A DNA stretch of 64,000 nucleotides from a virus. The position numbers and the translations under genes are program-made. The notes beneath the pieces were generated by a model. That model was not told the DNA's origin and made no database searches. It saw nothing but the letters and a program-made list of their open reading frames with translations. Of the stretch, positions 1 through 64,000 are shown in pieces; positions within the stretch are counted from its first letter, which is position 1; each line of letters begins with the position of its first letter. Location: the IMG/VR virus record IMGVR_UViG_3300029171_000001. One strand, written 5' to 3'.

Positions 1-197
1 ACCATTTTACCCTCTGACATTTTTAATAAATTCAGTTCTCTATTGGGGTTTTTCAAACACCACGCTATATGATTTCCAAATTGTTGGTGTTTTTCATATT
101 GTATCAATTCTTTGCAATGTTTACACTCTTTTTTCATGTTTTTATTTATAAATATAGTGAAAAACTGAAATTGAAGTGTGTTTATTAATATTTTTTG

Positions 198-270
<73 letters not shown>

Positions 271-374
271 ATGGAGCAACCTCAGATAACACATCGAATT
301 TATGTATACTTCATTCAACTCAACTACGAGTTACTGACCGTAGTTTTGGAGTTATCCTCTGGTTGCATTTTTTG

Positions 375-459
375 AGCAGTGAATGGGGCTCGAACCCACG
401 ACATCCGCCTTGGCAAGGCGGTACTCTACGACTTTTGTCTCCAACTGAGCTATCACTGC
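375..459 (-). tRNA. tRNA-Gly(GCC) with D-loop hairpin insert
   Basis: Full cloverleaf, loop TTGCCAA, U73; D-loop carries GAC-AAAA-GTC. Confidence 0.85.
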
Positions 460-466
460 ATATTTG

Positions 467-540
467 AGCAAGTAACGGGGATCGAACCCGCTCTGTTCCA
501 GTTTGGAAGGCTAGCGCACCACCACTTATGCGTCACTTGC
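467..540 (-). tRNA. tRNA-Gly(TCC)
   Basis: GCAAGTG/TACTTGC acceptor, loop CTTCCAA, U73. Confidence 0.88.
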
Positions 541-593
541 ATGGAGAGGGACAGGTTATTTATACCTTTAAAGGACTCCCTCAGACCTTTTTG

Positions 594-666
594 AGCGGAA
601 GACGAGTCTCGAACTCGCCACCCCCTGCTTGGAAGGCAGGCGCTCTACCAAATGAGCTACTTCCGC
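594..666 (-). tRNA. tRNA-Gly(TCC)
   Basis: Canonical cloverleaf, CCTGC-CTTCCAA-GCAGG. Confidence 0.95.
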
Positions 667-765
667 TGGTTCGGGTCGTTTACCTTATCGGAAAGGTAAA
701 TATGAATTGAATTCACTACAAATCACCTTACATGGCTACATGCTTAACACTGACCCTTCTGTTTG

Positions 766-853
766 AGCACCAGATCGGACTCGAACCGATAACCTTTTGA
801 TTGGAAGTCAAACGCTCTAAGACTTTCGTCAAACCATTAGGAGCTACTGATGC
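766..853 (-). tRNA. tRNA-Gly(TCC) with D-loop GAAA hairpin
   Basis: GCATCAG/CTGGTGC acceptor, TTTGA-CTTCCAA-TCAAA, D-loop GAC-GAAA-GTC. Confidence 0.85.
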
Positions 854-1016
854 AGTTTAACCGATTTTTCTTTAATTTTCAGAGGGCGGCAATCGGTTTA
901 GCCTTTCTGCTACTCTTAAATAATTGGTATGGGTATTACATTTCTGCAAAACTACAAACCCATCTTTACAGCGATACACATCTACCCGTAGTTAGGTCAC
1001 AGATATGGCGCAGTAG

Positions 1017-1135
1017 TGGGGAGAGCTAGACTCGAACTAACATAGCCATTTAAGGCAGCGTGGTTACGACCACACAATGCTTACCGTACCGAGCTTCGAT
1101 GATCAGTCGAAAAGCGTGTACATTGCCATCTCCCC
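1017..1135 (-). ncRNA. 119-nt tRNA-Tyr-like RNA with large D-loop insert and 6-nt anticodon loop
   Basis: GGGGAGA/TCTCCCC+A73, T-arm GTTAG-TTCGAGT-CTAGC, GCC/GGC extra arm, loop TCGTAA. Confidence 0.6.
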
Positions 1136-1163
1136 AAATATTTTTTTTGATTTTTTTAGACGT

Positions 1164-1625
1164 TTATTCGTCTTTTTTGCTGTTGGCGTATTTTACACCC
1201 ATGATAGTTCCAATGATACTAAAACTATTTGTAAGAAGTATGCTAAACATATTACTCCATGTTGATTCTATGATTTTTACCTCATAACCTTTTACAAGAG
1301 CCAGAACATATAATCCTGTTGTAATTATTCCAACACCAAGTATAATCCCAAGAGCAACTTTTACAATTTGACCAACTAATTGATTTTGAGTTTTCTTTTG
1401 TAAAACCTCTAATTCGTGAAGTGCATCTTCTTTTTCTTGAGCATTTTTTTGACTTTGTTCAAGATGCCACTTGTTTATTCTACCAACACTTGTACCCAAC
1501 TCACGAGCCACAGAAAATTGGTTTTCAAATTCTTTTCCATTTATTTTACCAGTTCTCAAATATTCCTCATAAAGCTTTATCTTTTCTGGGGTAAATTCTG
1601 AATTTGTCATTTCTTCTTTTGCCAT
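1164..1625 (-). CDS. hypothetical membrane protein
   Basis: 153-aa ORF, two hydrophobic C-terminal segments. Confidence 0.7.
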   Translation of the reverse strand: MAKEEMTNSEFTPEKIKLYEEYLRTGKINGKEFENQFSVARELGTSVGRINKWHLEQSQKNAQEKEDALHELEVLQKKTQNQLVGQIVKVALGIILGVGIITTGLYVLALVKGYEVKIIESTWSNMFSILLTNSFSIIGTIMGVKYANSKKDE

Positions 1626-1696
1626 TGCTTGTGTTTTTTATCAATAATAAATATTTGATAAATTATTCGGGCACTGGTGTTTTGAAAAATTTTTTG

Positions 1697-1772
1697 TGGA
1701 GACGATGAGAATTGAACTCACCTCACGCTGATTGCAAATCAGCATCGCCTAGCCATTGGTACATGCGCCCCC
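1697..1772 (-). tRNA. tRNA-Ala(TGC)
   Basis: GCTGA-TTTGCAA-TCAGC, G3:U70, A73. Confidence 0.92.
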
Positions 1773-1833
1773 AATTAATTTCAAGGCCCCCGCAGTGATG
1801 AGCTGCAAGTTTGGTTATCATCCGACCTTATCG

Positions 1834-1919
1834 TGGAGACGACGGGACTCGAACCCGCATTAGAACTTTCGTCCGTCCTGATTGCAAATCAGGTGCCTAG
1901 CCAATTAGACTACATCCCC
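1834..1919 (-). tRNA. tRNA-Ala(TGC) with extra (variable) arm
   Basis: G3:U70, CCTGA-TTTGCAA-TCAGG, variable region GGAC-GAAA-GTTC. Confidence 0.88.
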
Positions 1920-1924
1920 ATTTG

Positions 1925-1998
1925 TGGAGGTAAACGGATTCGAACCGATGACCCCCTGCTTGCAAAGCAGGTGCTCTAGCCAGCTGAGCTATACCCCC
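1925..1998 (-). tRNA. tRNA-Ala(TGC)
   Basis: Canonical, CCTGC-TTTGCAA-GCAGG, G3:U70. Confidence 0.96.
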
Positions 1999-2119
1999 AA
2001 TTTAAAAATGTGGCCTGGCATTGTGAGGTTTAACCATTGTATGTCTCTTGCATCAATAGCCAAGTTCACCAATTTTGTCACCGTAAAGAGAATGAATAGG
2101 TAACTACCACATTTATTTT

Positions 2120-2524
2120 TTATTTCCACATTCCACCTGAATGTAATTTTTCAATTTCTTTTTCAAGTTTCTTTTGTTTTTTTCTTTGAATAAAGTCATC
2201 AAACTCTTTCATTAAAGGTTCTGGAATTTCAATTCCTTTATCTGAAAACTCTTTTAAAATTTCTTCCTTTGTAAAACTATGTTCAACAATTCCATCTGTC
2301 CACTGATCTCTCCAAAGCCCCCAACCTTTTTTACCAATCAAAACTGACTTCATAATGTTTGGGTGTTTTGTATAAATCTTCTTACCTCCACCATATTGTC
2401 CATTTTCAAACTTTCTGAAACAATTTTTAACCTCTGGACCATTTATATCAAAATAGACTTCTATCGGTGTTCCACAAAACGTTATCAATCCTTTTCGATT
2501 AATGTCGAAGAAAAATTTAAACAT
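2120..2524 (-). CDS. hypothetical protein (true start may be near 2658 via a 1-nt indel)
   Basis: 134-aa ORF; frame stays open upstream to 2677 without an ATG. Confidence 0.7.
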   Translation of the reverse strand: MFKFFFDINRKGLITFCGTPIEVYFDINGPEVKNCFRKFENGQYGGGKKIYTKHPNIMKSVLIGKKGWGLWRDQWTDGIVEHSFTKEEILKEFSDKGIEIPEPLMKEFDDFIQRKKQKKLEKEIEKLHSGGMWK

Positions 2525-2688
2525 CTTATTGAAACTATCAGAATATTTCTGAAGCTTCCTATCTAACTGTGTTCCAATTTCTTTTTTTCTTTGCTCAATT
2601 CTTTTGAGTCTTTCATTGGTTAGCTTCTCGCTCCCCAGCGCTCTTTCTCGCCTTTCATAATTTTTATTTTTAAGTGGTTAATAATTTG

Positions 2689-2803
2689 TCACCAAGAGAG
2701 GACTTGAACCTCTGATCATACGGAATTTTCCGTTACATCCACACGATTTCTTTTTTCTCTCTGGTTACGTTTACCAAATACACTTCAAAGATCTAACTTG
2801 GTG
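2689..2803 (-). ncRNA. tRNA-like RNA (acceptor and T-arm only, irregular middle)
   Basis: CACCAAG/CTTGGTG+A, AGAGG-TTCAAGT-CCTCT; no 7-nt anticodon arm. Confidence 0.5.
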
Positions 2804-2808
2804 TTTTG

Positions 2809-2884
2809 TAGAGTAGACGGGACTCGAACCCGCATTAATCTCCTCATCCCAAATGAGGCGAGACACCAATTCCTCTACTACTCT
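2809..2884 (-). tRNA. tRNA-Pro(TGG)
   Basis: CCTCA-TTTGGGA-TGAGG, T-loop TTCGAGT, A1:U72. Confidence 0.88.
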
Positions 2885-2926
2885 ATATTCTAGGTTTGGT
2901 AATTGACAGACCTAGAAAACTGCACG

Positions 2927-3011
2927 TGGTTGGGGTGATCGGATTCGAACCGACTCAGCCTAAGCAACGGTTTTACAGACCGTCCTAACTCTCCAGCGTT
3001 AGCGCACCCCA
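2927..3011 (-). tRNA. tRNA-Tyr(GTA), CCA encoded
   Basis: ACGGT-CTGTAAA-ACCGT, variable arm, ends ACCA. Confidence 0.9.
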
Positions 3012-3014
3012 ATA

Positions 3015-3092
3015 TGGTGGGATAGAAGGGACTTGAACCCTATGCGGTTGAGTTTTACAGACCCTCCGACTCTATTTCCTTGGCGTTATCCC
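3015..3092 (-). tRNA. tRNA-Tyr(GTA), degenerate
   Basis: Loop CTGTAAA, T-loop TTCAAGT, ACCA end; mismatches in several stems. Confidence 0.6.
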
Positions 3093-3225
3093 AGTTACAA
3101 TTTTTTAATGGATTGTGAACCATTTTTTGTTTAGGAGTAGGTATTAATCTTTACAGACAAGTTACCTTCCCGTGTACTTTAGGTAGTCTTAATTACATCA
3201 CTTCGTAATCTCGACAACTCCCAAG

Positions 3226-3301
3226 CGGTCCTAGAGGGAGTCGAACCCTCGTTCTGCCCAGATAGACAGTCTGGTTCCCATCCCAGTGGGCTCATAGGAC
3301 C
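3226..3301 (-). tRNA. tRNA-Asp(GTC)
   Basis: CCAGA-CTGTCTA-TCTGG, G73. Confidence 0.9.
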
Positions 3302-3327
3302 ATTTGAGTTTTACGTTCTCCAACGAG

Positions 3328-3403
3328 CGGGCTATACGGGATTTGAACCCGTGATCTCTACCGTGACAGGGTAGCAGGGACGGCCAGACTCCCCTAATAG
3401 CCC
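3328..3403 (-). tRNA. tRNA-Asp(GTC)
   Basis: CTACC-CTGTCAC-GGTAG, G73. Confidence 0.95.
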
Positions 3404-3436
3404 AATTTGATTTTTGTCTAGGTTTTCTCCTAGTTG

Positions 3437-3521
3437 CGGGAGTGAAGGGACTCGAACCCTCGACCTCTGCCGTGACAGGGCAGCATTCTAGGCTTGCGCC
3501 AACCAACTGAACTACACCCCC
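3437..3521 (-). tRNA. tRNA-Asp(GTC) with D-loop GCAA hairpin
   Basis: CTGCC-CTGTCAC-GGCAG; D-loop GGC-GCAA-GCC. Confidence 0.88.
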
Positions 3522-3534
3522 ATTTTTATTCTTG

Positions 3535-3603
3535 TCATCAAGACTGGATTTCCACCAGTAACCTCCCTGTGCACGGGGCTCTAAAAATTATAGCTACTTG
3601 ATG
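3535..3603 (-). ncRNA. 69-nt tRNA-like RNA with shortened anticodon arm
   Basis: CATCAAG/CTTGATG+A, D-arm, CCC-GTGCACA-GGG, T-arm ACTGG-TGGAAAT-CCAGT. Confidence 0.55.
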
Positions 3604-3607
3604 AAGT

Positions 3608-3690
3608 ATGATGGTAATTGTGAAGCTATGTTTTTCGATTGGAAGTCAAATGCCCTAACGGGCTAGAAGTAAGCAAACACATGGCCATCA
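3608..3690 (-). pseudogene. degenerate tRNA-Gly(TCC)-like remnant
   Basis: TTTGA-CTTCCAA-TCGAA arm and TGATGG/CCATCA ends, no T-arm. Confidence 0.35.
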
Positions 3691-3696
3691 ATAAGT

Positions 3697-3775
3697 ACAC
3701 TGCAGTGGGATTTTCACCCTCGGTTACATCTCATTCCTAACATGGAATGTATCTTAAAAGTTAGACGACACAGCG
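3697..3775 (-). ncRNA. degenerate tRNA-like RNA
   Basis: Wobble-rich acceptor, D-stem GTCT/AGAT, CATTCC/GGAATG arm with even-sized loop, T-loop TGAAAAT. Confidence 0.4.
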
Positions 3776-3854
3776 ATTTAATTTCCTACGGGGTTGAAAC
3801 TTACGTATGAAGAGCGACTTCACAGAGATAAATAACAACTCACCCGTTTATGTG

Positions 3855-3949
3855 TCAGGAGTGAGGGAGTCGAACCCTCGGCAAGCAACAACTGAGTGCT
3901 CGCACTGGTTTCCAAGACCAGCCGTTTAGACCAACTCACGCAACTCCTG
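3855..3949 (-). tRNA. tRNA-Pro(TGG) with 8-bp extra arm (95 nt)
   Basis: CAGGAGT/ACTCCTG+A73, CTGGT-CTTGGAA-ACCAG, GCGAGCAC/GTGCTTGC arm. Confidence 0.85.
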
Positions 3950-3993
3950 ATATGAAGTTTTTGATTTAAAAACAAAAACAACAAAACAAATCG

Positions 3994-4066
3994 TCAGGGT
4001 GACAGGGGTTGAACCTGCGACCTCCTGGTCCCAAACCAGGCGCTCTCCCAACTGAGCTACACCCTG
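3994..4066 (-). tRNA. tRNA-Pro(TGG)
   Basis: Canonical, CCTGG-TTTGGGA-CCAGG, C1:G72, A73. Confidence 0.95.
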
Positions 4067-4153
4067 AAGTGCTGTGGGTTTTGGAGTACCCACAGCTAAA
4101 TTTCCCAATATGTCAAAGATCTCATGTTATTTTTTACCTGAAATAACCAAAAC

Positions 4154-4184
4154 AAAAAACCCGCTCTTTTTAGGGAGCGGGTTT
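4154..4184 (-). terminator. intrinsic terminator of attenuator 1
   Basis: AAACCCGCTC-CCTAAAAA-GAGCGGGTTT followed by TTTGTTTT, between leader and first tRNA. Confidence 0.9.
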
Positions 4185-4214
4185 GTTAATTCCTTTTGTT
4201 TATATCACTTGTTT

Positions 4215-4346
4215 TTATCCAAGCTTTCTAAAAGTCAAAACATATCCGCTCCCATAGCTATAATCATAAGCTGGGGCATACCCTGCACCGCCCATCATCG
4301 GGGCAATTGCTGGAGTAGTTGCTGAATATGTAGTTACTGTTTTCAC
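4215..4346 (-). CDS. leader peptide MKTVTTYSATTPAIAPMMGGAGYAPAYDYSYGSGYVLTFRKLG (GTG start)
   Basis: Hand-translated 43 aa; Pro/Ala/Gly/Tyr/Asp-rich; contains GGGAGCGG complementary to the terminator arm. Confidence 0.8.
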   Translation of the reverse strand: MKTVTTYSATTPAIAPMMGGAGYAPAYDYSYGSGYVLTFRKLG

Positions 4347-4426
4347 CTGTTTTATTTTCTTTTAATTGTTAAAACCTATTTCTAGGTTCTTTTGATAAAT
4401 AGTAGAAAAAATTGTTTTTCGATAAT

Positions 4427-4455
4427 TTATACGTACAAAGATAGAATAAGTTTCA
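4427..4455 (-). promoter_or_regulatory. promoter TGAAAC-N16-CGTATAA with embedded TATCTTTG
   Basis: Near-identical ~48-bp block repeated at 31109-31156; TAnnTTTG is the Bacteroidetes -7 element. Confidence 0.75.
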
Positions 4456-4516
4456 ACAAGAAACAAGTTTTTTTTGAAAAAATCTTCTAAGTGATTAAAA
4501 ATCAATCCAATTAATT

Positions 4517-4720
4517 TTATTTAGACACATTTTTTGTTTGGATAAATTCGATCAATTTGTTTAATCTACACTCACACATAAAAGCATCATCATGAATGCA
4601 AACTTTTTCAAACTTCATTATAGACTCCTTTGGATATTCCTGACCATAAGAAGTGACACTATATAACATCTGCTTAATCACATCAAGATCCTCGTCTTTT
4701 AATACGTAAATGTTTGCCAT
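4517..4720 (-). CDS. hypothetical protein
   Basis: 67-aa ORF tiling with neighbours. Confidence 0.65.
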   Translation of the reverse strand: MANIYVLKDEDLDVIKQMLYSVTSYGQEYPKESIMKFEKVCIHDDAFMCECRLNKLIEFIQTKNVSK

Positions 4721-4723
4721 TTT

Positions 4724-5176
4724 TTACCAATTAAGTTTTTTAGCAGTGTTTTTAAATATCTCACATACTTGTTCGGAGATTTGAAATCTGTCCTTGTTTA
4801 AAGAGATAGATTTATAAATATCTCCATCTGCATGTCTCTCGGTTGCAGCCTTCCAATCCATCAACATTTCAATTAAATCGAAAATATCAAATCCATTTAT
4901 GCCATTTTCATAATGTTCTGGATGATGAGAATTGTTTGCATAATGATGATCTAAAGCTGGCTTAAGTTCTTTAAGCGATTCTTTATATTCAGGAGAACCA
5001 TAAGTAAGCCCTTTTAATTTTTCTGTAGCTTTATCAAACCACTCCTTTTCTGGATTTTCAAGTTTGGATTGATCATGTTTGTTTGCTCTATTTAAAAGTT
5101 CTATTGAAGCCTCGTTTAAAAGTTGAGCAACTCTTTTTATGTGTTTTAATGTATCAACTGTACTATCGTATGACAT
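4724..5176 (-). CDS. DUF5662-like protein (HD-like)
   Basis: HDQSKLE, HHYANNSHHPEHY, DLIEMLMDW motifs; start re-set to MSYDST. Confidence 0.7.
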   Translation of the reverse strand: MSYDSTVDTLKHIKRVAQLLNEASIELLNRANKHDQSKLENPEKEWFDKATEKLKGLTYGSPEYKESLKELKPALDHHYANNSHHPEHYENGINGFDIFDLIEMLMDWKAATERHADGDIYKSISLNKDRFQISEQVCEIFKNTAKKLNW

Positions 5177-5225
5177 ATTTTTTTGTTTATATAAAAATAT
5201 AAACAAAATATAACAAAAACAAATT

Positions 5226-5771
5226 TTAATTTTTTGTACTCAACATCAAATCCTTCACATTCTGCACACAAAATCCATGACCTTCTCTTCTGATCAATTC
5301 ATAAATCACCCCTGTAAGCTCTGACGGTTTTGTAAACACTTGCTCTAACCCTGGGCACTTCAACGGTTCTGGAGATAAAAATTCACCATACCCCTTATCT
5401 TCCCACTCTTTCATTGTTGCTGCAACATCATCAACCTGAAACGCCATATGGTGAATTCCGCCTACACCATCTCTTGCTTTTACCCAATCTCCGACGATTG
5501 AATTCTCTTCACCATCTGATATGAAAATTTCTGGAGCCACATGATAGACCTGGTTAATATCGCCAAATGGAAAGTTTATTGCCCAAGGCAAATTCTCGCT
5601 CACCTTTTCAGATGGCACAAGCACAAGACAATTGGCCTCTGTACCATCATCAAATTGTAATTTAAAGCCATCTGGAAGATCTTCAGCAATTTTATACCCA
5701 AGGCAATCAACAAAGAATTGGGCTGTTTTATGACGGTTTTTGACCCTGTAGGCCACGTGGTCTAATCTCAT
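5226..5771 (-). CDS. VOC/glyoxalase superfamily protein
   Basis: LDHVAYRV, GIHHMAFQVDDV, C-terminal YELI. Confidence 0.8.
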   Translation of the reverse strand: MRLDHVAYRVKNRHKTAQFFVDCLGYKIAEDLPDGFKLQFDDGTEANCLVLVPSEKVSENLPWAINFPFGDINQVYHVAPEIFISDGEENSIVGDWVKARDGVGGIHHMAFQVDDVAATMKEWEDKGYGEFLSPEPLKCPGLEQVFTKPSELTGVIYELIRREGHGFCVQNVKDLMLSTKN

Positions 5772-5849
5772 TTTTGTAAAGGTTTATTTTTAAATAGTAC
5801 AAAAAAAATCCCCGTGTTTTCACACGAGGAATTCTTTTTTATTGTTTTT

Positions 5850-6539
5850 TTAAAAAGACCTAAACAATTCAAACAACAAAAACTTACAACGTTTTAATTT
5901 TGGAGAAGAAATTTTAGATGTATTAACAAATTGTAAATTTGTGTCAACATCCCTTTGTAATTCTTCTTTATAACACAATAATTCTTCAAAAGTAAACCCA
6001 TCTGTCCAGCGAGTAAAAATTGAGGTTCGATTAGTTTTATAATTTTCTATTGCGGTTTTTATTTCTGGCAATTGGTACTGATTATGATACAAAATACAAA
6101 TCTCATTCAATAATTCTATAAGCGCATTATGGTGCACAACATGTTCTACTAATTTAACTTCATACTTTTTAATATCATTAACTATTTCTTTGCATCTAAT
6201 AATATGGTCTTGATCACGTATTTTATTAACTTGGGGAGGCTCTTTAACAAATAATTTTCCATTTTTTAAAATAACATATTTGTGTAATACAGCATTAACT
6301 ATACCTGTAGCTTTAATCAATTCAACAATACGACTATTAATGAAAAAACAAATTAATCCTATAATTCCAAGCGGCACTTTGAAGTCTGTTTCTGGATTCC
6401 AATTTTTCCAAAATAAACTAAGAAATATTGCAACTGCTAAACATGCTTTATGCCAAGTGAGATAATTATAATAGCGTAAACCCGCAAATCCAAACAACAT
6501 CAAACAAACAATCTCCCATTTATATTGTATGATTTCCAT
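5850..6539 (-). CDS. hypothetical membrane protein
   Basis: 229 aa, hydrophobic N-terminus. Confidence 0.7.
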   Translation of the reverse strand: MEIIQYKWEIVCLMLFGFAGLRYYNYLTWHKACLAVAIFLSLFWKNWNPETDFKVPLGIIGLICFFINSRIVELIKATGIVNAVLHKYVILKNGKLFVKEPPQVNKIRDQDHIIRCKEIVNDIKKYEVKLVEHVVHHNALIELLNEICILYHNQYQLPEIKTAIENYKTNRTSIFTRWTDGFTFEELLCYKEELQRDVDTNLQFVNTSKISSPKLKRCKFLLFELFRSF

Positions 6540-6540
6540 A

Positions 6541-8157
6541 TTATTTCATTTTTATTGCTGTGATATACATAAATTTCTCTCTAATATCAGTAACACCGAG
6601 AATATCAAAGCCAGCTTGGATTAATAAATTTTCTAGTTCTTTCTGTTTTTGTTCAATTAACTCTGCTTCCCCAACAGTTTCCGCTATATATATAATACCT
6701 TTTCGCTTTAAAACTCTATAAGCTTCCTTAAGATAATATTCTTTGTCTTTTTTTGTACCCCAAAGCGATAAAGAAAAAACAGCTATATCATGAGTTTTGT
6801 CTTTTATAAATTTAGATATATCACTCATATCACATTCAATAACTGACTCATCAAAAGCAACATGGTCAATAGAAGTAACTTTATTGTTTGGAATTTCTTT
6901 CTTCAGCTCATTGCCACCACAACCAAAGTCAATTATAACATCAGAAGAATCTGTGATTTTTTTGGCAATCTCTTCATACGGAGCTTCTTTCCAGTAATCC
7001 ATATTCTCTTTTCTGAGTTTATGATATTCAAAAAATTCATTTGGGTTATCTTTGAAAAATTTGCCCATCTTTTTAGCAGAAGTGGTTCGTCCCATCTTAT
7101 TTATTTTTTGGATTTTACTAAGAACAAAATTATTATTCACAACTTGTTCTTCGCAATTTAAATTTCTTGAAAAACTAACCATGCCCCCCTCTAAACCAAA
7201 TGTATTCCAAGGTTCACAAGGCAACTTTTTCTTCTCCTTTTTTTCAATTAACTTGTACTTTTTTATCCAATTATCAGCAGATAAAACACTGTGTTTTTTT
7301 GCCAACGAAATACATTCTTCTATTGAGGATACATCAAAACCATAAGAGGTACCAAGCAAACTTGAAAACGCTGTAATTCCACCATCTAAACCAAATGTAT
7401 TCCAAGGCTCACAAGGCAACTTTTTCTTCTCCACTTGTTGAATTATCTTGTAATTTTTTACCCAATTAAATCCTGTGAAAATTTTATTTTTTTTCGCTAT
7501 TTCAACACATTCTTCTATTGAGGATACATCAAAACTATAAGAGGTACCAAGCAATCTTGAAAATTCAACTTGTCCTCCTTTTAAGTCAAATGTTTTCCAC
7601 GGACTTGATGGCAATTTCTTTTTCTCCTTTTTGCCGATATCTTTGTGTTTTTTTGCCCAAGAAAAAGCGGTAGTAATATCATATTTACTTGCCAGTAAAA
7701 CACATTCTTCGATTGAAGATACATCGAAATCATAATTTTTATCAATCAATCTTGAAAATTCAACTTGTCCTCCTTTTAAGCCAAATGTTTTCCACGGACT
7801 TGATGGCAATTTCTTTTTCTCCTTTTTGCCGATATCTTTGTATTTTTTTGCCCACTCCACTGAAGATATAACACTATATTTTTTTGCCAATTTAACACAT
7901 TCTTCTATTGAGGATACATCAAAACTATAAGAGGTACCAAGCAATCTTGAAAATTCAACTTGTCCCCCTTCTAAGTCAAATGTTTTCCACGGATGAGATG
8001 GGAGTTTTTTTCTTTCATTTTTACCTATGACTTTACAATTCTTTATCCAAGCTTTTGCTGATATAATCTCATATTTCTTTGCCAATGCGACACATTCTTC
8101 GATTGATGTTGCATTAAAATCATAGGAACCATCGAGTAACATTGAAAATTTAGCCAT
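6541..8157 (-). CDS. 65-aa repeat array plus RRP8-like SAM methyltransferase (3' half of split gene)
   Basis: Five repeats, then IIDFGCG, IECDMS, DIAVFSLSLWG, EAYRVLK. Confidence 0.75.
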   Translation of the reverse strand: MAKFSMLLDGSYDFNATSIEECVALAKKYEIISAKAWIKNCKVIGKNERKKLPSHPWKTFDLEGGQVEFSRLLGTSYSFDVSSIEECVKLAKKYSVISSVEWAKKYKDIGKKEKKKLPSSPWKTFGLKGGQVEFSRLIDKNYDFDVSSIEECVLLASKYDITTAFSWAKKHKDIGKKEKKKLPSSPWKTFDLKGGQVEFSRLLGTSYSFDVSSIEECVEIAKKNKIFTGFNWVKNYKIIQQVEKKKLPCEPWNTFGLDGGITAFSSLLGTSYGFDVSSIEECISLAKKHSVLSADNWIKKYKLIEKKEKKKLPCEPWNTFGLEGGMVSFSRNLNCEEQVVNNNFVLSKIQKINKMGRTTSAKKMGKFFKDNPNEFFEYHKLRKENMDYWKEAPYEEIAKKITDSSDVIIDFGCGGNELKKEIPNNKVTSIDHVAFDESVIECDMSDISKFIKDKTHDIAVFSLSLWGTKKDKEYYLKEAYRVLKRKGIIYIAETVGEAELIEQKQKELENLLIQAGFDILGVTDIREKFMYITAIKMK

Positions 8158-8513
8158 TCCCCCTCTAAGTCAAATGTTTTCCAAGGATTAAATGGAAGTT
8201 TTTTTCTTTCTTTCTCACTGATAACTTTACAATTCTTTATCCAGGCTTTTGCTGATATAATCTCATATTTCTTCGCCAATGCAACACATTCTTCGATTGA
8301 TGTTACATCAAAATCACAAAATGTGCCAAGTCTTTTTGAAAATTCAATTTGTCCGCCTTCTAAGTCAAATGTGTTCCAGGGCTCACATGGCAATTTTTTT
8401 TCTTCTTTCCCACCAACGTTTTTATATTTTTTTATCCAATCAGCTGAAGATACAATACCGTATTTTTTTGATAATACAACACATTCTTCGATTGAAGATA
8501 CGTCATACACATC
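7150..8513 (-). repeat. seven tandem 195-bp coding repeats (integrase-repeat-like LPxxPW unit)
   Basis: DVSSIEECV...KKLPxxPWxTFxLxGG unit; span 1364 nt = 7x195-1. Confidence 0.9.
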
Positions 8514-9998
8514 GCCTTTTAGCACATCTAATGCTTCTCCCAAAGTTGTCATCGCATACCGATCATTCCCACAAATCAAATTTTCGTGATCGTCCACAAA
8601 CATCTTCACCAGGTCCATTGCCATAAAACCATTTAATGGCTTCATAGTAATTTGACCATCAGAACCAACTGATTTTACATTTCCACGAACAGATAAATCA
8701 TTTTTTTCACTTTCTTCTATATCTGGAAATGAAATATCTGGCATAACAATACCTCTAAAATTCTTTCCATTAAACTTTTCAAGATTCTCTGTAGCTGCCA
8801 GCATAATTGCCGCAGTCATGATTTGCATTGTATATTTAGGAATACCTTCAGCATTTGATGTGACTTTAAGATATAATTTAGAATTTGGATTATTTTTATC
8901 CTTCCGTGTTGCTCTACAAAACATCTGATAAATCAGATCAATATTATGCGTCAATGTTAAGTCGATGATATTTGCAATAGTTTCATCATCATAACCTTCC
9001 CTAGCCCTATTTACCACACACAAAAACGGAAATTTTCCTTTTTTAAAATCTTCTAAATTTAAAGACTTATCATCATTTTCAGAGTGTGAAACATGAATTT
9101 TACAATGAAATAAATTTTCTAAAATTTTGGCCACCTGGTCAGCTTGTTCCTTTCTACGACACATAATAAGAGTTTTACCAAATTTACTACTCTTAATAAG
9201 TTTTTTCGCTTCTTTAATACAATCTGCAGTCTTTGGCAATGTAATTCCAAGTCTTAGTGCGATATTCCTAACAGCGCCCACAATGACATTGTGCACTGTC
9301 GTTTCAGTCTGAGCAAATGAAAACTTTACATCTTCTGAAATATCATGAGTTCGATTATAATCTTCTGCAGTAAATTTATAGGCTGATTTTATGAGATCAA
9401 ATCTCACATCATGAAAGTGCTCAAACCCAATTTTATCCATACCAATTGCGAGAATTTTATATGGAGGTTCCTGTCCATCTCGTTCAGCAATATTGTTTTT
9501 TAAAATGAATTTTGATGGTGTACCTGTAAGAAACAATTCTAACTTCGGATTTGTAATGTCAAGTATTTGTTGATAGCTGCCGTTATCTACTAAAACATTA
9601 TGTTGAGCCTCATCCACCACCAAAAGATCAAACTCTTCTTGGATATGACGAAGATTCTGAGGTATCATCACTTGAACCATTGCATCAAAATTATGTCTAC
9701 GTTTTCCTTCCATAATTGCAATGTCCTCTTCATGAAAATACTTTTGCAAACGTTCATAAAAGTTTTTCTTGAGAACGTTTGTAAGATGAGCTAATATAAG
9801 CACCTTTTTAACCAAACCCATTTCATAAAGACGAATTATGGCTTCAATAGCCATCTCAGTTTTTCCAGAAGATGGTGCGCTACCCAATACAAAAGGTATG
9901 TAAGAATTGAAATTATTTATTATTTCAGCAACTAACGGTTCCTGATAATTTCTCATCACAGGACGTTGATTTAGTGTTAGTTTATTAAGAGTAGCCAT
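8043..9998 (-). CDS. superfamily-2 DExH helicase plus two repeats (5' half of split gene)
   Basis: GSAPSSGKT, VVDEAQH, LTGTP, QMFCRATR; frame lost at G5 run 8159-8163. Confidence 0.85.
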   Translation of the reverse strand: MATLNKLTLNQRPVMRNYQEPLVAEIINNFNSYIPFVLGSAPSSGKTEMAIEAIIRLYEMGLVKKVLILAHLTNVLKKNFYERLQKYFHEEDIAIMEGKRRHNFDAMVQVMIPQNLRHIQEEFDLLVVDEAQHNVLVDNGSYQQILDITNPKLELFLTGTPSKFILKNNIAERDGQEPPYKILAIGMDKIGFEHFHDVRFDLIKSAYKFTAEDYNRTHDISEDVKFSFAQTETTVHNVIVGAVRNIALRLGITLPKTADCIKEAKKLIKSSKFGKTLIMCRRKEQADQVAKILENLFHCKIHVSHSENDDKSLNLEDFKKGKFPFLCVVNRAREGYDDETIANIIDLTLTHNIDLIYQMFCRATRKDKNNPNSKLYLKVTSNAEGIPKYTMQIMTAAIMLAATENLEKFNGKNFRGIVMPDISFPDIEESEKNDLSVRGNVKSVGSDGQITMKPLNGFMAMDLVKMFVDDHENLICGNDRYAMTTLGEALDVLKGDVYDVSSIEECVVLSKKYGIVSSADWIKKYKNVGGKEEKKLPCEPWNTFDLEGGQIEFSKRLGTFCDFDVTSIEECVALAKKYEIISAKAWIKNCKVISEKERKKLPFNPWKTFDLEGEWLNFQCYSMVPMILMQHQSKNVSHWQRNMRLYQQKLG

Positions 9999-10200
9999 AA
10001 AGTTTTTCTAGTTATTGCAAAGATAAGAATTTTTATACAAACCATTTAAATAACTATACAAACTTGGAATTATGATCAAAAACCTATATATTTCTCACAT
10101 GAGCACTCAAAAAACCTATACAAAGATCAGCATCTTTGTAGCTATAATAACAGATATATAAAAAAAGACAACATTATTTAATGTTGTCTTTTTAAAAATA

Positions 10201-10395
10201 CTACCACCCCTCTTTGGTGGCTGCACCTGCGGCAATCGCTGCTTCCGCAGTCGCTTTACTCATAATTAAGGACATTTTATGTCCTTCAGGAGATGTGCCA
10301 CGACAAATATAGCCGCCTTTAGCTGTTAATCCAATGACTGGATTACTCATAACAGCTTTCGCTTTTAATTTCAAACAATACGCTTCAATAATCAT
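10201..10395 (-). CDS. DUF5679-like small protein
   Basis: EAYCLK...M.NP...KG...GHKM pattern; ends TAG. Confidence 0.55.
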   Translation of the reverse strand: MIIEAYCLKLKAKAVMSNPVIGLTAKGGYICRGTSPEGHKMSLIMSKATAEAAIAAGAATKEGW

Positions 10396-10446
10396 AGTTT
10401 TAAGTTTTAATTGGTTAATAATAAATATTAACCTTTTTCCTTAAAA

Positions 10447-10647
10447 CTACCCTAAAATTTTCACCTCAATATCATTGCCGTAATTAGTCACTTTTATATC
10501 CACAGTTTTATGTGGAATTAATATCAAATTCTTCTTTTGATATTTATCACTCCAACTGCATTGACTTTTTACTTGATCTTCTGTCAAGTCTTTATCAATA
10601 ACGACAAGATTGTCATCACTGGTTATTTCGCAAAGTAAATATTTCAT
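10447..10647 (-). CDS. hypothetical protein
   Basis: 66-aa ORF, ends TAG. Confidence 0.6.
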   Translation of the reverse strand: MKYLLCEITSDDNLVVIDKDLTEDQVKSQCSWSDKYQKKNLILIPHKTVDIKVTNYGNDIEVKILG

Positions 10648-10690
10648 CTTTTAATCCTAATAGTTTTTTACAAAAATATGAATTGAAATA

Positions 10691-10999
10691 TTAATTAGCT
10701 CTCTCCCAGTTCGGCGTATAATTATATTCTGGCGTTTCATAAAATTGTGGCATTCCACTATAATACCCACCTGGATTTTTCATGTGTCCAACATTAAAAA
10801 CCCCAACTTCTTCATCTCCTGGCGGATTAATATTACTATTTTCCACACGAATCTTAAATGAATAATATTCTTCGTCAGAATTATCTTCTAAAATTGTTAC
10901 ATCAGCGAGAAAAACAGACATTGGTCCAATTTCTTCTTTGTATTGATAGGTTTTACCGATTTCAATAAAATCCCATCCTCCATCGTTTGGTCTTGACAT
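10691..10999 (-). CDS. hypothetical protein
   Basis: 102-aa ORF in operon. Confidence 0.7.
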   Translation of the reverse strand: MSRPNDGGWDFIEIGKTYQYKEEIGPMSVFLADVTILEDNSDEEYYSFKIRVENSNINPPGDEEVGVFNVGHMKNPGGYYSGMPQFYETPEYNYTPNWERAN

Positions 11000-11015
11000 T
11001 GTTTATTTGTTTTAG

Positions 11016-11474
11016 TTATTTTGCACCTGTAGATCCAAACCCTCCAGCTCCACGATCAGTAGATTCAAGCTCTTCAACAGAGTTTACTTCTTCAATTTCT
11101 GCAACTTCATGTTTTGCAAAAACCATTTGAGCGATTCTTTCACCATTTTCAATTTTTACATAACTATTTGTGGAATTGTAAAGAATTACTTTTACTTCTC
11201 CACGATAGTCACTATCAATTGTTCCTGGTGTATTCAACACTGTTAACCCCTTTTTTGCAGCCAATCCACTACGTGGCCTAACTTGACCTTCATAACCAAC
11301 AGGTATTTGCATAAACAAACCAGTTGGAACAATTTCTCTTCCAAATGGACCTATTACCAATCCATTTTCATGTTCTTCTAAATCTAAGTTTGCTTTTAAG
11401 TCAAATCCAGCGGCACCTGCAGTTGCATAGGCTGGCATTTCATGTTTGGATTTGTTTACAATTTTTAGTTTCAT
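11016..11474 (-). CDS. dut: trimeric dUTPase
   Basis: AAGFDL, RPRSGLA, GTIDSDYRGE, ERIAQ, RGAGGFGSTG. Confidence 0.97.
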   Translation of the reverse strand: MKLKIVNKSKHEMPAYATAGAAGFDLKANLDLEEHENGLVIGPFGREIVPTGLFMQIPVGYEGQVRPRSGLAAKKGLTVLNTPGTIDSDYRGEVKVILYNSTNSYVKIENGERIAQMVFAKHEVAEIEEVNSVEELESTDRGAGGFGSTGAK

Positions 11475-11489
11475 ATTTGTCTTAGGTTT

Positions 11490-12896
11490 TTAAAAATGTT
11501 TAAAGTTTTGATCATTATTTGTTTTTGGGTGCATAATTTCATTCCAATCAAGAGAGCTTTTCTTATTGCTATTTGAAGTTTCAAAACCAACTGGGTTCAT
11601 TCTCTCTTTGGAAATACTTTCTTCGTCTGCCATTTCATACACTTCTTTTAAATCTCTATTTAGATCTTCCACGAGTTTTACAAGTGTATCAACACTAATT
11701 TTTTCAACCTTTTTGGAAACAGCATATGACATAATTGCTTCAGATAAATTTTTGATTTGCGCACCAGTCATTGTACCGCCCTCTTTATCAACAATCACTT
11801 TTTCATAAACCTGTTTTAAGATTTCTTCAACAGTTTTTTCTCCATCTTTTTTTGAATCAAATAAAATTCCGTCAAAATAATGTTTAACACAAAGAATAGA
11901 ATGAACTTCATCAAGAGCTCCAAACTTTATAATCTTATCAATACGGCCAGGGCGCTTTAAAATACGTGGCTCAATGGCTTTTGGATAATTTGTTGTCATA
12001 ATTGTGTAACAACCTTTCTCTGTTTTTGGTTGATTAATGCCATCCAAAAAATTCAACACACCAGAATCTCTCCAAGGTATTGTTGTCTCAGCATCTTCTA
12101 AAATAATTAGAGTTGGCATTTTTGCTTTTGACACTTTAAATGTATGCATCATAAGTGCTTGTAAATCTGTTGCAACAACGACACACATATGTTTGGAATA
12201 TTCCTGGGCCAATAGCATGGCTGCACTTGTTTTACCACCACCAGGCTCACCAACAAGTAGCATTCTTCTAGAGCCTGGTTGAGAAAAACGTGTATAATAA
12301 CTTACGTTATCAAAAAACTGTTTTACTTCTTCCGAAATCAAAGATTGATTTTGATGAAATACAACATTTTTCTTATAATCTTTTGGTTTAATTGTTTCAT
12401 AATTCAAAACAGCCCCAAGTCCTGGAATATTCCTTACCGTAATTTTATGTAATCCAATTTTTGGTTTTGAATTTACCTTGGCTTGTTTGTGTAGGTATTT
12501 GTAGTATTTATTAATTGTTTCTCTAGAAGAGACACCACAAGTTTCTACAACTGAATTTCTTCCAATTCCAACAATTCTTTGTGCGTAATAAATGTAAGAA
12601 TCGTCATTAAACGTGATTTTAAACATGCCAGATTCAGACTTGAAGTTTAGCATTCTCGTTTTAATATCAAAATCATGATTAAGCACCATGTTTGGAAGAA
12701 GGTCGTTTTTTACTGACTCTAAATTAATAGGTGCAAATTCTTTTGATTTTGTTTTTTTTACAATTTCTTTTCTTAACGCAATTGGGTCTATCGCAAAATC
12801 TAACAAAGCAACTGGAAAATCTTTGTTTCCATCGTCATGAAACTTTCCCCTTAATGCTTTGATAATTTGATCTCGCATGTTTTTTGATTCTGCCAT
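11490..12896 (-). CDS. AAA+ ATPase
   Basis: GEPGGGKT, IILEDAE, TTNYP, RPGRID; start re-set to MAESK. Confidence 0.85.
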   Translation of the reverse strand: MAESKNMRDQIIKALRGKFHDDGNKDFPVALLDFAIDPIALRKEIVKKTKSKEFAPINLESVKNDLLPNMVLNHDFDIKTRMLNFKSESGMFKITFNDDSYIYYAQRIVGIGRNSVVETCGVSSRETINKYYKYLHKQAKVNSKPKIGLHKITVRNIPGLGAVLNYETIKPKDYKKNVVFHQNQSLISEEVKQFFDNVSYYTRFSQPGSRRMLLVGEPGGGKTSAAMLLAQEYSKHMCVVVATDLQALMMHTFKVSKAKMPTLIILEDAETTIPWRDSGVLNFLDGINQPKTEKGCYTIMTTNYPKAIEPRILKRPGRIDKIIKFGALDEVHSILCVKHYFDGILFDSKKDGEKTVEEILKQVYEKVIVDKEGGTMTGAQIKNLSEAIMSYAVSKKVEKISVDTLVKLVEDLNRDLKEVYEMADEESISKERMNPVGFETSNSNKKSSLDWNEIMHPKTNNDQNFKHF

Positions 12897-12999
12897 AATG
12901 TTGTGTTTAGTGTTGTGCGAATATACGGCAAAAAATATAAAAAACAAAAAACCCAGATAGATTTTAACTACCTGGGTTTTAAGTATTTTGATTTAAAAA

Positions 13000-13479
13000 C
13001 TAAAAGCTCTTTGTAAGCCCGATGCTAACATAATTGGTTCTTGACCAATTACTGTACTGAATAAAATAACCAAAACTGTTTGGCATATAACAGAAACCAG
13101 CGCCATATTCAATAAATACTGGTAACCCACTTTCGCCGTAGGCACCAACACCAAACAAACCATATAAACTTGTAACATCAGAAATTGATTTTGACACAGA
13201 TGTTTTAAGTTCAAAAAATGGTCTTGTAGAAGATGAAACAAAAATGTTTTCATAACCAAGCACAAGTCCTAAGCTAACATTTTTACCCATTACACCACCT
13301 TCAATAGACGGGTATGAAGCCTTGTTAAATGTGTTGATTGCGTCGTCGCTAGGATCTACATGTCCAATTGATAAACCGACTGAGAAGTATGGCTTCAATT
13401 TTATTTTTGTCGAATCTGTTTGTGCATATGAGCACAGGCTAATCAGAAGAGCCACCATGATTGTGATCGTTTTTTTCAT
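13000..13479 (-). CDS. secreted, probable outer-membrane beta-barrel-like protein
   Basis: Signal peptide, alternating beta-strand pattern, C-terminal Phe. Confidence 0.55.
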   Translation of the reverse strand: MKKTITIMVALLISLCSYAQTDSTKIKLKPYFSVGLSIGHVDPSDDAINTFNKASYPSIEGGVMGKNVSLGLVLGYENIFVSSSTRPFFELKTSVSKSISDVTSLYGLFGVGAYGESGLPVFIEYGAGFCYMPNSFGYFIQYSNWSRTNYVSIGLTKSF

Positions 13480-13499
13480 TTGTTTTTTATTTTTATTGA

Positions 13500-13898
13500 T
13501 TACTTTTCTTCCCGTATAATAGAGCGCCCAGCTTCCAAAATGGGCATATTTGCCTCTGTAGGAATATACATCACTTTTGGATTTTTATCAATATTGTCAA
13601 TCCAAAGCCAGTGAAGATATTCTGGGTTATTTTTAAGAGAGTGTCCAATAATTTGATTGCTTCTCGCAATTCCATGAGCTCTAACCGTATCAGCACCAGC
13701 ATATTTTGAAGCTGATTCATATACAGCATTTGCTTCTTGAATTTTTATTTGTCTGTTTTGTGTAGCTCTAGCAAGCTCTGCTTCACCCTCCAAATTTTGT
13801 TGATACACACTATACCGTGGGCAGCCCCACATACCAAGCATAGTTAAGAGTAGTACAAAAATAGAAATTTTAATTGCGTTATTTACGATTGTGTTCAT
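13500..13898 (-). CDS. SPFH/band-7-like short membrane protein
   Basis: TM segment, then GEAELARA..., SL..NPEYL.WLWI, YIPTE tail. Confidence 0.55.
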   Translation of the reverse strand: MNTIVNNAIKISIFVLLLTMLGMWGCPRYSVYQQNLEGEAELARATQNRQIKIQEANAVYESASKYAGADTVRAHGIARSNQIIGHSLKNNPEYLHWLWIDNIDKNPKVMYIPTEANMPILEAGRSIIREEK

Positions 13899-13929
13899 GC
13901 CTTTTTTTTAAGATTAACAAATGTACTAT

Positions 13930-14481
13930 TTATTTTTCAATTGAAGAAATCAGTTTAGCAAATTCCAATAAACCGATTTGATCATCTATGTGATAACAAT
14001 CAACATATCTTTCAACTTGCAATTTACCAGAATTGCACAACTCAGCCATTTCACCACGATTTATTGAAATGTATTCTTTTTTCAATAATTCATAATACTC
14101 CTTCTTAAAACCAAGAGCTATTAATTTTTCATCCAACTCCTCATTATAAACAGGTTGAGATACATAATCATCTGGAGAAATACCACCAGCATGACCACCA
14201 GCTCTTACAGTTAAACCCAAAATTTCTTTATTTGTTGGGTGTTTTTTGTTGTGTAATTCAAGAGCCAAGTTAAGAGGCAATCCAACTTCTTCATCAGATA
14301 CACTTGCACTCCAATAATACCAACGCCTTGAAAATGTCCATTTGCCTATTTTGCCAACATAAGAAAACGGGACTTCCCCATTACTTCTTTCAACTTTTAC
14401 TGCTGGTATTCCAGCTAAATATAATTCTTCCAATATGGTAGAATCTGCTTCTTTTATTCCTGCTAAATTTTTCATAATCAA
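13930..14481 (-). CDS. hypothetical protein
   Basis: 183-aa ORF. Confidence 0.75.
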   Translation of the reverse strand: MIMKNLAGIKEADSTILEELYLAGIPAVKVERSNGEVPFSYVGKIGKWTFSRRWYYWSASVSDEEVGLPLNLALELHNKKHPTNKEILGLTVRAGGHAGGISPDDYVSQPVYNEELDEKLIALGFKKEYYELLKKEYISINRGEMAELCNSGKLQVERYVDCYHIDDQIGLLEFAKLISSIEK

Positions 14482-14768
14482 TGTCTAATATTTGAAGGTG
14501 CGTATGAATTTGTGATTTTGTCAGTTAATTGTATACTTTCATATTTTTCTGAATCATATTCAACGGTAGTTTTTATAATTTCAGATATTGTAATTAATTC
14601 CACGCTGGGCTTTCCATCAATTGTCTTCTTTTTTTGTTCTGCAATAAAAATTTGCTTATTCTCAAGAAGCTTTTCTTTAGTATTTGCTTCCACATGCGTA
14701 GAAAAAATACTACCAAAGGAATAATACACACTTATATTCAACCTATATCTAACATGTTTTTTTATCAT
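14478..14768 (-). CDS. hypothetical protein
   Basis: 96-aa ORF overlapping neighbours by 4 nt. Confidence 0.65.
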   Translation of the reverse strand: MIKKHVRYRLNISVYYSFGSIFSTHVEANTKEKLLENKQIFIAEQKKKTIDGKPSVELITISEIIKTTVEYDSEKYESIQLTDKITNSYAPSNIRH

Positions 14769-14771
14769 GAT

Positions 14772-15650
14772 TTAAAGTACTGGGAAAAGTCCATAAATTT
14801 CATCCACAAGAGTTCTAAACACTGGGGATTTATCAATATCTGGTCTCCACGCTAAACCTCTTTCTATAAGGTCATACTCTTTCACAATATTTGCCCCAGG
14901 AATAACTTCACCCTGTTCTGTTCTTTGACGACCCATAACCCAAAGTGTGTCGGAGATCACACAAGTTGCAAAGATATCGTGAGATACAACAATAATTGTG
15001 TTCAACTCATGCATGTTTGCAACTTTCAAAATCAAATTTGATACCTTTTTAATCATTACTGGATCCAACCCAGAAAAAGGTTCATCCATCAACAAGAAAT
15101 TGTTTGAGCACAGAATTTGTTGAGCAATAGCAACCCTTTGTTTTTGACCACCAGATAATTGAGCTGGATAGTAATTTCTCCTCTTATCCATGTCAAACTC
15201 TTGTAAAATGCTTGTGATGCGATCTTCACGCTCTGTTTTGTTTTTGTACTTAATCGCTGCTGCCACATTAAGGTTTCCTTGTACAGTCCTGTGTTCAAAC
15301 AGCGGATAAGATTGTTGAATTACGCCGACTCTTCCAAGTTTCACTGGTTCCTGCTCTTGACCAACAAAAATCTTTCCAAATGCGTGTTCTTTATTATCAA
15401 GTGGCATGATACCAGATAAAAGTTCAAAAAACTTTGTTTTACCAACACCTGATGGACCTAACAATCCCACAATTTGACCCTGGGTAACATCTGGTCTAAC
15501 AATATCTTTAATTTCGATATTAATATCTTTTAGAATAAGATTACCACCCCTTGAAACAAGTTGCCCTTTTTCTTTTACCATCTCATTACCAAGTGTAAGA
15601 GATACGTTCTCTACCTTGAGTATTGTTTCTTTTCTTTCGTAAGTATACAT
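14772..15650 (-). CDS. ABC transporter ATP-binding protein (NitT/TauT type)
   Basis: GPSGVGKT, LSGGQKQR, LLMDEPF, VSHD. Confidence 0.93.
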   Translation of the reverse strand: MYTYERKETILKVENVSLTLGNEMVKEKGQLVSRGGNLILKDINIEIKDIVRPDVTQGQIVGLLGPSGVGKTKFFELLSGIMPLDNKEHAFGKIFVGQEQEPVKLGRVGVIQQSYPLFEHRTVQGNLNVAAAIKYKNKTEREDRITSILQEFDMDKRRNYYPAQLSGGQKQRVAIAQQILCSNNFLLMDEPFSGLDPVMIKKVSNLILKVANMHELNTIIVVSHDIFATCVISDTLWVMGRQRTEQGEVIPGANIVKEYDLIERGLAWRPDIDKSPVFRTLVDEIYGLFPVL

Positions 15651-15652
15651 GT

Positions 15653-16471
15653 TTATGCTTTTTTGTTTTGAAGTTGGCTGTATGGGAAAAATATGTTACC
15701 AAGCACACCAAATAAGTAATCAATAAGAATACCAAATGCGAATAGACTTAATTGTGCCGCAAATAAACCATCAAGTTTTAAATGTTTACTGGCATTTAGC
15801 ATCATCACTCCAATACCACCCTCTGATCTCACAAGACCCTCAACAAATGTGAGCATTGTCCATACAATAGCGAAGTTGTTTTTAATGGCATTCCACATCT
15901 CGTGCGCTTTACCCAACACAACACGTTCAAAAAATATTCTCCACTCAAAACCAAATATGGTTCCTGCGTGGTTATATTCTACCTTAGTTACGCTATTAAC
16001 AACATTTGTCATTGAGTTAACAATAAAAGATGTCATACCAAATACAAGCAACTTTATTTTCAAATCATGCCCAGTGGTAGACATAAGTGTGAATATAAAT
16101 GACAATCCGATCATTGGTAAAAACCTTGTTTTTTCTGTCACAAAAGAGAACGACTTAAAAAAAGAAAGACTACTCAAATAAGACAACAACAACGAAATTA
16201 ATACTGATATTCCAAGAGCCTTAAAACATAGCGTTGCGCTTATAAACAAATCTTGTAATAAACCTTGTGTTCTCACCATATCAACCCAAGCAGAAAGTAT
16301 TTCTCCTGGACGTGGTATTAAAGGTGTTGACACATAAATCCAATACCATAATACCACAATGAGCTGTGCTCCAAACATCATAATCATTGATTGTTTACTT
16401 ATTGTTCGATATGGTGTAAACATATCTACAAATACTTGTAATCCTGGTTTAAGTTTTAATTTTGTTTGCAT
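15653..16471 (-). CDS. ABC transporter permease (NitT/TauT type)
   Basis: Six hydrophobic segments, SEGGIG motif, adjacent to the ATPase. Confidence 0.85.
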   Translation of the reverse strand: MQTKLKLKPGLQVFVDMFTPYRTISKQSMIMMFGAQLIVVLWYWIYVSTPLIPRPGEILSAWVDMVRTQGLLQDLFISATLCFKALGISVLISLLLSYLSSLSFFKSFSFVTEKTRFLPMIGLSFIFTLMSTTGHDLKIKLLVFGMTSFIVNSMTNVVNSVTKVEYNHAGTIFGFEWRIFFERVVLGKAHEMWNAIKNNFAIVWTMLTFVEGLVRSEGGIGVMMLNASKHLKLDGLFAAQLSLFAFGILIDYLFGVLGNIFFPYSQLQNKKA

Positions 16472-16472
16472 A

Positions 16473-16988
16473 TTATTTAATTATAAATTCGTTTAATTTT
16501 TCTACAAAATAGGGTTGCTCTTTTTTTAACCAAGGAACATTTTTAAAAAAATATTCTCCTGATCTCAACTCGACCTGCTCTTGGAATTCTTTTGGTTTTG
16601 CCTCTATAAGAGGCTTTAAGATCTCTGTTCTTTTGGATTGCCAAATGCTATATCTATACGAATACTCTTTATCAATTGATGCGTTGAATTCTTGAATCTC
16701 CTCTTTTTCTTTACGCATTTCCTCTGTTATTTGGTTTTTTCCCAAACCAGATGGCCACGGTTTTCTAGTCTTTCTTTCAGGTAAAATTCCGACATCAAAA
16801 GGATTCTCCTTGTTGTATAATGCAAACATATCATCAAATTCTTTACTCATGTTACGCAATCTATGGTAACGCTCCGTTAGATATTGCACAACACTGTTTG
16901 CCTCTTCCTCGCTTTCTTTAAAACCAATAGCCCTAGGTGATGATTCATAATCACAAGGGTTATTCATAATTAAAAAAACTTCTTTCAT
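16473..16988 (-). CDS. hypothetical protein
   Basis: 171-aa ORF. Confidence 0.7.
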   Translation of the reverse strand: MKEVFLIMNNPCDYESSPRAIGFKESEEEANSVVQYLTERYHRLRNMSKEFDDMFALYNKENPFDVGILPERKTRKPWPSGLGKNQITEEMRKEKEEIQEFNASIDKEYSYRYSIWQSKRTEILKPLIEAKPKEFQEQVELRSGEYFFKNVPWLKKEQPYFVEKLNEFIIK

Positions 16989-17076
16989 GATATATTATAC
17001 GCAAATATGACAAAAAGGTTACAATAAAAAAGGGTTTACAATTTTGTAAACCCTTTTTAAATTCAGCTTTTTAAAA

Positions 17077-18888
17077 TTACTTACCCATCACAATCTCAAC
17101 ACGACGATTTTTCGCACGTCCAGCGTTGGTGTTGTTGTCAGCAATTGGATCTTGTGGCCCCTTACCTAATACTCTCGCAAAACGTGAGCTAGGATAGTTT
17201 TCAGAAGATTTATTTTGTAACCAATTTTTTACTGCATCGGCACGATCTTGTGAAAGTTGACTATTTACATCAGCACTACCAGTATTATCAGTATAACCAA
17301 GAATCTCAATTTGAAGACCGTTTGCAATATTCAATTCATCGAATAAATCGTTAAGAGTTTTTTCTGCTGCAGGTGTAAATCTTGCACTACCAGTTTCAAA
17401 CTCAATCTTCCAAACACGTTTTGCAACAGTTTCCTTGATTTCGCTTGTTTGGTTATACACAATTTTATCAGCAGAAGTAATTGATGTAGCTCTATTTCTT
17501 GCACCTTGCAAATAACTAAGATCAAGAATTTCGTTGATATCTGGGTATGTAGCAACATATTCAGGATACAAACTACTTACAACATCACCGAATTTTTTAT
17601 ACACAGATGCATACACATTTGTTTTGCTTTGACCAATACCAAACAACTCAAGGTTATCTGAAAGGTTATGAACACGTGAACCACCTAGGTCAACAATGTT
17701 ATTATTAGAGTTGTCAATTTGCTTAGCACCTTTGTAGTATTTAACCCAGTAATTTCCATCACCTTCGTTATATACTTTTGCGCTAAGTTCGCCAGCTTTA
17801 TTAAGGGCCTCAGGATAAGTTTTTACTTGATCACCAGCTGCAGACACTGCAAGAATAAAGTTTTCAACAGTCTTACGATTATCTTGTAACCATTTCTTAA
17901 TACCAATCACTACGTTAGGCATTTGAGCACGGTATTCAGCAGTAGATACTATACGAACAAGACCACCTTTTTTCTCAACAACGTTAACGTCACCAGGAGT
18001 CCATGTAGTAGTACAATCTACAGTAATGCGCTTCTTTTCTCCTGTTTTTACAGTCTTTCCAGTTTGTGGGTCAACTTTTACAACAGGTCTTTCCTCAGAG
18101 TAACCAGTGATGTATTTCTCGGCAGCTTCCAAGAAACCTGAACAACCAACGAAGTTCATAGCATCAGGATTGTAGGTTTTTTCGTCAGTGTTGATAGGAA
18201 TACCATTGTCACCGCACCATTTAATAACGATATTCCAATCACCATCACGCAATACTGCAGAACAAACTGCACCTCTTGCTTTTTGAGGATTAGATTTAAT
18301 TTCTGGTGATGCCATAAACGCATCTTCACCTTGAGATTTACCACAAGAGAATACAATTTGCGCAATGTATTCATCACCAAGTTTTCTTAATTCGTTATTA
18401 ATACCAGCGAGTAAAGCAGGGGCACCATCACCCATAATAGCGAACAAATTGGTGCCAACAGCTGTGGCTGGATTGTTTTTGTAATCATTGGCGAACTTAA
18501 TTAAATTTTGACCCATTTGATTACAGTCATCCTGGCGATTTATAGTAAGATTTACACCATTGAGTTGCATTAAACTACCTTCTGTAGTATTTGCACCACC
18601 GTTGGCATAAATTAAACCCATTTGAGAGTTCCAAGCCATGATATCCATATTTACTTTTTGTGAATTTACCGTCGCAATTTGATCTGACGGAAGTGGTACA
18701 AACTTCACAGTTCCTCCAGCAATGTCTTTGGGCGCATCAGGAAGAACCACTGAAGCAACTTGCACCGTTTGTTTTATTTCTTTCGGGAAGAACAACTCTG
18801 TATTCACAACTAAGTGAACGATACAAATTGCAACTGCAACGCATACAGCAATCATGATGAGTTTGAATGATCTTTTTACTTGTGCCAT
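17077..18888 (-). CDS. substrate-binding-like domain fused to C-terminal OmpA domain
   Basis: N-terminal anchor; GYTDNTG, LSQDRADAV, NRRVEI. Confidence 0.85.
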   Translation of the reverse strand: MAQVKRSFKLIMIAVCVAVAICIVHLVVNTELFFPKEIKQTVQVASVVLPDAPKDIAGGTVKFVPLPSDQIATVNSQKVNMDIMAWNSQMGLIYANGGANTTEGSLMQLNGVNLTINRQDDCNQMGQNLIKFANDYKNNPATAVGTNLFAIMGDGAPALLAGINNELRKLGDEYIAQIVFSCGKSQGEDAFMASPEIKSNPQKARGAVCSAVLRDGDWNIVIKWCGDNGIPINTDEKTYNPDAMNFVGCSGFLEAAEKYITGYSEERPVVKVDPQTGKTVKTGEKKRITVDCTTTWTPGDVNVVEKKGGLVRIVSTAEYRAQMPNVVIGIKKWLQDNRKTVENFILAVSAAGDQVKTYPEALNKAGELSAKVYNEGDGNYWVKYYKGAKQIDNSNNNIVDLGGSRVHNLSDNLELFGIGQSKTNVYASVYKKFGDVVSSLYPEYVATYPDINEILDLSYLQGARNRATSITSADKIVYNQTSEIKETVAKRVWKIEFETGSARFTPAAEKTLNDLFDELNIANGLQIEILGYTDNTGSADVNSQLSQDRADAVKNWLQNKSSENYPSSRFARVLGKGPQDPIADNNTNAGRAKNRRVEIVMGK

Positions 18889-18962
18889 TTTTCTTTTTTT
18901 TTAATTGTTTATTGTTTATTTTAGTGTATGTTATACGTTCTTAAATTTAAAAGGTTGCAGTT

Positions 18963-19994
18963 TTAAAAAAACTTTTTTGATTTTTCGCCTTGTTTAACAA
19001 TAGCTTTCAGTTTTTCTGGCTCTGCGGTTCCAGATAGTTTATCAAGGTTTTCGTAAACACTACCAGCATTTAAATTTTTTTGAGCTGGGGTTTCTCCAAA
19101 AATTGTATCGAGACCTTTTTTATCGAACTCTTCAAGCATTTTCATACCTCTTTCTTCAAAGATAGCATTGTCAAGATCCACACTATTAATGAACTCGCTA
19201 GAAGCCTCCAACATTCTTTCCATTTCCCCTACTTTGAATGCGTTGTCATCTACAACGTATTGCATAGCTTGGTCAAATAAAGCCTTCTTGTCTCCATCGC
19301 CTTTGATAATATCAAGAGCAGCGCTCATTGCTGAGTAACCCTTGGTGATGGATTCACGCTCGTCTTTTTTAATTTCAACAATGTTCTCTGTACGCTTAAT
19401 CATAATACCAGAATAGTATTCCATTTTCTTTAAAACTTCATACAAGACTGTGATTTTATTAAACAACACTTCGAGCTTTTTTACATACTCCATTGCTGCT
19501 TCCGCATTTTGAGCATACAATCTAACCTCAACCTCTGGTTTACCCATTTTTCTTGCAGTACTAGCTCTTTCAAGATCGGTTTTATATTTTTCTTGACGAT
19601 CAGATATTTTTTGTTTTAATTTAGAACGCTGTCCATTTAAAGAATTTATTTGCGCATTTACTTTAACTTGTTTTTTTCTCAAATCTTCAATGTGTCCCTC
19701 CAGTATTGCAATTGGATTTAACTCAACTGCCATACTTGCAAAACCACGACACAAAGCTTGAAACATGTAAGAAATTGTTGCTTGAACTTTTCCATTTGTA
19801 ATGAAAGCGATCAAGAAAAACAAAACAGCTCCAGCGATAATCAAATTCACTGTATTCCATGCAATGGCTGTTAAAATTGGAAATAGAGCATAAGCAGCCC
19901 ACCCAAGTAGACCAACCAAAATAGGCATTACAACCCACTTACCCGCTTTACCCTCTGGACGTTGCCAAAAGGATTTAATTGTAGATTCTGACAT
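18963..19994 (-). CDS. PspA/IM30-like membrane-anchored coiled-coil protein
   Basis: Two TM helices, then a long heptad coiled coil. Confidence 0.55.
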   Translation of the reverse strand: MSESTIKSFWQRPEGKAGKWVVMPILVGLLGWAAYALFPILTAIAWNTVNLIIAGAVLFFLIAFITNGKVQATISYMFQALCRGFASMAVELNPIAILEGHIEDLRKKQVKVNAQINSLNGQRSKLKQKISDRQEKYKTDLERASTARKMGKPEVEVRLYAQNAEAAMEYVKKLEVLFNKITVLYEVLKKMEYYSGIMIKRTENIVEIKKDERESITKGYSAMSAALDIIKGDGDKKALFDQAMQYVVDDNAFKVGEMERMLEASSEFINSVDLDNAIFEERGMKMLEEFDKKGLDTIFGETPAQKNLNAGSVYENLDKLSGTAEPEKLKAIVKQGEKSKKFF

Positions 19995-20008
19995 CTTCGT
20001 TTTGTTTT

Positions 20009-20743
20009 TTAGTTAATGTAATTTTTAATGTTTTCTTTGTCCAACATGATTTGAGCCTTAACAACTTCAAGAGTAACATTGAAATTGTTTTCAGTCGCTT
20101 TAATGTTTTGCTCGGCGATTGCCGCAGATTGGTTTAACTCTCCAATACCAGTTTGAAGTTCATTAATCTGCGATTGAATTTTTGCAATTTGCTCTTGTTT
20201 GGAAACAATCTCAGCATTTTTGTTTTCAACCTCTTTGTGACGTTGAGTAACTTCATGCTCGATTTCTCTGCGCATCTCTTCTTCGAATTCAGATTTTTGA
20301 GAATCCAACTCTTTAATATAGAAGTCAGCAGTTTCAAGAAGGCGTTCTTTTGTGATCGAACTGTTTGCTTTTAATGATGCAAAAGCTGATTGATATTTGA
20401 GCGGATCGCTCATACCAGCGATATTGTCAAGACCTTTTTTCGCTTTAGAAAACTCAAGGTAGTCTACACCTTCCAGGTTTTTTTCTTCCATGTGTGCAAC
20501 AAACCCAGCGAAAAGCTTCTCGTCAAATTGCCCCTTGTTAAAAGATGGCATAATTTGATTTGTTGCCACATTTGAATACACAAACTTTGAGGCTTGCGGT
20601 TCGCCAACTGACGTTTGTGGCGCATTTTGTGAAGATGAACTAGACTCTTCAGTGTTTGTTTCTTCTTCTAATGCAATTGATTTTACTTTGTCCCAAAAAC
20701 CCTTTTTCTTTGTGGGTGTTGGTTCTGTTTTTTTCTCTGCCAT
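20009..20743 (-). CDS. coiled-coil protein of the membrane module
   Basis: 244 aa, acidic N-terminus, C-terminal coiled coil. Confidence 0.7.
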   Translation of the reverse strand: MAEKKTEPTPTKKKGFWDKVKSIALEEETNTEESSSSSQNAPQTSVGEPQASKFVYSNVATNQIMPSFNKGQFDEKLFAGFVAHMEEKNLEGVDYLEFSKAKKGLDNIAGMSDPLKYQSAFASLKANSSITKERLLETADFYIKELDSQKSEFEEEMRREIEHEVTQRHKEVENKNAEIVSKQEQIAKIQSQINELQTGIGELNQSAAIAEQNIKATENNFNVTLEVVKAQIMLDKENIKNYIN

Positions 20744-20840
20744 TGTTATTTGGTTTTAATATAAGTGTTAGTTATACGAGCAAAAATAAGAAAAGTTGCA
20801 GAATCCTGCAACTTTTTTTTAAAATAATAAAAAGACTTAT

Positions 20841-21275
20841 TTATTCGTTCCCGAATATCTCTAGTTTTTTGGATAAAACCACTTTACAAGTATCATTCTC
20901 AACCACATACCTCATGGTTTTAAATTTACCAGTAGCAAATTCATTTGTTGTAAATTTTAACACAGAAGTATTTGCATCTACCGATGCCAACTTTAAATTG
21001 TAATTGTATTGATAACCCTTCAAAGCTGATTCAATAGCTTCTTTGCCATAAGTGTCGATTGATTCTTTGGAAACAAACTTCATAGCCATATCGTAGTTTT
21101 GAGTTCTCAACATAGACAAGAAAAATGAACCAAAATCAGACCCAGACATAAAAGCAGGGTTTGCAAATTCAACACCAGATTCAACCTTTGGCGCTGAAAC
21201 CACGGTGTTAGATACCTCTTTGGCACCACAAGACACCAAAAAAACAACAAATAAAGATACAACTAAATTTTTCAT
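20841..21275 (-). CDS. lipoprotein
   Basis: Lipobox LVSC at residue 16. Confidence 0.7.
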   Translation of the reverse strand: MKNLVVSLFVVFLVSCGAKEVSNTVVSAPKVESGVEFANPAFMSGSDFGSFFLSMLRTQNYDMAMKFVSKESIDTYGKEAIESALKGYQYNYNLKLASVDANTSVLKFTTNEFATGKFKTMRYVVENDTCKVVLSKKLEIFGNE

Positions 21276-21328
21276 ATAACTTGTTTTATATAGTTATACG
21301 CCTTTATTTATAAAAGGTTGCAAAAAAC

Positions 21329-21949
21329 TTAAGATTTAACAATTGCGTGTTCAGACCAGAATTGAACTGATTTTGCGTATGCATCTCTGTCAATAGGAAC
21401 ACCAGACCCACCCTCTGACATACCAAGAGCATTTCTCAGCATTGTGGCTGGCGGCATAGGTTCTTCATTGGGATGAGATTGTGCGAGAATTGCAACAACA
21501 CCCCAATCAGCTTCAAATGGTGGTTCTATATGTTCTGGAATAATAGCTGTAGCTTCATTTTCTTTGTTAATTTGCTCTCTAGAATAAACGACAACAATAA
21601 GCCACTCTGCCACAGGAGCAGCTAAAGGTAGTTCAAACCAGCGTGAAAACACAGGGAGTTCATTTGGGGTTCTTGCCGAATAACCAGATCGCAAATATTG
21701 ATAATTGGCCATGTCAATTTTCATGGTGCCAACCCTGGCGTTTGTAAAATTCGGAATAGCAATAAGCTTACAGAATGATGCATAGCCATCCATAAGTTTA
21801 GTCACAGTTGATGCTTCCCCAAGGCCCAAAACTTTTTCATTAATTGTCTGCTCAAACTCCTCTGGGGTCACATCAGTGATCTTGGTTCCTGAAAATTTTT
21901 TGTCGAAATGACGAAGACTAAACGGGGTAAGTTTTATTTTTCCAAACAT
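21329..21949 (-). CDS. DUF3228-family protein
   Basis: DGYA.FCK, LRSGYSARTPNELPV..RWF, YSREQI, RNALG..EGGSGVP. Confidence 0.8.
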   Translation of the reverse strand: MFGKIKLTPFSLRHFDKKFSGTKITDVTPEEFEQTINEKVLGLGEASTVTKLMDGYASFCKLIAIPNFTNARVGTMKIDMANYQYLRSGYSARTPNELPVFSRWFELPLAAPVAEWLIVVVYSREQINKENEATAIIPEHIEPPFEADWGVVAILAQSHPNEEPMPPATMLRNALGMSEGGSGVPIDRDAYAKSVQFWSEHAIVKS

Positions 21950-22115
21950 AGCTATTAATTAATTTTTAATTCTTTTTTTGCTTGATAACGCACTTTTCTT
22001 TTTGAAAGTTTTATATGAGATTTAGATTTTTTACGACCACGTAATTCTCCCATTTTTTTGGCAACATTATTATTCATCACATTTGCTTATACGTGGAAAA
22101 AACAAAAAAGTTACA

Positions 22116-22661
22116 CTACACAATTCCAATTCCAGCTTTTTTTAGCTCTTTTTTTTCTTCTTTTGTTAGTTTTTCTCCATCTCTTATTTTTTCCAGCAAC
22201 TCTATGGCTCGCTCATTAATTTGTCTTTGTTTTTCTATTTTTTTAAACTCAGACGAAGAAACTTTTATAGCTTCTCTTATAGTAAAATGCCACCCAGAAT
22301 TTTCAGCATCTTTAATTAACTCATCATCACTTTCATGTTTATTCATTGGAAAAGGGAAAGCGCCTGCAGAAAATTCTTCACCAGATTTATCTTTATGCAA
22401 TTTTTGAAACCCATTTTCCCTTAGGTGATCATCTTCATCAGTATAATAAATGTGAATAACTGTGTCCTCTGGTAATTCCCTTATTTCTTTAAAAGTTAAT
22501 ATTTTTCCGCTCTTATAATTTACTATTGGTTTTGGAAAATTAGCTTCAAATATTTTATTACCCAGATCTTCTCCAACAATTTTAGTTAAAGATTTTTTTA
22601 TCTCTTTTTTTAGTTTATTCATGATATGCCTATGACGTGTTAACACATCAAAGATAATCAA
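22116..22661 (-). CDS. hypothetical protein
   Basis: 181-aa ORF. Confidence 0.7.
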   Translation of the reverse strand: MIIFDVLTRHRHIMNKLKKEIKKSLTKIVGEDLGNKIFEANFPKPIVNYKSGKILTFKEIRELPEDTVIHIYYTDEDDHLRENGFQKLHKDKSGEEFSAGAFPFPMNKHESDDELIKDAENSGWHFTIREAIKVSSSEFKKIEKQRQINERAIELLEKIRDGEKLTKEEKKELKKAGIGIV

Positions 22662-22682
22662 TAAATTTCAAATAGTATAAAC

Positions 22683-23021
22683 TTATTTTACCACGTAAAC
22701 ATATTTCCCATTATCAAGCTGGGTTAAATGTTGTGGGGCACGATACAAGTTTGGGCCAGAATGTGTTGTGGCCGATACATAAAATGTCAATATTTCGCCA
22801 TCTGTCTTTTGGACCTTGCACATCCAACCACCGTTGTTTGTTTTTTTAGCATCCTCAACAGCTTTTAATTCATAATTTTCACAATCCCTGGAAATGCACT
22901 CGTAAAACACATCCCCCTTTTTCAAGCTTTTCAATTCCAAGTAGTAATCACTAAAATTTTCTCCAAAATTAAACATCTCTGGAGAAAAAATTTTTGTTGT
23001 TTTCTTCATAATTCTCTTCAA
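22683..23021 (-). CDS. hypothetical protein
   Basis: 112-aa ORF. Confidence 0.7.
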   Translation of the reverse strand: MKRIMKKTTKIFSPEMFNFGENFSDYYLELKSLKKGDVFYECISRDCENYELKAVEDAKKTNNGGWMCKVQKTDGEILTFYVSATTHSGPNLYRAPQHLTQLDNGKYVYVVK

Positions 23022-23143
23022 TTAATTATAAGTAAAGAACTTTTGTTTGTCTTTTATAAATATTTACAAGTTTATCAAAAGACAAGAAAACCAATAAAAA
23101 ATGGGCCTTTCAGCCCATTTTATTCAATTTGATAATCAATAGT

Positions 23144-23761
23144 TTACACAACCTGGCTTTCATGTATAGCCTCGTAAAGTTGAACCTGTTTGAACAGGCT
23201 GTATTTTAAATTTTCATAAAAGGCCTCTTGCTCAGGGAACGCCCTTTTAGCCCTTTTCAACATTACAATGACATAATCCCTTGTTTCTTTAATGTACGCC
23301 TTTTGTTTTTCTATTGTCATACCATTTAGCATGGTAGAGATATTATGATCCCTATCAAGAGCCTTTACAACAGAAACAACTGGGTCTTCTGCCATAGCTG
23401 GATAATAAATATCATTTGGTATTTTTACACCAGCACGTACTTTACTTACCTTGTTAACCTTTTCCGCAACAACTTTACCAAACATTTCATTAATAACTTC
23501 AATTGTAACTTCTTCTATATCTTCCACAGTATCGTGAAGAAAAATTACAATAAACGTTAGCTCTGGATATAACAAAGAATCTATTAATGTGCGACAATAC
23601 AAGGCTTGCATAACTTGATGAGAAAATTCAGGCTGACCATCTCTGCGAAGACCATTGTGGTGAATTTCTGCAAAATTCATAGCCTTCACAGCTTGATTAA
23701 ATCCTTTTCCAATCAACCAATACCTAAGGGCGATCTTATTTTTTTCGTAATCTGGTTTCAT
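23144..23761 (-). CDS. RelA/SpoT-type HD hydrolase (small alarmone hydrolase-like)
   Basis: FAEIHHNGLRRDGQPEFSH, LHDTVED, VKALDRDHN. Confidence 0.8.
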   Translation of the reverse strand: MKPDYEKNKIALRYWLIGKGFNQAVKAMNFAEIHHNGLRRDGQPEFSHQVMQALYCRTLIDSLLYPELTFIVIFLHDTVEDIEEVTIEVINEMFGKVVAEKVNKVSKVRAGVKIPNDIYYPAMAEDPVVSVVKALDRDHNISTMLNGMTIEKQKAYIKETRDYVIVMLKRAKRAFPEQEAFYENLKYSLFKQVQLYEAIHESQVV

Positions 23762-23762
23762 A

Positions 23763-24572
23763 TTATTGTTGTCTATAAATTGTTCTTTTTAAATCCCAAC
23801 CATGTGGTAAAAATTGAGGATTTACATGTTCTATAAAATGTGTTCTCCACATTTCTACAAAAGCCTGCAAATCCTTTACTTGTGACATTACAAGTTGAGC
23901 GTGTTCATATTCTGAATTGGTATCTTTCTTGTAATCCAAATTAGAAGCTTTAACCAAATCTTCACTTGTATAATTTTCGTTCCCAAAATACAAAAAAAGA
24001 TTATTGTTCAACACTTCTTTTTTTTCATCTGGAATTGAATTCCACATATTTAATTTCAAATAAGCCGCAGTCTTTGCGTTTTTAAATACAATCTTTTGCT
24101 TGGACATTTTATTATGTAATGGGGCATTGTATTGTTTAGCTATTGAATGCTTGAGCTCATCAGCTTTGGTTTCATAATTAGCGTGATGCTCATGACACAA
24201 AGGCATTATATCTATCGAACTGGACTGTTTTATTTCAATAGGCATAAATTTTCTATACGAATAAGGTACTATGTGATGCTTAGTTAGAACAGAAACATCT
24301 TTGTTACCACATTGGACACATATATTTTCTTTTTGAGATAAATAATACGGATCTCCATTCCACCCCTCTTTTTTTGGCTTAAATGTAAGTTGAATAACAG
24401 GTGGTTCTTCAGAAATAATCTTGGCTAGACTTCTTGTTAAATACCAATCCGCTTTTTTCTTTAAACACCTAAACATTTCGGCCCCAGTATCCGATAATAC
24501 CAAGTAATTGCCATAAATCTCATTCTTGCGTCTGGATTTATCGAAATTTTCAAATCTTTTATCGTGTCCCAT
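23763..24572 (-). CDS. HNH-like protein resembling the EXD2 C-terminal domain
   Basis: KKADWYL, SEEP..I.L.F.P, KENICVQCG, HHIVPYSYRK, LCHEHH. Confidence 0.65.
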   Translation of the reverse strand: MGHDKRFENFDKSRRKNEIYGNYLVLSDTGAEMFRCLKKKADWYLTRSLAKIISEEPPVIQLTFKPKKEGWNGDPYYLSQKENICVQCGNKDVSVLTKHHIVPYSYRKFMPIEIKQSSSIDIMPLCHEHHANYETKADELKHSIAKQYNAPLHNKMSKQKIVFKNAKTAAYLKLNMWNSIPDEKKEVLNNNLFLYFGNENYTSEDLVKASNLDYKKDTNSEYEHAQLVMSQVKDLQAFVEMWRTHFIEHVNPQFLPHGWDLKRTIYRQQ

Positions 24573-24614
24573 CGTATATTTATAATACGAATATACGAAA
24601 AAAAGGTTTCAATT

Positions 24615-25073
24615 TTAATGTAAAATTTTATCTCCTGGCCCAACTTCTCTAATCACACCAGTTACGATCAACTTATCAATAGGTTGCCAGCTTTTTATTT
24701 CCTTACTTGCAGCTGGCTCACTCCATTTAGAAAAGGCTATTGTAATATGCGGCATTTCATTTTTAGAATAATACCCAAACGTACCAAGAGCAATCGCATT
24801 GTTAGATATACCAATAGAGGAAATTGTTAACTCAACCTCTTTATTTAAATCACCTTTAAGTTCCAATGATTGCGGAATTGGTCCCAACGAAATTGTCATA
24901 TGATAATTTCTAGGTTTTTTCCACCCCTGGTTTTTTGGTACATATTGAGCGAACAATTCCTCTATTTTTTGAATTTCTACAGAATCCTCTATGACCACCG
25001 CTGTGTAAACAACCATTTTTGGGCCATATGTTTCAAGTAAAGCGCTCTTTATAATCTCTCTAATCTTTTCCAT
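24615..25073 (-). CDS. 2H phosphoesterase (tRNA-ligase CPDase-like)
   Basis: Two HxT motifs, YHMTI and PHITI. Confidence 0.75.
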   Translation of the reverse strand: MEKIREIIKSALLETYGPKMVVYTAVVIEDSVEIQKIEELFAQYVPKNQGWKKPRNYHMTISLGPIPQSLELKGDLNKEVELTISSIGISNNAIALGTFGYYSKNEMPHITIAFSKWSEPAASKEIKSWQPIDKLIVTGVIREVGPGDKILH

Positions 25074-25076
25074 TTT

Positions 25077-26090
25077 TTACATTGGTATATTACCTGGAGG
25101 AGCAGCTTGAGTTAAAGCATATGCCAACCTTTTTTCATCTGTAAATGTCATATCAATCACCTTTGTTTCTTTAACTCTTCTACCGTCGGTGATCTGATTA
25201 TTTTCAATTACACAAACAAGATTTCCGTCTTTGTTTGTAAATTGATTTTCTATAATAAAATTAGTATCAAAACCATCATTAAATTCTTTCAATACCTCTT
25301 CAAGTTTTATTGTTTCTTTTAATTTTCTTCCACTTGCAAAATCTAAGAACCCATCAGTTATTTTTTCTTCTGATGTCATTGTAACAATGATAGTTTTATC
25401 TTTCCTTCCAAATCTAGAATTTTCAACCACACTGCTGTCTTTTATTTTAAAACTACCAGAGCCTTCTATAAAATACATTGCCCATTCATACAAATATTCT
25501 GGCAACTCTTTTTCATGCTCTCTAGTTATTGTGTGACCTGCATTAAAATTTAATTCGCCAAAAGATTTTCCTCTAAAGTGAGGATCTGGGTTTGACATCC
25601 ACTGCTTACCATTAACACTTTTTTCTGGCATTTTATTCGCATCTGTAAAAACAGCATTGGCTTGCCTTAAAGTTTCCCCAACAGTTGCATCATGATATTT
25701 TTTAAGATCCTCAAGTTTTACTTCTTCTTGTTTTCTACCATATGTGTTTCTAATTGATTTAATATTTGTGAGTGGAATTCCAGTAACTTTTGACGCATAT
25801 GCATAATCTTCTTCTCTCAAAGATTCATATGGATAGTCTACAAACTCACCCAAAAAAGATTTTTGATAATCATTTAGCTTCCACTTCAAATTATCAAATT
25901 GTTTTGGGATTGGTTTAATAATAGCACTACTTTCTGAAATTACATCCGATACAGCTGCATCCATTGCAAATATAGAACCCATAGGCCTCCTAAGTGGAGC
26001 AATTGCAACCACCCCTTTTTTCTTCTTTATCTTTTTAGCTTCAAGCGTAATGATAGAAAGAATTGTATCTATAGCCTTTTTCTTATCCAT
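25077..26090 (-). CDS. hypothetical protein
   Basis: 337-aa ORF, TATTTATA upstream. Confidence 0.75.
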   Translation of the reverse strand: MDKKKAIDTILSIITLEAKKIKKKKGVVAIAPLRRPMGSIFAMDAAVSDVISESSAIIKPIPKQFDNLKWKLNDYQKSFLGEFVDYPYESLREEDYAYASKVTGIPLTNIKSIRNTYGRKQEEVKLEDLKKYHDATVGETLRQANAVFTDANKMPEKSVNGKQWMSNPDPHFRGKSFGELNFNAGHTITREHEKELPEYLYEWAMYFIEGSGSFKIKDSSVVENSRFGRKDKTIIVTMTSEEKITDGFLDFASGRKLKETIKLEEVLKEFNDGFDTNFIIENQFTNKDGNLVCVIENNQITDGRRVKETKVIDMTFTDEKRLAYALTQAAPPGNIPM

Positions 26091-26127
26091 TTTCTACTCT
26101 TATAAATATCTAGAAAAAGGCTTAATT

Positions 26128-26832
26128 CTACCACCACATCCAAGTTGCCCCATGACGATGATTGTAGCGGAGGTCTTCATTTCCAGAATCAAAATCTCCA
26201 GATTCAATCATTTTTTTAATCTCTTGTTTATTATGTCTTCTATCAGCACGGTTAAATGTTGCACAATACCAAGATGGAGCAGATCCCCAATTCCAATAAA
26301 GTTTATGAAATTTTTGACTTCTTAATTCAGTGTTTTTTTCAGCAAGTTCTTTTGAAACATCCACATCACAAACAAGTTCATGAGTGATCCAACGAGGTTT
26401 AATTTTTTCTACAAAATAATACTCAGGAACAGTGGCAGTATATTCTTTACGCCAAGGGTTATAGTGTTTGTCAAAATGATCAACAGGTCTGAAATGTTTC
26501 TTTACCTGAGGTTTAAGGCTAATATAGGTGTTTTCGCTAATATAGCGACGATCAGGACGACGAACTTCGTAATGTCCTTTTTTATACTTAACACGGAAGT
26601 GTTTGTTTTTACCGAAAATTCTTTGAACTGTTATTTTGATAATTTCTTCAAAAACCCAGGCATCATCACGGTTTTTGATGTCTGGTCTAAGTTCATAAGT
26701 TTTGTAGTACCCATTACGATAAGGTACATCAAGCTTAACCCAACGAGTATTTTTTCGTTGAATTTCTTCAAGTTCATAAATTTCTCTTTCGAGTTTAAGT
26801 TTTTCTTTGTAGAGGTCTGTTTTTGTATTCAT
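26128..26832 (-). CDS. basic hypothetical protein
   Basis: 234 aa, Arg/Lys/Trp-rich. Confidence 0.75.
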   Translation of the reverse strand: MNTKTDLYKEKLKLEREIYELEEIQRKNTRWVKLDVPYRNGYYKTYELRPDIKNRDDAWVFEEIIKITVQRIFGKNKHFRVKYKKGHYEVRRPDRRYISENTYISLKPQVKKHFRPVDHFDKHYNPWRKEYTATVPEYYFVEKIKPRWITHELVCDVDVSKELAEKNTELRSQKFHKLYWNWGSAPSWYCATFNRADRRHNKQEIKKMIESGDFDSGNEDLRYNHRHGATWMWW

Positions 26833-26847
26833 GACGATTTAGTTTAC

Positions 26848-26892
26848 TTACCAAAATCGCCATACGCCCCCTACGCTATTTTTTATATTCAT
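26848..26892 (-). CDS. putative leader peptide MNIKNSVGGVWRFW
   Basis: After TATTTATA; 3' end pairs with the start region of the 26832 gene. Confidence 0.5.
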   Translation of the reverse strand: MNIKNSVGGVWRFW

Positions 26893-26960
26893 CACTTTAT
26901 TGACTTATTTTTTATAAATATACAAATTTTATTCCAAATATAAAACCAATTTGTTAAAAT

Positions 26961-27164
26961 TTACATCTCACGATCTGTCATATCTCTCCAGTATTCCCAA
27001 TCGACAGAAACAACTTTCCCCTTTAATGATGGTCTGAAATTATCTATAAAACCAATTATTTCATCTTTTGATGGTTCTGAGTTAATATAGGGCATATTGT
27101 ATTCCTCTTTTTGCCCACCCTGAAGAGTTAGCTTGATTTTATAATATTTCCCAATCAATTTCAT
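26961..27164 (-). CDS. hypothetical protein
   Basis: 67-aa ORF. Confidence 0.6.
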   Translation of the reverse strand: MKLIGKYYKIKLTLQGGQKEEYNMPYINSEPSKDEIIGFIDNFRPSLKGKVVSVDWEYWRDMTDREM

Positions 27165-27444
27165 CCCAAATGTGTTTGTTTAATTCACTTTTCGAAGGAC
27201 GCTTGTATTTATATTCCCCAGAACACATCCAACAATTACAAGGGCAACTCGTAGTTCTTAAAAAGGTATAACACTTTCCCTGTAGCGCTTCTTTGATCAC
27301 ACCCGCTCTTGATTTAATCAAGGGGTAACCAAATTCGTCTCTTTCAATATACCTGGTTGCACCAGGTTTAATCCACATTTTAAGTCTTCTCAAAAACTTA
27401 ACGTGTTGCTTCCAGCGTCTAAACGCTCTGCTACGATTTTCCAT
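27139..27444 (-). CDS. basic hypothetical protein with CxCxxC motif
   Basis: CPCNCWMC, Arg-rich N-terminus. Confidence 0.7.
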   Translation of the reverse strand: MENRSRAFRRWKQHVKFLRRLKMWIKPGATRYIERDEFGYPLIKSRAGVIKEALQGKCYTFLRTTSCPCNCWMCSGEYKYKRPSKSELNKHIWDEIDWEIL

Positions 27445-27474
27445 TTTGCTTCAATGTAGTCATAGCCAGGGTTG

Positions 27475-27531
27475 TTAAAGCTTAAAGCCCCTGGCTTGCT
27501 ACTTGAGCAAATATCGAATTGATAATTTCAT
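27475..27531 (-). CDS. putative leader MKLSIRYLLK-TAG-QARGFKL-TAA
   Basis: After TATTTATA; TAG at the base of an AGCCAGGG/CCCTGGCT hairpin. Confidence 0.45.
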
Positions 27532-27550
27532 GTGTATAAATATTGAAAAA

Positions 27551-27811
27551 TTATTGATAATTTTTGCGATAAATGCAGACATATTTTACATCATTTTTTA
27601 AATGATCAAAAAAATACTTTTCACATTGTTTAAATGTACCAATTTTCACTAATTCATCAGAAAACATCTCATAATATAAACCATATTTCCCATCTTCTCT
27701 TAAACGAATATAGGCATATCCAGAACCATTACTGTCCTTATTTTTTTTAAAACAATAACTAACCTCATTTAAGATTATACTTTCTTCAATTACAATATCT
27801 TTCTTTTTCAT
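27551..27811 (-). CDS. hypothetical protein
   Basis: 86-aa ORF abutting trpS. Confidence 0.65.
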   Translation of the reverse strand: MKKKDIVIEESIILNEVSYCFKKNKDSNGSGYAYIRLREDGKYGLYYEMFSDELVKIGTFKQCEKYFFDHLKNDVKYVCIYRKNYQ

Positions 27812-28551
27812 TAATTTTTATTACCAAACAACTCCACCATTCTACGAGCAATTGCCTCTTTAAGTTGCAAATTTAATGAAAATTCTTGAATATCCAAACC
27901 CAACTCCCTGGCAATCATCTGTATATTTTTCAAACCTTCTTCATTCATGTTTGCTTTTTTTATCTTTCCCATATAATCTTCATCAAAAAGATATAACACA
28001 TGTTTTTCACCATCTGATTTTGACATTTTCTTCGTAGGGTCAATCAACGACATTACCTTATCCACATGTCCAAACTCATATGTATAATCATCTCTACCAC
28101 CAACACGCTTACAAATATCGTTTGCAAGCTCTATATGAGCAACCTGGTCCCTGCCAACAATAATTATGTCTGGATCATTCATCATAATATCAGCTGCCAT
28201 TAAAACTGGGTATAAAAGCAAACCCATGTCGTACTCAACCTTGTCTTTTTTATCTTTATACTGAGGCATCTTTAACAGTGTAGCAATATTTACCTTGCAG
28301 CAAAGTTTGAAAAAAAGTTCTGTATACAAAGGTGTTTGGTGCACAATTTTTTTGCACCCCAAACGAATAAGCTCTTGTTCGGTTTTATCTGAATAACTAT
28401 CGGTTGTCAAAGAATGATAATTGGCAATCAAAAAAGTAACATCATGACCTTGTTCTTGTAACTCAAGACCTTTTTTAAGACAACCTAGATAGTTACCTAT
28501 GTGAAGTTTGTTAGTCGGTTGAATGCCGATTAATATTTTTTTTGTTTTCAT
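27811..28551 (-). CDS. trpS: tryptophanyl-tRNA synthetase, compact (246 aa)
   Basis: GIQPT..LHIGNY, YPVLMAADI, VG.DQ..H.EL, KKMSKS; start re-set to MKTKK because the ORF-track extension lies in a tRNA. Confidence 0.93.
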   Translation of the reverse strand: MKTKKILIGIQPTNKLHIGNYLGCLKKGLELQEQGHDVTFLIANYHSLTTDSYSDKTEQELIRLGCKKIVHQTPLYTELFFKLCCKVNIATLLKMPQYKDKKDKVEYDMGLLLYPVLMAADIMMNDPDIIIVGRDQVAHIELANDICKRVGGRDDYTYEFGHVDKVMSLIDPTKKMSKSDGEKHVLYLFDEDYMGKIKKANMNEEGLKNIQMIARELGLDIQEFSLNLQLKEAIARRMVELFGNKN

Positions 28552-28553
28552 CG

Positions 28554-28638
28554 CACGTCGAAGAGGATTCGAACCCCTGTGAGACCTAAGTCTGCTGGTT
28601 TTGGAGACCAGTGCTATCAACCACTCTGCCATCGACGT
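28554..28638 (-). tRNA. tRNA-Trp(CCA) with long variable arm
   Basis: CTGGT-CTCCAAA-ACCAG, A1:U72, G73, AGAC-TTAG-GTCT arm; ends 2 nt before the trpS ATG. Confidence 0.88.
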
Positions 28639-28716
28639 ATATAGATGTTTAAAATTACGGATTAGAATTTTTAAAGCCTCGGTCTTGTCGCCGCTTCCTT
28701 AATCTATCACATCTTG

Positions 28717-28789
28717 CACGAGAGACAGGAATCGAACCTGCAACCTTCGGTTTTGGAGACCGCCACTCTACCAGTTGAGCTACTCTCGT
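28717..28789 (-). tRNA. tRNA-Trp(CCA)
   Basis: Canonical, loop CTCCAAA, A1:U72, G73. Confidence 0.93.
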
Positions 28790-28792
28790 GTA

Positions 28793-29386
28793 TTATTTGT
28801 TTTTGCTTTTTAAATATCTTGTTTTTCTACTTGAGTTTTTGTTTTTAGACTTATATGTATCAAGTTGAGAATCACAATTAGGACAAACCAGCCTCAAATT
28901 TATTCTAAAATTATTGTAAGCGTTACCATCTATATGATCGAGAATAAAAACCAATCTAATGTTATTCCACTCGTTTTTTATACCACACACAGCGCATTTA
29001 CAATTCTGTTCTAATAAAATGTGCTTTTTAATAAAGCTCATATTCCTATCATGACAATACTCGTGTTGGTTATTTAAATATTTGGCATATATTTCTTTAG
29101 ATTGATTTTCATAATAACAATCACGACTGCAAAAAGTTTGATCTGGGTGGGTGGTTAACTTTATATTTTTATCACACTCCTTACACTTAATTATTTTAGC
29201 TGTTCCTTTATTAGCTGGAACAAAATTATCTTTAAAATTCGCTCTTTTAGGAAGAATTATACCTAATTTTTTAGCCGCTTTTTTTATAGTTTCATCAGTA
29301 ACTCCATACATTTTACCTATCTTTATATAAGATAGTTTTTTATCAAAAATTAATGTTGACAACTCTTCTTTGTTATAATTTTTCAT
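28793..29386 (-). CDS. HNH endonuclease inside tRNA array 2
   Basis: CAVCG...LDHIDGNAYNN...NLRLVCPNC. Confidence 0.9.
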   Translation of the reverse strand: MKNYNKEELSTLIFDKKLSYIKIGKMYGVTDETIKKAAKKLGIILPKRANFKDNFVPANKGTAKIIKCKECDKNIKLTTHPDQTFCSRDCYYENQSKEIYAKYLNNQHEYCHDRNMSFIKKHILLEQNCKCAVCGIKNEWNNIRLVFILDHIDGNAYNNFRINLRLVCPNCDSQLDTYKSKNKNSSRKTRYLKSKNK

Positions 29387-29483
29387 ATTCTTTTATTTAA
29401 ATATAAAGAAAAATAACTCCAATTACTAATCAATTTAAAAAATAATCTATTAGTAATTTAAATAACTATTTCAAAGAACTTTG

Positions 29484-29560
29484 TGATCGCCACGGGAGTC
29501 GAACCCGTATGTGTCCAATTACTCTTTCAACTGCTTAGAAGGCAGAGGAGTTATGCGACC
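29484..29560 (-). tRNA. rearranged tRNA-Arg(TCT)-like RNA
   Basis: GGTCGCA TA ACTC CT CTGC-CTTCTAA-GCAG TTGAAA GAGT AATTGGACACAT, then T-arm and acceptor. Confidence 0.7.
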
Positions 29561-29567
29561 TTTTTTG

Positions 29568-29644
29568 TGACCACCACGGGATTCGAACCCATATGCATCC
29601 ACTTACTCTTTCAACGGTTTAGGAAACCGAGGAGATATGCGGCC
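29568..29644 (-). tRNA. rearranged tRNA-Arg(CCT)-like RNA
   Basis: Same layout with CGGT-TTCCTAA-ACCG. Confidence 0.7.
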
Positions 29645-29647
29645 ATT

Positions 29648-29725
29648 TGTGATTGATAATTGTGGAATCGAACCACTGAGTTTTTACACTCCGACACCTT
29701 GAGCTCAAGTCAATTTACCAATCAC
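29648..29725 (-). ncRNA. degenerate tRNA-like RNA
   Basis: GTGATTG/CAATCAC ends, GTGG-TTCGATT-CCAC arm, no anticodon arm. Confidence 0.4.
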
Positions 29726-29729
29726 TTTG

Positions 29730-29801
29730 TAGTCCCACTAGGAATCGAACCTAGATAATTGGTTTAGAAAACCAAGGCTTTATCCATTAAGCTATGGGAC
29801 C
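29730..29801 (-). tRNA. tRNA-Arg(TCT)
   Basis: TTGGT-TTTCTAA-ACCAA, canonical cloverleaf. Confidence 0.92.
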
Positions 29802-29879
29802 AAATTCTAATTAGTTAAAGTGGTTTTATGATGCCAATTAGTAATGCATCCTCATAACGGATTACCACAATCCTATTCG

Positions 29880-29961
29880 TGTTGAGGGGAGGATTCGAAC
29901 CACCAGATGATCAGTACGTACTTAATCACCTTTTCCAAACGCATGCTTATTTGACCTCAAC
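29880..29961 (-). ncRNA. tRNA-like RNA (acceptor and T-arm)
   Basis: GTTGAGG/CCTCAAC+A, T-loop TTCGAAT; middle lacks an anticodon arm. Confidence 0.5.
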
Positions 29962-29965
29962 ATTG

Positions 29966-30056
29966 CAGAAGTGACGAGATTCGAACTCGTGCGCCGATTT
30001 TCACCGACCTATCAACTTTCCAGGCTGACCCCTTTCATCCACTTGGGTACACTTCT
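29966..30056 (-). tRNA. tRNA-Ser(GGA)
   Basis: TCAGC-CTGGAAA-GTTGA, long variable arm, G73. Confidence 0.93.
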
Positions 30057-30064
30057 ATATTTTG

Positions 30065-30153
30065 CGGAGGCGGTGAGGATCGAACTCACGCAGCGGATTT
30101 CTCCGCCCTAACGGTTTAGCAAACCGTCCCCTTCACCACTTGGGTACGCCTCC
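30065..30153 (-). tRNA. tRNA-Ser(GCT)
   Basis: ACGGT-TTGCTAA-ACCGT, long variable arm, G73. Confidence 0.95.
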
Positions 30154-30158
30154 AATTG

Positions 30159-30247
30159 AGGAGAGCATAGGATTCGAACCTAATGCGGGTCTTCCCCGCA
30201 CCCTTTGTTTAGCAAACAAGGACTAGCCCAAGCCAGCATTACTCTCC
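30159..30247 (-). tRNA. tRNA-Ser(GCT)
   Basis: Loop TTGCTAA, TGCGGG/CCCGCA arm, U73. Confidence 0.85.
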
Positions 30248-30327
30248 AATTTTATCTCCGCATTTTTGCGGAGATTACGATGTTTATTCACCGCACAAAA
30301 ATAAAAAACAATACGTCAAAAAACTTT

Positions 30328-30413
30328 TGGCGGAAGATATAGGAATCGAACCCTGCCCTTGCGGACCGCCCCATGCTTCAAACATGGTTGACCACCGATG
30401 GTCGCTACCTTCC
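30328..30413 (-). tRNA. tRNA-Ser(TGA), CCA encoded
   Basis: CCATG-TTTGAAG-CATGG, variable arm, GCCA end. Confidence 0.88.
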
Positions 30414-30418
30414 AGTTG

Positions 30419-30503
30419 AGGAGAGTGTGAGATTCGAACTCACGGACCCCGAAGGGCCTCCAGTTTTCAAGACTGGTGCAATAGACCACTCTGCCAACTC
30501 TCC
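30419..30503 (-). tRNA. tRNA-Ser(TGA)
   Basis: CCAGT-CTTGAAA-ACTGG, variable arm, U73. Confidence 0.93.
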
Positions 30504-30508
30504 TTATT

Positions 30509-30889
30509 TTAATTCAATTTTGCCCAAGGCTCATAACTCAAAACAAAAGCTGTTCCCCAACCATTAGAACCTTGTCCGCCCAACTCACCCTTCTCACGCA
30601 TATCTGCAAAAATTTCTTTCATACATTTTTTTACATTGAAATTATCGCAAAGTATTTGAAAATCATTGTGGCCAAATTTAAACCCATCAAACTCAATCAC
30701 AATTTCTTTTGGTTTTTCTTTTTCATCTTCAATCAAAAGATAAGTTGTTCCCTGCAAATCGTACATCTTAGAAAAAAGCTTTAAACCATTTTCTTTCATG
30801 ATAGTGATTTGTTCATCAGTGTATTCAGTTACACCTTTGCACCATTCAATCTTGTTGATCATTCCTTGTATTAATTCTTCTTTGTTCAT
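30509..30889 (-). CDS. hypothetical protein, first gene of the array-2 operon
   Basis: 126-aa ORF between terminator and tRNAs. Confidence 0.75.
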   Translation of the reverse strand: MNKEELIQGMINKIEWCKGVTEYTDEQITIMKENGLKLFSKMYDLQGTTYLLIEDEKEKPKEIVIEFDGFKFGHNDFQILCDNFNVKKCMKEIFADMREKGELGGQGSNGWGTAFVLSYEPWAKLN

Positions 30890-30910
30890 TTTTCTTAATT
30901 TACTTTAAAT

Positions 30911-30942
30911 AAAAAACCCTGGCTTTTTGTGAGCCAGGGTTT
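30911..30942 (-). terminator. intrinsic terminator of attenuator 2
   Basis: AAACCCTGGCT-CACAAAA-AGCCAGGGTTT followed by TTTATTT. Confidence 0.9.
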
Positions 30943-30980
30943 AGAGTCCGTTGAATTAAGGGTTAAATATCTTTCTTCAG

Positions 30981-31070
30981 TTATGACAATAAATGGCCTG
31001 GCTCGGTTGCTCTACTTGAGCTCGAACTCCTTCTCCAAGACCATGATCTATTGTTTGTAACTGTTTTCAT
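30981..31070 (-). CDS. leader peptide MKTVTNNRSWSWRRSSSSSRATEPGHLLS
   Basis: Hand-translated 29 aa; codons 8-20 only Arg/Ser/Trp; GAGCCAGG complementary to the terminator arm. Confidence 0.88.
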   Translation of the reverse strand: MKTVTNNRSWSWRRSSSSSRATEPGHLLS

Positions 31071-31108
31071 TTGTTATAAATATGCTAAAAATTCTTTTTT
31101 CTGAAATT

Positions 31109-31137
31109 TTATACGTACAAAGATAGAATAAGTTTCA
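31109..31137 (-). promoter_or_regulatory. promoter TGAAAC-N16-CGTATAA with TATCTTTG
   Basis: Same block as 4427-4455. Confidence 0.75.
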
Positions 31138-31204
31138 ACAAGAAACAAGTTTTTTTACAAAATTTTTTGTTTGTTGCTGATTTTTAGGTAGATAAAATTT
31201 TTAA

Positions 31205-32503
31205 TTACTCTGCCACATTTCCTAAATTTACTGTACCACTCGCTATTTCTTCGTCGATTTTTTTAATAATAAATTCAGATACCTTAGAAATTACTTCCAG
31301 GTTTTTTTGGATTTGCTCTTTATTCGCTTTCCATAATGCCAAATATGTTGCATGATGAGATACTGGTAAATCATAATGTTTTAAAACCACATATGAAACA
31401 CTCTCAGCTTGCAATTCCATAATAGCACTATTTCTTCTCACATCATCCCCTTGATAATAAATAGAAGAAGACCTGTGGTGCATTAATTCATGTGCTATCT
31501 CATGAATCATTGTCGATAATCTTCCAGCCCCAGACACTCCAGTAGAAATATTTATGTGATCTCCAGCACTATACCCTTTCTCTCCTCTTTTTGCGTCGTT
31601 TTGAGTAACATTTATATGCATATCTTTTGCAACTTCTACAACAGCTGCATATAATTTATCAGCTGTTTCTGAAGGAGTGTTTTCACCCCACCATTTTGGT
31701 TCTTCTGGAATTTCACCCCTTTCATCTATCGGCTTGGTATCAGAAATATCAAAAACATTTACCGCCTTAAATCCTCTAATTTCTTTTTCATTACCAAGAG
31801 TACTTCCATCAACTGAACTATCAACATCTTCCACGCCCTTTTGTTTGCTAATTAAAGGAGCAAGTATTGTAATACCCTTAGCACCTTTTTGAACTTGTCT
31901 GAACTTAGACTTCCAAGTATTAAAAGATGCAACACGTGTCGCATCTGGTTTTTGAATATAAATTAAAATTTTATTGAAGAAACTGTAATTATGGAACTTA
32001 GAAAAGAACGTTAAATACCTTCTTATCTCAGCAGAAAGAGCGGCTTCATCAGTTGCGTTTGCTAAATCGCTTATATATTGATCTAGTTTTGTTTTTAACA
32101 AGCTTTTATTATCTGCATCAGCAGCCATTACAGCCCCTTCAACATCTTCGAGTGAATTAATAATGTACTCCACCTTGTTTGCTGTTGAGAGTGTTTTTTT
32201 AGCCATTTCAAATTTGTCTACTGGGATGGCCCAATGATTTCCAGTCCAAATAAATCCATTTTGTTTTAAAAGCGCCTTGTTTTTAAAGGTCTCTTGATTT
32301 GCTGCTTTTCCATCAAGATCAGATACCACGATTAGCCTATTTTGTTCTTTGTCGTGTTGCAATTTTAGCGCTTCACGCATTATACCCTCATTAAGCTCTT
32401 GTGTTATGTGTTGCTTTTCTTCTTTTAAAAGTTCTATTTTGTAAAGCCTTTTGGCCTCAGAAATGATATACTTCTTTAGATCTGAAATGGTGATTTTTGC
32501 CAT
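31205..32503 (-). CDS. ArdC-like ssDNA-binding domain plus HExxH metallopeptidase domain
   Basis: FHNYSFFN.ILI..Q.P.AT.VA.F..W, HEIAHE, ELQAESVSY. Confidence 0.8.
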   Translation of the reverse strand: MAKITISDLKKYIISEAKRLYKIELLKEEKQHITQELNEGIMREALKLQHDKEQNRLIVVSDLDGKAANQETFKNKALLKQNGFIWTGNHWAIPVDKFEMAKKTLSTANKVEYIINSLEDVEGAVMAADADNKSLLKTKLDQYISDLANATDEAALSAEIRRYLTFFSKFHNYSFFNKILIYIQKPDATRVASFNTWKSKFRQVQKGAKGITILAPLISKQKGVEDVDSSVDGSTLGNEKEIRGFKAVNVFDISDTKPIDERGEIPEEPKWWGENTPSETADKLYAAVVEVAKDMHINVTQNDAKRGEKGYSAGDHINISTGVSGAGRLSTMIHEIAHELMHHRSSSIYYQGDDVRRNSAIMELQAESVSYVVLKHYDLPVSHHATYLALWKANKEQIQKNLEVISKVSEFIIKKIDEEIASGTVNLGNVAE

Positions 32504-32542
32504 ATGAAATTAACTTTCATATAAATATGACGTTTTTTTGGT

Positions 32543-32794
32543 TTACTTGGTATTAAACCATTCTTCTCTGGAAGAATTTATAACATATGATTGGTGGACC
32601 TGGAAAAACCTTTTAATACTTGCGCAGACTTCGTATTTTTCTTTACCACAGAAATACCCAAGAGCCTCTTCGATAGCAAATGTTGGTATCAACCACTCAG
32701 ACTCTGTTTTGGAAATTTTATTTTCTGCAAGCGCTGCTATTCCATAGTAAATTTTTACATCTAATTTATCATTTATTTGTCTGCTTATTTTCAT
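32543..32794 (-). CDS. hypothetical protein
   Basis: 83-aa ORF. Confidence 0.6.
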   Translation of the reverse strand: MKISRQINDKLDVKIYYGIAALAENKISKTESEWLIPTFAIEEALGYFCGKEKYEVCASIKRFFQVHQSYVINSSREEWFNTK

Positions 32795-32924
32795 AACATA
32801 TTACTCGACGTGGTCGCAAACCTTTGATATGTGTGGTATTTATTCATTGTGTTGTATATAAATAACCAAGTAATTTGTGTAATCAAGAAGAAAAAAAATT
32901 TTTAAAAATAAAGTTTGTTTCTCT

Positions 32925-33188
32925 TTATTTTATGAATTTTTCTATATATTTAAGAGGCTCTTCATAAGCAACCATTATCTTTAAATGTTCTAGAAAATGC
33001 ATGCTAGACTTGGTACCTGGGACGGCCCAAAACGCCTCAGCAAACTTTAAATCAAAGATAATAGAGTAATAATGTTTTCTATCCAATACATAACCCAATT
33101 CATAATCAATTTCTGGATCTTTATATCCGTTATTTACCGCTTGCCTTATAGCTGCTATTAAAATATCTTTTGTTTTCATGGTATTCAT
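32925..33188 (-). CDS. hypothetical protein
   Basis: 87-aa ORF. Confidence 0.7.
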   Translation of the reverse strand: MNTMKTKDILIAAIRQAVNNGYKDPEIDYELGYVLDRKHYYSIIFDLKFAEAFWAVPGTKSSMHFLEHLKIMVAYEEPLKYIEKFIK

Positions 33189-33661
33189 TACTCTATGACC
33201 AATTTAGCTTTAACTCCAATTGATTTTAATTTTTCAACTGCCTTTTCTGCTTCTTTAGTAAATTTTTTTATTTCCTTTTCTTCGTTTGCGAATGTTAAAT
33301 AATAATGATCATCATGACCACACCCTTCATAATCCCATTCATCATACAAATATTTTAAACCAAGTGGACCAACAGGATTTGATGGTTCTTGACCTATAAT
33401 ATCAGATATCATTGATAAAATGACTTTCTTTTTTTCTGAAACATATTCACCCTCTATACTAACACTGTCAAAACCCTTTAATTCTTTAATAAAAAACTTG
33501 AAGAAATTTTTATCAAATTTTTCTGTGCAATAGGCATCTTTTATTTTTTGAACATCTTCTTCATCGAAGAAATCAAAAATCATTTTTTGTAAAAGTGGTA
33601 AATTTTTTAAGTTTAATTCAACATCTTTGTTAAATGTAAAGTACATTTCTCTTGCTGGCAT
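33188..33661 (-). CDS. hypothetical protein
   Basis: 157-aa ORF. Confidence 0.7.
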   Translation of the reverse strand: MPAREMYFTFNKDVELNLKNLPLLQKMIFDFFDEEDVQKIKDAYCTEKFDKNFFKFFIKELKGFDSVSIEGEYVSEKKKVILSMISDIIGQEPSNPVGPLGLKYLYDEWDYEGCGHDDHYYLTFANEEKEIKKFTKEAEKAVEKLKSIGVKAKLVIE

Positions 33662-33812
33662 AATATTTAAGTTTTATAATACTAAATATAATAAATCCAA
33701 GATAAAAAACAAAACCCCCAATTATAAAACTGAGGGTTTTTTTAAAGACGTGGGTAGGTCTATGTAAATAGCGTCTTTTTAAGGTTATACGAAAATTTTC
33801 AACAAAGGTTGC

Positions 33813-34463
33813 TTATTCTAACAACTTATATTCATAATAATCCCCCATTAACCACTTATCGCATTGTACCTGCTCAAACTTGCCACTGTTTAATATGGGA
33901 TAAGTGTGTGCTAAATTTGCACTTCCAACTTTCTTTGGATCCTTTTTATTAACAAATTTCCATCCATCATAGTAAATCATTTTTCCAACTTCTTTTTTTC
34001 TATAGAATCTGCAACCATCTTTGTAAAGTTGTATTACGTCTTCCAGGTATTTTTTCCAGGTATCAATCTCATATTGATAATACCACTCGAAATGTTCTCT
34101 CACTGATTTTAAAAAACTCTCCTCTCTTTGATTTCTTTGTTCAGCTATAGCATAACCGCCAATTTCAAACACAAACATTTCTCTTACTTTTTTCCATAAT
34201 TCTTCTTTATCTTGTGGCTCATACCATTTTACTGCATGTAACGCATCATCCACCATATCCTCTGGTTCAATACAATAAATATCTACCTTGCTGTTTGCAA
34301 TGGTATATACCCACTTACCTTCTTCATTAATATAACTGTAAGGACCATCCCAATAACCAGCTTTCATTTCTGCAAATCGTGGAATACCACCAGATAATCT
34401 TATGTGAGAAGTTCCTTCTGGATCTTCTTTTTGAAGCATTTCTATAAATTCTTTAGTTGTCAT
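33813..34463 (-). CDS. hypothetical protein
   Basis: 216-aa ORF. Confidence 0.75.
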   Translation of the reverse strand: MTTKEFIEMLQKEDPEGTSHIRLSGGIPRFAEMKAGYWDGPYSYINEEGKWVYTIANSKVDIYCIEPEDMVDDALHAVKWYEPQDKEELWKKVREMFVFEIGGYAIAEQRNQREESFLKSVREHFEWYYQYEIDTWKKYLEDVIQLYKDGCRFYRKKEVGKMIYYDGWKFVNKKDPKKVGSANLAHTYPILNSGKFEQVQCDKWLMGDYYEYKLLE

Positions 34464-34908
34464 ACACAGACTTTTTTTGTTTAAACAATACTTTTGCTTC
34501 TTTGTACTTCAACCTTGCAGCTTCCGTCTCAGATCTAAGAGTTTTATATTTCTCTCTCAGTGCTACAATTTGTTGCTCAAGGATAGATGGTTTAATTGAT
34601 ATTTTTAAATCCTCTCCGATGAACCTTCTTTTTACAAACGAAATCAAAGATCTCATCGTTCTAATATTTTGTTTCTTTTCAAAGTAATAGATTTTCCTCG
34701 CCAGTTTTTTTCGTGAAGAAAGAGTTGATGGGTTGAGATTAAGTTTTTCAAATACCTCATCTAAATTACCATCCACAACATACTCACGTTCTTTGCAAAT
34801 TAATTTAATTTTTTCGATTGCTGATTTTAAATTCTGAGACACAGCTTGCTCAGTAAAAGTTTCCTTAATTTGTTTTAAAGAATTTATTGATTGATTTTTA
34901 GTTTCCAT
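34453..34908 (-). CDS. hypothetical protein
   Basis: 151-aa ORF. Confidence 0.7.
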   Translation of the reverse strand: METKNQSINSLKQIKETFTEQAVSQNLKSAIEKIKLICKEREYVVDGNLDEVFEKLNLNPSTLSSRKKLARKIYYFEKKQNIRTMRSLISFVKRRFIGEDLKISIKPSILEQQIVALREKYKTLRSETEAARLKYKEAKVLFKQKKSVYDN

Positions 34909-35028
34909 AATGTTTAATTTATTTTTGTTTGATTAATAATTTAATTTGTCACTGATTTTTCAGTCTAACATTACGGCGGATTTTCATTTATCTATTTCAT
35001 GACACTTTTGTTTTTAAATTAATTATTG

Positions 35029-35048
35029 AGCGCTTGCGTGGTTTCGAA
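35029..35048 (-). pseudogene. isolated tRNA 3' fragment
   Basis: TTCGAAA-CCACG-CAAGCGC-T(CA) with no 5' half. Confidence 0.45.
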
Positions 35049-35075
35049 AATTTATTTCTATTTATATTAAACTTT

Positions 35076-35735
35076 ATGAAACCATTATATACATTTATTG
35101 AATTTGAAAAAGCTAAAACTTGTGATATGTTACCTTGTGAGTGTTTACAATGTCATGGTGTTTTTAAAAAACAAAAAAGAGCAATAGTAAAAGCACTAAA
35201 AGGTGTTGACAGGCATTGTGGTAATTTTTGTAGTCCAATTTGCGGAAGAATTCACCAAGGTGGATTAAGTCAATCTGTGGTCTGCAAAAATTGCCAGACG
35301 GAATTTCTTAAAAAACCTTCTGAAATACTTAGAAATAAAAATCATTTTTGTTCTAAATCTTGTGCTGCCACTTATAATAACACACATAAAACTCACGGTA
35401 CCAGACGATCTAAACTTGAACAATATCTAGAAGAACAATTAACACTTCTTTATCCAGATCTATTAATCAACTTTAACAAAAAAGATGTAATTAATTCTGA
35501 ACTTGATATTTATATTCCATCACTCAAACTTGCTTTTGAATTAAATGGTATTTATCACTATAAACCAATTCATGGCGATAACAAATTAGAAAAAATAAGA
35601 ATTAATGATACTTTAAAAAAAGAAGCATGTAAAAAACTCAACATTGAACTAAATGTAATAAATACATCAACTAAAGAGCATGAGACAATTTTTTTAAAAA
35701 TAATTGCCGACATTATAAACTATAATTTAGTTTAA
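35076..35735 (+). CDS. Zn-finger plus PD-(D/E)xK-type putative homing endonuclease
   Basis: CxxC/FCSxxC motifs, ELDIYIPSLKLAFELNGIYHY; antisense to the tRNA array; TATTTATA at 35059. Confidence 0.75.
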   Translation: MKPLYTFIEFEKAKTCDMLPCECLQCHGVFKKQKRAIVKALKGVDRHCGNFCSPICGRIHQGGLSQSVVCKNCQTEFLKKPSEILRNKNHFCSKSCAATYNNTHKTHGTRRSKLEQYLEEQLTLLYPDLLINFNKKDVINSELDIYIPSLKLAFELNGIYHYKPIHGDNKLEKIRINDTLKKEACKKLNIELNVINTSTKEHETIFLKIIADIINYNLV

Positions 35736-35761
35736 CTTTTCAAAAATTCAAAGAACAAATG

Positions 35762-35833
35762 AGCGCCCTGACACAATCGAAGTGCCGCATGCAGACATTG
35801 CGTGTCTGTGCCTTTCCCCTTGGCTAAGGGCGC
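35762..35833 (-). tRNA. tRNA-Cys(GCA)-like with A32/C33/U38
   Basis: GCGCCCT/AGGGCGC, U73, CAGAC-ACGCAAT-GTCTG. Confidence 0.7.
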
Positions 35834-35839
35834 TTTTAG

Positions 35840-35887
35840 TGGGAGTGTAGTCATCGAAGACCTTGACCATATTTCAGTCACACTCCC
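35840..35887 (-). ncRNA. mini-tRNA 1 (48 nt)
   Basis: GGGAGTG TGAC-loop-GTCA A GGTC-TTCGAT-GACT A CACTCCC A. Confidence 0.7.
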
Positions 35888-35936
35888 TGGTGGTTAGGAA
35901 AGGATATTATCCTCATACATCACCAAAGACCCAACC
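35888..35936 (-). ncRNA. minihelix-like RNA with CCA
   Basis: GGTTGGG/CCTAACC ACCA with AGGAT/ATCCT hairpin. Confidence 0.5.
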
Positions 35937-35982
35937 TGGTGGAGAGCAGATCACTTAAGACCCTAACTTTACAGCACTCTCC
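35937..35982 (-). ncRNA. mini-tRNA 2 (46 nt, CCA)
   Basis: GGAGAGT GCT-GTAA-AGT TAG GGTC-TTAAGT-GATC T GCTCTCC ACCA. Confidence 0.75.
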
Positions 35983-35986
35983 TTTG

Positions 35987-36112
35987 TGGCTCTTAAAGGA
36001 TTCGAACCTCTGACAAAACAAAAAATGATATCGTTTTTGTTGTGCTAGTCTACCATATTTTCATTTAGTTACTCGTTGCAACATTTCACTAAAATCCAAT
36101 TGACCAAAAGCC
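35987..36112 (-). ncRNA. 126-nt tRNA-like RNA with D-loop insert and extended central stem
   Basis: GGCTTTT/AAGAGCC+A, AGAGG-TTCGAAT-CCTTT, D-stem GTC/GAC. Confidence 0.55.
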
Positions 36113-36117
36113 ATTTG

Positions 36118-36261
36118 TGGACGTAGAAGGAATCGAACCTCCAATCTTCAGCGTTCCGTGTTAACTTGCAGAACTTCGATCATCCCTCACCTTTCATTAT
36201 TGTCTCGCTTTTATTTGCAAATTATTATGCGATATTTTCATTTCCAGTGCGATATACGCCC
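36118..36261 (-). ncRNA. 144-nt tRNA-Ala-like RNA with large inserts
   Basis: GGGCGTA/TACGTCC+A (G3:U70), D-stem TCGC/GCGA, GGAGG-TTCGATT-CCTTC. Confidence 0.55.
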
Positions 36262-36282
36262 ATATTTTAAAGAACATTTTTG

Positions 36283-36354
36283 AGATCCATGTCGGGTTCG
36301 AACCGACGACCTTGGCTTTTAGAGGGCCTTGCTCTGCCGCTGAGCTAATGGATC
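36283..36354 (-). tRNA. amber suppressor tRNA (CTA anticodon)
   Basis: GATCCAT/ATGGATC, U73, GCTC/GAGC D-stem, loop CTCTAAA, 3-bp anticodon stem plus mismatches. Confidence 0.8.
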
Positions 36355-36360
36355 ATTTTG

Positions 36361-36435
36361 AGCAGGAGGATGGAATCGAACCACCGTCCTCTGATATTGC
36401 GTATCAGCGCTTGCAGCCAACTCAGCTACTCCTGC
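36361..36435 (-). tRNA. second tRNA-Cys(GCA)-like with A32/C33/U38
   Basis: GCAGGAG/CTCCTGC, U73, CTGAT-ACGCAAT-ATCAG. Confidence 0.7.
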
Positions 36436-36440
36436 TTTTG

Positions 36441-36511
36441 TGGGGGAAGATGTTAACGAAACATCGACCTTCTCTCTTGCGAAAAACGCTCTTCAACTGA
36501 GCTATTCCCCC
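36441..36511 (-). ncRNA. tRNA-like RNA with CGCAA anticodon region
   Basis: GGGGGAA/TTCCCCC+A, GCTC/GAGC, TTTTC-GCAA-GAGAG, T-loop TTCGTTA. Confidence 0.6.
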
Positions 36512-36557
36512 TGGTGGAGAGCAGATCACTTAAGACCCTAACTTTTCAGCACTCTCC
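36512..36557 (-). ncRNA. mini-tRNA 3 (46 nt, CCA), copy of mini-tRNA 2
   Basis: Differs from 35937-35982 only in the loop (GAAA vs GTAA). Confidence 0.75.
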
Positions 36558-36562
36558 TTGTG

Positions 36563-36606
36563 TGGGGAAGCAGTCATCTAAGACCTTGTTCTTTCGAACC
36601 TTCCCC
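36563..36606 (-). ncRNA. mini-tRNA 4 (44 nt)
   Basis: GGGGAAG GTTC-GAAA-GAAC AA GGTC-TTAGAT-GACT G CTTCCCC A. Confidence 0.75.
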
Positions 36607-36756
36607 AAGTCCTCTTGTTCCCACTTAAGGGACAATGTTTGAGTTTTTGTTTCTTAGCCAAGTCGCAATCCAAGGCCTGTCTTTTTTGGGTCTGCAGAAC
36701 CCAGACTGTTTCCACTCGCTCACTGATTTTTCAATCTGCGCATCAATTGAAAAACT

Positions 36757-36999
36757 TCAAGAGGTTTTTATTTTATAGATGAAGTGATTTGTGTTTGGCA
36801 TATAACCTTTACCACTTCTATCAAAGAACATTTTGTTTTGCTTATTATCTTCTACTACAATTGCTTCATCAGTTAAATCTATTACCACCCACCAATGTTT
36901 CCACTCTACAGTTGGATTTATTTCATCAGTTGCGCAAGATATTGCAAGTAGTTGACTTTTTACTTTATCACCAATTTTAATATTTGTCAAATTAATCAT
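36757..36999 (-). CDS. hypothetical protein
   Basis: 80-aa ORF. Confidence 0.65.
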   Translation of the reverse strand: MINLTNIKIGDKVKSQLLAISCATDEINPTVEWKHWWVVIDLTDEAIVVEDNKQNKMFFDRSGKGYMPNTNHFIYKIKTS

Positions 37000-37262
37000 T
37001 AGTAAATTTGTGCTATTGTTTCATTGTTGTTTTCGTAAATCTCAATTCTTCCCTTGAATTGAATACTGCCCTTTGTTGTTGGATTTTCTGGAGTTTCTTT
37101 TGTTGAGAATCCAATTTGAGAATCAACATGATTAACATAATAGGTTTGACCCTTGTGCTTGATTGTCCACATCGGAATAGAAGGATCCGATAAATGTCCC
37201 TTGTTAAAGTGGAACACAATTCTACTAACTTCTTCAGATTGCATTATGATTTTATTTTCCAT
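36999..37262 (-). CDS. hypothetical protein
   Basis: Start re-set to MENKII. Confidence 0.7.
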   Translation of the reverse strand: MENKIIMQSEEVSRIVFHFNKGHLSDPSIPMWTIKHKGQTYYVNHVDSQIGFSTKETPENPTTKGSIQFKGRIEIYENNNETIAQIY

Positions 37263-37644
37263 CTGCAACCTCCTTTCCATGAAAATTTTGAAAAGCTGAA
37301 GTATACTCTCTAAACGCCAACGGCAAGTTTGAGGTAAGCCTTTTCGCCTCTTCAGATGGCTCCAACGCAATAGCTGTTAAAGCATCGTTAAAGTCTGGCT
37401 CGGTAAACGCAGAACATAAAATGCCCCTTGTTTTAGCTTTAAATAATAATTCTTGTAATGATTTTTCGTTCTCGCAAGAAAGAAGAACGATATGATTGGA
37501 TTTGAAATACCAATCGTTTTGAACAACTTCGTGTTCTTTTTGAAATTGCTTGCCAGCATGGACAAGCTGAGCACCTTGAGCTCCTGGGTGGAGGTCTCTC
37601 CTGGTGATGAGGATCAATTTTGATTTGTCGTTAATCTACAACAT
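37252..37644 (-). CDS. Pth2-like peptidyl-tRNA hydrolase with in-frame TAG at codon 3
   Basis: LITRRDL..GAQGAQ..HA, IVLL, FTEPD, TAIALEP, LT.NLPL; ATG TTG TAG ATT AAC in frame upstream of the TTG at 37617. Confidence 0.75.
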
Positions 37645-37708
37645 AACTTTTCTTTTTTTATTTTTTACTCAGAGTTTATAAATATGAGTAAATTTTGTTT
37701 TTAGTATC

Positions 37709-37738
37709 TTATACGCACAAAGGTAATACAAAGTTTCA
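37709..37738 (-). promoter_or_regulatory. promoter TGAAAC-N17-CGTATAA with TACCTTTG
   Basis: Same architecture as the array-1 and array-2 promoters, followed by TATTTATA at 37677-37684. Confidence 0.7.
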
Positions 37739-37784
37739 TCTAAATGCAAATATTTTTTGAATTTTTATTGTAAGTTATTGGTTA

Positions 37785-38129
37785 TCAATTAGAAAAAATT
37801 CTTTGTAAAACCTTTATCCAAGTATAAACTAAACCTAGAAACAATAAAATTTCAATATTAAACCCAAACCTGTATGTGTAATAAACAATAGCGATCCAAG
37901 TTGTGTTGCAATAAACGCATAGCCCAAAAGGTTTAAGCAGCCATCTTTTCCAACGATCTTTCTTTCTCCAATTGTGAATCCAGTGATAAGTCAACCAAAG
38001 ATAATATCTTCGGAAAATCATTCCTGGTTCCATACATTCTTGAAAAAACAACCCTAAGCTTGCTATCATGAGGCAGAGTAACACCAAGGTCGCACCCCCT
38101 ACGCTTTCCACAATTGTTTCTGATATCAT
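37785..38129 (-). CDS. hypothetical membrane protein
   Basis: 114 aa, three hydrophobic segments. Confidence 0.7.
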   Translation of the reverse strand: MISETIVESVGGATLVLLCLMIASLGLFFQECMEPGMIFRRYYLWLTYHWIHNWRKKDRWKRWLLKPFGLCVYCNTTWIAIVYYTYRFGFNIEILLFLGLVYTWIKVLQRIFSN

Positions 38130-38248
38130 AAGTAGTTTTCATACTTATAAATATGAAAAAAAACTCGCTCCACTACTTAGATGTTTCAGTTCATGGATTC
38201 ACCTGGTTGCTACCACAAATAGCTTATGTGGCTCCCAGATTACGAGCT

Positions 38249-38545
38249 TTATTTCAAAATTTCAATAACTTTTCCATACACATTCTTGGTCCATCCATTT
38301 ACATGACCTTTATTGTTTGCAATTTGACAACCCTTGTTCGGATCTTTTGAGACAACTTTATGTGTATATAATGAACCAGACACTTTGCAATAAACAATGT
38401 CGCCAACTTCAACTTGTTCCCATGTGCATGGCGCAATCTTTACAGGTTGCCTTGATTTAATGGTCGGTAACATTGAATTGCCTGGCTCTTTACTTATAAT
38501 GGTCTCACCAGCTAATAATTTTTCTATTTTCCAATGTTTATTCAC
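38249..38545 (-). CDS. S24/S26 peptidase-like protein
   Basis: GNSMLP, VGDIVYC, HKV. Confidence 0.75.
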   Translation of the reverse strand: MNKHWKIEKLLAGETIISKEPGNSMLPTIKSRQPVKIAPCTWEQVEVGDIVYCKVSGSLYTHKVVSKDPNKGCQIANNKGHVNGWTKNVYGKVIEILK

Positions 38546-39515
38546 TTTTTTCTTTTTTCAACCACAAATAATCGTGATTATTTTTTGTATCATACAAACA
38601 AAATTCAACTTCATGTTTTGGAATTTCAAAACCCAAAGATTTCAATTGAAGTATGTTATTTTTAATATCCTGTTCAAATCCCTCTTTATACGTATTATAG
38701 TCACGGAAAGTTACCATTTGAATATATTTTCCTTCAGAAACTTTTTTAAATACATTTTTTGATAGGTGTCCGCCTTGTGGAGAAATTATGTTTCTAAGCA
38801 TATTTTCTTTGCGCTTAGAACCATCCATTTCTATTGACAAATGAGATTCAAAATAACAACCTTCTGGCATTTTTTCTCCCTCATAAGGAATTGCGTTGTT
38901 TTGTTTTTTTCTGGGTGATCCAGGGTGCCAAGGTACTGTCTCAATTTTTTGTCTTAACACTTTATAACCCCTAAGCATTAATTCATTTTTGATGCGTTGT
39001 GATTCAAAATAAACAGATGTGTTATTTCCATAATGTTTAGAAGATGTCATCACATCAGTCAACACTACACTGCCGCCATTTTCCAAATCAAGAACAATAG
39101 GTTTAACCCCAATAAACCCACAGTCTTCCTTAAACTGAGGAATAAATTTATCGTCAAACAACTGTGTTTCCACTGTCACGTGAATTTCGTATGGTAGTGG
39201 AAATTGTGCCACATCTTCTTTGTCTTGAAGCTCTTGCCAATATCTTGATTTTTGATCCATCATACCCTCAATATCTTCATGAGTAAACCCCAAATCATAA
39301 GCTATGGAAATAGATGCTAGCATTGTATCTGCAACTTCTTCTAGAATTTTATACTTATCTACAAAACGATGATTGGTCGCATAAGCCGAAACATAGGGGA
39401 GTACAGCTTTTGAAAGTTCACCACTTTCTTCTGAGACCTTCAAAGCTTTTTCTGCAAGACTTTTTTTATCACGCAAAGAAAGGGTTTGGATATAGTTTAA
39501 TAATTCTTTATTCAT
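38538..39515 (-). CDS. MazG-like NTP pyrophosphohydrolase fused to an unknown domain
   Basis: KVSEESGEL...EEVAD; C-terminal YEIHVTV/ETVPWHP domain. Confidence 0.75.
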   Translation of the reverse strand: MNKELLNYIQTLSLRDKKSLAEKALKVSEESGELSKAVLPYVSAYATNHRFVDKYKILEEVADTMLASISIAYDLGFTHEDIEGMMDQKSRYWQELQDKEDVAQFPLPYEIHVTVETQLFDDKFIPQFKEDCGFIGVKPIVLDLENGGSVVLTDVMTSSKHYGNNTSVYFESQRIKNELMLRGYKVLRQKIETVPWHPGSPRKKQNNAIPYEGEKMPEGCYFESHLSIEMDGSKRKENMLRNIISPQGGHLSKNVFKKVSEGKYIQMVTFRDYNTYKEGFEQDIKNNILQLKSLGFEIPKHEVEFCLYDTKNNHDYLWLKKEKSE

Positions 39516-39581
39516 ATTATAAAGATAATAAAAAAAGGCACGTGCTTTGTGCCGTGCCTTTCAAAATTAGAAAATTAACAA

Positions 39582-39935
39582 TTAACGTGACATTTTATTG
39601 TAGCGATTAGACAAACTTTGGAAAGTTGTGTAAAGGCTCTTTGGAATGTTTCCGCTTTTGTAGTTTTCTTCAATTCTAGCTTTAATGTCAGAAACATAAT
39701 TTCTGCCATGGCCGTTTGCTTTTGCAGCAGCAGACACTGAGATAGAATTGTTAATTGCTGATCTGAGAACGCTAATACCATTGTTTAAACTGATAATTGA
39801 ACTCTCTCTTCTTTTGTTTGTTTTGTTAGCACTTGAATTTCTGCTTGAAGAAGACTGTTTGCTTGTTCTTGCTGATCTTGAAGATGCTGTTCTTCTAGAA
39901 GTGTTTCTAGATGTTTTTGCTGTGTTTTTAGGCAT
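39582..39935 (-). CDS. Ser/Arg-rich basic protein
   Basis: Low-complexity basic N-terminus. Confidence 0.7.
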   Translation of the reverse strand: MPKNTAKTSRNTSRRTASSRSARTSKQSSSSRNSSANKTNKRRESSIISLNNGISVLRSAINNSISVSAAAKANGHGRNYVSDIKARIEENYKSGNIPKSLYTTFQSLSNRYNKMSR

Positions 39936-40001
39936 AACTTTTAGGTTTATGTTTATAATTGAAGTTGAAATTTACAAAACATTTTTCAAAAAACCAAATT
40001 T

Positions 40002-40265
40002 TTATCTAGGTTTTTTATAATCCCGCTTAAAATAAACATACAAAGCCCAAATAGAAATTATACACCAAGTGCCCTCCAAAACCACAAAAGGCACATATTT
40101 TATCATAATGGACGCTGTACAGGCAAAGGAGCTACCCACAAGGTTCATCACGATATAAAACGGATGATCATTGTGTAACTTATCGGCTATATTCAACAAG
40201 AAAACAATAAGCATCATTGTTACACCTATGGTACCAATAATATCGCTTAACTCCATGATTATCAC
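40002..40265 (-). CDS. small membrane protein (CBU_0592-like)
   Basis: IGTIG...Y..MNL.GS...PF..LE..W pattern. Confidence 0.6.
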   Translation of the reverse strand: MIIMELSDIIGTIGVTMMLIVFLLNIADKLHNDHPFYIVMNLVGSSFACTASIMIKYVPFVVLEGTWCIISIWALYVYFKRDYKKPR

Positions 40266-40786
40266 TTATTTGTAATCAAATACTCTGTTACAACTTCCCA
40301 TGTTGGAAATTTTTCGCTACCATACATTACATGTTCACCTATACCTTCAGCGGCCCCATATTTAAATCTGTCATCAACCAAAAAATGATATAAAAAACTA
40401 TCTTTCCTAAAGGTTAGATCCAACCTTTTTTCTGCCCATTCACCAAAATGGTTTTCAAGCCATAATCTTTTTTCGGTAAAAGAATCTGGATTACCCCAAG
40501 ACGGTGCAGATAAAAACCTTATATAGAAATGCTCGTCAAGTTCCTGAATTGCCTCCTTAGCTCCAGGAATAAGCTCTAACTCAAGATAAAACTTTGGCTT
40601 TCTATACATTTTTTTATCCCTAAATTCTTCAATTGTAATTCCCAACTCTTGTGATTTCACGAGCATTTTTTTGTCAAAATCGGCAATCACACCATCCATG
40701 TCTATAGCCAATGTTTTCTTTCCTTCTCTAGCGTGAATAGCATTAAGAAAGGATTGGATCTGCTCTGTGGTTAGAAACTGCTTCAT
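40262..40786 (-). CDS. 5'(3')-deoxyribonucleotidase (HAD, NT5C type)
   Basis: IDMDGVIADF, EKR.W, LVDD. Confidence 0.85.
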   Translation of the reverse strand: MKQFLTTEQIQSFLNAIHAREGKKTLAIDMDGVIADFDKKMLVKSQELGITIEEFRDKKMYRKPKFYLELELIPGAKEAIQELDEHFYIRFLSAPSWGNPDSFTEKRLWLENHFGEWAEKRLDLTFRKDSFLYHFLVDDRFKYGAAEGIGEHVMYGSEKFPTWEVVTEYLITNK

Positions 40787-41789
40787 TTTTATCTTTGTTT
40801 TGAATTAAATATTCTACTACTGTTTTCCAGTTTGGAAATTTACTGCTTCCAAAATGAATAAATTCACCTTTAAAATCTAATTGGCCAGCTTGTACGGTGT
40901 CATCAATTAAAATATGCCCTTCACCATTTACAATTGATTTATCACAAGCAATTATCAAGTTTTCTAACACGTGAAAACCCAAATGTTTCTTGATCCAAAA
41001 CGCTTTTTCTGTAAAGCAATGTAAGTTATAATTTGAAGGTCTTGTTAAAACATACATGTCATAATAATTTTCTAACATCCTAAAAGAATCTACGGCATCA
41101 TCAATTGGGTCTAAGTCGGCAAAAAAAGCATATTGAGATTGTGGAAACTCAATCTCTGGTCTTTCTTCTTTGTACTGATTGTAAGATTTTAAAAAGTTAC
41201 ACAACACTCCATCCATATCCACATACACCTTTTTTCTTTGCTTTATTCCAAGGCGCTTAAAAACCTCGTCACGTGTTTGAGTTTTTTCGCCCTGCAAGTC
41301 TTTGATAAGATAGTTTTTTGGATATAATGCCACTGTATCAATCTTCAACTTTATTGCTGCTTTTAAGCCAGCTTCATCAAAACCAGTCTGACCACCAGAT
41401 CTTATACCCTTCACTTTTGTTTTTAATTCTGGATTTTTTATGATATGATATAATAATTGATAAGTAAACTCATCGCATTGTTCTTGAGTCATTTCACCTT
41501 TCATGGTATACAAACCATTTCCAGCTACATTAATGACAACAGCATGTTTCATATCTAAAAAATGCTTGTTAATTAAAGAAACGATGTTTTTAGCCTTTTC
41601 TTTCGGATCACCTATTGGAGAAACTGGCACATACAACTTGCCGTGTTTTTTAACCAATTCTTTTGTTAGTTTCTCACCCCTAGATTCAAAATTTAAGGCT
41701 ATAGCTATTGTTATATCGCCCTTTTTTGCATTTTCCTCTGTTCGTCCATGATATCCAGAGTCTTGATTTTCTTCTAATATAAACTGCAT
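40743..41789 (-). CDS. permuted SLOG (MoCo-carrier-like) domain fused to NT5C nucleotidase
   Basis: RTEENA, INVAGN, then RSGGQTG.D; C-terminal VDMDGV. Confidence 0.7.
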   Translation of the reverse strand: MQFILEENQDSGYHGRTEENAKKGDITIAIALNFESRGEKLTKELVKKHGKLYVPVSPIGDPKEKAKNIVSLINKHFLDMKHAVVINVAGNGLYTMKGEMTQEQCDEFTYQLLYHIIKNPELKTKVKGIRSGGQTGFDEAGLKAAIKLKIDTVALYPKNYLIKDLQGEKTQTRDEVFKRLGIKQRKKVYVDMDGVLCNFLKSYNQYKEERPEIEFPQSQYAFFADLDPIDDAVDSFRMLENYYDMYVLTRPSNYNLHCFTEKAFWIKKHLGFHVLENLIIACDKSIVNGEGHILIDDTVQAGQLDFKGEFIHFGSSKFPNWKTVVEYLIQNKDKNEAVSNHRADPILS

Positions 41790-41886
41790 TTTTCTCTTTT
41801 ATAACACACAAATTTACGCAATTTTTACAATTTATCCAAAAGAGGTTGTTTTTACCAATTCGAGCACTATTTATAATCAAAAAACC

Positions 41887-42180
41887 ATGAAAGCTATACT
41901 TAATTTTTTTGCACAATTATTTGGTAAAACGGACACAAAAACACAAGAAACAACAAGTAAACCACTTATTGAAAATTCTGATCCAATTGTTGAAGAATCT
42001 AATATGCCAGAAATAAATACAACACTGGTTTCACCGTCTATATCCATAGAAGTGGAAGACAAAACTGAAGCTACAGAAAAAGCGACAGCATCCACACATA
42101 AAAAAACATCAAAACCAGCTGTGAAAAAAATGAAAAAAGCACCAGTAAAAGCAAAAACCAAAACAAACAAAAAGAAATAA
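41887..42180 (+). CDS. small basic protein
   Basis: TATTTATA upstream; Lys-rich tail. Confidence 0.7.
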   Translation: MKAILNFFAQLFGKTDTKTQETTSKPLIENSDPIVEESNMPEINTTLVSPSISIEVEDKTEATEKATASTHKKTSKPAVKKMKKAPVKAKTKTNKKK

Positions 42181-42182
42181 TA

Positions 42183-42542
42183 ATGAAAAAACTATTCTTC
42201 GGTTGGACAAATTTTAAATGGCTTTGCAAGGAATTACTTGCAATGTATAGTAATGAACCGAGCTATTTTAGTAAAAAAAGATTTGAGAGCTCCGTTGCTT
42301 TTGTTACCGCTATGGCCATTATCATTACACATGTGTATCATGATAGAATGACAATTACCAACTCGGAGATATTAGCTGATGCTACTTTACTGTTTTTAAT
42401 AGCTGGATACACCGTTAATCAAATTCAAAAAGAAAAAACTGGTGTTGAAGTTAATGGTGAAAAAACTACAACGGTAGAAAAACAAACTGAAAAGACTAAA
42501 AATAAACCAGAAGACTTTTCAAAAGATGAAGATGCTGTTTAA
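42183..42542 (+). CDS. two-TM membrane protein (holin-like topology)
   Basis: Two hydrophobic helices, charged tail. Confidence 0.55.
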   Translation: MKKLFFGWTNFKWLCKELLAMYSNEPSYFSKKRFESSVAFVTAMAIIITHVYHDRMTITNSEILADATLLFLIAGYTVNQIQKEKTGVEVNGEKTTTVEKQTEKTKNKPEDFSKDEDAV

Positions 42543-42560
42543 TTTTAAAACAATAAAAAA

Positions 42561-43139
42561 ATGTTAGAAATCACAAATTGCCCGAATTCAGGCCTTGTTA
42601 GAAAATTAGATTACCAATTTTTTTGGTTAAAACTTAATAAAAAAATAATAATCCAATGTCATGTGTCCCACTACAAAAGGGATCAAAGCCTATACGAAGC
42701 ATACCAAGTTGCTTTATCTGCTTACACACAAAATCCATCTGGGGCAACAGTGCCAGTTGAAAATTATGACACCAAGGTAGAAAATTTAGCCATACAAACA
42801 TTTATAAAAGAGTTAGTTGCTAGCGACACGTTTGTTAATCCCACGACTGGTGCAATATTAACACAAGAACAATATACAGATTATTATAACTCCGTAAGTG
42901 CATATCAAACTTATGAGTCAAACTATGCTCAATTCGAAATTCAAACAGTTAATTATAATACTTATCTAACAAATTTAGCCACTTATCAATCAGATTTAGC
43001 TGCATATCAAATAGCTTATAGCGCTTGGACTGCGAACACTGGAAGCACAATGCCTATTCCACCTATAGAGCCCTTAGTGGTTGAAGAGCCAATTGAGCCA
43101 ATTGAGCCCCCCTATTCCAGGTCCTGCGCCAATACATGA
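42561..43139 (+). CDS. hypothetical protein (probably continues to 43232 across a C6 run)
   Basis: Tyr/Gln-rich helix and PIEP repeats; alternative frame gives PIPGPAPIHEYDF... Confidence 0.7.
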   Translation: MLEITNCPNSGLVRKLDYQFFWLKLNKKIIIQCHVSHYKRDQSLYEAYQVALSAYTQNPSGATVPVENYDTKVENLAIQTFIKELVASDTFVNPTTGAILTQEQYTDYYNSVSAYQTYESNYAQFEIQTVNYNTYLTNLATYQSDLAAYQIAYSAWTANTGSTMPIPPIEPLVVEEPIEPIEPPYSRSCANT

Positions 43140-43234
43140 ATACGATTTTTATACAACCGTGCTGGGTGTCACTCCAATTATTTTACCAAATTTAATAGAA
43201 GATATTATAAGAGCAAGAGATTTGGAGGGCAAAT

Positions 43235-44047
43235 TTAACACTTAATAAACGATCTCTTTTTAAGGTTGTTTGAAGCTATGTATGCAAGCAACATATATAC
43301 ACACAACAAAAACATAGAAGTAGATTGTATATATAGTGTCGGTGTTAAATAAATAACATCAGATGTCGGCTTCATTAAAACATAATCATAAAGACCGTGA
43401 GCTAAACTGGCTGTGATTATACCAAAAATATTTAACACAACTTTGGTAGCCAAATTTTGGCCTTTAGCAAGTGCTATAAAATACCCCATGAACACACCAG
43501 AAACCATGTGCATTAACACAGCTGTAAATGTCCTAATAAACAATACCTCTTTTGGTGTAACAAAAAAACCAAACTCACCACGCATTGTTCTATAAGTATA
43601 ATCAATACTTTCCATTATTGCAAACGCACCAGATACCAATGCGCAATAAAACATAATTGCATATGGACTATCTAAATCTTTTCTTCTTTTACCCCTACTA
43701 TAATCATTTAATTTTAACGCAACAAATTTACACATCTCCTCAAATAATGCGACCTGCACAAACGCATAAAACATCACTGTGGCCATAGTTTTTAGATACA
43801 CATCCACTAATACGCCATTTATATATGACCTGCCAATGTAAATATTAAACATGTCGCTCCTTATGTTCGGGAATAAAAGAAATACAAAAGACAATATTGT
43901 TGTAGACAAAAGCCCAGTATACAAGTATGTGATACTTGGTTTCTTTTTAATTGAATCTTTTGGGCCGTGAAAATAAATAATTAATGAGTACAATATCGCT
44001 GGCATTATACACATTAAGAATACAATTAGATTTATGCCATTAAACAT
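43235..44047 (-). CDS. prsW: PrsW-family intramembrane metalloprotease
   Basis: ALFEEMCK, FAIMES, HMVSG, HGLYD across multiple TM helices. Confidence 0.82.
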   Translation of the reverse strand: MFNGINLIVFLMCIMPAILYSLIIYFHGPKDSIKKKPSITYLYTGLLSTTILSFVFLLFPNIRSDMFNIYIGRSYINGVLVDVYLKTMATVMFYAFVQVALFEEMCKFVALKLNDYSRGKRRKDLDSPYAIMFYCALVSGAFAIMESIDYTYRTMRGEFGFFVTPKEVLFIRTFTAVLMHMVSGVFMGYFIALAKGQNLATKVVLNIFGIITASLAHGLYDYVLMKPTSDVIYLTPTLYIQSTSMFLLCVYMLLAYIASNNLKKRSFIKC

Positions 44048-44286
44048 TACTTTATGAACTTTTTAAGTTGTGATTTAAAAGCTTGTTTAATAACATTGTC
44101 CAAATCATCTGGAACCTTATTTTTACTTTCAAGATCAGTGCCTTTTTTCCAGGCTTCACTTGGTTCATCTTCAGAGGATACTTCACAATAATAATCTAGA
44201 ATTGTGTTGATTAAAAAATTAAGTGCATAAACTTCAGAATCTTTTACTTCGCTGTCCAATACTTTGGTTTTGATTTCTTCTTCCAT
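44047..44286 (-). CDS. hypothetical protein
   Basis: 79-aa acidic ORF. Confidence 0.65.
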   Translation of the reverse strand: MEEEIKTKVLDSEVKDSEVYALNFLINTILDYYCEVSSEDEPSEAWKKGTDLESKNKVPDDLDNVIKQAFKSQLKKFIK

Positions 44287-44364
44287 TTTCGAGTGTTTAT
44301 TATAAATATGGGTCTTTTTTCCATAATAACTGAGTTTATAAATTTTAAAAATTATTTATTGAAT

Positions 44365-44715
44365 ATGGATATAATTAAACACCTGGCTCAATCCAGCAAT
44401 AGAGACATAATCATATCACTTCCAAAAAACAAAACCTGGATAGAATATTTGGCGCATTTTGTTGAATTACAGTCAACTAATGGTGTGATTAAGATATTAT
44501 TACACGAAGTTCCTAAGACAGCTTCTGGAAACAAATGTTACGTGGTTTTTGACGGTTTTTTAAGGGGGTGGTTGCCTATTTATAGACTCACAGAGACATA
44601 CAGCAGTGAAATATGTATAGAATTACTCCCAATGATCAATTTAAGTCAACAAAAAGCTCCTATGGTAGAAATAGATGGATTTAAATATTACTTCGATAAT
44701 TTTGAAATGCAATAA
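44365..44715 (+). CDS. hypothetical protein
   Basis: Start re-set to MDIIKH after TATTTATT. Confidence 0.65.
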   Translation: MDIIKHLAQSSNRDIIISLPKNKTWIEYLAHFVELQSTNGVIKILLHEVPKTASGNKCYVVFDGFLRGWLPIYRLTETYSSEICIELLPMINLSQQKAPMVEIDGFKYYFDNFEMQ

Positions 44716-44735
44716 ATATAGTTTATGTTTTAAAT

Positions 44736-45074
44736 GTGAAATACGTCTATTTAATACAACTTGAAAACACGGATATCTACAAGATTGGATACACTAAAAA
44801 TGCGCCTAAGATTCGATTAAAATCACTTCAAACGGCAAGTCCTTATAAACTAGTTTTAGTAGAAGAATTTTTAAGTAAATGGGCCACCAAATTAGAGGGT
44901 ACACTTCACAGAACACTGAAAAGCTACAAAATAGATGAGAATGAATATAAGCTTCAAGGTGAGTTTTTTAAACTAGACCATAAAACCAGAAGTTCATTTA
45001 TTGAAATGTGTGAAAAAATTGAAAACAATTTTGACACCATATCTAAACACAGTACTTTAAAAAAACCATTTTAA
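44736..45074 (+). CDS. GIY-YIG superfamily (T5orf172-like) nuclease
   Basis: YVYLI...YKIGYT...RLKSLQT, GEFF. Confidence 0.85.
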   Translation: MKYVYLIQLENTDIYKIGYTKNAPKIRLKSLQTASPYKLVLVEEFLSKWATKLEGTLHRTLKSYKIDENEYKLQGEFFKLDHKTRSSFIEMCEKIENNFDTISKHSTLKKPF

Positions 45075-45622
45075 TCCCTCAAGGGAATCTCGCTGCTTTT
45101 CAACACATAACTCAACTCTTCAAAAAAACAAGTTAATACATCAAGAAATGTAAACTTGGTTCTTAGTGAAAGCTCAACATCTTTATGTTTTAGTTTTATT
45201 TTATCATCAATTACAATTGGTAGCTCGCTCAATTTTTCAAATCCATCTTCGCCCTCCTCGCACTCAACAAATTCAACCTCTGGTAATACATATAAAAAAT
45301 CAGTATCTTCTTCTAAAAACTCATCGCTTTCCACCTTAAAAGATTTGTATAGTTTTAAACACTTGTATTTTTTATCAAGTTTTGATGTTGATGTGAAGGC
45401 TCTGACTGACTCATACTCTTCTGAAAAATATCCAGCTATAAATTTTTTCAAACCATATACAGAGTGCATAAACTCTTCCACTGTAACACCCTCATCAATA
45501 TTTATATAAAAACCCAACAACTGCATTAGGTAAGTATTTATATCATCTACTCCGTCAGTGGTTACCAAGTTTTCACTTAAATAAAGATTTCCGTTTTTGG
45601 TTATTTTTAAAAGATCGCTCAT
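45071..45622 (-). CDS. hypothetical protein
   Basis: 183-aa acidic ORF. Confidence 0.75.
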   Translation of the reverse strand: MSDLLKITKNGNLYLSENLVTTDGVDDINTYLMQLLGFYINIDEGVTVEEFMHSVYGLKKFIAGYFSEEYESVRAFTSTSKLDKKYKCLKLYKSFKVESDEFLEEDTDFLYVLPEVEFVECEEGEDGFEKLSELPIVIDDKIKLKHKDVELSLRTKFTFLDVLTCFFEELSYVLKSSEIPLRD

Positions 45623-47643
45623 TTAACTACAATTATGTTTTCTTTTTCATCGTATCTTAACTTAATAGTTGCCCCAGGCTTAACTTTTTTTGACAACAAA
45701 TATTTAGCTATTGGTGTTTCTATGTGAGTCATAATTGTTCTCTTAAGTGGTCTTGCGCCGTAATCTTTATCATAACCATTGTCAGCGATAAATTTTTTAA
45801 CAGCATGATCCACATTAATCTTATACCCTTTTTGTTCAACCCTTTCAAGAGTTTTGTTTAGTTCTATTTCAACAATTTTTATGATATCTGCTTCTGATAA
45901 AACGTTAAAAACTATCTTTTCATCAATCCTGTTTATAAGTTCTGGTTTAAACACTTTCTTAAGTTCTGCCATTACTTTATCATTTATATTTTCAGCTTTA
46001 GCTTGAGAAGAAAGAGATCCAAAACCAAGAGCTCTATCTGATACAATTTTTTCTGTACCAATATTTGATGTCATGATTATTATAGCATTTTTAAAGTTTA
46101 CTTCTTTGCCATGGGAATCAGTCAATCTTCCGTCATCAAAAATTTGAAGAAGTATGTTAAAAATATCTGGGTGCGCTTTTTCTATTTCATCAAATAACAA
46201 AATGCAGTAAGGCCTATTTTTAACTCTCTCTGTGAGTTGCCCCTTATCTTCATGTCCAACATAACCTGGGGGTGAACCTATTAATTTGTTTACAGAAAAC
46301 TTTTCACCATATTCAGACATATCAAATCTAATAAAAGAGTCATCTGTGTCAAACATATATTTAGATAAAACTTTTGCGAGTTGTGTTTTACCAACACCAG
46401 TTGCACCAAGAAACAAAAACGAAATTGGTTTATTTGGATCCTGAATACCAAGACGAGATCTTTGTATTGCATCTGTTATTTTGCTTACTGCGCCATCTTG
46501 ACCTATTACTCTACTTTTAAGGTAATCATCAAGTTGTAGCAACTTTTCGTTTTCACTATCGGTTAACTTATTTAAAGGTATTCCTATTTGTTTTGCTACA
46601 ATTCCAGCTACATCTTCTAATTTAACTGGTATTTTAGTTTGTTTGTTTTTTTTCTGCCAACTTATGTTTTCTTCCTCAATTTGAATTGTGAGATCTCTGA
46701 CCATATCTCTATACTTTGCAGCACCTTCGTAATCTTGCAAACTAGCAGCTTCCCTCTTTTTATTTTCTGCTTCTTTTAATGCTGCTTCCAATTTTTTTAT
46801 TTCTTCTGATACAACAGTGTTGCTTAATTTTACACGTGATCCAACCTCGTCTAATAAATCAATAGCTTTATCTGGAAAATTTCTATAAGTAATATATCTA
46901 TCTGAAAGTTCAACACATTTATCAATAATTTCATCAGAATAAATTACGCCATGATAATCTTCATACTTCCCCCTGATTTGTTTAAGTATTTCTATTGTTT
47001 CCTCTTTGCTCGGAACTTTAATATACACCTTTTGAAATCTTCTGTCAAGAGCACTATCATTCTCAATAACTTTTTTGTATTCATCGGTTGTGGTAGCACC
47101 TATACATCTCATCTCACCCCTTGATAGAGCTGGCTTAATAATGTTTGCTGCATCCATTGTTCCAGAAGCACCACCTGCGCCTATAACATTATGAATTTCG
47201 TCTATGAAAATAATAACATCTGGATTTTTTTGAATCTCTTTTATTATTTCTTCCATTCTCTGCTCAAACTCACCTCTATACTTTGTACCAGATACTACGG
47301 AGGTCATATTTAATTCAACTATCCTTTTATTAAACAACCATCTATCCACCTGTTTATTAAATATCCTGATAGCTAAACCTTCTACAATAGCTGTTTTACC
47401 CGCACCAGGTGCACCAACTAAAATAGGATTATTCTTTTTTCTCTTGTTTAATATCTGTATTGTTTGATCAATTTCTTCATCTCTTCCTATTACAGCATCA
47501 AGCTTTCCAAGAGAAGCTAACTTTGTAAGATCTTTGCCAAAATTATCAAGAACTGGTGTTGTAGATTTACTTTTACTTTTTAGTTTATCCAATCTTTGGC
47601 TGTCGTCTTCTTCTTCGTTAAAGGCTTTGTTTTTGTTGTCCAT
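45619..47643 (-). CDS. clpC: ClpC-type AAA+ ATPase lacking the Clp-N domain
   Basis: GAPGAGKT, IFIDE, UVR-like helix, GATGVGKT, LGF loop. Confidence 0.92.
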   Translation of the reverse strand: MDNKNKAFNEEEDDSQRLDKLKSKSKSTTPVLDNFGKDLTKLASLGKLDAVIGRDEEIDQTIQILNKRKKNNPILVGAPGAGKTAIVEGLAIRIFNKQVDRWLFNKRIVELNMTSVVSGTKYRGEFEQRMEEIIKEIQKNPDVIIFIDEIHNVIGAGGASGTMDAANIIKPALSRGEMRCIGATTTDEYKKVIENDSALDRRFQKVYIKVPSKEETIEILKQIRGKYEDYHGVIYSDEIIDKCVELSDRYITYRNFPDKAIDLLDEVGSRVKLSNTVVSEEIKKLEAALKEAENKKREAASLQDYEGAAKYRDMVRDLTIQIEEENISWQKKNKQTKIPVKLEDVAGIVAKQIGIPLNKLTDSENEKLLQLDDYLKSRVIGQDGAVSKITDAIQRSRLGIQDPNKPISFLFLGATGVGKTQLAKVLSKYMFDTDDSFIRFDMSEYGEKFSVNKLIGSPPGYVGHEDKGQLTERVKNRPYCILLFDEIEKAHPDIFNILLQIFDDGRLTDSHGKEVNFKNAIIIMTSNIGTEKIVSDRALGFGSLSSQAKAENINDKVMAELKKVFKPELINRIDEKIVFNVLSEADIIKIVEIELNKTLERVEQKGYKINVDHAVKKFIADNGYDKDYGARPLKRTIMTHIETPIAKYLLSKKVKPGATIKLRYDEKENIIVVK

Positions 47644-47659
47644 ACTTTTTGTTTTATGT

Positions 47660-47866
47660 TTATATTTTTTTAGGAGCTAATTCAATAAAATAAATGTTGT
47701 TGTTACTTTTGTCAGCGGCAATAGAAAGAACATCGTATTTGTGTGCTCCGTGTATGTTTCTAATTTCATCCCACAAAGCATCAAAACCCATCTTCTCTAT
47801 TTCCTTAGAAGTCACGGAATAGACTATTTTTTCCAATGTCTCCTGTATCAACTCCATAACATGCAT
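47660..47866 (-). CDS. hypothetical protein
   Basis: 68-aa ORF. Confidence 0.6.
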   Translation of the reverse strand: MHVMELIQETLEKIVYSVTSKEIEKMGFDALWDEIRNIHGAHKYDVLSIAADKSNNNIYFIELAPKKI

Positions 47867-47967
47867 TTATTTACATAAATAATAGCATAAAATTTTGAAA
47901 TAACCAAGAGTAATAATAAAAAAACCCAACCTACAATAGGCTGGGTTTTTCAGTTGGTTTAAGGAGA

Positions 47968-48870
47968 TTAAAAACTGTATTTTTTATCTAAAGAATCAAT
48001 CAGTCTAATAACTGATATGTTAACTTCAAGTTCTGAAAGTTTTTGCAAACTTATTTTTTTAACACCTTCGTTTAATTCAAATTTAATTTCTTTGAATTTT
48101 GGGTGTTTTCTATTAATACTTGATATGAAACTTGTAATAGCCCCAGCAACACAAGAGTTTAAATTGACCACAACACCCCTTTCTTCCCATTCTTGTTTTG
48201 TGTAGAAAACAACAACCTCGTCAGTATTTACAAATTCATAATATAAAGTAGAAGTGCTGTTGTCACGATTTTTAGTGGTTTCAAGCAAGCGAGTATTTTT
48301 CTTTTTATCATAAACCATGTGTATATGACAATCAGCAAGGTGTTTAATTTCATTTACCCCAGAAAAATCACCATCTTTTTTTACCATACCAATCAATATA
48401 GCAACACCACCAGTTTCATTTTTCCACTTTCTTAACTCGTTAAGTACTCTTAATTGAGCCTTATCTGTTCCTAGACCTTCGCTCAAAACAAAGTCATTAG
48501 CAGCTGTTTGTAAGGAGTCAACGATAATGAATTTGTAGCCACGTTTTCTGATCTCTGACATAAAATCAAGAAAATGAGGATATTCAGTTTCATCGGTGAT
48601 ATAGGCATTATCGTGATTAATCACAATACGTCTTGTTTGTTTAGCGGCAGATTGACTAGATGTCTCCCTTTCATATAATGCACTTGGAGTGTTTCTAAGC
48701 ACTTTTTGAATTAGTTTAGCAAGAGTTGTTTTACCAGCACCTGATGTACCAGTTAAAAAAACAACTGAGCTTTGAAACCCTTTATCGACAGAAAGAATAT
48801 CATCTAATCTTTCAATACCAGTAGTAAGTCCTGGGGTTGGTTTTACGTCGATTGTGCTGTAGTTTTTCAT
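47968..48870 (-). CDS. RadA/Sms-like RecA-fold ATPase
   Basis: TGIERLD, GTSGAGKT, IVDSLQT, KHLADC. Confidence 0.8.
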   Translation of the reverse strand: MKNYSTIDVKPTPGLTTGIERLDDILSVDKGFQSSVVFLTGTSGAGKTTLAKLIQKVLRNTPSALYERETSSQSAAKQTRRIVINHDNAYITDETEYPHFLDFMSEIRKRGYKFIIVDSLQTAANDFVLSEGLGTDKAQLRVLNELRKWKNETGGVAILIGMVKKDGDFSGVNEIKHLADCHIHMVYDKKKNTRLLETTKNRDNSTSTLYYEFVNTDEVVVFYTKQEWEERGVVVNLNSCVAGAITSFISSINRKHPKFKEIKFELNEGVKKISLQKLSELEVNISVIRLIDSLDKKYSF

Positions 48871-48926
48871 TTTCCTTTTGTTTTACAACTTATTATACGT
48901 AACAAGTCAGCAAAAGGTTGCAATTT

Positions 48927-50288
48927 TTAACAAAGTGGTGCAATTATTTTTTTAGATGACTCATAATCCTTCAAAATAAAGGCCTTTTTCTTTGTTTTTA
49001 GCTTTGTCATATCTGTGATTTTAAACAAATTGCAAATTGTTAAAAAATCAGTAACCTGCTTTTCTGTAGCAGATAACCCAGAATCATGAATTGCAGAAAT
49101 AAATGTTTTATAGTCTGGCATAACGTCACCAACACTAACAAACCCATTCTTAAACAACACATCAAGAAAACTCATATAACTTGCATCTTTTAGAGTTACA
49201 CCTTGAGATTTTAGAGAGTCCAGTATATCTTGTTTTGCCTTATCCACTTCTTCTTGCTTAACCAATTCAAATTCCCCATCTTGGTTTGCAATATAATTTA
49301 TCACGTCTTTTTGAACCTCGCTTGGTTCTTTTTCAATAAACTCAGGTTCTGTTTCTTGGCGCACCACTTCTTCATCTACCATTTCATTTGTTCCCTCAGT
49401 TGTTCCCTCAATTGCACCATCAGTTGCACCATCAGTTGCGCCATCATTTACACCATCATTTTTTTCTTCATAGGAGCCTTTTCTTTTACCAAGCTCCTTT
49501 TCAATAGAAATATTTGTTGCTATAATTAAAAGCACAGCAAGAGGATCAAACACAAATATGAGTAATAATATAAAAAAGTTTACGACTTGATCCATGTCTC
49601 TTCCAGTAAGCTTTGCAATATATTTCAAAGGTCCAACATCACCAGCAACATCATTGTTACCCAATTCAAGAACCTCCATATCCATCGCAGTTGTTTCGGC
49701 GTATTTTCTTTGTACCCTGGCGTTCAACGAATCAATTTCAATATTCACACTTACTATCTCTTTGTTTGCTTGTTCAATTTGTGATTCAACTCTTTTCGCA
49801 ACACCAATTTGTCTTCTGTTATATAAACTATCAAGTCTTGACTCCTGTTGAGTTCTAAGAGTTGTTAAAGATTTTACACGTTGGGATTTTAAATCTTTTG
49901 TTTCTTCGAGCCTTTTTATTTCTGATAAAACAATTGTTTTTTTCTGCTCAACCATTTTAGACTGAGCTTCTATGTTTTGCAATTTACCAGATGTAGTTGA
50001 ATATGCGTTAGACAAAAAACCATATATACCAGCACTTGTGATAATCATCACAATGGCAACACCTATTACTAACGGGGTTTTAATTTTTAATTGCAGGGAC
50101 TTCCAATATCTGTGCAAAAATGATGTGGTAATTATTTTTGCAAACTCCAAAGCTGAAGCCATTATAATTACTTCTGTTTTTGCTCCACCAAATAATTTTG
50201 AGAGACCTGTGACAGAAAAAAATGCTGCTGCCCCAGCTAAAGACAATGCTGATAATGCTACTAAAAATGGAAATATGTATTTCTTCAT
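48927..50288 (-). CDS. membrane-anchored coiled-coil protein
   Basis: Three N-terminal TM helices, coiled coil, IFVFDPLA. Confidence 0.75.
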   Translation of the reverse strand: MKKYIFPFLVALSALSLAGAAAFFSVTGLSKLFGGAKTEVIIMASALEFAKIITTSFLHRYWKSLQLKIKTPLVIGVAIVMIITSAGIYGFLSNAYSTTSGKLQNIEAQSKMVEQKKTIVLSEIKRLEETKDLKSQRVKSLTTLRTQQESRLDSLYNRRQIGVAKRVESQIEQANKEIVSVNIEIDSLNARVQRKYAETTAMDMEVLELGNNDVAGDVGPLKYIAKLTGRDMDQVVNFFILLLIFVFDPLAVLLIIATNISIEKELGKRKGSYEEKNDGVNDGATDGATDGAIEGTTEGTNEMVDEEVVRQETEPEFIEKEPSEVQKDVINYIANQDGEFELVKQEEVDKAKQDILDSLKSQGVTLKDASYMSFLDVLFKNGFVSVGDVMPDYKTFISAIHDSGLSATEKQVTDFLTICNLFKITDMTKLKTKKKAFILKDYESSKKIIAPLC

Positions 50289-50324
50289 GGTTTAAAAGAT
50301 AATATTTTTTTTGCAAAAAAACAA

Positions 50325-50756
50325 TTACTTTTCGCCAGGCTGTAAATCTGTGTGTGTGTTGTCTCCGATTTTATGAGCTCTTTTAAAATCGGCTATCATA
50401 GTTTTCAAAAAAGAGGTTGGTCTCCCTTGGGTTTCGTTGTTAGGTTTCAAATCTGCAAGATGTCTCTTTGTCCACTTATTTACTTCTCCCTCTGGTGTGA
50501 TATAATCTTCATAATTATGATACCATATACCATCATACCAAACATAAAGTGGATGTACTTCTCCATAAGAATATGCCACATACATTAAACCTAGATCACC
50601 TAAATCTTCGCCATATGTATGAGAACCAACAAAATTTCTACGATTTGCAACATCTTCAGCGGCCTGCTTATTCGTAATTCTTTCCTCATCTAAGTAAGCC
50701 TCCATAGGAATTTCACTCAATGATTCTATTATTATTTTTCTGATAAGCTCACTCAT
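50325..50756 (-). CDS. hypothetical protein
   Basis: 143-aa ORF. Confidence 0.75.
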   Translation of the reverse strand: MSELIRKIIIESLSEIPMEAYLDEERITNKQAAEDVANRRNFVGSHTYGEDLGDLGLMYVAYSYGEVHPLYVWYDGIWYHNYEDYITPEGEVNKWTKRHLADLKPNNETQGRPTSFLKTMIADFKRAHKIGDNTHTDLQPGEK

Positions 50757-50845
50757 TCAAATTCGTTTTAAATAAATATCCTGAAAAACAAAAAAACCCC
50801 AAGATAATAATCACGGGGCTTTTAATTGTGTTTTAGATAAACCTT

Positions 50846-51316
50846 TTAGAAAGGTAAGTCTTCGTTTACTGGCTCAGAGAAAGTGGCATTACCGTTTGTG
50901 TAAGCGGTTGCTTGCTGCGCAGCTTGAGCTACTGGGTTACTTCCAGCTGCAGAGTTAGAAGCTGGTGAGCTTGATGAAGTAGCTGGTGTTCCTTTTGGAA
51001 ATAAAGTGATTTCATCAGCTTTTATTTTTGTCCAATAAGTTGTTTTTCCATCTTTTTCACTTTTGTCATAACAAATAGGGCCCTCAACATAAACTAGGGT
51101 GCCTTTTTTAATGAATTCTGCTGCAAATTTAGATTTTGCGTTCCAAACTTCAATCCTGTGCCACTCTGTTTTTGTTTGCTTGTTACCATCTTTGTCTTTG
51201 TAGGACGAGTTTGTCGCTAAACTAAAAGTTGTCACTTGATTGTTCTCTTGGAACACTGTTGTTTTTGGGTCTTCCCCTACTGATCCAACTAGGATCGCTT
51301 TGTTTACTCCGTTCAT
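50846..51316 (-). CDS. ssb: single-stranded DNA-binding protein
   Basis: VNKAILVG, TEWHRI, VYVEG, acidic DLPF tail. Confidence 0.95.
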   Translation of the reverse strand: MNGVNKAILVGSVGEDPKTTVFQENNQVTTFSLATNSSYKDKDGNKQTKTEWHRIEVWNAKSKFAAEFIKKGTLVYVEGPICYDKSEKDGKTTYWTKIKADEITLFPKGTPATSSSSPASNSAAGSNPVAQAAQQATAYTNGNATFSEPVNEDLPF

Positions 51317-51424
51317 AATAGTGTAATTTTAATTGTTTATAATACAGTAAAGATACAACATTTTAAACACAAAATCAAGTTTTTTTTGCTATTTATTAAC
51401 AAAACCTAGACAAAACTAGATATT

Positions 51425-53179
51425 ATGCAAATTTCGTTAAAATCAATAATCAGAGAGGCTTTTAACACAGCTTACGATCAATACAAAAGTGGCAAAAACA
51501 CTATTAAAGAAAGCTCTGAGCGTCTAGGCGCTTTATTAACACCTGAACAAAAGTCAAAAGCGGACCAGGTTTTAAATACTATGGTCACACAATCTCCAGG
51601 CTGGGAAAAATACCAATGGAGTCCAGATGCTTCTCAAGGGTTAACTCAAAAAGAATGGAACTATATCATTGAAAAGATTTTCGAACTTTATAAAGCGACT
51701 GGCGATGATAAATACAAGCAAATTATAGGAAATGCTTATACTTTTTCTCCAAAAATTACTGGTGTTGGTGACTCCGAACAAGTAACACAATCAGCATTAT
51801 ATAATGCTATTTTACCAAAATTATCAGCTGACAAATCTTCTCTTGAAAGATTAATTCAAAAGGATCCAGATGCACTTAATAATTTATTAAGTAGAGCTTG
51901 GGGTAGAATATTTGCTGGCGGTAAAATAGATATTCGTGACAAAAAAGACGATCAGGGCAATATCATCAAACAAGGTGAAAAAAATGTTGATGCTTGGGAG
52001 GCTCTTGTTAAAAACTACAACTCTACAGATTCCAATTTTGGTGCTTATTTGTTTACGGTTCTTTTACACGACACCAAGGATTTAATCAACAGTGAAATGG
52101 AAAGAGTTTCTGCCACAAAATCAATAGATGCGCCAAATCAAACAACTGGTAAATCAACAGATCTTGAAGATGATGGTGGTGGCGACATTTCCGACGAAGA
52201 AGAAGATGGAATAGTTGGTGGTACAAAACCAGATCTTGGAGATAACTTCGATGATGAAGCAAGTGATGAAAATGGACAAACATATTTAGCTACACAAAGT
52301 CAATCTGAAGAAGAAAGAAGAAAACAAGATAAAATAATTTCAAATTGGGATAACGCTATTGATGAAATAGTAAATGGTATGAAAACAATACCAAAAATAA
52401 ACGAGAGAGCAGTTGTTGCTTTTGAAGAGATAATGAAAAACTACTTATCATATCAAGAAATCGCACAAAAGCACAAAGATTTATTTGACCCTTCCGAACT
52501 CACTATTTCAATTTTAAACAACAAAAATCTTAAAAATGCAGCAGATGCTGTGTTGGCACCATATGGTTTAGATTATTCTATTTTTCAAAATCCTAATTGG
52601 GATTCTCAATATAAAGGGACCCCAAAAATGGCAGCTGAGTCATTAGATTCAACCACTGAACCATCCGTTGACTCATTTGATCCAAAAGTAATAGTTGATA
52701 AAATAATAAACCTGTTTTCTTCAACAGCAAAACTTAGTACTACGGATAAAAACAAGGTAATAAACACATTTAAAAAATATGCTTTAGAACATAAGTCGGC
52801 GAGAGAGATTGCTGAATCTCTTGGTGAAAGCGGAGAAGCTTTGGTTAAAACTGCAATACTTAACTTGACAAAAGAAGAGACAAAAGCTAGTGATCTAGGT
52901 GGTGTCTCTAAAAAGGATTTATTTTACGAATTATGCTATAAAACACTTTTGAAATACGGCTTTCCAAAATCTGTAGCATATAGAGGCTTTACAAACTTTA
53001 ACTTTGCAGATTATTGGAAAGCTGGCAAAGAAAAACAAAGAGAACAAGAGGAATTTAAAAACTCAATAGCGCCAGAAGATTCAAAATACGTATGGGAAGA
53101 AGTCGATCAACAATTTATCTCAGAAAACTTTGAAACAATTATAAAAAGCGTTTATAAAAGATTAGAAAAACTACTATAA
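51425..53179 (+). CDS. large protein with sigma-factor region-2/4-like segments
   Basis: NFGAYLFTVL...SIDAP; SYQEIAQ and SAREIAESLG HTH-like segments. Confidence 0.4.
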   Translation: MQISLKSIIREAFNTAYDQYKSGKNTIKESSERLGALLTPEQKSKADQVLNTMVTQSPGWEKYQWSPDASQGLTQKEWNYIIEKIFELYKATGDDKYKQIIGNAYTFSPKITGVGDSEQVTQSALYNAILPKLSADKSSLERLIQKDPDALNNLLSRAWGRIFAGGKIDIRDKKDDQGNIIKQGEKNVDAWEALVKNYNSTDSNFGAYLFTVLLHDTKDLINSEMERVSATKSIDAPNQTTGKSTDLEDDGGGDISDEEEDGIVGGTKPDLGDNFDDEASDENGQTYLATQSQSEEERRKQDKIISNWDNAIDEIVNGMKTIPKINERAVVAFEEIMKNYLSYQEIAQKHKDLFDPSELTISILNNKNLKNAADAVLAPYGLDYSIFQNPNWDSQYKGTPKMAAESLDSTTEPSVDSFDPKVIVDKIINLFSSTAKLSTTDKNKVINTFKKYALEHKSAREIAESLGESGEALVKTAILNLTKEETKASDLGGVSKKDLFYELCYKTLLKYGFPKSVAYRGFTNFNFADYWKAGKEKQREQEEFKNSIAPEDSKYVWEEVDQQFISENFETIIKSVYKRLEKLL

Positions 53180-53199
53180 CAAAAGCCCGAAAGGGCTTT

Positions 53200-53397
53200 T
53201 TATTTATCAGTCAACAACATCAGAATGAATGATAATTTATTCTCTAGGTCTTGATTATCGTTATAATGTATTTCAATTTTTTCTTCTTCAGTTTCTAAAG
53301 ATTCTATAAATTTAAAACCAGATTCTTCAAGATATGTTTGAAACTTATCTTGTAAATAATACCCAGTTAATCCTTCGTTTTTAATGTTGATTATCAT
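53200..53397 (-). CDS. hypothetical protein
   Basis: 65-aa ORF. Confidence 0.55.
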   Translation of the reverse strand: MIINIKNEGLTGYYLQDKFQTYLEESGFKFIESLETEEEKIEIHYNDNQDLENKLSFILMLLTDK

Positions 53398-53400
53398 TTT

Positions 53401-53652
53401 TTATTCTTGTTTCATTACAACAGCTTCAAAATTCTCATTTTCAATTCTTATAATCTTTCCATCTTTGTCAATTTTAAAAATGTTAAGATCACAATCAAAA
53501 AACACTTTTGAATAATTCATATCCGTACTGGTCAAAATTTTGTCTTTTGCAATATCTTTTATCCTGATCTGAAGTCTATCTTTTTTTGGAGTCAGTATCT
53601 CCTCAAATAAAAAATTTATCTCTTTATAAAATTGTGTATCGCTCATACACAA
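53401..53652 (-). CDS. hypothetical protein
   Basis: 83-aa ORF. Confidence 0.6.
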   Translation of the reverse strand: MCMSDTQFYKEINFLFEEILTPKKDRLQIRIKDIAKDKILTSTDMNYSKVFFDCDLNIFKIDKDGKIIRIENENFEAVVMKQE

Positions 53653-53658
53653 ATTTAA

Positions 53659-54102
53659 TTATTTTTTAGAGAAAATACAAATTGTTTTTTGAATTACTTC
53701 TAGTTTTTTAGACATTGTGTCTTTAAACCCAGACAAAAGATGTTCTGGCATTTCTTCTGGAAAAAACCAACCATAATCAATTGCCTCCCCTTCACTTTCA
53801 ATATCTGGCGTAAACTCTTCATCAAATACGCCCATAAATGTATAAAAGTCTATATGATTTGTTTTTTGAACATGTAGTGGAGATTTTGATAGCATGTATT
53901 TACCTTTATACCTACTCTCCTCTCTAAACTCACGTTTAGCAGTATCTTTTGGCGTTCTATCTAAATCGTGGTCAAATCCACCCCCAAAACAAGCCCATTC
54001 TCCAGGTTGATCTTGGTCATGACCACGTCTAACAATAAGAATCCTCCCAGTTTTTTTACAAATTGGGAGGACACCTGCAGCTATTTGTTTTTGCGTTTTC
54101 AC
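53659..54102 (-). CDS. NUDIX hydrolase
   Basis: GG.....TAKREFREES; GTG start after TATTTATA. Confidence 0.88.
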   Translation of the reverse strand: MKTQKQIAAGVLPICKKTGRILIVRRGHDQDQPGEWACFGGGFDHDLDRTPKDTAKREFREESRYKGKYMLSKSPLHVQKTNHIDFYTFMGVFDEEFTPDIESEGEAIDYGWFFPEEMPEHLLSGFKDTMSKKLEVIQKTICIFSKK

Positions 54103-54124
54103 TCTTTTATAAATAGAGCAAATT

Positions 54125-55618
54125 TTAAAACAATAATGCCATAAAATAAATTTTGTGCTTAGCCCTAGACACGGCAACGTAATGAATATTCCTTGGCTCT
54201 AAATCTTCTTCATCATTCGGATCAAAAGTCAATTTATCCCTCTGTTTCTTTGTTAATTTTGCTGCGCTTGGATTTGCATCTAGCATATAAGGTGGTATTG
54301 AATTTACTATTACAGTGGTATCAAATTCTCTACCCTTTGATTTATGTATAGTAGTGATAAATTTATTTGATTTTTTATGCATCTCAATAAAATGAATCAG
54401 ATCATTAGGTGTTTCAAAGTCATTTTTAAACATATTGAGCTTTGTTTTCAAACTTTGCTTTATATCTCCAGCATGAAAGTCTTTAATATCTGAAGCTGTT
54501 ATGTAGTTGTGATACCTCATTGGAATTTTCTTTTTTAAAAGTATAATTTCCAATTTTTTTATCACATCATTTGTTCTCACAAGAACAGCAACTTCTTCTG
54601 GGAATTTAAGAACTTCCACTAATTCATCAATAGTCAGCATCAATTTGTCATCAACAAAACCATCTTCTTGACTATTCGCCACAGCTTTTAAACCAGAAAA
54701 TTGATTTGAGTTTTTTACAATGTTTTGATCGCTTCTAAAATTTACAGACAAAGACATCTCTATTGTATCTCTTCTGTCCTTTATCATTTCTTCTAACTTA
54801 GCACAGTTGGCACCACTATAAGAATAAATACTTTGATATCTGTCGCCAATTAAATAATAATAATTAGCATTCAATGCCAAAAGAATTTGTAGTTGTATTG
54901 TACTTGTGTCTTGATATTCGTCAATAAAAATATAATCGTACTTGCCTCTAAATTGCTTTAAGTATTTATCTTCCTTAAACAAATCACGAACCTCAATCAA
55001 CATATCAGAAAAATCTCTGGATTTTGTTTCACGCAAAAAAGCTCTATACTCATTAATGTAGTCTGGAACCTTAGCTTTAATCCCATCTGCTGATTGCAAT
55101 TTAAATGCCGCTATTGCAGAGGATAGATACTCATGCTCATCATAAAGTATGCCTATGGTTTCGTAATAAAATGATTTTGTAGCCTGGTCAGCGCTTGGTT
55201 TTGGCTTATACTTATCTCTGAACCACTCAACGAACTGATAAAAAGTTGCTATTTTTTTAAATTTTCCACACTTTGATAATATACCCATACAAAATGCGTG
55301 AATGGTAGTAACCATAATGTCATCATTACCAATGCGCTTTGTTAATTCTTCAGTGGCAGCTTTAGTGAATGAAAAAAATATAATTCTAGAAGGATCCACT
55401 CCACGTCTAAGCAACTCCTTTAACCTTTTTGTACAAGAATAAGTTTTTCCAGAACCAGCTGTAGCAGCCAGAACAACAGAAGAATTTCCGCTGTAATTTA
55501 TAAAATTCTGTTGTTCTGGTGTGTCTGGTTTATTTTGTACATCTGGGACTTCCGAAAGCAAGCTCAATTGTAAAGAATCCTGCTGTGGTTTTTTTACAAC
55601 AATTCTCTTTTTTGCCAT
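54125..55618 (-). CDS. uvrD: UvrD/Rep superfamily-1 helicase
   Basis: ATAGSGKT, FIDEYQDT, GDRYQSIY, NFRS, TIHKSKGREF, YVAVSRA. Confidence 0.9.
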   Translation of the reverse strand: MAKKRIVVKKPQQDSLQLSLLSEVPDVQNKPDTPEQQNFINYSGNSSVVLAATAGSGKTYSCTKRLKELLRRGVDPSRIIFFSFTKAATEELTKRIGNDDIMVTTIHAFCMGILSKCGKFKKIATFYQFVEWFRDKYKPKPSADQATKSFYYETIGILYDEHEYLSSAIAAFKLQSADGIKAKVPDYINEYRAFLRETKSRDFSDMLIEVRDLFKEDKYLKQFRGKYDYIFIDEYQDTSTIQLQILLALNANYYYLIGDRYQSIYSYSGANCAKLEEMIKDRRDTIEMSLSVNFRSDQNIVKNSNQFSGLKAVANSQEDGFVDDKLMLTIDELVEVLKFPEEVAVLVRTNDVIKKLEIILLKKKIPMRYHNYITASDIKDFHAGDIKQSLKTKLNMFKNDFETPNDLIHFIEMHKKSNKFITTIHKSKGREFDTTVIVNSIPPYMLDANPSAAKLTKKQRDKLTFDPNDEEDLEPRNIHYVAVSRAKHKIYFMALLF

Positions 55619-55622
55619 GATA

Positions 55623-56492
55623 TTACTTTGCTGTTGCTGCAGACTCTACTTTTGCTTTATACTTATTTAAAATTCGTGTGAGCATTAATTTAGTATCAGC
55701 TGGCATTTCAGAGACATTAATCAACCAGTCGTAATATTGCTGATCATTATAAAGAGATTCACCAATTGGTTTTCCTGGAGTTTTTCCATCTTTTGATGGT
55801 CCGTATTTTTGTCCAAAATTAAAAATTGGTATTCCAGCATCATTTAAAACAATATTGCCCTCTATGTCCAAAGCTTTTTTTGCTTTATTAAAAGCTTCAT
55901 TAAGACTTGAGACACTTGGTTCAATTTTATAAACCTTATCTTTGGCTTTATCATGAACCTCTTGTCCTTTATACTTCTCAATCATTTTGTTGAGAATTTC
56001 AGAGTAAATGTGATTAGTTTTTTCTGAAGTGTTAGCCTCATTTTTTTTGCCGCAATAAAACTGATAAGCCGCACTTAAATCACGTGGCTCCATAGTGTGA
56101 TAAATGCTGGCCAAATCAATTATTTCTCTGCCTATAATTGTAAATTCAACCTTTGCTCTATTAAATTCCTCTGATAAGAAACGAAGGTCAAAGTGTTTGA
56201 TATTAAACCCAATGAAATCGCAACCATCAAGAAATGTAGCAAGTGTTTGGGCTACCTCTCCGAATTTTTTTGCATCCTTAACCATATCAGTTGTGATACC
56301 ATTCACTCTTGTTACCTCTGCTGGTATCTCCATTTCTGGATTAATGTAACGACTTCCCGTTACAACTTTACCATCTGGGTTTACTTTAATTATTGACAGT
56401 TCGATAATCCTGTCTGTTCTTGGTTTTAAACCTGTAGTTTGAACTTTTATAAAAGCCAAAGGTTTTGCTAGTGTAAGATTTAATTTTTCCAT
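55623..56492 (-). CDS. DnaQ/DEDDh exonuclease homologue with degenerate active site
   Basis: FIKVQTTG in place of FxDxETTG; FN...FD retained; C-terminal H/D absent. Confidence 0.8.
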   Translation of the reverse strand: MEKLNLTLAKPLAFIKVQTTGLKPRTDRIIELSIIKVNPDGKVVTGSRYINPEMEIPAEVTRVNGITTDMVKDAKKFGEVAQTLATFLDGCDFIGFNIKHFDLRFLSEEFNRAKVEFTIIGREIIDLASIYHTMEPRDLSAAYQFYCGKKNEANTSEKTNHIYSEILNKMIEKYKGQEVHDKAKDKVYKIEPSVSSLNEAFNKAKKALDIEGNIVLNDAGIPIFNFGQKYGPSKDGKTPGKPIGESLYNDQQYYDWLINVSEMPADTKLMLTRILNKYKAKVESAATAK

Positions 56493-56517
56493 GTGTATTT
56501 TTATTATGTTTATTTTT

Positions 56518-56778
56518 TTAAAGCCATTCGCCCGTTTGTTCTTTACTTAGAAGAGCAAGCATTTCATCGCTCCACTCTTCATTTTTTTCTTCTAACAACT
56601 CTATCTCTGTATCATTAACCCAGAACAATCTAACAATGCTTGTGTTATCAATTGTGCGAACCAAATTTTTATTATCTTCGGTACAAAGATACAATAATTT
56701 TTGATTCTTTTCTACAAAATGACCATCTTTCATGTTTTTTTGTTCAAGAAGCTTGAAATACCTAGACAATCTTATCAT
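56518..56778 (-). CDS. hypothetical protein
   Basis: 86-aa ORF. Confidence 0.65.
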   Translation of the reverse strand: MIRLSRYFKLLEQKNMKDGHFVEKNQKLLYLCTEDNKNLVRTIDNTSIVRLFWVNDTEIELLEEKNEEWSDEMLALLSKEQTGEWL

Positions 56779-57668
56779 GAAACCTTACAACTTAAAAATT
56801 CTCTTAATTTTGTACTTTTATTGTATGCTCTCAACTTTTTAAGCGCTATCTCCTTTAATTGACGCACTCTTTCGTTGGTCAAATTCAATTCCTCACCAAT
56901 TTCTTTTAAGCCATATTCCTTGGATCCATTAAGACCAAAAAACATGTTAAGTATCTGACTTTCTCTATCTGTGAGTGTCGTTAAAATTGAATTTATTTCA
57001 TGTTTCAAAGAATCACTATTTAATTTAACGTCGATATCTTCCATTGTTTCACCTGGAATAATATCAACTAATTCAGTTTCAGATTCATCACTAACTTTTT
57101 GATCTATAGAAAAACATCTTGAGTTGTCCAGGTAAGAAGACTTAATTTCATCGGCTGAAAACTCAGTTAACGCCTGCAACTCAGCAGGTGTTGGTTCTCT
57201 ATCTAATTGTTTAAAAAGAGCTTCAGAAGCTTTATTTACCTTACCAATAATATTTATTTTATTGATTGGAATTCTTACCATGCTTCCATTTTCATATATG
57301 TATTGCATAATGGATTGTCTAATCCACCAAACAGCATAAGAAATAAATTTGAAACCTTTGGATGGATCAAATTTGTTTACTGCCTTGATCAATCCAATAT
57401 TTCCTTCATTAATCAAATCCTCAGCTGATACGTTTCCATACTGATACTCTTTAGCTATCGTCAAAACAAATTTGAGATTACACTCAATCAATTCATTCAT
57501 CGCTTTCTGATCTCCAGCTTTTGCTCTGATAGCCAATTTTATTTGGTCATCACCGCTAATGTCTTCAATTTTTCTTAAATCTTTAAAATAATTCTTCAAA
57601 GATGTGCTACTTCCGCTTATGGACAAATCACTATGTCCCATAACCATTTTTTTACTTTTTGTGCTCAT
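56775..57668 (-). CDS. rpoD: sigma70-family factor (Bacteroidetes primary-sigma type)
   Basis: NLKFV, DLINEGNIGL, KFISYAVWWIRQSI, LTNERVRQ; no region 1.1. Confidence 0.93.
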   Translation of the reverse strand: MSTKSKKMVMGHSDLSISGSSTSLKNYFKDLRKIEDISGDDQIKLAIRAKAGDQKAMNELIECNLKFVLTIAKEYQYGNVSAEDLINEGNIGLIKAVNKFDPSKGFKFISYAVWWIRQSIMQYIYENGSMVRIPINKINIIGKVNKASEALFKQLDREPTPAELQALTEFSADEIKSSYLDNSRCFSIDQKVSDESETELVDIIPGETMEDIDVKLNSDSLKHEINSILTTLTDRESQILNMFFGLNGSKEYGLKEIGEELNLTNERVRQLKEIALKKLRAYNKSTKLREFLSCKVS

Positions 57669-57701
57669 GTGTGTTTTTTTGTTTTTTGTGTGTGTTTATT
57701 T

Positions 57702-57989
57702 TTAATCGTTCCAGTTTAGCTTTGAAACAAAGTCCTTAAATTTGTTCCATGTTGCTTCGTCAAGAACGAACATTTCTGTTTTATTAATCTGCTGTTGGTT
57801 GTCCACACCAACAACAGAAATAGAAATATGTCTAGTTTCTTTTCCTTGTTGTTTAAAACTTTGCAAATCTATTTCCAATACTCCAGAATCTTCATTTCCA
57901 AGTTTACAGTAAGTACCATTTTCCTGAAAATTATCACCTGGTGATTGCGTGATGCCAGCGCTCAACTTTTCGTTATTGTTCTCATTCAT
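57702..57989 (-). CDS. hypothetical protein
   Basis: 95-aa ORF. Confidence 0.7.
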   Translation of the reverse strand: MNENNNEKLSAGITQSPGDNFQENGTYCKLGNEDSGVLEIDLQSFKQQGKETRHISISVVGVDNQQQINKTEMFVLDEATWNKFKDFVSKLNWND

Positions 57990-58323
57990 AAAAATTGTTT
58001 TTTTTGTTAAAAATCATTACTAACAAATATAACCATAATTCTGATAATTAACAAATTAATTACCTAGAACTTTGTGGGTTAAAACCCAGACCAAATCAGA
58101 TTATTAATGTAGTTGATTAATACAATGGATAATTTACCATTTAAGCCAAATTTTTGTGGCAATGGTACCTTTTTGTAAACCTTTAAAATTGGGGAGGTGG
58201 ATAGTTCAGATTCCAATCTGAACCCACGGGAGTTTGTTTTTTTCTTCATAACCAAATAAGTGTATTGCAAAACCAAATAAATTTTCCAGGCTTTCCTGGG
58301 CTTCAATAGTGTTGTCTGTTTTT

Positions 58324-58677
58324 TTAAAATCTGTCTTTATACTTTAATATTTTTTGCATTTTAACAGCATCTAATAATAAACCCTGACCATTCTTTAGAG
58401 TAATCGTATACTCTTTAGAAATAGCGGTTTCAAGCTCTTCAAAACTCATTCTAGTGTCTTCAATCTCAAAACCTCTTTCTGAAAAAATAACTTCAAAAGG
58501 TGCTCCAGTACTCTTATCAAACACAACCTTAGTAGGCTTCATAGGTGGTTTAACAGGTGTGGGTTGAGCTAGCGCAGGGGCTTCTGGTGCAGCTGCGGCT
58601 TGCGATTGTTCAGATAAAACACTTTTTACTTGCTCTAAAACTTTAACCAAATCTTTATTAAATGTCTGTTGCTTCAT
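58324..58677 (-). CDS. hypothetical protein
   Basis: 117 aa, TATTTATA upstream. Confidence 0.75.
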   Translation of the reverse strand: MKQQTFNKDLVKVLEQVKSVLSEQSQAAAAPEAPALAQPTPVKPPMKPTKVVFDKSTGAPFEVIFSERGFEIEDTRMSFEELETAISKEYTITLKNGQGLLLDAVKMQKILKYKDRF

Positions 58678-58762
58678 CTTTTATAAATAGTTAGTAATTT
58701 TAAAAAATAAGCCTGTTATATCAATTATAACAGGCTTATTTTCAATTAGATATATCCAGTAT

Positions 58763-58981
58763 TTACTTGGATGCTTTCAGTCTCGATTCCATTAATTTTG
58801 CAATCAAGTCTTGTTGTTTTTTAAGATCAGATTTTTTCTTCAAAGCCAACTTGAGTCTTTTATTCCCCATTTCAGATTTGGTAGCTTTTAATCTATCACT
58901 TCTTTTTTTGCCTCTTTTTGCTTCGGCTTGTCTAGCTTCTTTGCTCTTTGGTTTTTTCATAAAATTTGTTTTTTGAAACAT
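58763..58981 (-). CDS. small basic protein
   Basis: 72-aa Lys/Arg-rich ORF. Confidence 0.6.
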   Translation of the reverse strand: MFQKTNFMKKPKSKEARQAEAKRGKKRSDRLKATKSEMGNKRLKLALKKKSDLKKQQDLIAKLMESRLKASK

Positions 58982-59008
58982 AATTCTATAAAATCAAAAA
59001 ACCAAGAC

Positions 59009-59782
59009 TTATTCGAGTTTTCTTAATTGAGGAATAAGGTGAGCATAAAATTTTACATGCGGAAACTTTTCTCCCACCGATACCTGTACTGCTTGTAACC
59101 AATCTTTTCTATCTTCATAAAAATGAACTTCATCCCAATCGTTTTCTTCAATAGATTTTAGTATTGTATCTACTTTAAATTGCTTTACTGTGCCTTTCCC
59201 ACTAACAAACATAAAAAGTCCAAAATTTGGAAACGGCATCTTCAAATCAAACAATCTTTTAGCCACGTTTTGTCTTAATTCTTCATTTCTTCCAGTCACA
59301 ATCATTCTGTTAGTAGCTTTCATATAATCACTCAATACAGGATCATTTGTATCCCTGCCGATTGTGGAAGGATTTTCATGAAATCCAGAAATATTTGTAA
59401 TTACTAAATGATTATCTTCTTCACCAATTGATCTTTGCAAATCTTTTAATGAATAGCCATTTACACCGTGCATAGAAAGTTTATTTGGTGTTAACTCCTG
59501 TATTTTTTGAGCATAATCTACGCTTAATGGCTTACTCGTTTTTGCATCATGAATCACTATAAAATCTCCAATTACGACATAATAGATATCCTTAAAATAC
59601 ATCGCATAAAAAAACTTTTTTATGTTTTTCAAAACATCTATAAATTTAGAATCATATTGATCAAGTTCTTTATAATGGTTTAAATCAACAACGCCATCAG
59701 AATCTTTTTTTGCAAAATCACCAAACGATGGTGTTACCAACAATGTGTCGTCTAAGTCAAATATATCAATTCTTTTACTCAT
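59009..59782 (-). CDS. HAD phosphatase (RNA-repair Swiss-army-knife-like)
   Basis: IFDLDDTL, VTGR, FYEDR. Confidence 0.75.
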   Translation of the reverse strand: MSKRIDIFDLDDTLLVTPSFGDFAKKDSDGVVDLNHYKELDQYDSKFIDVLKNIKKFFYAMYFKDIYYVVIGDFIVIHDAKTSKPLSVDYAQKIQELTPNKLSMHGVNGYSLKDLQRSIGEEDNHLVITNISGFHENPSTIGRDTNDPVLSDYMKATNRMIVTGRNEELRQNVAKRLFDLKMPFPNFGLFMFVSGKGTVKQFKVDTILKSIEENDWDEVHFYEDRKDWLQAVQVSVGEKFPHVKFYAHLIPQLRKLE

Positions 59783-59864
59783 TATCTATATATATCCTGA
59801 AAAAACAACAAAGGCCAGAGAAATCCCTGGCCCTTATCGTCTGTTTATGTGTTTGTGTGTTTTA

Positions 59865-62438
59865 TTATCCGCATTTACTTGTTCCACAAGAAGCGCATTT
59901 TAAGCACCCCTCTGAGAATATAATGCTATCTTCAGCTCCACAGTTAGAGCAATCCGCCCCTTTCAACTTAGTGCCCTCCAATATGTATTTTTTAATACTA
60001 CGTGTAACACCAGCCTTCCAGGTTGTTAGCGCTTCTTCGCCAAGATTTAAACTATCTACAAGGTTAATTACATAAGGTAGTGGCATACCATGTCTCAAAA
60101 TACCTGAGATCATTTTTGCATAATTGTGATAATCTTGATTAAACGCTTTTGAAAGTCCTTCTACAATCATTACATCGTCTGACTTATGATTAATTATAAA
60201 ATCATATCTTGATTCTCCGTCAATTTTCAATCTTCTAATCACGCCATTATCTACAGATTTTGGAATTTTAAACTCTTCTTCTTTACCAGTAAATATTTCA
60301 TAAGGTCTTCCATCAAATAACCCAACAAATGCAATCCACTTCTCGCCTTTATTTACAAATCTATGAACTTCTGCATCCAAAAATTTTGGTCTTTTAGGGG
60401 CGTGACTATCTTCAAACTGTTTTTGTTTTTCCTTTTCCTTCTTTTCAGACTCACTAATTAAAACACCACTTCTAGAACCTTCTCTGTAAACAGTAACACC
60501 TTTACATCCGCTCTTCCAACCTGTTTCATAAACTTTAGCAACTGTTTCTTCAGAAATATCTTCTGGTAAATTAACAGTGACAGAAATAGAGTGGTCAACA
60601 TGTTTTTGAACCCTCCCTTGCATCTCTACTTTTTTAACCCAATCAACATCGTTGGATGTTGCTTTGTAGTAAGGAGATTTTTTAATAATTTTTTCAATTT
60701 TCTCTTTCTTCATTGAAATAACCTCATCTACGTTATAACCATTTGCTTCAAGATAAATCAAAAACTTATGATGAAACACTGGGTATTCTTGCCAGCAATC
60801 ACCCACGCTATCAGTAAAATCTACTCTTGCGTTTTTGTCGTTAGGGTTAATCTTTCTTCTTCTCATGTACATAATCATAAACGCTGGTTCAATACCAGAT
60901 GTAGTTTGAGTAAGAATAGATACAGAACCAGTTGGGGCAATGGTTAAAATAGCAATATTTCTTCTACCATATTTTACCATGTTTTCATATAATTCAGGAT
61001 CTTCTTTTTTAATTCTAAGAATAAATGGATTATTCTTTTCTTTTTCTGAATTATAAATAGGAAACGAACCTCTTTCTTTTGCTAATTCTACAGAACTAGC
61101 GTAAGCAGCAAGTTTTAAGGTTTTATGAATTTTTTCAGCAAAATTGTTTCCCTCATCAGTTCCATAAGTAATGTTAAGAGCGGCCATCATATCACCCTCA
61201 GCAGTAACACCAAGACCAGTTCTTCTACCTTGAATACATTTATTTTTAATGTTTGTCCAAAGGTTAATTTCTGCCCTCTTAATTTCTTCATCTTCGGGAT
61301 CGCTTTTTATTTTTTCTAAAATCTTATCAATTTTTTCAAGTTCTAACTCAATAAGATCATCCATTAAGCGTTGAGCAATTTTAATGTGTTTTTTGAAAAG
61401 GTCAAAATTAAACTTGGCTTTACTGGTGAAAGGATTTTCAACATATGAATATAGATTCAAAATCAATAAACGACAAGAGTCATTTGGACACAGCGTAATT
61501 TCACCACATGGATTTGTACTTGTGGTTTTAAATCCTAAATCAGCATAACAATCTGGAATTGACTCTCTAATAATTGTGTCCCAAAATAAAACGCCTGGCT
61601 CAGCTCTTTTCCATGCATTATGAATAATTTTGTTCCAAAGAGGTTTAGCATCTATTTCCTTGGTGTACTTTGGCTTATCTGAATCAATTGGGTATTTTTG
61701 AGTAAACTTAGTTTCACTCATTGCTGCTTCCATAAAAGCATCAGCAATTCTCACAGATACATTTGCGCCAGTGACTTTTTTCTCATCCATCTTTGCGTCA
61801 ATAAAGGCTTCAGAGTCTGGGTGTACAATTGAAATAGACTCCATAAGAGCGCCCCTTCTACCATCCTGAGCAACTTCTCTAGTTGAATTAGAAAAACGCT
61901 CCATGAATGGAACCACACCTGTTGATGTGAGTGCTGAATTTTTTACTGGTGTACCCTTTGGTCTAACAAAAGAAAGATCTAAACCCACACCAGCTCTACG
62001 CTTCATAAGTTGCACCAACTCTTGATCTAGTTTTAGAATACCACCATATGAATCAGAATCTTTATCGTTTCCAATTACAAAACAATTCGACAAAGAAACA
62101 TATTGAAAATCGTTTCCGATACCTGCCATAGGACTACCCTGTGGAACAATGTATTTAAAATCTTTTATGAGATCATAAACTTCTTCCTCACTAACAGGAT
62201 TTTCAAACTTAGATTCTGCTCTTGCAAATTCTCTAGCTATTCTTCTATGCATATCGTCTGGGGTAAGTTCAAATATGTTTTCATTTGAATCTTTAAGGGC
62301 GTATTTATTCACCCAAACTTCTGCTGCCAAAGTATCTCCGTTGAAATACTTAACTGAGGCCTCAATCGCCTCTTCTCTTGTGTAAGTCTTTGTTGACTTT
62401 ACTTCTACTGTGTTATTCATCACTATATTTTGCTCCAT
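59865..62438 (-). CDS. nrdJ: class II (B12-dependent) ribonucleotide reductase
   Basis: SNCFV, TNPCGE, IAPTGS, KGVTVYR, C-terminal EGCLKCASCG. Confidence 0.96.
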   Translation of the reverse strand: MEQNIVMNNTVEVKSTKTYTREEAIEASVKYFNGDTLAAEVWVNKYALKDSNENIFELTPDDMHRRIAREFARAESKFENPVSEEEVYDLIKDFKYIVPQGSPMAGIGNDFQYVSLSNCFVIGNDKDSDSYGGILKLDQELVQLMKRRAGVGLDLSFVRPKGTPVKNSALTSTGVVPFMERFSNSTREVAQDGRRGALMESISIVHPDSEAFIDAKMDEKKVTGANVSVRIADAFMEAAMSETKFTQKYPIDSDKPKYTKEIDAKPLWNKIIHNAWKRAEPGVLFWDTIIRESIPDCYADLGFKTTSTNPCGEITLCPNDSCRLLILNLYSYVENPFTSKAKFNFDLFKKHIKIAQRLMDDLIELELEKIDKILEKIKSDPEDEEIKRAEINLWTNIKNKCIQGRRTGLGVTAEGDMMAALNITYGTDEGNNFAEKIHKTLKLAAYASSVELAKERGSFPIYNSEKEKNNPFILRIKKEDPELYENMVKYGRRNIAILTIAPTGSVSILTQTTSGIEPAFMIMYMRRRKINPNDKNARVDFTDSVGDCWQEYPVFHHKFLIYLEANGYNVDEVISMKKEKIEKIIKKSPYYKATSNDVDWVKKVEMQGRVQKHVDHSISVTVNLPEDISEETVAKVYETGWKSGCKGVTVYREGSRSGVLISESEKKEKEKQKQFEDSHAPKRPKFLDAEVHRFVNKGEKWIAFVGLFDGRPYEIFTGKEEEFKIPKSVDNGVIRRLKIDGESRYDFIINHKSDDVMIVEGLSKAFNQDYHNYAKMISGILRHGMPLPYVINLVDSLNLGEEALTTWKAGVTRSIKKYILEGTKLKGADCSNCGAEDSIIFSEGCLKCASCGTSKCG

Positions 62439-62499
62439 GTTTAAAATTTTTTAGGGGTAAAAATAAATAAAAACAAAAATTGGTTTTTTACTATTTTTT

Positions 62500-63933
62500 T
62501 TACTTTACCTTGCTCGTTAACAGTATGTCGTTGATATCTAGGTTAATATTATTTTCAGAATTTTTTTGTTTATCGGTTGCTTTTTTATTTTTCTCATTTT
62601 TTTTCGCCATTATCATACTTGGGTCTAATTGTTTAACCTCGATATGAATTTTTGATGTATTAAATTCAGCAGGTAAATGAAAACCATCCTGACCATTTCT
62701 GTTTTTAAGAATACCAATTGTAGCGGTGTTTTCTATCTTGTCATCTGGTGTTCTTCCTACGCCAACAACAACGTCTGCTGCTCTAGCATTACCCAAAGAT
62801 TCACCTATTGTTCTCAGAGAAATTTCCTCTTGGTCCATACCCTCTCTATTTGTTTGAGCTGCATTCCAAATTGGTACGTTCAATTCCACAGCCATACCAC
62901 GAATAGAAACATAGATACTATCCAAAGAATGTCTTTTTTCACTATAATTATCTGTTGGCTTTAAAAGATCTCCATAATCAATAAAAATGATATCTGGCAC
63001 AAAACCCTCATTTATTTGCAACTGTTTAGCGTGTGCCATTAAATTTGCAACAGTAGCTTGACCAGTTGGAAAACTTTTAATGTATAAGTCACCGCCAGCT
63101 TCCATTAACTCTTGAACTCTTTCTTGAATAATGTCTGTAAATTCCCAAACTTCTTTAATTGGAAGTTGATTTATACATGCGTCAAATCTGTTGCCTACCG
63201 CATTTTCAGATAACTCCAAAGTGTAATACAACACTTTTTTACCATTCATAAATGCGTTTGCTGCAAACTTTACTAGTAACATTGATTTACCTCCGCCAGT
63301 CGGTGCCAACACAATTCCCATTTCACCTGGGGACAAACCATCGCCTATATATTTATCCAAAGATGGCATAGCTGAAATAGGTTTTCTGAAATCACCCTTT
63401 AATCGTTTATGTGCATCCCTAATGTAGTTGTGCCCAGAATCTTTTGGTTCACCAGCTCTCAATGCTTCTTCGAGAGTTGATTTCATTGAATCATAGTTTT
63501 GTTTTTTCCAATCCACAACCATTTTCTTTATACAGTTTTTTATGCTTCTTTCTTTGAAGTATCTGTATATTGAATCTTTGACATGCTGCACATTATCTAC
63601 ACTAGCACTTTCAATGTTATCTATTAATCCAATAAGATGGTCTTTAGTTAAGCCCTTTTCTTTTTCATTTACAATATCTCTAAGAGTTGAGAATCTGGCT
63701 ACCTCTCTGTATTTAGAAAAAAATTTCAATTCATGATCTAACAAAATCCTTTGATAACTGTCAAAGAAATCTGGTTGAACTATATCCATTATTCTTTCAG
63801 TAAAACCACCAGTGTCTGAAATAAAAACTTTTAAAAACTTGTTTTGATAATTAACATCAAATGGCACAAGGTTATCATCTTCCAAAAAAGCATTTATTTC
63901 ATCGACATTATTTACGTGCGAATTATTTGTCAT
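62500..63933 (-). CDS. dnaB: replicative DNA helicase (DnaB/gp41-like)
   Basis: APTGGGKS, TLEL, FIDYGD, QTNREG, KNRNG. Confidence 0.9.
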   Translation of the reverse strand: MTNNSHVNNVDEINAFLEDDNLVPFDVNYQNKFLKVFISDTGGFTERIMDIVQPDFFDSYQRILLDHELKFFSKYREVARFSTLRDIVNEKEKGLTKDHLIGLIDNIESASVDNVQHVKDSIYRYFKERSIKNCIKKMVVDWKKQNYDSMKSTLEEALRAGEPKDSGHNYIRDAHKRLKGDFRKPISAMPSLDKYIGDGLSPGEMGIVLAPTGGGKSMLLVKFAANAFMNGKKVLYYTLELSENAVGNRFDACINQLPIKEVWEFTDIIQERVQELMEAGGDLYIKSFPTGQATVANLMAHAKQLQINEGFVPDIIFIDYGDLLKPTDNYSEKRHSLDSIYVSIRGMAVELNVPIWNAAQTNREGMDQEEISLRTIGESLGNARAADVVVGVGRTPDDKIENTATIGILKNRNGQDGFHLPAEFNTSKIHIEVKQLDPSMIMAKKNEKNKKATDKQKNSENNINLDINDILLTSKVK

Positions 63934-64000
63934 TATTCAAATCCCTCCAAGTTTTGGTTTTATGAACTTCGCTAATTTTTTCTTCCAACTTGACTGCCAT

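Follow-up and report, generated by a model that had tools for sequence, protein, structure and literature searches.

Hairpins in the D-loops of tRNAs from a huge-phage tRNA cluster: candidate five-armed tRNAs that may evade host tRNA nucleases

Three tRNA genes in a 64,000-nt stretch of viral DNA (IMG/VR record IMGVR_UViG_3300029171_000001; hereafter the window) carry a small hairpin in the D-loop, and this hairpin is supported as an appendage under selection at one position on different tRNA bodies. It very probably stays in the mature RNA, and the tRNAs that bear it are likely to function in translation. The reading favoured here, tentatively, is that they are working five-armed phage tRNAs that evade host tRNA nucleases. 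A hairpin of 2–5 bp, in most cases with a closing C-G pair and a GNRA cap, would occupy the length-variable part of the D-loop (positions 20/20a/20b, between G19 and A21). Since the insert leaves G18, G19, the T-loop, the acceptor end and the anticodon arm unchanged, the tRNA would still be matured, charged according to its anticodon and used in decoding. The arm would alter the surface, outside the cleavage site, by which host defence enzymes directed at tRNAs take hold; thus, the phage would keep a version of a targeted tRNA that resists the nuclease, either as a single copy or as one of a set of differently decorated paralogues.

The three genes, tRNA-Gly(GCC) (375..459), tRNA-Gly(UCC) (766..853) and tRNA-Asp(GUC) (3437..3521), were confirmed at these coordinates on the minus strand, inside a huge-phage tRNA cluster. 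A full cloverleaf was parsed for each, in agreement with the first-pass annotation, which had described otherwise intact tRNAs. Their D-loops measure 20, 23 and 20 nt, respectively, as compared to 8 nt in the plain paralogues. In all three, a 3-bp stem stands between G19 and A21, and the hairpin starts 1, 3 and 2 nt past G19, i.e., just after the D-loop GG, as had been noted. When the inserts were shuffled, the chance of folding as well was 0.019 for Gly(GCC), 0.040 for Gly(UCC) and 0.019 for Asp; the two Gly tests are perhaps not independent, since both stems have identical sequence. Gly(GCC) carries GAC-AAAA-GTC (430..439) and keeps G1-C72, C2-G71 and U73, and its minimum free energy fold comprises both the cloverleaf and the added hairpin. 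Gly(UCC) carries GAC-GAAA-GTC (821..830), keeps U73 and has C in place of A14; its minimum free energy fold is not a cloverleaf, which is common among unmodified tRNAs. Asp carries GGC-GCAA-GCC (3491..3500) and keeps G73, C38 and G10-U25. The bases G1-C72, U73, C35 and C36 of the Gly members are Gly identity elements as listed in PMC9976931. All three hairpins had been called GNRA-type; this holds for Gly(UCC) (GAAA) and Asp (GCAA), but not for Gly(GCC), because AAAA is not a GNRA loop. Since the Gly(GCC) orthologue in L414/L445 has GAAA, AAAA appears to be a local change.

In each of these genes the variable loop measures 5 nt, i.e., shorter than the stem-loop of at least 10 nt that marks class II, and all three depart from the RF00005 D-loop of about 7–12 nt without internal helix. 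ARAGORN miscalled two of the genes (as Gly-ACC and Ser-AGA) and missed the third, and Rfam alignment leaves the D-loop inserts as unaligned stretches. Phage tRNA inventories are therefore wrong for hairpin genes, because standard annotators miscall or miss them.

The hairpin genes had also been placed beside canonical isoacceptors. This proved correct for Gly, with plain paralogues of Gly(GCC) (198..270) and Gly(UCC) (594..666) on the minus strand, each with an 8-nt D-loop, but not for Asp: the tRNA-Asp(GUC) paralogue without hairpin (3328..3403, minus strand) has a variant D-stem, and the Asp neighbour at 3226–3301 is a variant as well. By ribonucleotide reductase, the window phage is closest, among named relatives, to a 634,780-bp phage and to Bacteroides phages, and its host is presumably bacterial. 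The same cluster also contains a sister kind of extra arm: tRNA-Ala(UGC) (1834..1919, minus strand) has a long variable arm that holds GAC-GAAA-GTT (1864–1873) and is identical in L442 and L445.

The first-pass annotation had named a lack of conservation, together with non-functional tRNAs, as what would speak against its reading of the inserts, and this refutation failed. In syntenic relatives, the hairpin persists in the orthologues, and the stems differ by compensatory pairs. The Gly(UCC) orthologues in L414/L445 share the identical insert while the body differs at 8 of 72 positions. The bodies of the Gly(GCC) and Asp orthologues show 2–4 two-sided compensatory pair changes, and the hairpin again persists, for Asp unchanged in L035 and as GGC-GCAA-GCT in L390. 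Conservation of the insert in these comparisons was at least that of the tRNA body. In the insert stem, 83% of the cells were paired, with 14 two-sided changes; pairing was as high in none of 500 shuffles, and slid controls were lower. For the whole structure (26 sequences), 97% of the cells were paired with 195 two-sided changes, which fell on 21 of the 24 pairs of the alignment; the 7-bp acceptor, D, anticodon and T stems are those of the RF00005 cloverleaf. Thus, the earlier description of an appendage with a covarying stem, at the same position on different bodies, was borne out. In the Gly(UCC) slot, three distinct bodies (window/L445, L390 and L442) bear a D-loop hairpin, and L035 has a long variable arm in place of the hairpin. 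The additional bulk thus persists at this slot despite changes in its sequence and even in where it is attached.

These comparisons bear on the possibility that the insert arose as a tolerated, near-neutral expansion or through a tiny mobile repeat inserting into redundant copies of tRNA genes, with only folded inserts surviving because they leave the core undisturbed. Length at position 20 varies naturally, whole tRNA genes turn over fast among the relatives, and no hairpin gene was found within the stretches examined of L443 and L448–L451, all of which fits such an expansion. However, drift of this kind is hard to reconcile with an insert conserved at least as well as its body, with the three bodies of the Gly(UCC) slot or with the near absence of the hairpin from cellular genomes (see below). 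As for a mobile repeat, copies of the hairpin motif in the 64-kb window stayed within the shuffle range, i.e., they were not scattered beyond chance, and there was no flanking duplication. This explanation is judged improbable.

A search for the motif in other phage tRNAs had been suggested, and it revealed that the design recurs in at least eight isotypes. Pattern scans of viral and metagenome contigs yielded at least 51 distinct D-loop-hairpin tRNAs, a number to be read with the search patterns favouring GYTY D-stems and with many members being related. They comprise Lys-UUU (21), His (13), Gly (9), Asp (3) and Phe (3), plus Thr and Met; a Cys member (GenBank LR745206.1) is additional to the 51. 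GNRA-specified viral scans added three loci but gave mostly chance matches among the matches listed, and these were excluded from the GNRA statistic. With an anticodon-blind pattern, 27 of 27 matches were Lys(UUU), as compared to 5 of 62 plain tRNAs fitting the same pattern. Plain paralogues stood beside the hairpin gene in 15 of 30 tRNA-rich loci. By nearest-neighbour comparison of the bodies, all Gly members but one adjoin plain Gly tRNAs, whereas for Lys, His and Asp this comparison was too noisy for independent origins to be counted. The 105 parsed cellular matches were mostly assembly duplications, N-runs or archaeal introns, and only L054, L081 and L091 had phage-like hairpins. The D-loop hairpin is thus almost absent from cellular genomes. 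A preprint on ACA reassignment in Acidimicrobiales was considered as a link for L054 and rejected, its 'long D-loop' being 10 nt and unrelated. When a cultured phage with the insert was sought by whole-tRNA BLAST, the top matches were all gapped, and four insert queries of 34–35 nt gave no match, short queries being weak in such searches.

The bodies of the 51 members retain intact identity elements. All seven acceptor pairs are complete in 51 of 51, as compared to 91% of plain phage tRNAs, and the discriminator, a synthetase-identity base, matches the isotype in 50. U8, A14, G18, G19, A21, U33, R37, U54-C56, A58 and the pair 15-48 were each present in 48–51 of the 51, several of these 'invariant' core bases being forced by the search pattern or the parser. 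The anticodon loop is CUUUUAA in all 21 Lys members. In four records rated 100% complete, and in two rated 90–95% complete, the hairpin gene was the sole Lys(UUU) match of the search pattern, a situation more in keeping with a working tRNA than with a spare part. Among the hairpin tRNAs, none for Arg was found, even though Arg ranked first among the plain isotypes matching the wider pattern (18 of 125). Since A20 is the chief determinant of Arg identity (PMC9976931), a lack of Arg would be anticipated for tRNAs that have to be charged.

These features weigh on the idea that the hairpin tRNAs are decoys which bind and stall host tRNA nucleases or sensors and, chargeable or not, have no role in translation. 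Clear non-decoding tRNA look-alikes do occur in the cluster (1016–1131 and 3527–3778), the frequent plain paralogues alongside would suit decoys, and competition by viral tRNAs was raised as a possibility in the AriB paper (10.1101/2025.02.04.636281). Against this, members of eight isotypes retain an anticodon loop of seven bases, U33, a purine at 37 and a discriminator that matches the isotype, and complete genomes hold the hairpin gene as their sole Lys(UUU) match. A pure decoy role is accordingly considered unlikely.

The hairpin tRNAs have stems of 2–5 bp and linkers of 0–5 nt in the insert, and D-loops of 17–23 nt. Among inserts found with insert-blind patterns, 33 of 38 had a GNRA cap, as compared to 0.9 in shuffles; the variants GAAA, GCAA, GTAA, GGAA and GAGA follow the GNRA signature, and the closing pair was C-G in 32 of 37. 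In class II variable-arm loops of the same loci, GNRA was half as frequent (98 of 230). Such a bias could point to a docking handle, with the GNRA loop making an A-minor contact to an RNA helix (of the ribosome, another tRNA or the own tRNA) or being bound by a phage protein, which would open a path reserved for these tRNAs in translation, modification or packaging. However, since stem and linker lengths vary, the loop has no fixed position, and the exceptions AAAA (window), TAAA (L442), UUCG, TTAC and ATTA are tolerated. Moreover, C(GNRA)G caps short stems very stably in any case. A position-wise search for GNRA receptors gave only lineage effects, and a scan of 60 proteins revealed no GlyRS, no AspRS and no partner gene in common. 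Docking is the main rival to the favoured reading; it is regarded as rather unlikely, if still worth considering.

If the inserts were mini-introns, a splicing endonuclease and a ligase would remove them. Archaeal tRNAs have D-loop introns of comparable length close to this position (L043, L075 and L139), and removal could leave a D-loop of normal size. The strict bulge-helix-bulge (BHB) test, passed by 7 of 8 archaeal-type introns, was passed by only 4 of 52 phage-type inserts, as compared to 2.4 ± 1.4 shuffled ones; it replaced a looser version that allowed any number of G-U pairs (21 of 52 versus 12.7). None of the three window inserts gave a canonical product in the BHB test, no junction was conserved, and EndA or RtcB domains were absent among the 60 proteins scanned, which cover part of the genome. 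Contigs from four wastewater runs, which are probably DNA and cannot show maturation, had no insert-removing joint or gap among the matches listed and weigh neither for nor against splicing. Splicing is considered very improbable. Group I or II introns were rejected as well, the insert being far too short at 12–15 nt and without any Rfam intron match.

The first-pass annotation had further proposed that the arm blocks RNase P or T-box-type readers of the elbow. Such RNAs do contact the elbow adjoining the insert, and G18, G19 and the T-loop are the parts read by RNase P, T-boxes and the L1 stalk. These parts are intact, the insert at position 20 lying beside the G18/G19/T-loop platform and not on it, which leaves the proposal unsupported. 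Blocking of RNase P is also unlikely, given that the phage depends on 5' processing of the polycistronic tRNAs it encodes. T-boxes occur chiefly in Firmicutes, whereas the nearest named relatives include Bacteroides phages. Elbow blocking is therefore considered scarcely credible.

For the favoured reading, defence evasion by working five-armed tRNAs, published work on PARIS and T5 makes the purpose plausible. Lys(UUU) is the prime target of the PARIS nuclease AriB; a model places the second subunit of AriB on the D-loop, and the D-loop change U16C impairs cleavage (10.1101/2025.02.04.636281). All 23 T5 tRNAs differ from those of E. coli in the D-loop (PMC12475279). Against evasion, the modelled AriB contact at 16–17 lies 5' of the insert, U16 is unchanged in most members, and the GNRA bias exceeds the needs of steric bulk. 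We know of no nuclease with Gly as its target, nor of one that a D-loop arm blocks, and no paper on a defence nuclease targeting Gly or Asp, the window's own isotypes, was found in the literature.

It is conceivable, if doubtful, that a third structural class of tRNA used in translation arose repeatedly in large phages: a class I body with a GNRA-capped D-loop arm, interchangeable with a grafted long variable arm, the arm serving as general armour, by its shape, against immunity that targets tRNAs or as a handle for a translation step specific to the phage. If so, the isotypes Lys, His, Gly, Asp, Phe, Thr, Met and Cys would point to host anti-tRNA defences still to be found, in particular for Gly and His. 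If the arm protects from host nucleases, it would counter the defence through shape, in contrast to the point changes known so far, and the range of isotypes that carry it would predict which tRNAs are attacked by uncharacterised defence systems. That a class I tRNA can bear a conserved extra helix at position 20 bears on the tolerance of ribosome and synthetases, and makes this position a natural site for tRNA engineering.

Like canonical class I Gly, Asp, Lys and His tRNAs (RF00005), the hairpin tRNAs have a 7/5 acceptor-T domain, a 4-bp D-stem, G18G19, a 7-nt anticodon loop, a short variable loop and the isotype identity bases, but their D-loop is 17–23 nt with an internal hairpin instead of 7–12 nt. 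With class II tRNAs (Ser, Leu and Tyr), they share an extra stem-loop that projects from the core and is often GNRA-capped, the class II arm being tolerated by the ribosome. Unlike in class II, the arm is much shorter, springs from the D-loop and not from the variable loop, and sits on class I isotypes without a known synthetase role. It presumably leaves the core close to the exit of the long variable arm of Ser, Leu and Tyr tRNAs. Archaeal non-canonical D-loop introns (EndA, BHB; 10.64898/2026.10.13.758758) are likewise short inserts often missed by annotators, whereas the hairpin tRNAs show no BHB motif above chance and come from a phage of a presumably bacterial host. An altered D-arm on a tRNA scaffold is also known from tRNA-Sec and tRNA-Pyl, tRNA-Sec having a longer D-stem and a shorter loop (Krahn, Fischer and Soll 2020, PMC7609411); in the available portions of that paper, no internal D-loop hairpin is described and the word 'phage' does not occur. 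D-loop-hairpin phage tRNAs were not found described in the literature covered, which excluded subscription papers. Finally, T5 tRNA-Lys, tRNA-Thr and tRNA-Asn are phage copies of isotypes targeted by AriB that are altered in or near the D-loop (10.1101/2025.02.04.636281), and the hairpin tRNAs may serve the same purpose. The T5 tRNAs carry point substitutions, whereas the putative resistance of the hairpin tRNAs would come from a whole added hairpin, with the anticodon loop remaining canonical.

The three focal tRNA genes of the window, all on the minus strand, encode tRNA-Gly(GCC) (375-459), tRNA-Gly(UCC) (766-853) and tRNA-Asp (3437-3521); each parses as a complete cloverleaf, with D-loops of 20, 23 and 20 nt, respectively. 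In each, the additional hairpin is located between G19 and A21 (430-439, 821-830 and 3491-3500, minus strand). In the same order, the cloverleaf was 2.3, 2.5 and 4.2 kcal/mol more stable with the hairpin than without it, hairpin pair probabilities were about 0.75, 0.38 and 0.69, and the share of shuffled inserts that folded equally well was 1.9%, 4.0% and 1.9%. The first-pass annotation had described GNRA-type hairpins in all three D-loops; their common position in intact cloverleaves was confirmed, but GNRA does not hold throughout, since one loop is AAAA. Annotation with ARAGORN gave Gly-ACC for one of these genes, Ser-AGA for another and nothing for the third, which may be why the form went unremarked.

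A pattern blind to both anticodon and insert content matched 27 IMG/VR contigs, and all 27 carried tRNA-Lys(UUU) with a hairpin at the G19-A21 position. When viral and metagenome contigs were searched with other anticodons, members for His, Gly, Asp and Phe were obtained; Thr and Met members came from flanks or later scans. Among the matches listed, 51 distinct hairpin tRNA sequences were found in 62 loci, which are partly duplicates of one contig; several contigs carried two or three hairpin isotypes each. A tRNA-Cys(GCA) with a GTT-GAAA-GAC D-loop hairpin was present in the published 634-kb phage genome LR745206.1, which carries no annotation (GenBank; L454:38656-38738, plus strand). The search in other phage tRNAs proposed in the first-pass annotation recovered the motif in Lys(UUU), His, Gly, Asp, Phe, Thr, Met and Cys.

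Considering only the insert-blind scans, the best fold was a GNRA-capped hairpin (GAAA, GCAA, GTAA, GGAA or GAGA) in 33 of 38 distinct inserts, as compared to 0.87 ± 0.95 in shuffles of these inserts (maximum 6 of 500). C-G closed the hairpin in 32/37 inserts. Across 26 members, the three hairpin pairs were 83% paired with 14 two-sided changes, exceeding all shuffles and slid controls, in a sequence-only alignment in which relatedness inflates the counts of such changes. Among 185,579 cellular genomes, 105 pattern matches were obtained, chiefly assembly artefacts or archaeal introns, and only three were phage-like hairpins; thus, the form is uncommon and nearly confined to viruses. Of the cellular cases, the clearest was a tRNA-Thr(UGU) on a contig of an Acidimicrobiales MAG (L054:912-1002, minus strand; GGGC-GAAA-GCCT). 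On an Acidithiobacillus ferrivorans contig (L112:1623-2314, plus strand), four tRNA genes had one similar 17-nt D-loop insert in common; it differs from the GNRA type and resembles a mobile repeat or an element of intron-like nature.

A strict test for the bulge-helix-bulge motif of archaeal introns was passed by 7/8 archaeal-type controls, by 4/52 phage inserts, i.e., at the level of shuffles, and by none of the three focal inserts. Removal of the insert as an intron is therefore very unlikely, and, judged from sequence, it is most likely retained in the RNA.

The acceptor stem was fully paired in 51/51 hairpin tRNAs, the discriminator agreed with the isotype in 50/51, and anticodon loops were ordinary. 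In six phage records, four of them complete and two near-complete, there was no Lys(UUU) match besides the hairpin gene; three other records had further matches. Against these features, service of the hairpin tRNAs as decoys appears improbable. No Arg member was found, though Arg is common among plain tRNAs (without insert) fitting the pattern and numbers are small; A20 is required for Arg tRNA identity (PMC9976931).

Both Gly genes were present in L414, a syntenic relative that lies on one contig with L445. For Gly(UCC), the insert was identical while the body differed at 8/72 positions, including two compensatory pairs in the anticodon stem; for Gly(GCC), GAAA for AAAA was the sole insert change and two acceptor pairs were exchanged. 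Conservation of the inserts, on which the earlier proposal depended, is borne out by these genes and by covariation above shuffles. A second relative, L390, carried all three hairpin genes in the same order, and the Asp gene of L035 had the same hairpin with different linkers. Hairpin-bearing Gly(UCC) occupied its slot on three unlike bodies (window/L445, L390, L442). In L035, behind an upstream flank shared with L390, this slot had a Gly(UCC) with a long variable arm in place of the hairpin; this gene (L035:7248-7336, plus strand) has GC for GG in the D-loop and G at 56 in the T-loop, so that the two bases of the G19-C56 elbow pair appear to be exchanged. The fetched stretches of more distant relatives (L443, L448-L451) contained no hairpin genes. 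These comparisons indicate quick gene turnover, yet the arm was kept wherever the gene was kept; beside this, near-neutral expansion of the D-loop is a rather unlikely account of the insert.

The window belongs to a very large phage genome, encoding ribonucleotide reductase, DnaB, UvrD, a ClpB-type ATPase, a sigma factor, SSB, dUTPase and a Trp/Tyr-type tRNA synthetase. Its ribonucleotide reductase shares 68.9% identity with that of the 634,780-bp phage LR745206.1. The study reporting that phage assigned its largest genomes to the Mahaphage clade and predicted Bacteroidetes as their hosts (PMC7162821); by inference only, the window phage might infect Bacteroidetes. The tRNA cluster spans bases 190-4070 (minus strand) with several paralogues per anticodon, and most of its genes, plain ones too, do not encode CCA. 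A Logan contig (L444) holds an identical cluster copy, not counted as independent support; there, an HNH-domain gene (L444:4319-4984, plus strand) lies immediately downstream of the Gly tRNAs, just past the window start, and could drive the fast turnover.

Further unusual minus-strand genes were observed. At 1016-1131, a tRNA-shaped RNA combines acceptor and T arms with a structured D-loop of about 45 nt and a 4-nt loop replacing the anticodon loop (97.6% identity in L442 and L445). Three tandem tRNA-like genes (3527-3604, 3606-3692 and 3697-3778; T-loops TGGAAAT, TTCACAA and TGAAAAT) lack a clear D-loop GG and are probably not decaying, since they are 87-100% conserved in L442. The Trp/Tyr-type synthetase gene (27811-28632) lies directly behind two tRNA-Trp genes (28554-28789), its longest ORF call overlapping the long-armed one (28554-28638); a private synthetase-tRNA pair is possible. 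A tRNA at 36283-36354 has a CUA (amber) anticodon. None of 24 long window ORFs checked ends in TAG (22 TAA, 2 TGA), and since they are open under table 11, no recoding was shown. Both tRNA-Cys(GCA) genes (35761-35833 and 36361-36435) have A32-C33 for Y32-U33 in the anticodon loop.

Long variable arms on class I isotypes, 58 of them distinct, also occurred in the loci with hairpin tRNAs. In the window, class II-like arms occur in tRNA-Ala(UGC) (1834-1919), tRNA-Pro(UGG) (3855-3949) and tRNA-Trp(CCA) (28554-28638), all on the minus strand, one with nearly the same motif (GAC-GAAA-GTT). The insert occupies the length-variable, solvent-facing part of the D-loop, adjoining the exit of class II variable arms from the core. 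Both kinds of arm would be explained most simply if phages add bulk near the tRNA core by two routes, D-loop hairpin and long variable arm. Use of the arm as a GNRA docking handle, the main rival, would fit the GNRA share, which is 87% in D-loop inserts and 43% in class II arms; we rate it unlikely, as the lengths of stem and linkers differ among inserts and loops other than GNRA are tolerated. Blocking of RNase P or T-boxes, suggested in the first-pass annotation, is hardly credible.

The D-loop hairpin tRNAs are real, under selection and a new tRNA variant; their function we infer. No description of internal D-loop hairpin tRNAs was found in the open literature, subscription papers being outside this scope. 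This analysis adds orthologue series for Gly and Asp, the exchange of hairpin for long variable arm within one slot, the occurrence of the hairpin gene as sole copy in complete genomes, and a test for introns with negative outcome. Published work on AriB and T5 offers a motive for D-loop bulk. AriB of PARIS cuts Lys(UUU), its second subunit has been modelled on the D-loop, D-loop change impairs it and T5 tRNAs counter it (10.1101/2025.02.04.636281); in every T5 tRNA, the D-loop differs from the host's (PMC12475279). By analogy with T5, the hairpin tRNAs may evade host defence as working tRNAs, a reading we favour tentatively, at a little under even confidence.

Follow-up and report, generated by a model that had tools for sequence, protein, structure and literature searches.

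The window, by which we mean the whole 64,000-nt stretch of viral DNA that was analysed (IMG/VR record IMGVR_UViG_3300029171_000001), has a G+C content of 33.7%, carries nearly all of its coding on one strand and contains phage-type replication genes; it appears to be a piece of the genome of a very large, uncultured freshwater phage. When positions 1-6000 were compared to cultured phages by megablast, the only matches were short ones, in 17 records and at no more than 1% coverage, and they fell on canonical genes for tRNA-Ala and tRNA-Pro. At least 21 tRNA genes are present in the window, including three tRNA-Pro(UGG) (Table 1). The first of these has a long variable arm and is described here. 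The second is a canonical tRNA-Pro with C1:G72, A73 and G37, which is found in the same array, 44 nt upstream of the long-arm gene, and the third has A1:U72, G37 and a variable loop of 8 nt and is of a type which recurs in related loci. Neither an RNA family above threshold nor a convincing ORF was found in the gap at 3522-3854. Standard RNA libraries rarely capture tRNAs. Contigs from the RNA libraries of two studies cover about 4099-4301; on 2700-4500, the four RNA-labelled runs gave no RNA contig on 3855-3949, in a type of data which cannot show absence, and the only contig to touch 3859-3919 was X16, which is labelled as probably DNA.

Table 1 Positions of the tRNA-Pro(UGG) genes, the parts of the long-arm tRNA and neighbouring features in the window.
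Feature	Position	Strand	Basis or detail
95-nt class II-shaped tRNA(UGG)	3855..3949	-	ARAGORN, Rfam RF00005, R1 covariance model, sequence reading
Acceptor end of long-arm tRNA	C1 = 3949, G72 = 3856, A73 = 3855	-	Sequence
Variable-arm hairpin of long-arm tRNA	3881..3903	-	MFE fold, covariation, RNAalifold
Flanks of variable-arm hairpin	U44 = 3904, C48 = 3880	-	
Anticodon UGG, loop CUUGGAA (C32, A37, A38)	3912..3914	-	Sequence; ARAGORN anticodon position 36
Canonical class I tRNA-Pro(UGG), 74 nt	3993..4066	-	ARAGORN; Rfam 67.2 bits
Third tRNA-Pro(UGG), 77 nt	2808..2884	-	ARAGORN; Rfam 54.9 bits
Terminator-like hairpin	4157-4184	-	After mini-ORF, just upstream of tRNA array
43-codon mini-ORF	4215-4346	-	3 Pro codons: CCA, CCG, CCA

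ARAGORN called the long-arm gene as tRNA-Pro(tgg) at 3854-3949 on the minus strand. The Rfam model RF00005, which has a gathering score of 29 bits, matched 3855-3949 on the same strand with 53.1 bits (E = 1.4e-8) over all 71 positions of the model, placing an insertion of 21 nt in the variable region, and a covariance model of the tRNA's own family (R1) scored it at 104.7 bits. The ARAGORN call and the Rfam score bear out the sequence-only reading, which had proposed a 95-nt tRNA at this position. The acceptor stem reads CAGGAGU/ACUCCUG, the T arm is standard and the acceptor/T branch is 7/5; CCA is absent from the gene, in which the sequence after A73 runs C-A-C. Positions 8 and 9 are U and G, and the 3-bp D stem, with G13.A22, carries a long D loop, as had been claimed when the loop was described as being of Leu/Ser type. 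The variable region is 25 nt long and consists of U44, a hairpin and C48. In the MFE fold the hairpin has seven contiguous pairs (GCGAGCA/UGCUUGC, one of them G-U), an eighth C-G pair which requires one bulged U, and a loop of 6 nt. The arm had been put forward as a perfect 8-bp helix: the long class II helix is there, but it is made of seven pairs including the G-U, the bulged U and the C-G pair, and the 3′ strand quoted for it, GTGCTTGC, is absent from the sequence, the actual strand being GUUGCUUGC. The single-sequence fold is unremarkable (z = -1.95). Both the gene and its fold at 3855-3949 are real.

Two known kinds of long-armed tRNA were considered for this gene and rejected. Its 7-bp acceptor and 5-bp T stems differ from the 8/4 or 9/3 arrangement required of an allo-tRNA, and its 7/5 branch, 3-bp D stem and UGG anticodon are not those seen in tRNA-Sec, with its 13-bp acceptor/T branch, 6-bp D stem and UCA anticodon (in part PMC7609411).

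We searched for relatives of the long-arm tRNA using a pattern made from its anticodon arm and T loop. In IMG/VR this returned 19 loci, whose arms are all of one length and whose contigs reach 362,763 bp. When the pattern was widened to accept every NGG anticodon and A or G at position 37, a single further locus appeared, which has G37 (L154). A scan of metagenome contigs gave at least 120 loci, of which 89 passed checks of the acceptor and T stems and were reduced to 61 distinct sequences, or 60 after the removal of an unrelated 100-nt sequence (L335). The family consists of 21 IMG/VR loci and at least 60 distinct metagenome sequences, one of which (L331) is identical to the gene in the window. 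Among 185,579 species genomes there were 10 pattern matches, nine of which were chance matches without a tRNA at the site; the sole real match was the phage contig of 362,763 bp, which had been binned into a MAG. The family is restricted to phages, which are uncultured and mostly huge. A37 was found in 20 of the 21 IMG/VR loci and in 60/60 metagenome sequences among the matches listed, and G35 and G36 in all family members; since the search patterns fix the anticodon arm, its invariance is partly by construction. A further scan with a relaxed anticodon gave at least 119 loci, a number which says nothing on the rarity of other anticodons in tRNAs of this build.

A shorter tRNA-Pro(UGG) was found within 3 kb of the long-arm gene at 19/19 loci, and the long-arm gene is therefore a spare and not a replacement. 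It is redundant with a normal tRNA-Pro.

The variable arm was examined in an alignment of 17 distinct IMG/VR homologues (A1), in which 98.3% of cells were paired overall and the 7-bp acceptor and 5-bp T stems were 98-100% paired. The arm helix comprised eight pairs in this alignment, six of which had changes on both sides, with 96.3% of cells paired. Its covariation score was reached by 0 of 500 shuffles and collapsed when the partners were slid by one to three columns; the shuffle figures overstate the significance because the sequences of the family are related, but the double changes in the arm are plainly visible in the alignment. RNAalifold, with no structure supplied, arrived at this five-arm cloverleaf too, with 7 bp in the arm, and the variable region measured 23-25 nt in 60/60 metagenome sequences among the matches listed. 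These compensatory changes indicate that the arm is maintained by selection. It is also longer than the arm of all 98 phage tRNA-Ser(UGA) loci sampled (pattern gap of 27 versus 17-24).

Another reading is that the arm is an intervening sequence, the removal of which would leave a class I tRNA-Pro; it was raised by the sequence-only reading as an outcome that would count against its own proposal, and we found nothing in its favour. This we consider scarcely credible. Removal of the 23-nt hairpin would leave a variable region of only 2 nt (U44 and C48), the helix directly adjoins positions 44 and 48, the very layout found in tRNA-Ser, and the class II D arm, found in 60/60 metagenome sequences among the matches listed, is sensible only if the arm is retained. 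The phage's tRNA-Tyr is class II, which points to a bacterial host, and splicing of such inserts is not known from bacterial hosts. An intron-containing tRNA was rejected, as excision gives no canonical tRNA and the D arm has the class II form.

Sequence conservation in the arm is higher at the tip than at the base, with GCAC...G...GUUG and the bulged U nearly invariant, and among the matches listed, which were mostly noise, this motif was confined within tRNAs to the long-arm tRNA-Pro family (6/6 motif-bearing tRNAs, at least 116 loci). A scan with the tip motif found UGG in 6/6 tRNAs and a single variant of the anticodon arm, A39-to-G, again among the matches listed. Both the strong conservation of the tip and its confinement to one family would suit a role outside translation, in which the tRNA acts as a decoy or sponge for a host protein that binds or cuts tRNAs, as a non-ribosomal amino-acid donor, or as a handle whose conserved arm tip is gripped by a phage protein; engineered tRNAs are described as tolerating protein-binding hairpins in the variable arm (PMC7590224). 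We regard such a role as improbable: the features expected of a tRNA used in translation (U8, A14, G18G19, the T loop, U33 in an anticodon loop of 7 nt, and the 7/5 branch) are intact and invariant, the gene sits in an ordinary tRNA array and no partner protein is known.

The ends of the molecule are those of a tRNA-Pro. C1:G72 and A73 were each found in 17/17 sequences of the alignment, in which six of the seven acceptor pairs covary, and C1:G72, A73, G15, C48, U8, A14 and G13.A22 were each found in 60/60 metagenome sequences among the matches listed. The strong determinants of bacterial ProRS are given as G72, A73, G35, G36 and G15:C48, with G37 as a determinant of one E. coli tRNA-Pro isoacceptor (PMC9976931). 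The marks of proline identity that had been named from the DNA before this work (C1:G72, A73 and the UGG anticodon) can all be read in the sequence. The long-arm tRNA of one relative (L167) agrees in its acceptor end with the canonical tRNA-Pro of the window at 15/15 positions, and several relatives show this identity. Two ordinary features of tRNA-Pro, the class I body and G37, are missing from the long-arm family.

The core of the molecule is of another type. A variable region of more than 10 nt that forms a helix, a 3-bp D stem, a mismatch at 13:22 and an enlarged D loop are marks of class II tRNAs, and 9-11 nt lie between positions 13 and 22 in 60/60 metagenome sequences among the matches listed. 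When the family covariance model was run on both genomes examined, the runner-up was tRNA-Ser(UGA), at 63.7 and 59.9 bits, with class I tRNA-Pro at 35-49 bits and tRNA-Leu at 39.9-44.9 bits. Core identity, computed without the arm, the anticodon and the acceptor stem, was 0.65-0.78 for the class II tRNAs of the phages; for class I tRNA-Pro it came to 0.48-0.56, at ranks 29-42 of 43. Except at position 36, where A has become G, the anticodon arm (CUGGU-CUUGGAA-ACCAG) is that of the 98 sampled phage tRNA-Ser(UGA) loci, and this accounts for A37 as well. We conclude that the tRNA is, by the make-up of its sequence, a chimera of a class II, serine-like core with the acceptor end and anticodon of tRNA-Pro, and the earlier description of a tRNA of proline identity with class II architecture holds.

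This serine-type body raises the possibility of a mis-acylating tRNA, onto which SerRS loads serine by way of the body and arm, so that serine is inserted at CCN codons, or which is charged with both proline and serine. Such a tRNA would be the natural equivalent of the tRNA-Ser(UGG) mistranslators that have been engineered. The core and anticodon arm resemble those of tRNA-Ser(UGA), and one nucleotide stands on each side of the arm, as in phage tRNA-Ser. SerRS is reported to take its identity mainly from the arm and to ignore the anticodon (PMC9976931), and a yeast tRNA-Ser given a UGG anticodon was still serylated (PMC6827378). As SerRS reads mainly the arm and the tertiary shape, and the junction is Ser-like, some serylation could occur. 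However, the sequence elements of tRNA-Ser have been lost. Among the matches listed, the metagenome sequences have G1:C72 in 0/60, G2:C71 in 10/60, G73 in 0/60 and C11:G24, an element of tRNA-Ser, in 0/60, whereas the phages' own tRNA-Ser (six aligned, from the window and its relative) have G2:C71 and A3:U70 in 6/6 and G73 in 5/6. G1:C72 and G2:C71 are listed as SerRS elements (PMC9976931), and the allo-tRNAs judged to be serine acceptors carry G73 or U73 (PMC5389517). Charging with serine would give the invariant C1:G72 and A73 no reason to persist, and re-shaped tRNAs for Ala, Cys, Gln and Trp, described below, likewise copy the acceptor ends of their cognate tRNAs. In the phage proteins CCN codons stand at proline positions, a comparison by alignment in which low-level mistranslation is undetectable. 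Serine charging as the main function is, in our judgement, unlikely.

Leucine would be the other candidate, with LeuRS charging the long-arm tRNA and leucine being inserted at proline codons in the manner of the nev-tRNAs of nematodes. A class II body together with A73, which is invariant in this family, is the leucine signature: G73 is what bars LeuRS from tRNA-Ser (PMC9976931), and 115/115 nev-tRNAs have A73 and are charged with leucine only (PMC3333845). Against this, A73 fits proline identity equally well and C1:G72 fits proline identity only; the family model places tRNA-Ser nearer than tRNA-Leu by the scores given above; and G15:C48 was found in 60/60 sequences among the matches listed, while a reading by eye of three class II tRNA-Leu of the relative (AAG, UAA and CAA) gave A14-A15. 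On these sequence features proline is the likelier of the two, and we rate this reading as a little less probable still than a role outside translation. Mis-acylation with either serine or leucine, one of the two explanations offered by the sequence-only reading, is disfavoured by the sequence.

Our preferred reading is that the long-arm tRNA is a functional, conserved phage chimera which decodes proline codons, mainly CCA, and we give this a probability of roughly 0.55. The CCN codons of two conserved phage proteins lie opposite proline of their bacterial homologues in 110/158 aligned cells, which indicates that the genetic code is standard, and CCA is the main proline codon (291 of 484). We found no phage ProRS or SerRS among the window's 62 ORFs. 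The PF00587 core of class IIa synthetases (the ProRS/SerRS type) was absent from 5/5 related viral records, two of which are estimated to be complete, and was not found on contig C1 of G001. With no such core in the related records or the window, charging must fall to a host enzyme. Going by its determinants, the tRNA would probably be charged with proline by ProRS; the lack of G37 is a reason to doubt this, and the 8-bp arm could hinder the enzyme.

In this proposal the long-arm tRNA would be co-transcribed with the neighbouring tRNA array, the precursor would be trimmed and CCA would be supplied by a CCA-adding enzyme, and the RNA would fold into an L-shape from which the 8-bp arm protrudes. 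Host ProRS would then load proline by way of G72/A73, G35/G36 and G15:C48. The product is most likely a proline-accepting and structurally distinct spare isoacceptor, which would sustain the decoding of proline if the class I tRNA-Pro were damaged or limiting, for example through the action of tRNA-targeting defence nucleases. As a side benefit, A37 would release the long-arm tRNA from m1G37 methylation by TrmD.

Long-arm forms are not limited to proline. In a comparison set which joins the window to a 45-kb tRNA region from a related phage of 362 kb (55 tRNAs), we also found long-arm forms of Ala, Cys, Gln, Trp, Met, Glu and Val. In 5/5 isotypes which could be aligned, the long-arm tRNA and its class I partner had the same pair 1:72 and the same N73. 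The long-arm form retains G3:U70 and A73 for Ala, U73 for Cys, U1:A72 for Gln, A1:U72 and G73 for Trp, and C1:G72 and A73 for Pro. This comparison is our strongest argument for proline. The sharing of acceptor ends across all five isotypes argues that selection has matched the re-shaped tRNAs to the synthetase of their anticodon. A tRNA-Leu of class I length is present in the relative. These forms suggest that the phages keep each identity in at least two shapes as a general policy.

The purpose of the long-arm tRNA-Pro may be to escape nucleases, the other explanation offered by the sequence-only reading. Its anticodon loop has C32 and A37, compared to U32 and G37 in the canonical form, and loop changes of this kind have been proposed to make the tRNAs of phages proof against anticodon nucleases of the host (PMC10264068). 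The constant redundancy, the differing anticodon loop and the existence of re-shaped copies for many isotypes all fit such an escape. We consider a purpose in defence escape plausible but tentative, and our best guess is that the tRNA would serve as insurance against damage which is specific to the shape or the loop of a tRNA.

A broader and likewise tentative version of this idea is that a clade of huge freshwater phages carries a second, re-housed set of tRNAs as a self-marked or nuclease-proof translation reserve, which neither host defences nor the phage's own attack on host tRNAs could touch. In that reading the acceptor end and anticodon would be moved jointly onto a Ser-type scaffold, or hairpins would be added to the D loop, and the re-housed identities named are Pro, Gln, Trp, Ala, Cys, Met, Glu and Val, with others in relatives. 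If the reserve reading were true, the proline member would demonstrate that an 8-bp extra arm is no bar to a class II synthetase such as ProRS.

The long-arm tRNA-Pro can be compared to several known systems. The canonical bacterial and phage class I tRNA-Pro(UGG) shares with it C1:G72, A73, G35, G36, G15:C48 and the anticodon, as well as, in some relatives, an identical acceptor stem (the 15/15 match above). It differs in having a variable loop of 4-5 nt where the long-arm form has a helical arm in a 25-nt region, and U32/G37 in place of C32/A37, and the long-arm form has a 3-bp D stem and the low core identity to class I tRNA-Pro already given. tRNA-Tyr is class II in bacteria and class I in archaea and eukaryotes, and so resembles the present case in that one amino-acid identity is found on either tRNA class. 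For tRNA-Tyr, however, the switch of class separates domains, whereas here both classes of tRNA-Pro are found in one genome.

Among tRNAs with unexpected arms, the nev-tRNAs are also natural class II tRNAs which bear anticodons of class I amino acids, are conserved within a lineage and stand beside normal isoacceptors. They are eukaryotic (nematode), derived from tRNA-Leu, keep the leucine determinants and are charged with leucine against their anticodon (PMC3333845), whereas the tRNA described here is a phage gene with a Ser-like body and the cognate acceptor end and anticodon of proline; the family has A73 (60/60 among the matches listed), it has G15 where the relative's tRNA-Leu have A15, and its covariance model favours Ser over Leu. 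The allo-tRNAs and selC* tRNAs are long-armed and Ser/Sec-like, come with many anticodons, were mined from metagenomes and also occur in phages, but the allo-tRNAs, regarded as serine acceptors, combine a branch of 8/4 or 9/3 with G73 or U73 (PMC5389517), in contrast to the canonical 7/5 branch, C1:G72 and A73 found here. The tRNA-Ser(UGG) mistranslators engineered in yeast combine a serine body with the UGG anticodon, as the phage tRNA does, but keep the serine acceptor stem and G73 and insert serine (PMC6827378, PMC9258585); the phage tRNA has a proline acceptor end in exchange. The long-arm tRNA-Pro family departs in a defining feature from the allo-tRNAs and from the engineered tRNA-Ser(UGG), and probably from the nev-tRNAs as well.

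Phage tRNAs for which evasion of tRNA-targeting defences has been proposed or shown are likewise extra copies of host tRNAs with an altered anticodon-loop context (PMC10264068, PMC11464382, PMC11555353), and the long-arm tRNA would in the same way suit the part of a replacement that nucleases do not cut. In the known cases a few nucleotides of the loop are changed, whereas here the whole architecture differs and no tRNA-Pro nuclease is known in the host. We found no description of a class II tRNA-Pro or of re-scaffolded phage tRNAs in the literature searched, which covered few subscription journals.

A long variable arm is tied in textbooks to Leu, Ser, bacterial Tyr and Sec, and the known natural exceptions, the nev-tRNAs and allo-tRNAs, have been read as mis-acylating or serine-accepting. 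The family described here looks like a natural transplant of identity, which is under selection in at least 60 variants and is always found beside normal copies, and it suggests that phages can shift an amino-acid identity onto another tRNA shape. If the long-arm tRNA is charged with proline, tRNA class and amino-acid identity would be separable in nature, the family would offer a ready test of how ProRS, EF-Tu and the ribosome handle an added arm, and it would provide natural scaffolds for the engineering of orthogonal tRNAs. If re-shaping protects tRNAs from defences which cut them, a change of the whole architecture would join the changes to the anticodon loop which have been proposed as a means of phage counter-defence.

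Re-shaping within the window extends beyond the 95-nt long-arm tRNA-Pro(UGG). The 87-nt tRNA-Ala(UGC), which carries a long variable arm, retains G3:U70 and A73, as do two neighbouring 75-nt copies. For two further genes that ARAGORN labels otherwise, tRNA-Gly(GCC) and tRNA-Asp(GUC) are the better readings, each gene having a D region of 22 nt, versus 9–12 nt. In the related 362-kb phage, tRNA-Leu genes of class I length (the ordinary short-variable-loop form) adjoin normal long-arm tRNA-Leu genes of 83–87 nt, and this is re-shaping in the opposite direction.

Re-shaped tRNAs and other translation-related features. Coordinates are those of the window, except for L167 and L169, loci in the tRNA region of the related phage (contig C1 of G001).
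Feature	Coordinates	Strand	Details
tRNA-Gly(GCC)	374-459	-	ARAGORN 'Gly(acc)'; 12-nt D-loop hairpin
tRNA-Ala(UGC)	1833-1919	-	87 nt; helical variable arm GGAC/GUUC, loop GAAA
tRNA-Tyr	2927-3011		CCA present
tRNA-Asp(GUC)	3436-3521	-	ARAGORN 'Ser(aga)'; 12-nt D-loop hairpin
538-aa protein	6541-8157	-	C-terminal Methyltransf_8 domain; weak PHROG match to 'tRNA methyltransferase'
TrpRS/TyrRS-type synthetase ORF	27811-28632	-	PF00579, E 4e-39; listed as 273 aa
tRNA-Trp(CCA), two genes	28553-28638; 28716-28789		synthetase ORF directly downstream of both
tRNA with anticodon CUA	36282-36354	-	ARAGORN 'Pyl'; flanked by two tRNA-Cys genes
PTH2-type peptidyl-tRNA hydrolase	37252-37617	-	
tRNA-Leu, class I length (74-78 nt)	L167 7218-7293; 7358-7435; 7512-7585		related phage
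tRNA with anticodon CUA	L169 2313-2385		related phage

A single huge-phage contig of 362,763 bp underlies the loci L157, L007 and L302: IMG/VR and the metagenome collection each contain it, and it occurs a third time in a species-representative MAG. That MAG, of which the phage sequence is contig 1, is titled Candidatus Paceibacterota; the placement is probably a binning artefact, though conceivably a hint as to the host.

Just upstream of the tRNA array, the leader mini-ORF and terminator region (4099–4301) was covered at ~99% identity by contigs of runs X19 and X20, which belong to two metatranscriptome studies. This hints weakly that the leader is transcribed, with DNA carry-over being another possible source of the contigs.

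The CUA-anticodon tRNA, which is found in both phages, is a possible amber suppressor. The genes for the Methyltransf_8 protein and the PTH2-type hydrolase add to the phage's translation-related set. In the ARAGORN drawings of window tRNA genes 1–20, 19 have one C and no CCA after the discriminator, tRNA-Tyr being the exception, which makes the phage tRNAs reliant on a CCA-adding enzyme. One of the two tRNA-Trp(CCA) genes is 86 nt long and class II-shaped, and shares the A1:U72/G73 end of the normal copy. The start of the synthetase ORF overlaps a tRNA gene. Together, this TrpRS/TyrRS-type ORF and the two tRNA-Trp genes may constitute a private enzyme–tRNA pair.

Follow-up and report, generated by a model that had tools for sequence, protein, structure and literature searches.

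Introduction

The closest described systems are the leader-peptide attenuators of enterobacteria, such as those of ilvGMEDA (Ile/Leu/Val), ilvBN and thr (Thr/Ile), together with trpL and hisL, in which the genes under control are preceded, downstream of their promoter, by a short open reading frame, with a multi-amino-acid tract in cases such as ilvGMEDA and thr. The alternative pairings of their four RNA segments (1:2, 2:3 and 3:4) end in an intrinsic terminator, and a stalled ribosome frees segment 2 of the leader RNA. Masking of segment 2 by a ribosome terminating at the leader stop codon is typical, if not universal, among attenuators. Control of this type is also known for a translation-apparatus gene, in that the pheM leader of Escherichia coli pheST attenuates the phenylalanyl-tRNA synthetase operon in response to decoding of the cognate codon. 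The T-box riboswitches of Firmicutes use tRNA status to select a terminator or antiterminator upstream of translation-related genes, and bind uncharged tRNA directly without participation of a ribosome.

We know of no tRNA gene that is under leader-peptide attenuation. Large phages often carry tRNA arrays, and both the reason for carrying them and the timing of their expression are debated, with proposed explanations that include compensation for codon usage, evasion of host defences directed at tRNAs, and host shut-off. A full-text literature search recovered no publication on leader-peptide attenuation of tRNA genes or of phage tRNA arrays, and one paper (PMC3082878) mentions a tRNA operon only in passing. 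E. coli pheV was considered as a precedent with a Phe leader and rejected, as MG1655 shows only a promoter region of ~100 nt and no leader ORF. Attenuator control of tRNA genes would be a new use of known leader-peptide attenuation, for which we found no published description.

We describe here an element in a window of 64,000 nucleotides, the whole stretch of viral DNA that was analysed (IMG/VR record IMGVR_UViG_3300029171_000001), that we interpret as a multivalent leader-peptide (ribosome-mediated) transcription attenuator gating a tRNA array of a freshwater giant phage. We give this interpretation a probability of about 0.82; it rests on computation alone, and regulation has not been demonstrated. 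The element shares with the enterobacterial attenuators the short ORF, the multi-amino-acid tract and the three alternative pairings, and stalling is likewise predicted to free segment 2. It departs from them in that the genes under its presumed control are tRNA genes and not biosynthetic enzymes, so that the quantity sensed would also be the product, in that each leader would sense five to eight amino acids, and in being phage-borne, with a Bacteroidota-type promoter and no Shine-Dalgarno sequence. Like pheM it would represent leader-peptide attenuation of the translation apparatus, but pheM controls a synthetase, senses a single amino acid and is cellular. Unlike a T-box it would act through the ribosome, and no T-box motif is present in the window; a whole-window Rfam cmscan returned tRNAs only at gathering thresholds, with no Thr, Leu, Trp, His or Phe leader and no T-box.

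Results

Organization of the element

The features of the element, in the order in which they would be transcribed, are as follows.

4474-4426, minus strand: putative promoter cassette, a 49-nt block identical to 31156-31108 of a second element at 31 kb
4347-4425, minus strand: A-rich 5' UTR of 79 nt, without a Shine-Dalgarno sequence
4346-4215, minus strand: leader ORF, GTG start, 43 codons, stop codon TAA at 4217-4215
4313-4242, minus strand: regulatory codon tract (codons 12-35), with 19 of 24 codons for Pro, Ala, Gly, Tyr or Asp, plus two for Met
4277-4269, minus strand: segment 1 (protector strand), GCCCCAGCT, Ala-Pro-Ala codons 24-26
4253-4246, minus strand: segment 2 (antiterminator strand), GGGAGCGG, codons 32-34
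4184-4147, minus strand: intrinsic terminator from a terminator scan, with hairpin 4184-4157, an 8-nt loop and the tail TTTTTTGTTTT
4180-4173, minus strand: segment 3, CCGCTCCC, comprising the 5' arm of the terminator and two bases of its loop
4066-3993, minus strand: first tRNA gene (Pro), ~90 nt after the terminator
4066-197, minus strand: tRNA array, Pro(UGG) x3, Asp(GUC) x3, Tyr(GUA), Ala(UGC) x3, Gly(UCC) x3 and Gly(GCC) x2

The assignment of 4474-4426 as a promoter is inferred from consensus only. The -7 box TATCTTTG at 4443-4436 fits the Bacteroidota-type TAnnTTTG motif, with a TTG ~20 nt upstream, and we infer a transcription start near 4430-4425; a Bacteroidota host is likewise no more than an inference from the -7 consensus. 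The same promoter motif is found upstream of all five leader families in the relatives described below. Unrelated metagenome contigs that have no tRNAs (L045-L050, L053-L056, L059, L063-L070 and L073) share the pattern TGAAAC-N8-10-CTTTGTNCGTATAA, which is consistent with a putative general host-type promoter consensus, probably of Bacteroidota, rather than one peculiar to the phage. A third, slightly diverged copy of the cassette, with a spacer one base longer, lies at 37722-37690 on the minus strand upstream of Cys/CUA-suppressor/Cys tRNAs (36435-35761), and no codon-matched leader of this kind follows it.

The leader ORF and its codon tract

The preliminary description of this locus had proposed a GTG-started leader of 43 residues beginning MKTVT, and we find this ORF on the minus strand with the N-terminus (M/V)KTVT. 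It had also described the leader as absent from the ORF track; the ORF listing used here recovers 4346-4215. The N-terminal peptide MKTV.TY.A is conserved.

The composition of the tract is highly unusual. A recount agrees with the 19 matched residues previously reported for codons 12-35, and relative to the background of Pro+Ala+Gly+Tyr+Asp (0.236 among 94,266 residues, taken from the long ORFs of the window and of two relatives) the binomial probability of this match is 1.4e-8. None of 87,018 windows of 24 residues in long ORFs has 19 or more matched residues, the maximum being 16. The 407 kb also contain 7,397 small stop-to-stop frames, and 17 or more matched residues are reached in none of these except the leader and its orthologue.

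The match extends to the anticodons of the downstream array. CCA and CCG are read by Pro UGG, GGC and GGT by Gly GCC, GGA and GGG by Gly UCC, TAT by Tyr GUA, GAT by Asp GUC, and GCA by Ala UGC; the Ala codons GCC and GCT are readable by the array only through extended four-way U34 wobble. Five codons of the tract are unmatched by the array in the window (Ile, two Met, and two Ser AGC), and as judged from their sequences the relatives account only for Met. We regard the two Met codons as probably regulatory too, because the relatives have two putatively corresponding Met tRNAs farther down the same strand; in the relative G001 the array continues to Tyr, Met and Met on that strand, with no terminator-like site on it in between.

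The tRNA array

The array was previously described as serving exactly Pro, Asp, Tyr, Ala and Gly, and this holds within the window once the ARAGORN calls are corrected and additional Rfam matches are included. The calls 'Ser(aga)' and 'Gly(acc)' correspond in Rfam alignments to Asp(GUC) and Gly(GCC) with D-loop insertions of 13-14 nt, and three further Rfam tRNA matches are an Asp-type at 3226-3301 and Gly UCC at 467-540 and 774-836. Two small ORFs are interspersed in the array, which may continue past the window edge.

Several minor features accompany these genes. D-loop insertions of 11-14 nt are present in the tRNAs at 375-459, 774-836 and 3437-3521 (Gly GCC, Gly UCC and Asp GUC), and the tRNA-like genes at 467-540 and 3226-3301 are weak. 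Between the terminator and tRNA-Pro the motif TTTGACATATTGG, at ~4116-4104 on the minus strand, is conserved in diverged relatives, and is followed by a 9-bp hairpin (GCTGTGGGT/ACCCACAGC, 4096-4071) that ends 4 nt before tRNA-Pro; relatives have a hairpin of another sequence, AGCTAAC/GTTAGC, at the matching position. The motif and hairpin together (4116-4071) may serve in processing or provide a second point of control. Between 4147 and 4066 there is neither a promoter cassette nor a TAnnTTTG box.

The terminator and its alternative pairings

The terminator starts 30 nt downstream of the leader stop codon, and its 10-bp stem, composed of seven G/C-rich core pairs and an A:U extension, has a hairpin energy of -15.9 kcal/mol. 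The preliminary description held that GGGAGCGG is complementary over 8 bp to the terminator 5' arm and can alternatively pair with the Ala-Pro-Ala codons as a protector hairpin, and the first pairing is borne out by sequence comparison and RNA folding, while the second is predicted by folding. GGGAGCGG is the exact complement of CCGCTCCC at 4180-4173, the predicted 2:3 duplex (-18.8 kcal/mol) is equalled in only 5 of 1000 dinucleotide shuffles of the ORF (p=0.005), and the 8-bp helix is present in the minimum free energy (MFE) structure of a transcript cut just before the terminator 3' arm. The GGGAGCGG:GCCCCAGCT pairing is seen in MFE folds, and as long as segment 3 has not been transcribed, segment 2 is paired with a probability of 0.78, mainly with segment 1, in a predicted structure of nine pairs with two bulges. 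This 1:2 hairpin is less clearly predicted in a diverged orthologue, where the probability that segment 2 is paired is 0.47.

Folding of the full transcript at equilibrium gives the terminator a probability of 0.98, and it is favoured at almost any ribosome position; the sole position that lowers its probability, from 0.98 to 0.62, has the ribosomal A site at codons 26-27. The decision must therefore be kinetic. Dominance of the terminator at equilibrium is expected for an attenuator; the kinetic choice is an inference, and the equilibrium scan of ribosome positions can neither decide a kinetic switch nor discriminate its direction.

The position of the stop codon is a further point of difference. 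Segment 2 is separated from it by 27 nt here and by 23 nt in the diverged orthologue, compared to 4-14 nt in families 2-5 (see below). In contrast to trpL, the 27-nt gap is too long for the terminating ribosome to mask segment 2, and the element therefore depends on the predicted 1:2 hairpin.

Five leader/array pairs

Via the promoter motif we reached two phage contigs in IMG/VR that are related to the window, G001 (154 kb) and G002 (189 kb), with CheckV completeness of 59% and 74% respectively. We scanned both, together with the window, for the promoter motif and for tRNAs, and located leader/array pairs of five families. These are listed with the fraction of leader codons that the family's own array can read under strict wobble rules and the corresponding background.

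Family 1 (the 4-kb element): tract Pro/Ala/Met/Gly/Tyr/Asp; array Pro, Asp, Tyr, Ala, Gly; fraction 0.50, background 0.22
Family 2 (the 31-kb element): tract RSWSWRRSSSSSR; array Ser x3, Arg(UCU), Trp x2; fraction 0.50, background 0.11
Family 3: tract LRSLRALFLVQVLFVLF; array Phe, Val, Leu, Arg(ACG); fraction 0.44, background 0.17
Family 4: tract QQQQQQ; array four Gln tRNAs; fraction 0.25, background 0.03
Family 5: tract MLMNNLHTTKTTTIKHNICINKTL; array Asn, His, Thr, Lys, Ile, Met, Leu(UAA), Cys; fraction 0.72, background 0.38

The 5x5 matrix of leader codons versus array decoding is diagonal, with a summed log10 P of -22.7. The correspondence discriminates between Arg isoacceptors, in that a leader with AGA/AGG precedes the array with Arg(UCU) and a leader with CGC/CGT the array with Arg(ACG). 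Diverged orthologues of all five families were found on viral and metagenome contigs, each again followed by matching tRNAs, so that the comparison of leader content with array content that the preliminary description had suggested gives a diagonal match in five families and repeats it in their orthologues. Its proposal that the 31-kb element works by the same mechanism with another set of amino acids is similarly sustained, both elements being among the five pairs of the diagonal matrix. The element has no match among GenBank phages by blastn, nor does a neighbouring protein by tblastn.

The sister attenuator at 31 kb (31156-30905, minus strand) has MKTVT followed by 13 consecutive Arg/Ser/Trp codons, and its segment GAGCCAGG pairs with the terminator arm CCTGGCTC. 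Its terminator is separated from the Ser/Arg/Trp array by a 125-residue ORF, and at the end of that array there is a TrpRS gene (27811-28632). The five gated arrays together cover 19 amino acids (G001 and G002; L024-L041), and no tRNA-Glu was found on G001 or G002, both of which are incomplete.

Conservation and covariation

Comparison of family-1 leaders shows conservation of amino-acid class with drift of the peptide. Two diverged variants (L042, and L075-L077) read ...PAMPMNGLGNGYAPADY... and retain the same set of amino acids, the two Met codons among them; their start codon is ATG, in place of the GTG of the window. In the close orthologue in G001 the sole difference within the ORF is an in-frame 3-nt deletion of ATT, and outside of it there are a 33-nt UTR indel and several substitutions in the promoter spacer. 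Translation from the GTG is supported by this in-frame deletion and by the ATG at the equivalent position in relatives, and the pattern as a whole indicates putative selection on translation and codon class, not on the peptide product.

The pairing potential is also maintained. The diverged family-1 relatives have a different, non-homologous terminator with the arm CTCGTTTC, and at the homologous codons their leaders have GGAACGAG or GAAGCGAG, each of which forms eight pairs with CTCGTTTC, one of them G:U. We compared these pairings as duplexes sequence by sequence and discarded a column-wise covariation count, because the terminator of the relatives is non-homologous and the pairing register is shifted by two columns. 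In family 2, GAGCCAGG:CCTGGCTC is replaced by GAACCAGG:CCTGGTTC, a compensatory change of G:C to A:U that leaves the leader peptide unaltered. In four of the five families the 2:3 duplex reaches significance (p=0.001-0.017). Its leader strand is always located just 3' of the tract, and it is G-rich in families 2, 3 and 5; the antiterminator pairing of family 4 is weak (p=0.13).

Occurrence in metagenomes and RNA libraries

DNA of the phage lineage is present in aquatic, freshwater, wetland, wastewater and plant-associated metagenomes from 13 studies. Contigs of the lineage from metatranscriptome assemblies cover 4105-4301 (197 nt, with two differences), 4099-4297 and 4193-4338, and in two wetland runs contigs spanning leader and terminator are the only matches in the first 12 kb of the window apart from short tRNA matches. 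These are assembled Logan contigs that lack information on transcript ends and strand, two of them cross the terminator, and carry-over of DNA is possible. They are compatible with an abundant leader transcript and provide weak support for it.

Discussion

The interpretation of the element as an attenuator is supported because the leader/array matrix is diagonal, the composition of the tract is kept despite drift of the peptide, the pairing is kept with a different terminator, and the ORF is under coding constraint. Less favourable to it are the GTG start without a Shine-Dalgarno sequence, the unmatched codons of the tract, the wobble required for GCC and GCT, the distance of segment 2 from the stop codon, the dominance of the terminator in equilibrium folds and the weak antiterminator of family 4. 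Translation itself, the stall-dependent choice of pairing, the read-through response and the physiological signal are all inferred. In the proposed mechanism, transcription would begin at the shared cassette and a ribosome would start on the 43-codon leader. With rapid decoding of the Pro, Ala, Gly, Tyr, Asp and Met codons the ribosome would clear the tract and segment 2 would fold onto segment 1; with segment 2 sequestered, the hairpin at 4184-4157 would form and RNA polymerase would halt ~90 nt before the first tRNA gene. When the aminoacyl-tRNAs are scarce, the ribosome would stall in the tract and cover segment 1, with the best positions at about codons 19-27, a range that assumes a footprint of ~15 nt on either side of the A site. 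Segment 2, now free, would capture the terminator 5' arm as it emerges, no terminator would form, and transcription would read through into the Pro-Asp-Tyr-Ala-Gly tRNAs, plus Met in the relatives. The accumulating phage tRNAs would then relieve the stall, giving negative feedback. The ribosome would probably be reporting that infection has depleted the host tRNA pool, through host shut-off or anticodon nucleases for instance, although this too is an inference.

There are several other explanations to consider, of which the one that we find merely unlikely differs only in its signal. The same switch could respond to amino-acid starvation through tRNA charging, the leader then reporting how well several amino acids are supplied, with the array as one output of a general starvation response. 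A stalled ribosome reads aminoacyl-tRNA only and cannot distinguish a missing tRNA from an uncharged one, classical attenuators do respond to charging, and another array in the same window includes a TrpRS gene. However, extra tRNA offers no relief for amino-acid starvation, and the match at the level of anticodons, with AGA/AGG paired to Arg(UCU) and CGC/CGT to Arg(ACG), is better explained by sensing of isoacceptors. It is very unlikely that the logic is reversed, or that the leader acts as a timer, such that efficient translation of the tract promotes read-through with positive feedback. Nothing specific speaks for such an arrangement, beyond the fact that equilibrium folds leave the direction of the switch undecided, whereas 30 nt separate the stop codon from the downstream terminator, too far for a translating ribosome to melt the hairpin, and the location of a competitor of the terminator just 3' of the tract, sequestered by codons of the tract, is the geometry of stall-induced antitermination.

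More doubtful still is the proposal that the leader simply encodes a small protein and has a terminator of its own, the array being transcribed from a separate downstream promoter and the composition reflecting coincidence or a shared bias. The conserved TTTGACATATTGG could belong to another promoter or processing site, and MKTV.TY.A is conserved as a peptide, both as such a gene would allow. But the composition is unique among all frames tested, five independent leader/array pairs fall on the diagonal, in the orthologues the peptide is altered while its set of amino acids persists, as does the pairing, there with a different terminator, and the interval 4147-4066 has neither a promoter cassette nor a TAnnTTTG box. 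We give scarcely any credence to a T-box-like, protein-independent riboswitch that binds tRNA directly and in which the ORF is incidental. The choice between terminator and antiterminator upstream of translation-apparatus genes is what such a riboswitch would present, but the whole-window cmscan found only tRNAs, binding of six tRNA species by one RNA is implausible, and the in-frame indel, the conserved position of the start codon, and the retention of composition without conservation of sequence all point to translation.

If the attenuator interpretation is correct, expression of the array is conditional on a failure to decode exactly the matched codons, and the question of when phage tRNA arrays are expressed becomes testable with simple reporters. 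Attenuation, familiar from amino-acid biosynthesis and from a small number of synthetase genes, would then extend to tRNA genes and to viruses, and codon tracts would provide a rule for annotating transcription units of phage tRNA arrays from sequence only. A broader proposal, towards which we lean only slightly, is that these phages possess a phage-wide regulon for decoding capacity, in which at least five attenuators with one type of cassette partition 19 amino acids, each sensing scarcity of its own set of tRNAs. Host tRNAs would in that case be replaced only when and where they run short, such as after cleavage by anticodon nucleases or host shut-off, and product feedback would hold each set of tRNAs at a working level.

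Additional features of the tRNA genes

The tRNA at 36283-36354 has a CUA anticodon (amber suppressor, labelled 'Pyl' by ARAGORN), yet the long ORFs are open under code 11, and a tRNA with a CUA anticodon is also present in G001 (81480-81552). In the relatives, a spacer of ~120 nt between two Phe tRNAs of the Phe/Val/Leu array is conserved and apparently structured, and the array also has an ORF resembling HNH-type endonucleases and a tRNA-like gene that an insert of ~60 nt interrupts; the loci for these features are 1010-1130 and 1871-2005 in L005 and 1020-1140 in L004.

Follow-up and report, generated by a model that had tools for sequence, protein, structure and literature searches.

The window analysed here is a 64,000-nucleotide stretch of DNA from an uncultured freshwater jumbo phage (IMG/VR record IMGVR_UViG_3300029171_000001). 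All 21 of its tRNA genes lie on the (−) strand, in three arrays (A, B, and C) downstream of similar promoter cassettes (Table 1). Array A reaches the edge of the window, and the array of a close relative goes on with Tyr and two Met tRNAs. The extra Asp- and Gly-like tRNAs of array A correspond to three additional Rfam tRNA matches. As the earlier note on this DNA had claimed, the arrays are partitioned by amino acid; the doubtful cases are the ARAGORN calls Ser(aga) and Gly(acc) in array A, both with poor anticodon stems. In array B, a 381-nt ORF separates the terminator from the first tRNA. The TrpRS-like gene that follows the array probably belongs to the same unit.

Table 1. Features of the three tRNA loci and of a related promoter in the window.
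Feature	Position	Strand	Description
Promoter cassette A	4426..4474	(−)	Predicted; −33 TTG, spacer TGAAAC, −7 TATCTTTG, CGTATAA around presumed start site
Promoter cassette B	31108..31156	(−)	Predicted; 49 nt identical to cassette A
Promoter cassette C	37709..37750	(−)	Predicted; TTTG-N-TAnnTTTG with TGAAAC and CGTATAA
TATTTAT motif	4401-4395, 31082-31076, 37684-37678	(−)	One per cassette; in A between promoter and leader
Leader ORF A	4346..4215	(−)	GTG start, 43 codons and stop; sensor run rich in Pro/Ala/Gly/Tyr/Asp/Met
Region 2, attenuator A	4238..4254	(−)	Contains GGGAGCGG; can pair with terminator 5' arm CCGCTCCC to give an anti-terminator
Intrinsic terminator A	4151..4184	(−)	10-bp GC-rich stem and T6 run
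tRNA array A	197..4066	(−)	Pro x3, Asp, Tyr, Ala x3, Gly x3, and extra Asp-/Gly-like tRNAs
Leader ORF B	31070..30981	(−)	29 codons and stop; codons 8-20 are RSWSWRRSSSSSR
Region 1, attenuator B	31023..31043	(−)	Within sensor codons; predicted partner of region 2 (minimum-energy fold, full length)
Region 2, attenuator B	30994..31005	(−)	Contains GAGCCAGG; predicted anti-terminator partner of terminator 5' arm CCTGGCTC
Intrinsic terminator B	30914..30942	(−)	11-bp stem, then T6 run
Putatively gated unit B	28553..30889	(−)	126-aa ORF, then tRNA Ser x3, Arg(tct), Trp x2
126-aa ORF	30889..30509	(−)	First gene of unit B; no assigned function
Short TrpRS-like gene	27811..28632	(−)	Immediately follows the two tRNA-Trp genes
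ATG-TTG-TAG	37644..37636	(−)	In frame with PTH2-like peptidyl-tRNA hydrolase ORF (whole 37252..37644)
tRNA array C	35761..36435	(−)	Cys, amber suppressor (anticodon CUA), Cys
Fourth promoter, same class	20772..20812	(−)	Predicted; TGCAAC...TTTGCTCGTATAA; ordinary gene downstream, ATG at 20743

Bacteroidota primary-sigma promoters carry TTTG at −33 and TAnnTTTG at −7. All three cassettes are predicted promoters of this layout, with TTG or TTTG 19–21 nt upstream of TAnnTTTG, and the same spacing is present in LR756502.1, a published 642-kb phage. To the host-type elements the cassettes add two further conserved ones, TGAAAC(TT) within the spacer and CGTATAA where transcription presumably starts. 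These additions point to a promoter subclass peculiar to the phage or to an extra factor. The pattern TGAAAC-N16/17-CGTATAA, which the earlier note had placed ahead of all three arrays, occurs at exactly three sites in the window, all (−) and each with an embedded TAnnTTTG (4427-4455, 31109-31137, and 37709-37738), where none is expected by chance (100 shuffles); its exact shared form upstream of the three arrays is TGAAAC-N10/11-TTTG-NN-CGTATAA. The blocks at 4427 and 31109, described as near-identical, are in fact identical over 49 nt (4474-4426 versus 31156-31108), and the TATTTAT motif does follow the promoter at all three sites. The cassette is not specific to tRNA arrays: promoters of this class also precede an ordinary gene at ~20780, with neither leader nor terminator between promoter and gene, and several non-tRNA genes in relatives. 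Because the promoter class also drives such genes, we define the module by its leader and terminator.

Between promoter and tRNA genes, both A and B contain a short ORF whose start codon is the first one downstream of the promoter and has A-rich surroundings; these ORFs (43 and 29 aa) correspond to two of the three translated elements proposed earlier. Leader A starts with GTG here and with ATG in two relatives (L004 and L075). It contains a 21-residue run of Pro/Ala/Gly/Tyr/Asp/Met/Ser, and its best segment scores 21/21 against the window proteome (p ~9e-11 before correction for segment choice). Leader B contains 13 consecutive Ser/Arg/Trp codons, all 13 of them readable by the Ser(tga, gct, gga), Arg(tct), and Trp(cca) tRNAs of its array (p ~4e-13 against the window proteome, again before correction for segment choice). 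The proposed match of sensor to array thus stands for A and B. About half of the codons of each leader match the array, the mismatched ones being found in the N-terminal MKTVT part, among the Thr codons of leader A, and in the C-terminal part.

Relatives of the phage show the same correspondence. Their sensor blocks match at 23/23 codons in class D, 14/17 in class E, and 6/6 to 7/7 in class F, and the binomial p across classes ranges from 1e-5 to 1e-13. The enrichment reaches the level of codons, with a leader-by-array matrix dominated by its diagonal: the Arg codons of leader B are only AGR and its array has tRNA-Arg(tct), those of the class E leader are only CGY with tRNA-Arg(acg), the class D leader writes Leu as TTA/TTG with tRNA-Leu(taa), and leader 2 of LR756502.1 uses ATA with tRNA-Ile(tat). 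Among the possible assignments of leaders to arrays, the observed one comes out on top both in the phage family (120 permutations) and, with 24 permutations, in LR756502.1, whose four arrays are differently grouped and all have matching leaders. In a prospective test, Thr/Asn/Lys/Ile/His were written down from one relative's leader before its array was seen; the array, once read, proved to contain precisely these five and, beyond them, Met, Leu(taa), and Cys, all three likewise present in that leader. Every readable array in the relatives has such a leader ahead of it, the suppressor cassette excepted. The earlier note's prediction of further arrays with leaders of their own was therefore borne out in every readable relative (Asn/His/Thr/Lys/Ile/Met/Leu/Cys; Phe/Val/Leu/Arg; Gln), as was the expected correlation of leader with array content, also where arrays are regrouped. 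Its description of the leaders as "MKTVT-type" fits only part of them, as leaders of other classes begin with MLMNNL, MKNYSN, or MKLTVN.

Intrinsic terminators separate these ORFs from the downstream genes, with stems of 10–11 bp followed by T6, 22–38 nt after the leader stops. When the 3' arm of the terminator is withheld, an anti-terminator pairing with its 5' arm is predicted. In 13/16 leaders, the ORF segment 10–30 nt before the stop pairs with this arm better than shuffled ORFs do (p <= 0.05); the Gln class has a weak anti-terminator (p = 0.03 and 0.43). From one homologous leader to another, a change in the terminator is accompanied by one in its partner (GGGAGCGG/CCGCTCCC versus GGAACGAG/CTCGTTTC), and class D has three different terminator/partner pairs. 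Single-sequence folding gives minimum-energy structures of A and B in which region 1 overlaps the sensor codons and holds region 2; in the full-length fold of attenuator A, region 2 is held by leader nt 70–78 (4277..4269), which are Ala-Pro codons. Region 2 of A ends 23 nt before the stop codon, so a terminating ribosome would leave part of it uncovered. RNA-library contigs of a 93% relative span the leader and downstream genes, but they may be DNA because they cross the promoter too.

Judging from sequence, we consider it likely that arrays A and B are under ribosome-mediated (leader-peptide) transcription attenuation, here applied to tRNA genes. The transcript would begin at the host-type Bacteroidota promoter, and the short leader ORF, built around a central block of codons that the downstream tRNAs read, would be translated. 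When decoding is fast, the ribosome would run through region 2, or region 1 would pair with region 2, and in either case the terminator hairpin would form and transcription would end ahead of the tRNA genes. When decoding is slow, as with a scarcity of the matching charged tRNAs, we infer that the ribosome stalls on region 1, leaving region 2 free to pair with the terminator 5' arm; polymerase could then read through into the array and, in B, reach the TrpRS-like gene as well. Given a leader written in the array's own codons and a switchable transcription stop, the phage probably makes each tRNA set only when its codons are decoded slowly. With fast decoding ending transcription and slow decoding permitting it, each array would regulate its own decoding capacity in a closed feedback loop. 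The model assumes that transcription and translation are coupled in the host, which is presumably a member of the Bacteroidota. Because stalling reports charged tRNA, a shortage of amino acids would throw the switch as well, a situation in which more tRNA is of no use.

The ORFs and terminators could instead be unrelated neighbours, with terminators that insulate transcription units or hold tRNA transcription at a fixed low level and ORFs that are untranslated or chance frames. That the promoter class drives ordinary genes too would fit such an arrangement. We nevertheless find it very improbable, given the p values of the composition runs (1e-5 to 1e-13), the success of the prospective array prediction, the way leaders track regrouped arrays in a distant genome, the conserved start codon, and an in-ORF anti-terminator that co-varies with the terminator. 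It is just as hard to credit that the leader peptides are small proteins with a function of their own (as inhibitors or precursors, for example), expressed together with the arrays and not sensing in cis. Some attenuator peptides, such as peTrpL, are reported to act in trans (PMC7298713). However, between relatives the composition of the leaders is conserved and their residue order is scrambled, the signature of codon sensing and not of a folded or recognised peptide, and the conserved 5' and 3' parts of the leaders coincide with RNA helices.

What tRNA genes are for in phages, and how they are put to use, has been in dispute for decades, the leading answers being compensation for codon usage, shut-off of the host, and escape from defences that target tRNA. 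The earlier note favoured the last of these. Under the attenuation model, the circuit would then have evolved as a counter-defence sensor: anticodon nucleases or other tRNA-depleting immunity would cut particular isoacceptors, and the matching array would replace them. We regard this origin as doubtful. The isoacceptor-level match of leader and array does suit sensing of tRNA loss better than sensing of amino-acid supply, many tRNAs of the window have unusual architectures, and PMC10264068 proposes that phage tRNAs evade tRNA-targeting defences. Yet no sequence feature points to what depletes the tRNAs, gating extends to every amino-acid class, even those that nucleases are not known to attack, and the codon-usage mismatch of a 33% GC phage or the decay of host tRNA after shut-off would select the same circuit. 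PrrC, RloC, or PARIS as the trigger is speculation, not separated here from codon-usage mismatch or host shut-off. One might draw a broader picture, in which the whole tRNA repertoire is split into about six independently gated modules, each a closed loop that reads decoding speed at isoacceptor level through a multivalent leader peptide, the circuit senses tRNA-depleting host immunity and repairs its effects, an amber PTH2/suppressor module stands apart, and the design is widespread from Bacteroidota-type jumbo phages and the 642-kb phage to phiCbK-like Caulobacter phages; taken whole, we think this unlikely.

Cassette C shares its promoter with A and B but not the attenuation mechanism. Its UAG had been put forward as the sensor for the array with the CUA tRNA; what lies there is only ATG-TTG-TAG, an ATG-NNN-TAG in frame with the PTH2-like gene, and we reject it as an attenuator because no terminator follows. 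If the TAG is read through, it would gate PTH2 translation, in a feed-forward rather than a demand-driven manner. A TAG-recoded genome, with the suppressor used throughout, was likewise rejected: long ORFs contain no in-frame TAG in the window or in two relatives (G001, 154 kb; G002, 189 kb), and TAG serves as a rare stop codon. We lean against, but still entertain, two versions of a special role for this cassette. In one, PTH2 is amber-gated, the CUA tRNA reading TAG at codon 3; in the other, ATG-NNN-TAG is a two-codon minigene like those of lambda bar, with peptidyl-tRNA drop-off that would be tied to the hydrolase encoded next. An 80%-identical relative also has ATG-NNN-TAG in frame with PTH2 (two sequences in all), with a different second codon and without the alternative start TTG downstream. 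An A-rich context lies upstream of ATG-TTG-TAG, and the suppressor tRNA is ~1.3 kb downstream. The Pfam PTH2 alignment begins at residue 1 of the TTG-start ORF. Against a special role, an ATT start right after the TAG is also possible, long ORFs show no other in-frame TAG, whether in the window or in 340 kb of sequence from relatives, and neither a terminator nor an alternative structure links ATG-TTG-TAG to tRNA transcription. The lambda bar minigenes are AUG-sense-stop mini-ORFs linked to peptidyl-tRNA hydrolase. Cassette C likewise has such a mini-ORF beside a gene linked to peptidyl-tRNA hydrolysis, but here it is in frame with the hydrolase and its last codon is the one that the suppressor tRNA of the same operon reads.

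If each array does have a codon-written sensor, the phage would be gauging decoding capacity separately for each class and making tRNAs on demand, and the role of phage tRNAs would become directly testable. Leader-peptide attenuation would extend from amino-acid and synthetase genes to tRNA genes, and to Bacteroidota-type hosts, in which to our knowledge it is poorly known. The leaders predict unseen array content and could be used to annotate the tRNA operons of metagenomic phages or be turned into compact switches that are programmed by codons. The leader/array layout recurs in a looser form in phiCbK of Caulobacter, which offers a culturable test system.

Among known systems, the T-box riboswitch has the same goal, in that the state of a specific tRNA is sensed and terminator read-through raises translation-related genes. 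It binds uncharged tRNA directly via a specifier codon and does not need the ribosome. We rejected a T-box here, as an Rfam scan of the whole window at the gathering threshold matched only tRNA and no T-box or other family. Closer is the pheST attenuator of E. coli, in which the pheM leader controls phenylalanyl-tRNA synthetase. Both systems apply leader-peptide attenuation to the translation apparatus, and a direct parallel is offered by leader B, whose Trp codons precede a TrpRS-like gene; pheST, however, covers a synthetase and a single amino acid only and gates no tRNA genes. We found no description of trp-operon-style attenuation of tRNA genes in the literature. The leader-peptide attenuators of amino-acid operons in enterobacteria (trpL, hisL, leuL, pheL, and the multivalent thrL and ilvGMEDA) have the same promoter-proximal short ORF rich in regulatory codons, the same intrinsic terminator behind it, and, as far as folding predicts it here, the same choice of region 2, in or near the ORF, between region 1, with its sensor codons, and the terminator 5' arm; a leader that answers to several amino acids together also has its precedent in ilv and thr. 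The system described here differs in belonging to a phage, in its Bacteroidota-type promoter, and in sensing up to eight amino acids per leader. Nor is it a classical trp- or his-type operon attenuator, since tRNAs, small ORFs, and one TrpRS-like gene lie downstream in place of biosynthetic enzymes. With tRNA genes as the regulated genes, the loop would act on the decoder itself, with isoacceptor-codon specificity.

The motif TGAAAC-N16/17-CGTATAA has three exact matches in the window, all on the minus strand, where none is expected by chance, and all 21 tRNA genes of the window lie downstream of them, grouped in three arrays. This confirms the three-cassette arrangement described in the earlier note. 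Each site (cassettes A, B and C) contains TAnnTTTG about 20 nt after TTG or TTTG, a combination which we take to be the −33/−7 promoter consensus of Bacteroidota; 49 nt are identical between cassettes A and B, and TATTTAT lies downstream of the promoter in all three. However, the promoter is not array-specific, as had been proposed. Near 20780, another promoter of this class, the fourth in the window, precedes an ordinary gene without a leader, and several more stand before genes outside tRNA arrays in the relatives that we obtained by scanning viral contigs for the motif. It is therefore a general phage promoter class rather than a mark of tRNA arrays. A wide-gap pattern, TTTG-NN-CGTATAA...TATTTA, matched 120 loci, mostly by chance, and only L075 and L179 are real cassettes. 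A TATTTA(T/A) element follows the start region at a distance of about 30 nt. The spacer motif GAAAC(TT), between −33 and −7 in the window promoters, recurs in the 642-kb phage LR756502.1 (loci L188, ~22850-22890, and L191, ~22870-22910), and its presence in so distant a phage points to a promoter subclass of extended type or to an additional recognition factor.

In cassettes A and B, a short ORF, the leader, lies between promoter and array, and each ORF is followed after 22-38 nt by a 10-11-bp GC-rich hairpin with a T6 run. Codons 8-20 of leader B, RSWSWRRSSSSSR, can all (13/13) be read by the tRNAs of array B, which are Ser(tga), Ser(gct), Ser(gga), Arg(tct) and Trp(cca). Leader A contains a 21-residue run made exclusively of Pro, Ala, Gly, Tyr, Asp, Met and Ser; array A encodes Pro, Asp, Tyr, Ala and Gly tRNAs, and in a close relative it goes on with two tRNA-Met genes. 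Measured against the window's own proteome, the binomial probabilities of these runs are ~4e-13 (B) and ~9e-11 (A), both before correction for having chosen the best segment. About half of each leader's codons have no match to their own array. With leader, terminator and codon match in place, the reading of the arrays as a demand-driven regulon is supported for A and B, but it does not extend to the UAG element of cassette C, which has no terminator and so is not the same device. On this sequence evidence, arrays A and B are likely to be under leader-peptide transcription attenuation.

Coordinates of features in the window and in two other phage sequences
Feature	Sequence	Position	Strand	Remark
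Promoter motif A	window	4427-4455	minus	
Promoter motif B	window	31109-31137	minus	
Promoter motif C	window	37709-37738	minus	
Leader A	window	4346..4215	minus	GTG start, 43 aa; 80 nt from promoter
Leader B	window	31070..30981	minus	29 aa; 38 nt from promoter
ATG-TTG-TAG mini-ORF	window	37644..37636	minus	after promoter C, in frame with PTH2-like peptidyl-tRNA hydrolase (Pfam PF01981)
Predicted anti-terminator partner A	window	within 4254..4238		GGGAGCGG
Predicted anti-terminator partner B	window	within 31005..30994		GAGCCAGG
Sensor-codon segment A	window	4277..4269		with basal helix
Sensor-codon segment B	window	31043..31023		
TrpRS-like gene	window	27811-28632	minus	short, 273-aa ORF
ArdC-like protein	window	31205-32503	minus	432 aa, directly upstream of cassette B
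CUA suppressor tRNA	window	36282-36354	minus	
Non-coding stretch	window	36441-36760	minus	~320 nt, between last cassette C ORF and tRNA-Cys
tRNA-like sequence	window	~36441-36510		within the non-coding stretch
Long-armed tRNAs	window	3854-3949, 1833-1919, 28553-28638, 374-459	minus	
Extra Rfam tRNA matches	window	3226-3301, 467-540, 774-836	minus	missed by ARAGORN
ARAGORN Ser(aga)	window	3436-3521		poor anticodon stem
ARAGORN Gly(acc)	window	374-459		poor anticodon stem
tRNA 3'-half-like sequence	G004	~24170-24230	reverse	after Gln cassette promoter (same stretch as L010)
tRNA 3'-half-like sequence	G004	~900-960	reverse	upstream of Asn/His array
Short ORFs and terminators	phiCbK	48022-48166, 49540-49769, 51341-51502		directly before tRNA blocks

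The prediction that further arrays would have their own leaders was borne out in the viral contigs G001, G002 and G004, at other loci and at all four arrays examined in LR756502.1. For one leader in G001 (L006), the locus first recovered ended before the array, and Thr, Asn, Lys, Ile and His tRNAs were predicted beforehand; the array behind it encodes Asn (two), His, Thr (two), Lys (three), Ile (three), Met, Leu(taa) and Cys (three). The first 24 residues of this leader are exclusively those eight amino acids, with Leu encoded by TTA/TTG. In G002 and G004, four to five tRNA-Gln genes lie behind leaders with six to seven consecutive Gln codons, and elsewhere in the relatives a Leu/Arg/Phe/Val leader block precedes Phe, Val, Leu and Arg(acg) arrays. 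Arg codons follow the tRNA supplied, being CGY where the array has Arg(acg) and AGR in leader B with tRNA-Arg(tct). Additional leaders of the A type and of the Asn/His/Thr/Lys/Ile/Met/Leu/Cys type (class D) occur in L004, L075, L179 and G004. In the comparison of leader codons with anticodons that the earlier note called for, the observed pairing is the best of 120 permutations.

Could this match simply be inherited from a single ancestral cassette? The published phage LR756502.1 shares with the window only the DNA of a TrpRS-like gene, and its tRNA groupings differ, yet a matching leader and terminator precede each of the four arrays. Its leader of Lys, His, Phe, Ser and Arg codons plus one Trp codon precedes Phe, His and Lys tRNAs, the TrpRS-like gene, and Arg and Ser tRNAs; that of Ile(ATA), Glu, Gly, Tyr and Ala precedes Glu, Tyr, Ile(tat), Gly and Ala; that of Asn, Leu, Thr, Val and Ile precedes the same set; and that of Gln, Asp and Pro precedes Pro, Asp and Gln. 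Of the 24 possible permutations, the true pairing is again the best, so leader content tracks array content as arrays reshuffle in evolution, which shared ancestry of one cassette cannot explain. In the cultured Caulobacter phage phiCbK (JX100813.1, our locus L190), three tRNA blocks are likewise each preceded by a short ORF and an annotated terminator, although the composition fits less closely and only in part; for example, gp083 has many Ser, Leu, Pro and Lys residues and stands before Pro, Lys, Leu and Ser tRNAs.

Leaders A and B were folded with the terminator 3' arm withheld and at full length. With the 3' arm withheld, the terminator 5' arm (CCGCTCCC in A, CCTGGCTC in B) is predicted to pair with a segment in the last part of the ORF, whereas in the full-length folds this segment is predicted to be held by sequence in the sensor codons. 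The anti-terminator segment always lies 10-30 nt before the leader stop and scores better than in shuffled ORFs (p ≤ 0.05) in 13/16 leaders; it is weak in the Gln class, and the terminator hairpin of the Phe/Val/Leu/Arg leader in G004 was assigned by hand. Where homologous leaders have different terminators, their partner segments differ correspondingly; class A has two such versions and class D three. The start codon stays in place, being GTG in the window and in G001 and ATG in L004 and L075, and residue order is scrambled while composition is kept. Together these features are expected from selection on codon sensing, not on the peptide. A T-box or any known RNA family other than tRNA was ruled out by an Rfam scan of the whole window. 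Contigs of a ~93% relative, from two metatranscriptomic and two "RNA-Seq" wastewater runs, span leader, terminator and first tRNA; as they also cross the promoter and are assembled sequences, they show neither starts, ends nor attenuation.

Cassette C is not a demand-driven gate on its array. No terminator hairpin or T-run was seen by eye after the mini-ORF, and none was found between it and the tRNAs in a pattern scan; the PTH2-like gene is followed by two small ORFs, the non-coding stretch and then Cys, CUA-suppressor and Cys tRNAs. G001 has ATG-AAG-TAG at the equivalent place and has lost the TTG start further downstream, so read-through or a non-canonical start is needed there. Genome-wide TAG recoding is ruled out by the absence of other in-frame TAG codons in the long ORFs of the window, G001 and G002. 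Cassette C may instead encode a hydrolase that is amber-gated or linked to a minigene. Of the three stop codons, TAG is the one least used in this phage. The CUA tRNA has a 92% identical counterpart in a close relative, and its next-nearest matches are Val and Met tRNAs at 72-74% identity, which point to no single amino acid. The tRNA-like sequence in the non-coding stretch was called by neither ARAGORN nor Rfam.

Many tRNAs in the window, G001, G002 and G004 are paired, a normal 72-77-nt gene with an 84-96-nt version carrying a long, class-II-like variable arm, also for amino acids normally without one (Pro, Ala, Trp, Gly, Lys, Thr and others). The anticodon loops of the extra Rfam matches read Asp(GUC), Gly(UCC) and a partial Gly(UCC), consistent with array A. 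Both tRNA 3'-half-like sequences in G004 (T-arm, GGTTCGAATCC-like) sit between promoter or terminator and the first full tRNA, and may be remnants or processing signals. The TrpRS-like gene directly follows two tRNA-Trp genes, the long-armed one adjoining it; its best NCBIfam match, trpS, is below cut-off (123 vs 177 bits), and a similar gene lies inside a tRNA array of LR756502.1.

The window has ~33% GC, with almost all genes on the minus strand, and its PHROG/Pfam matches include a DNA helicase, a clamp-loader-like ATPase, a MazG-like pyrophosphatase and an ArdC-like protein; the protein upstream of cassette B combines an ArdC N-terminal domain with a weak M78 peptidase match (anti-restriction type). 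It is syntenic with G001, a 154-kb IMG/VR contig, at 72-97% identity; CheckV rates G001 59% complete, which makes the source an uncultured jumbo phage with a genome of roughly 250 kb. Freshwater, wetland and wastewater metagenomes contain near-identical DNA. Among cultured and deposited phages, a near-identity DNA search gave a single 500-bp match, the TrpRS-like gene of LR756502.1, and a search with the helicase protein revealed no closely related phage in culture. From the promoter type alone, we infer a host in the Bacteroidota.

The predicted pairings of A and B follow the same region 1/2/3/4 logic as the trp attenuator. If a ribosome stalls on the sensor codons (region 1), region 2 would be free to capture the terminator 5' arm, and RNA polymerase would read on. 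The tRNA shortage behind such stalling could come from defence nucleases, codon mismatch or host shut-off. In our full-text literature search, leader-peptide attenuation appeared only for amino-acid, synthetase, resistance and similar genes, and in no case for tRNA genes. Attenuation of tRNA arrays would be a new use of a known mechanism.
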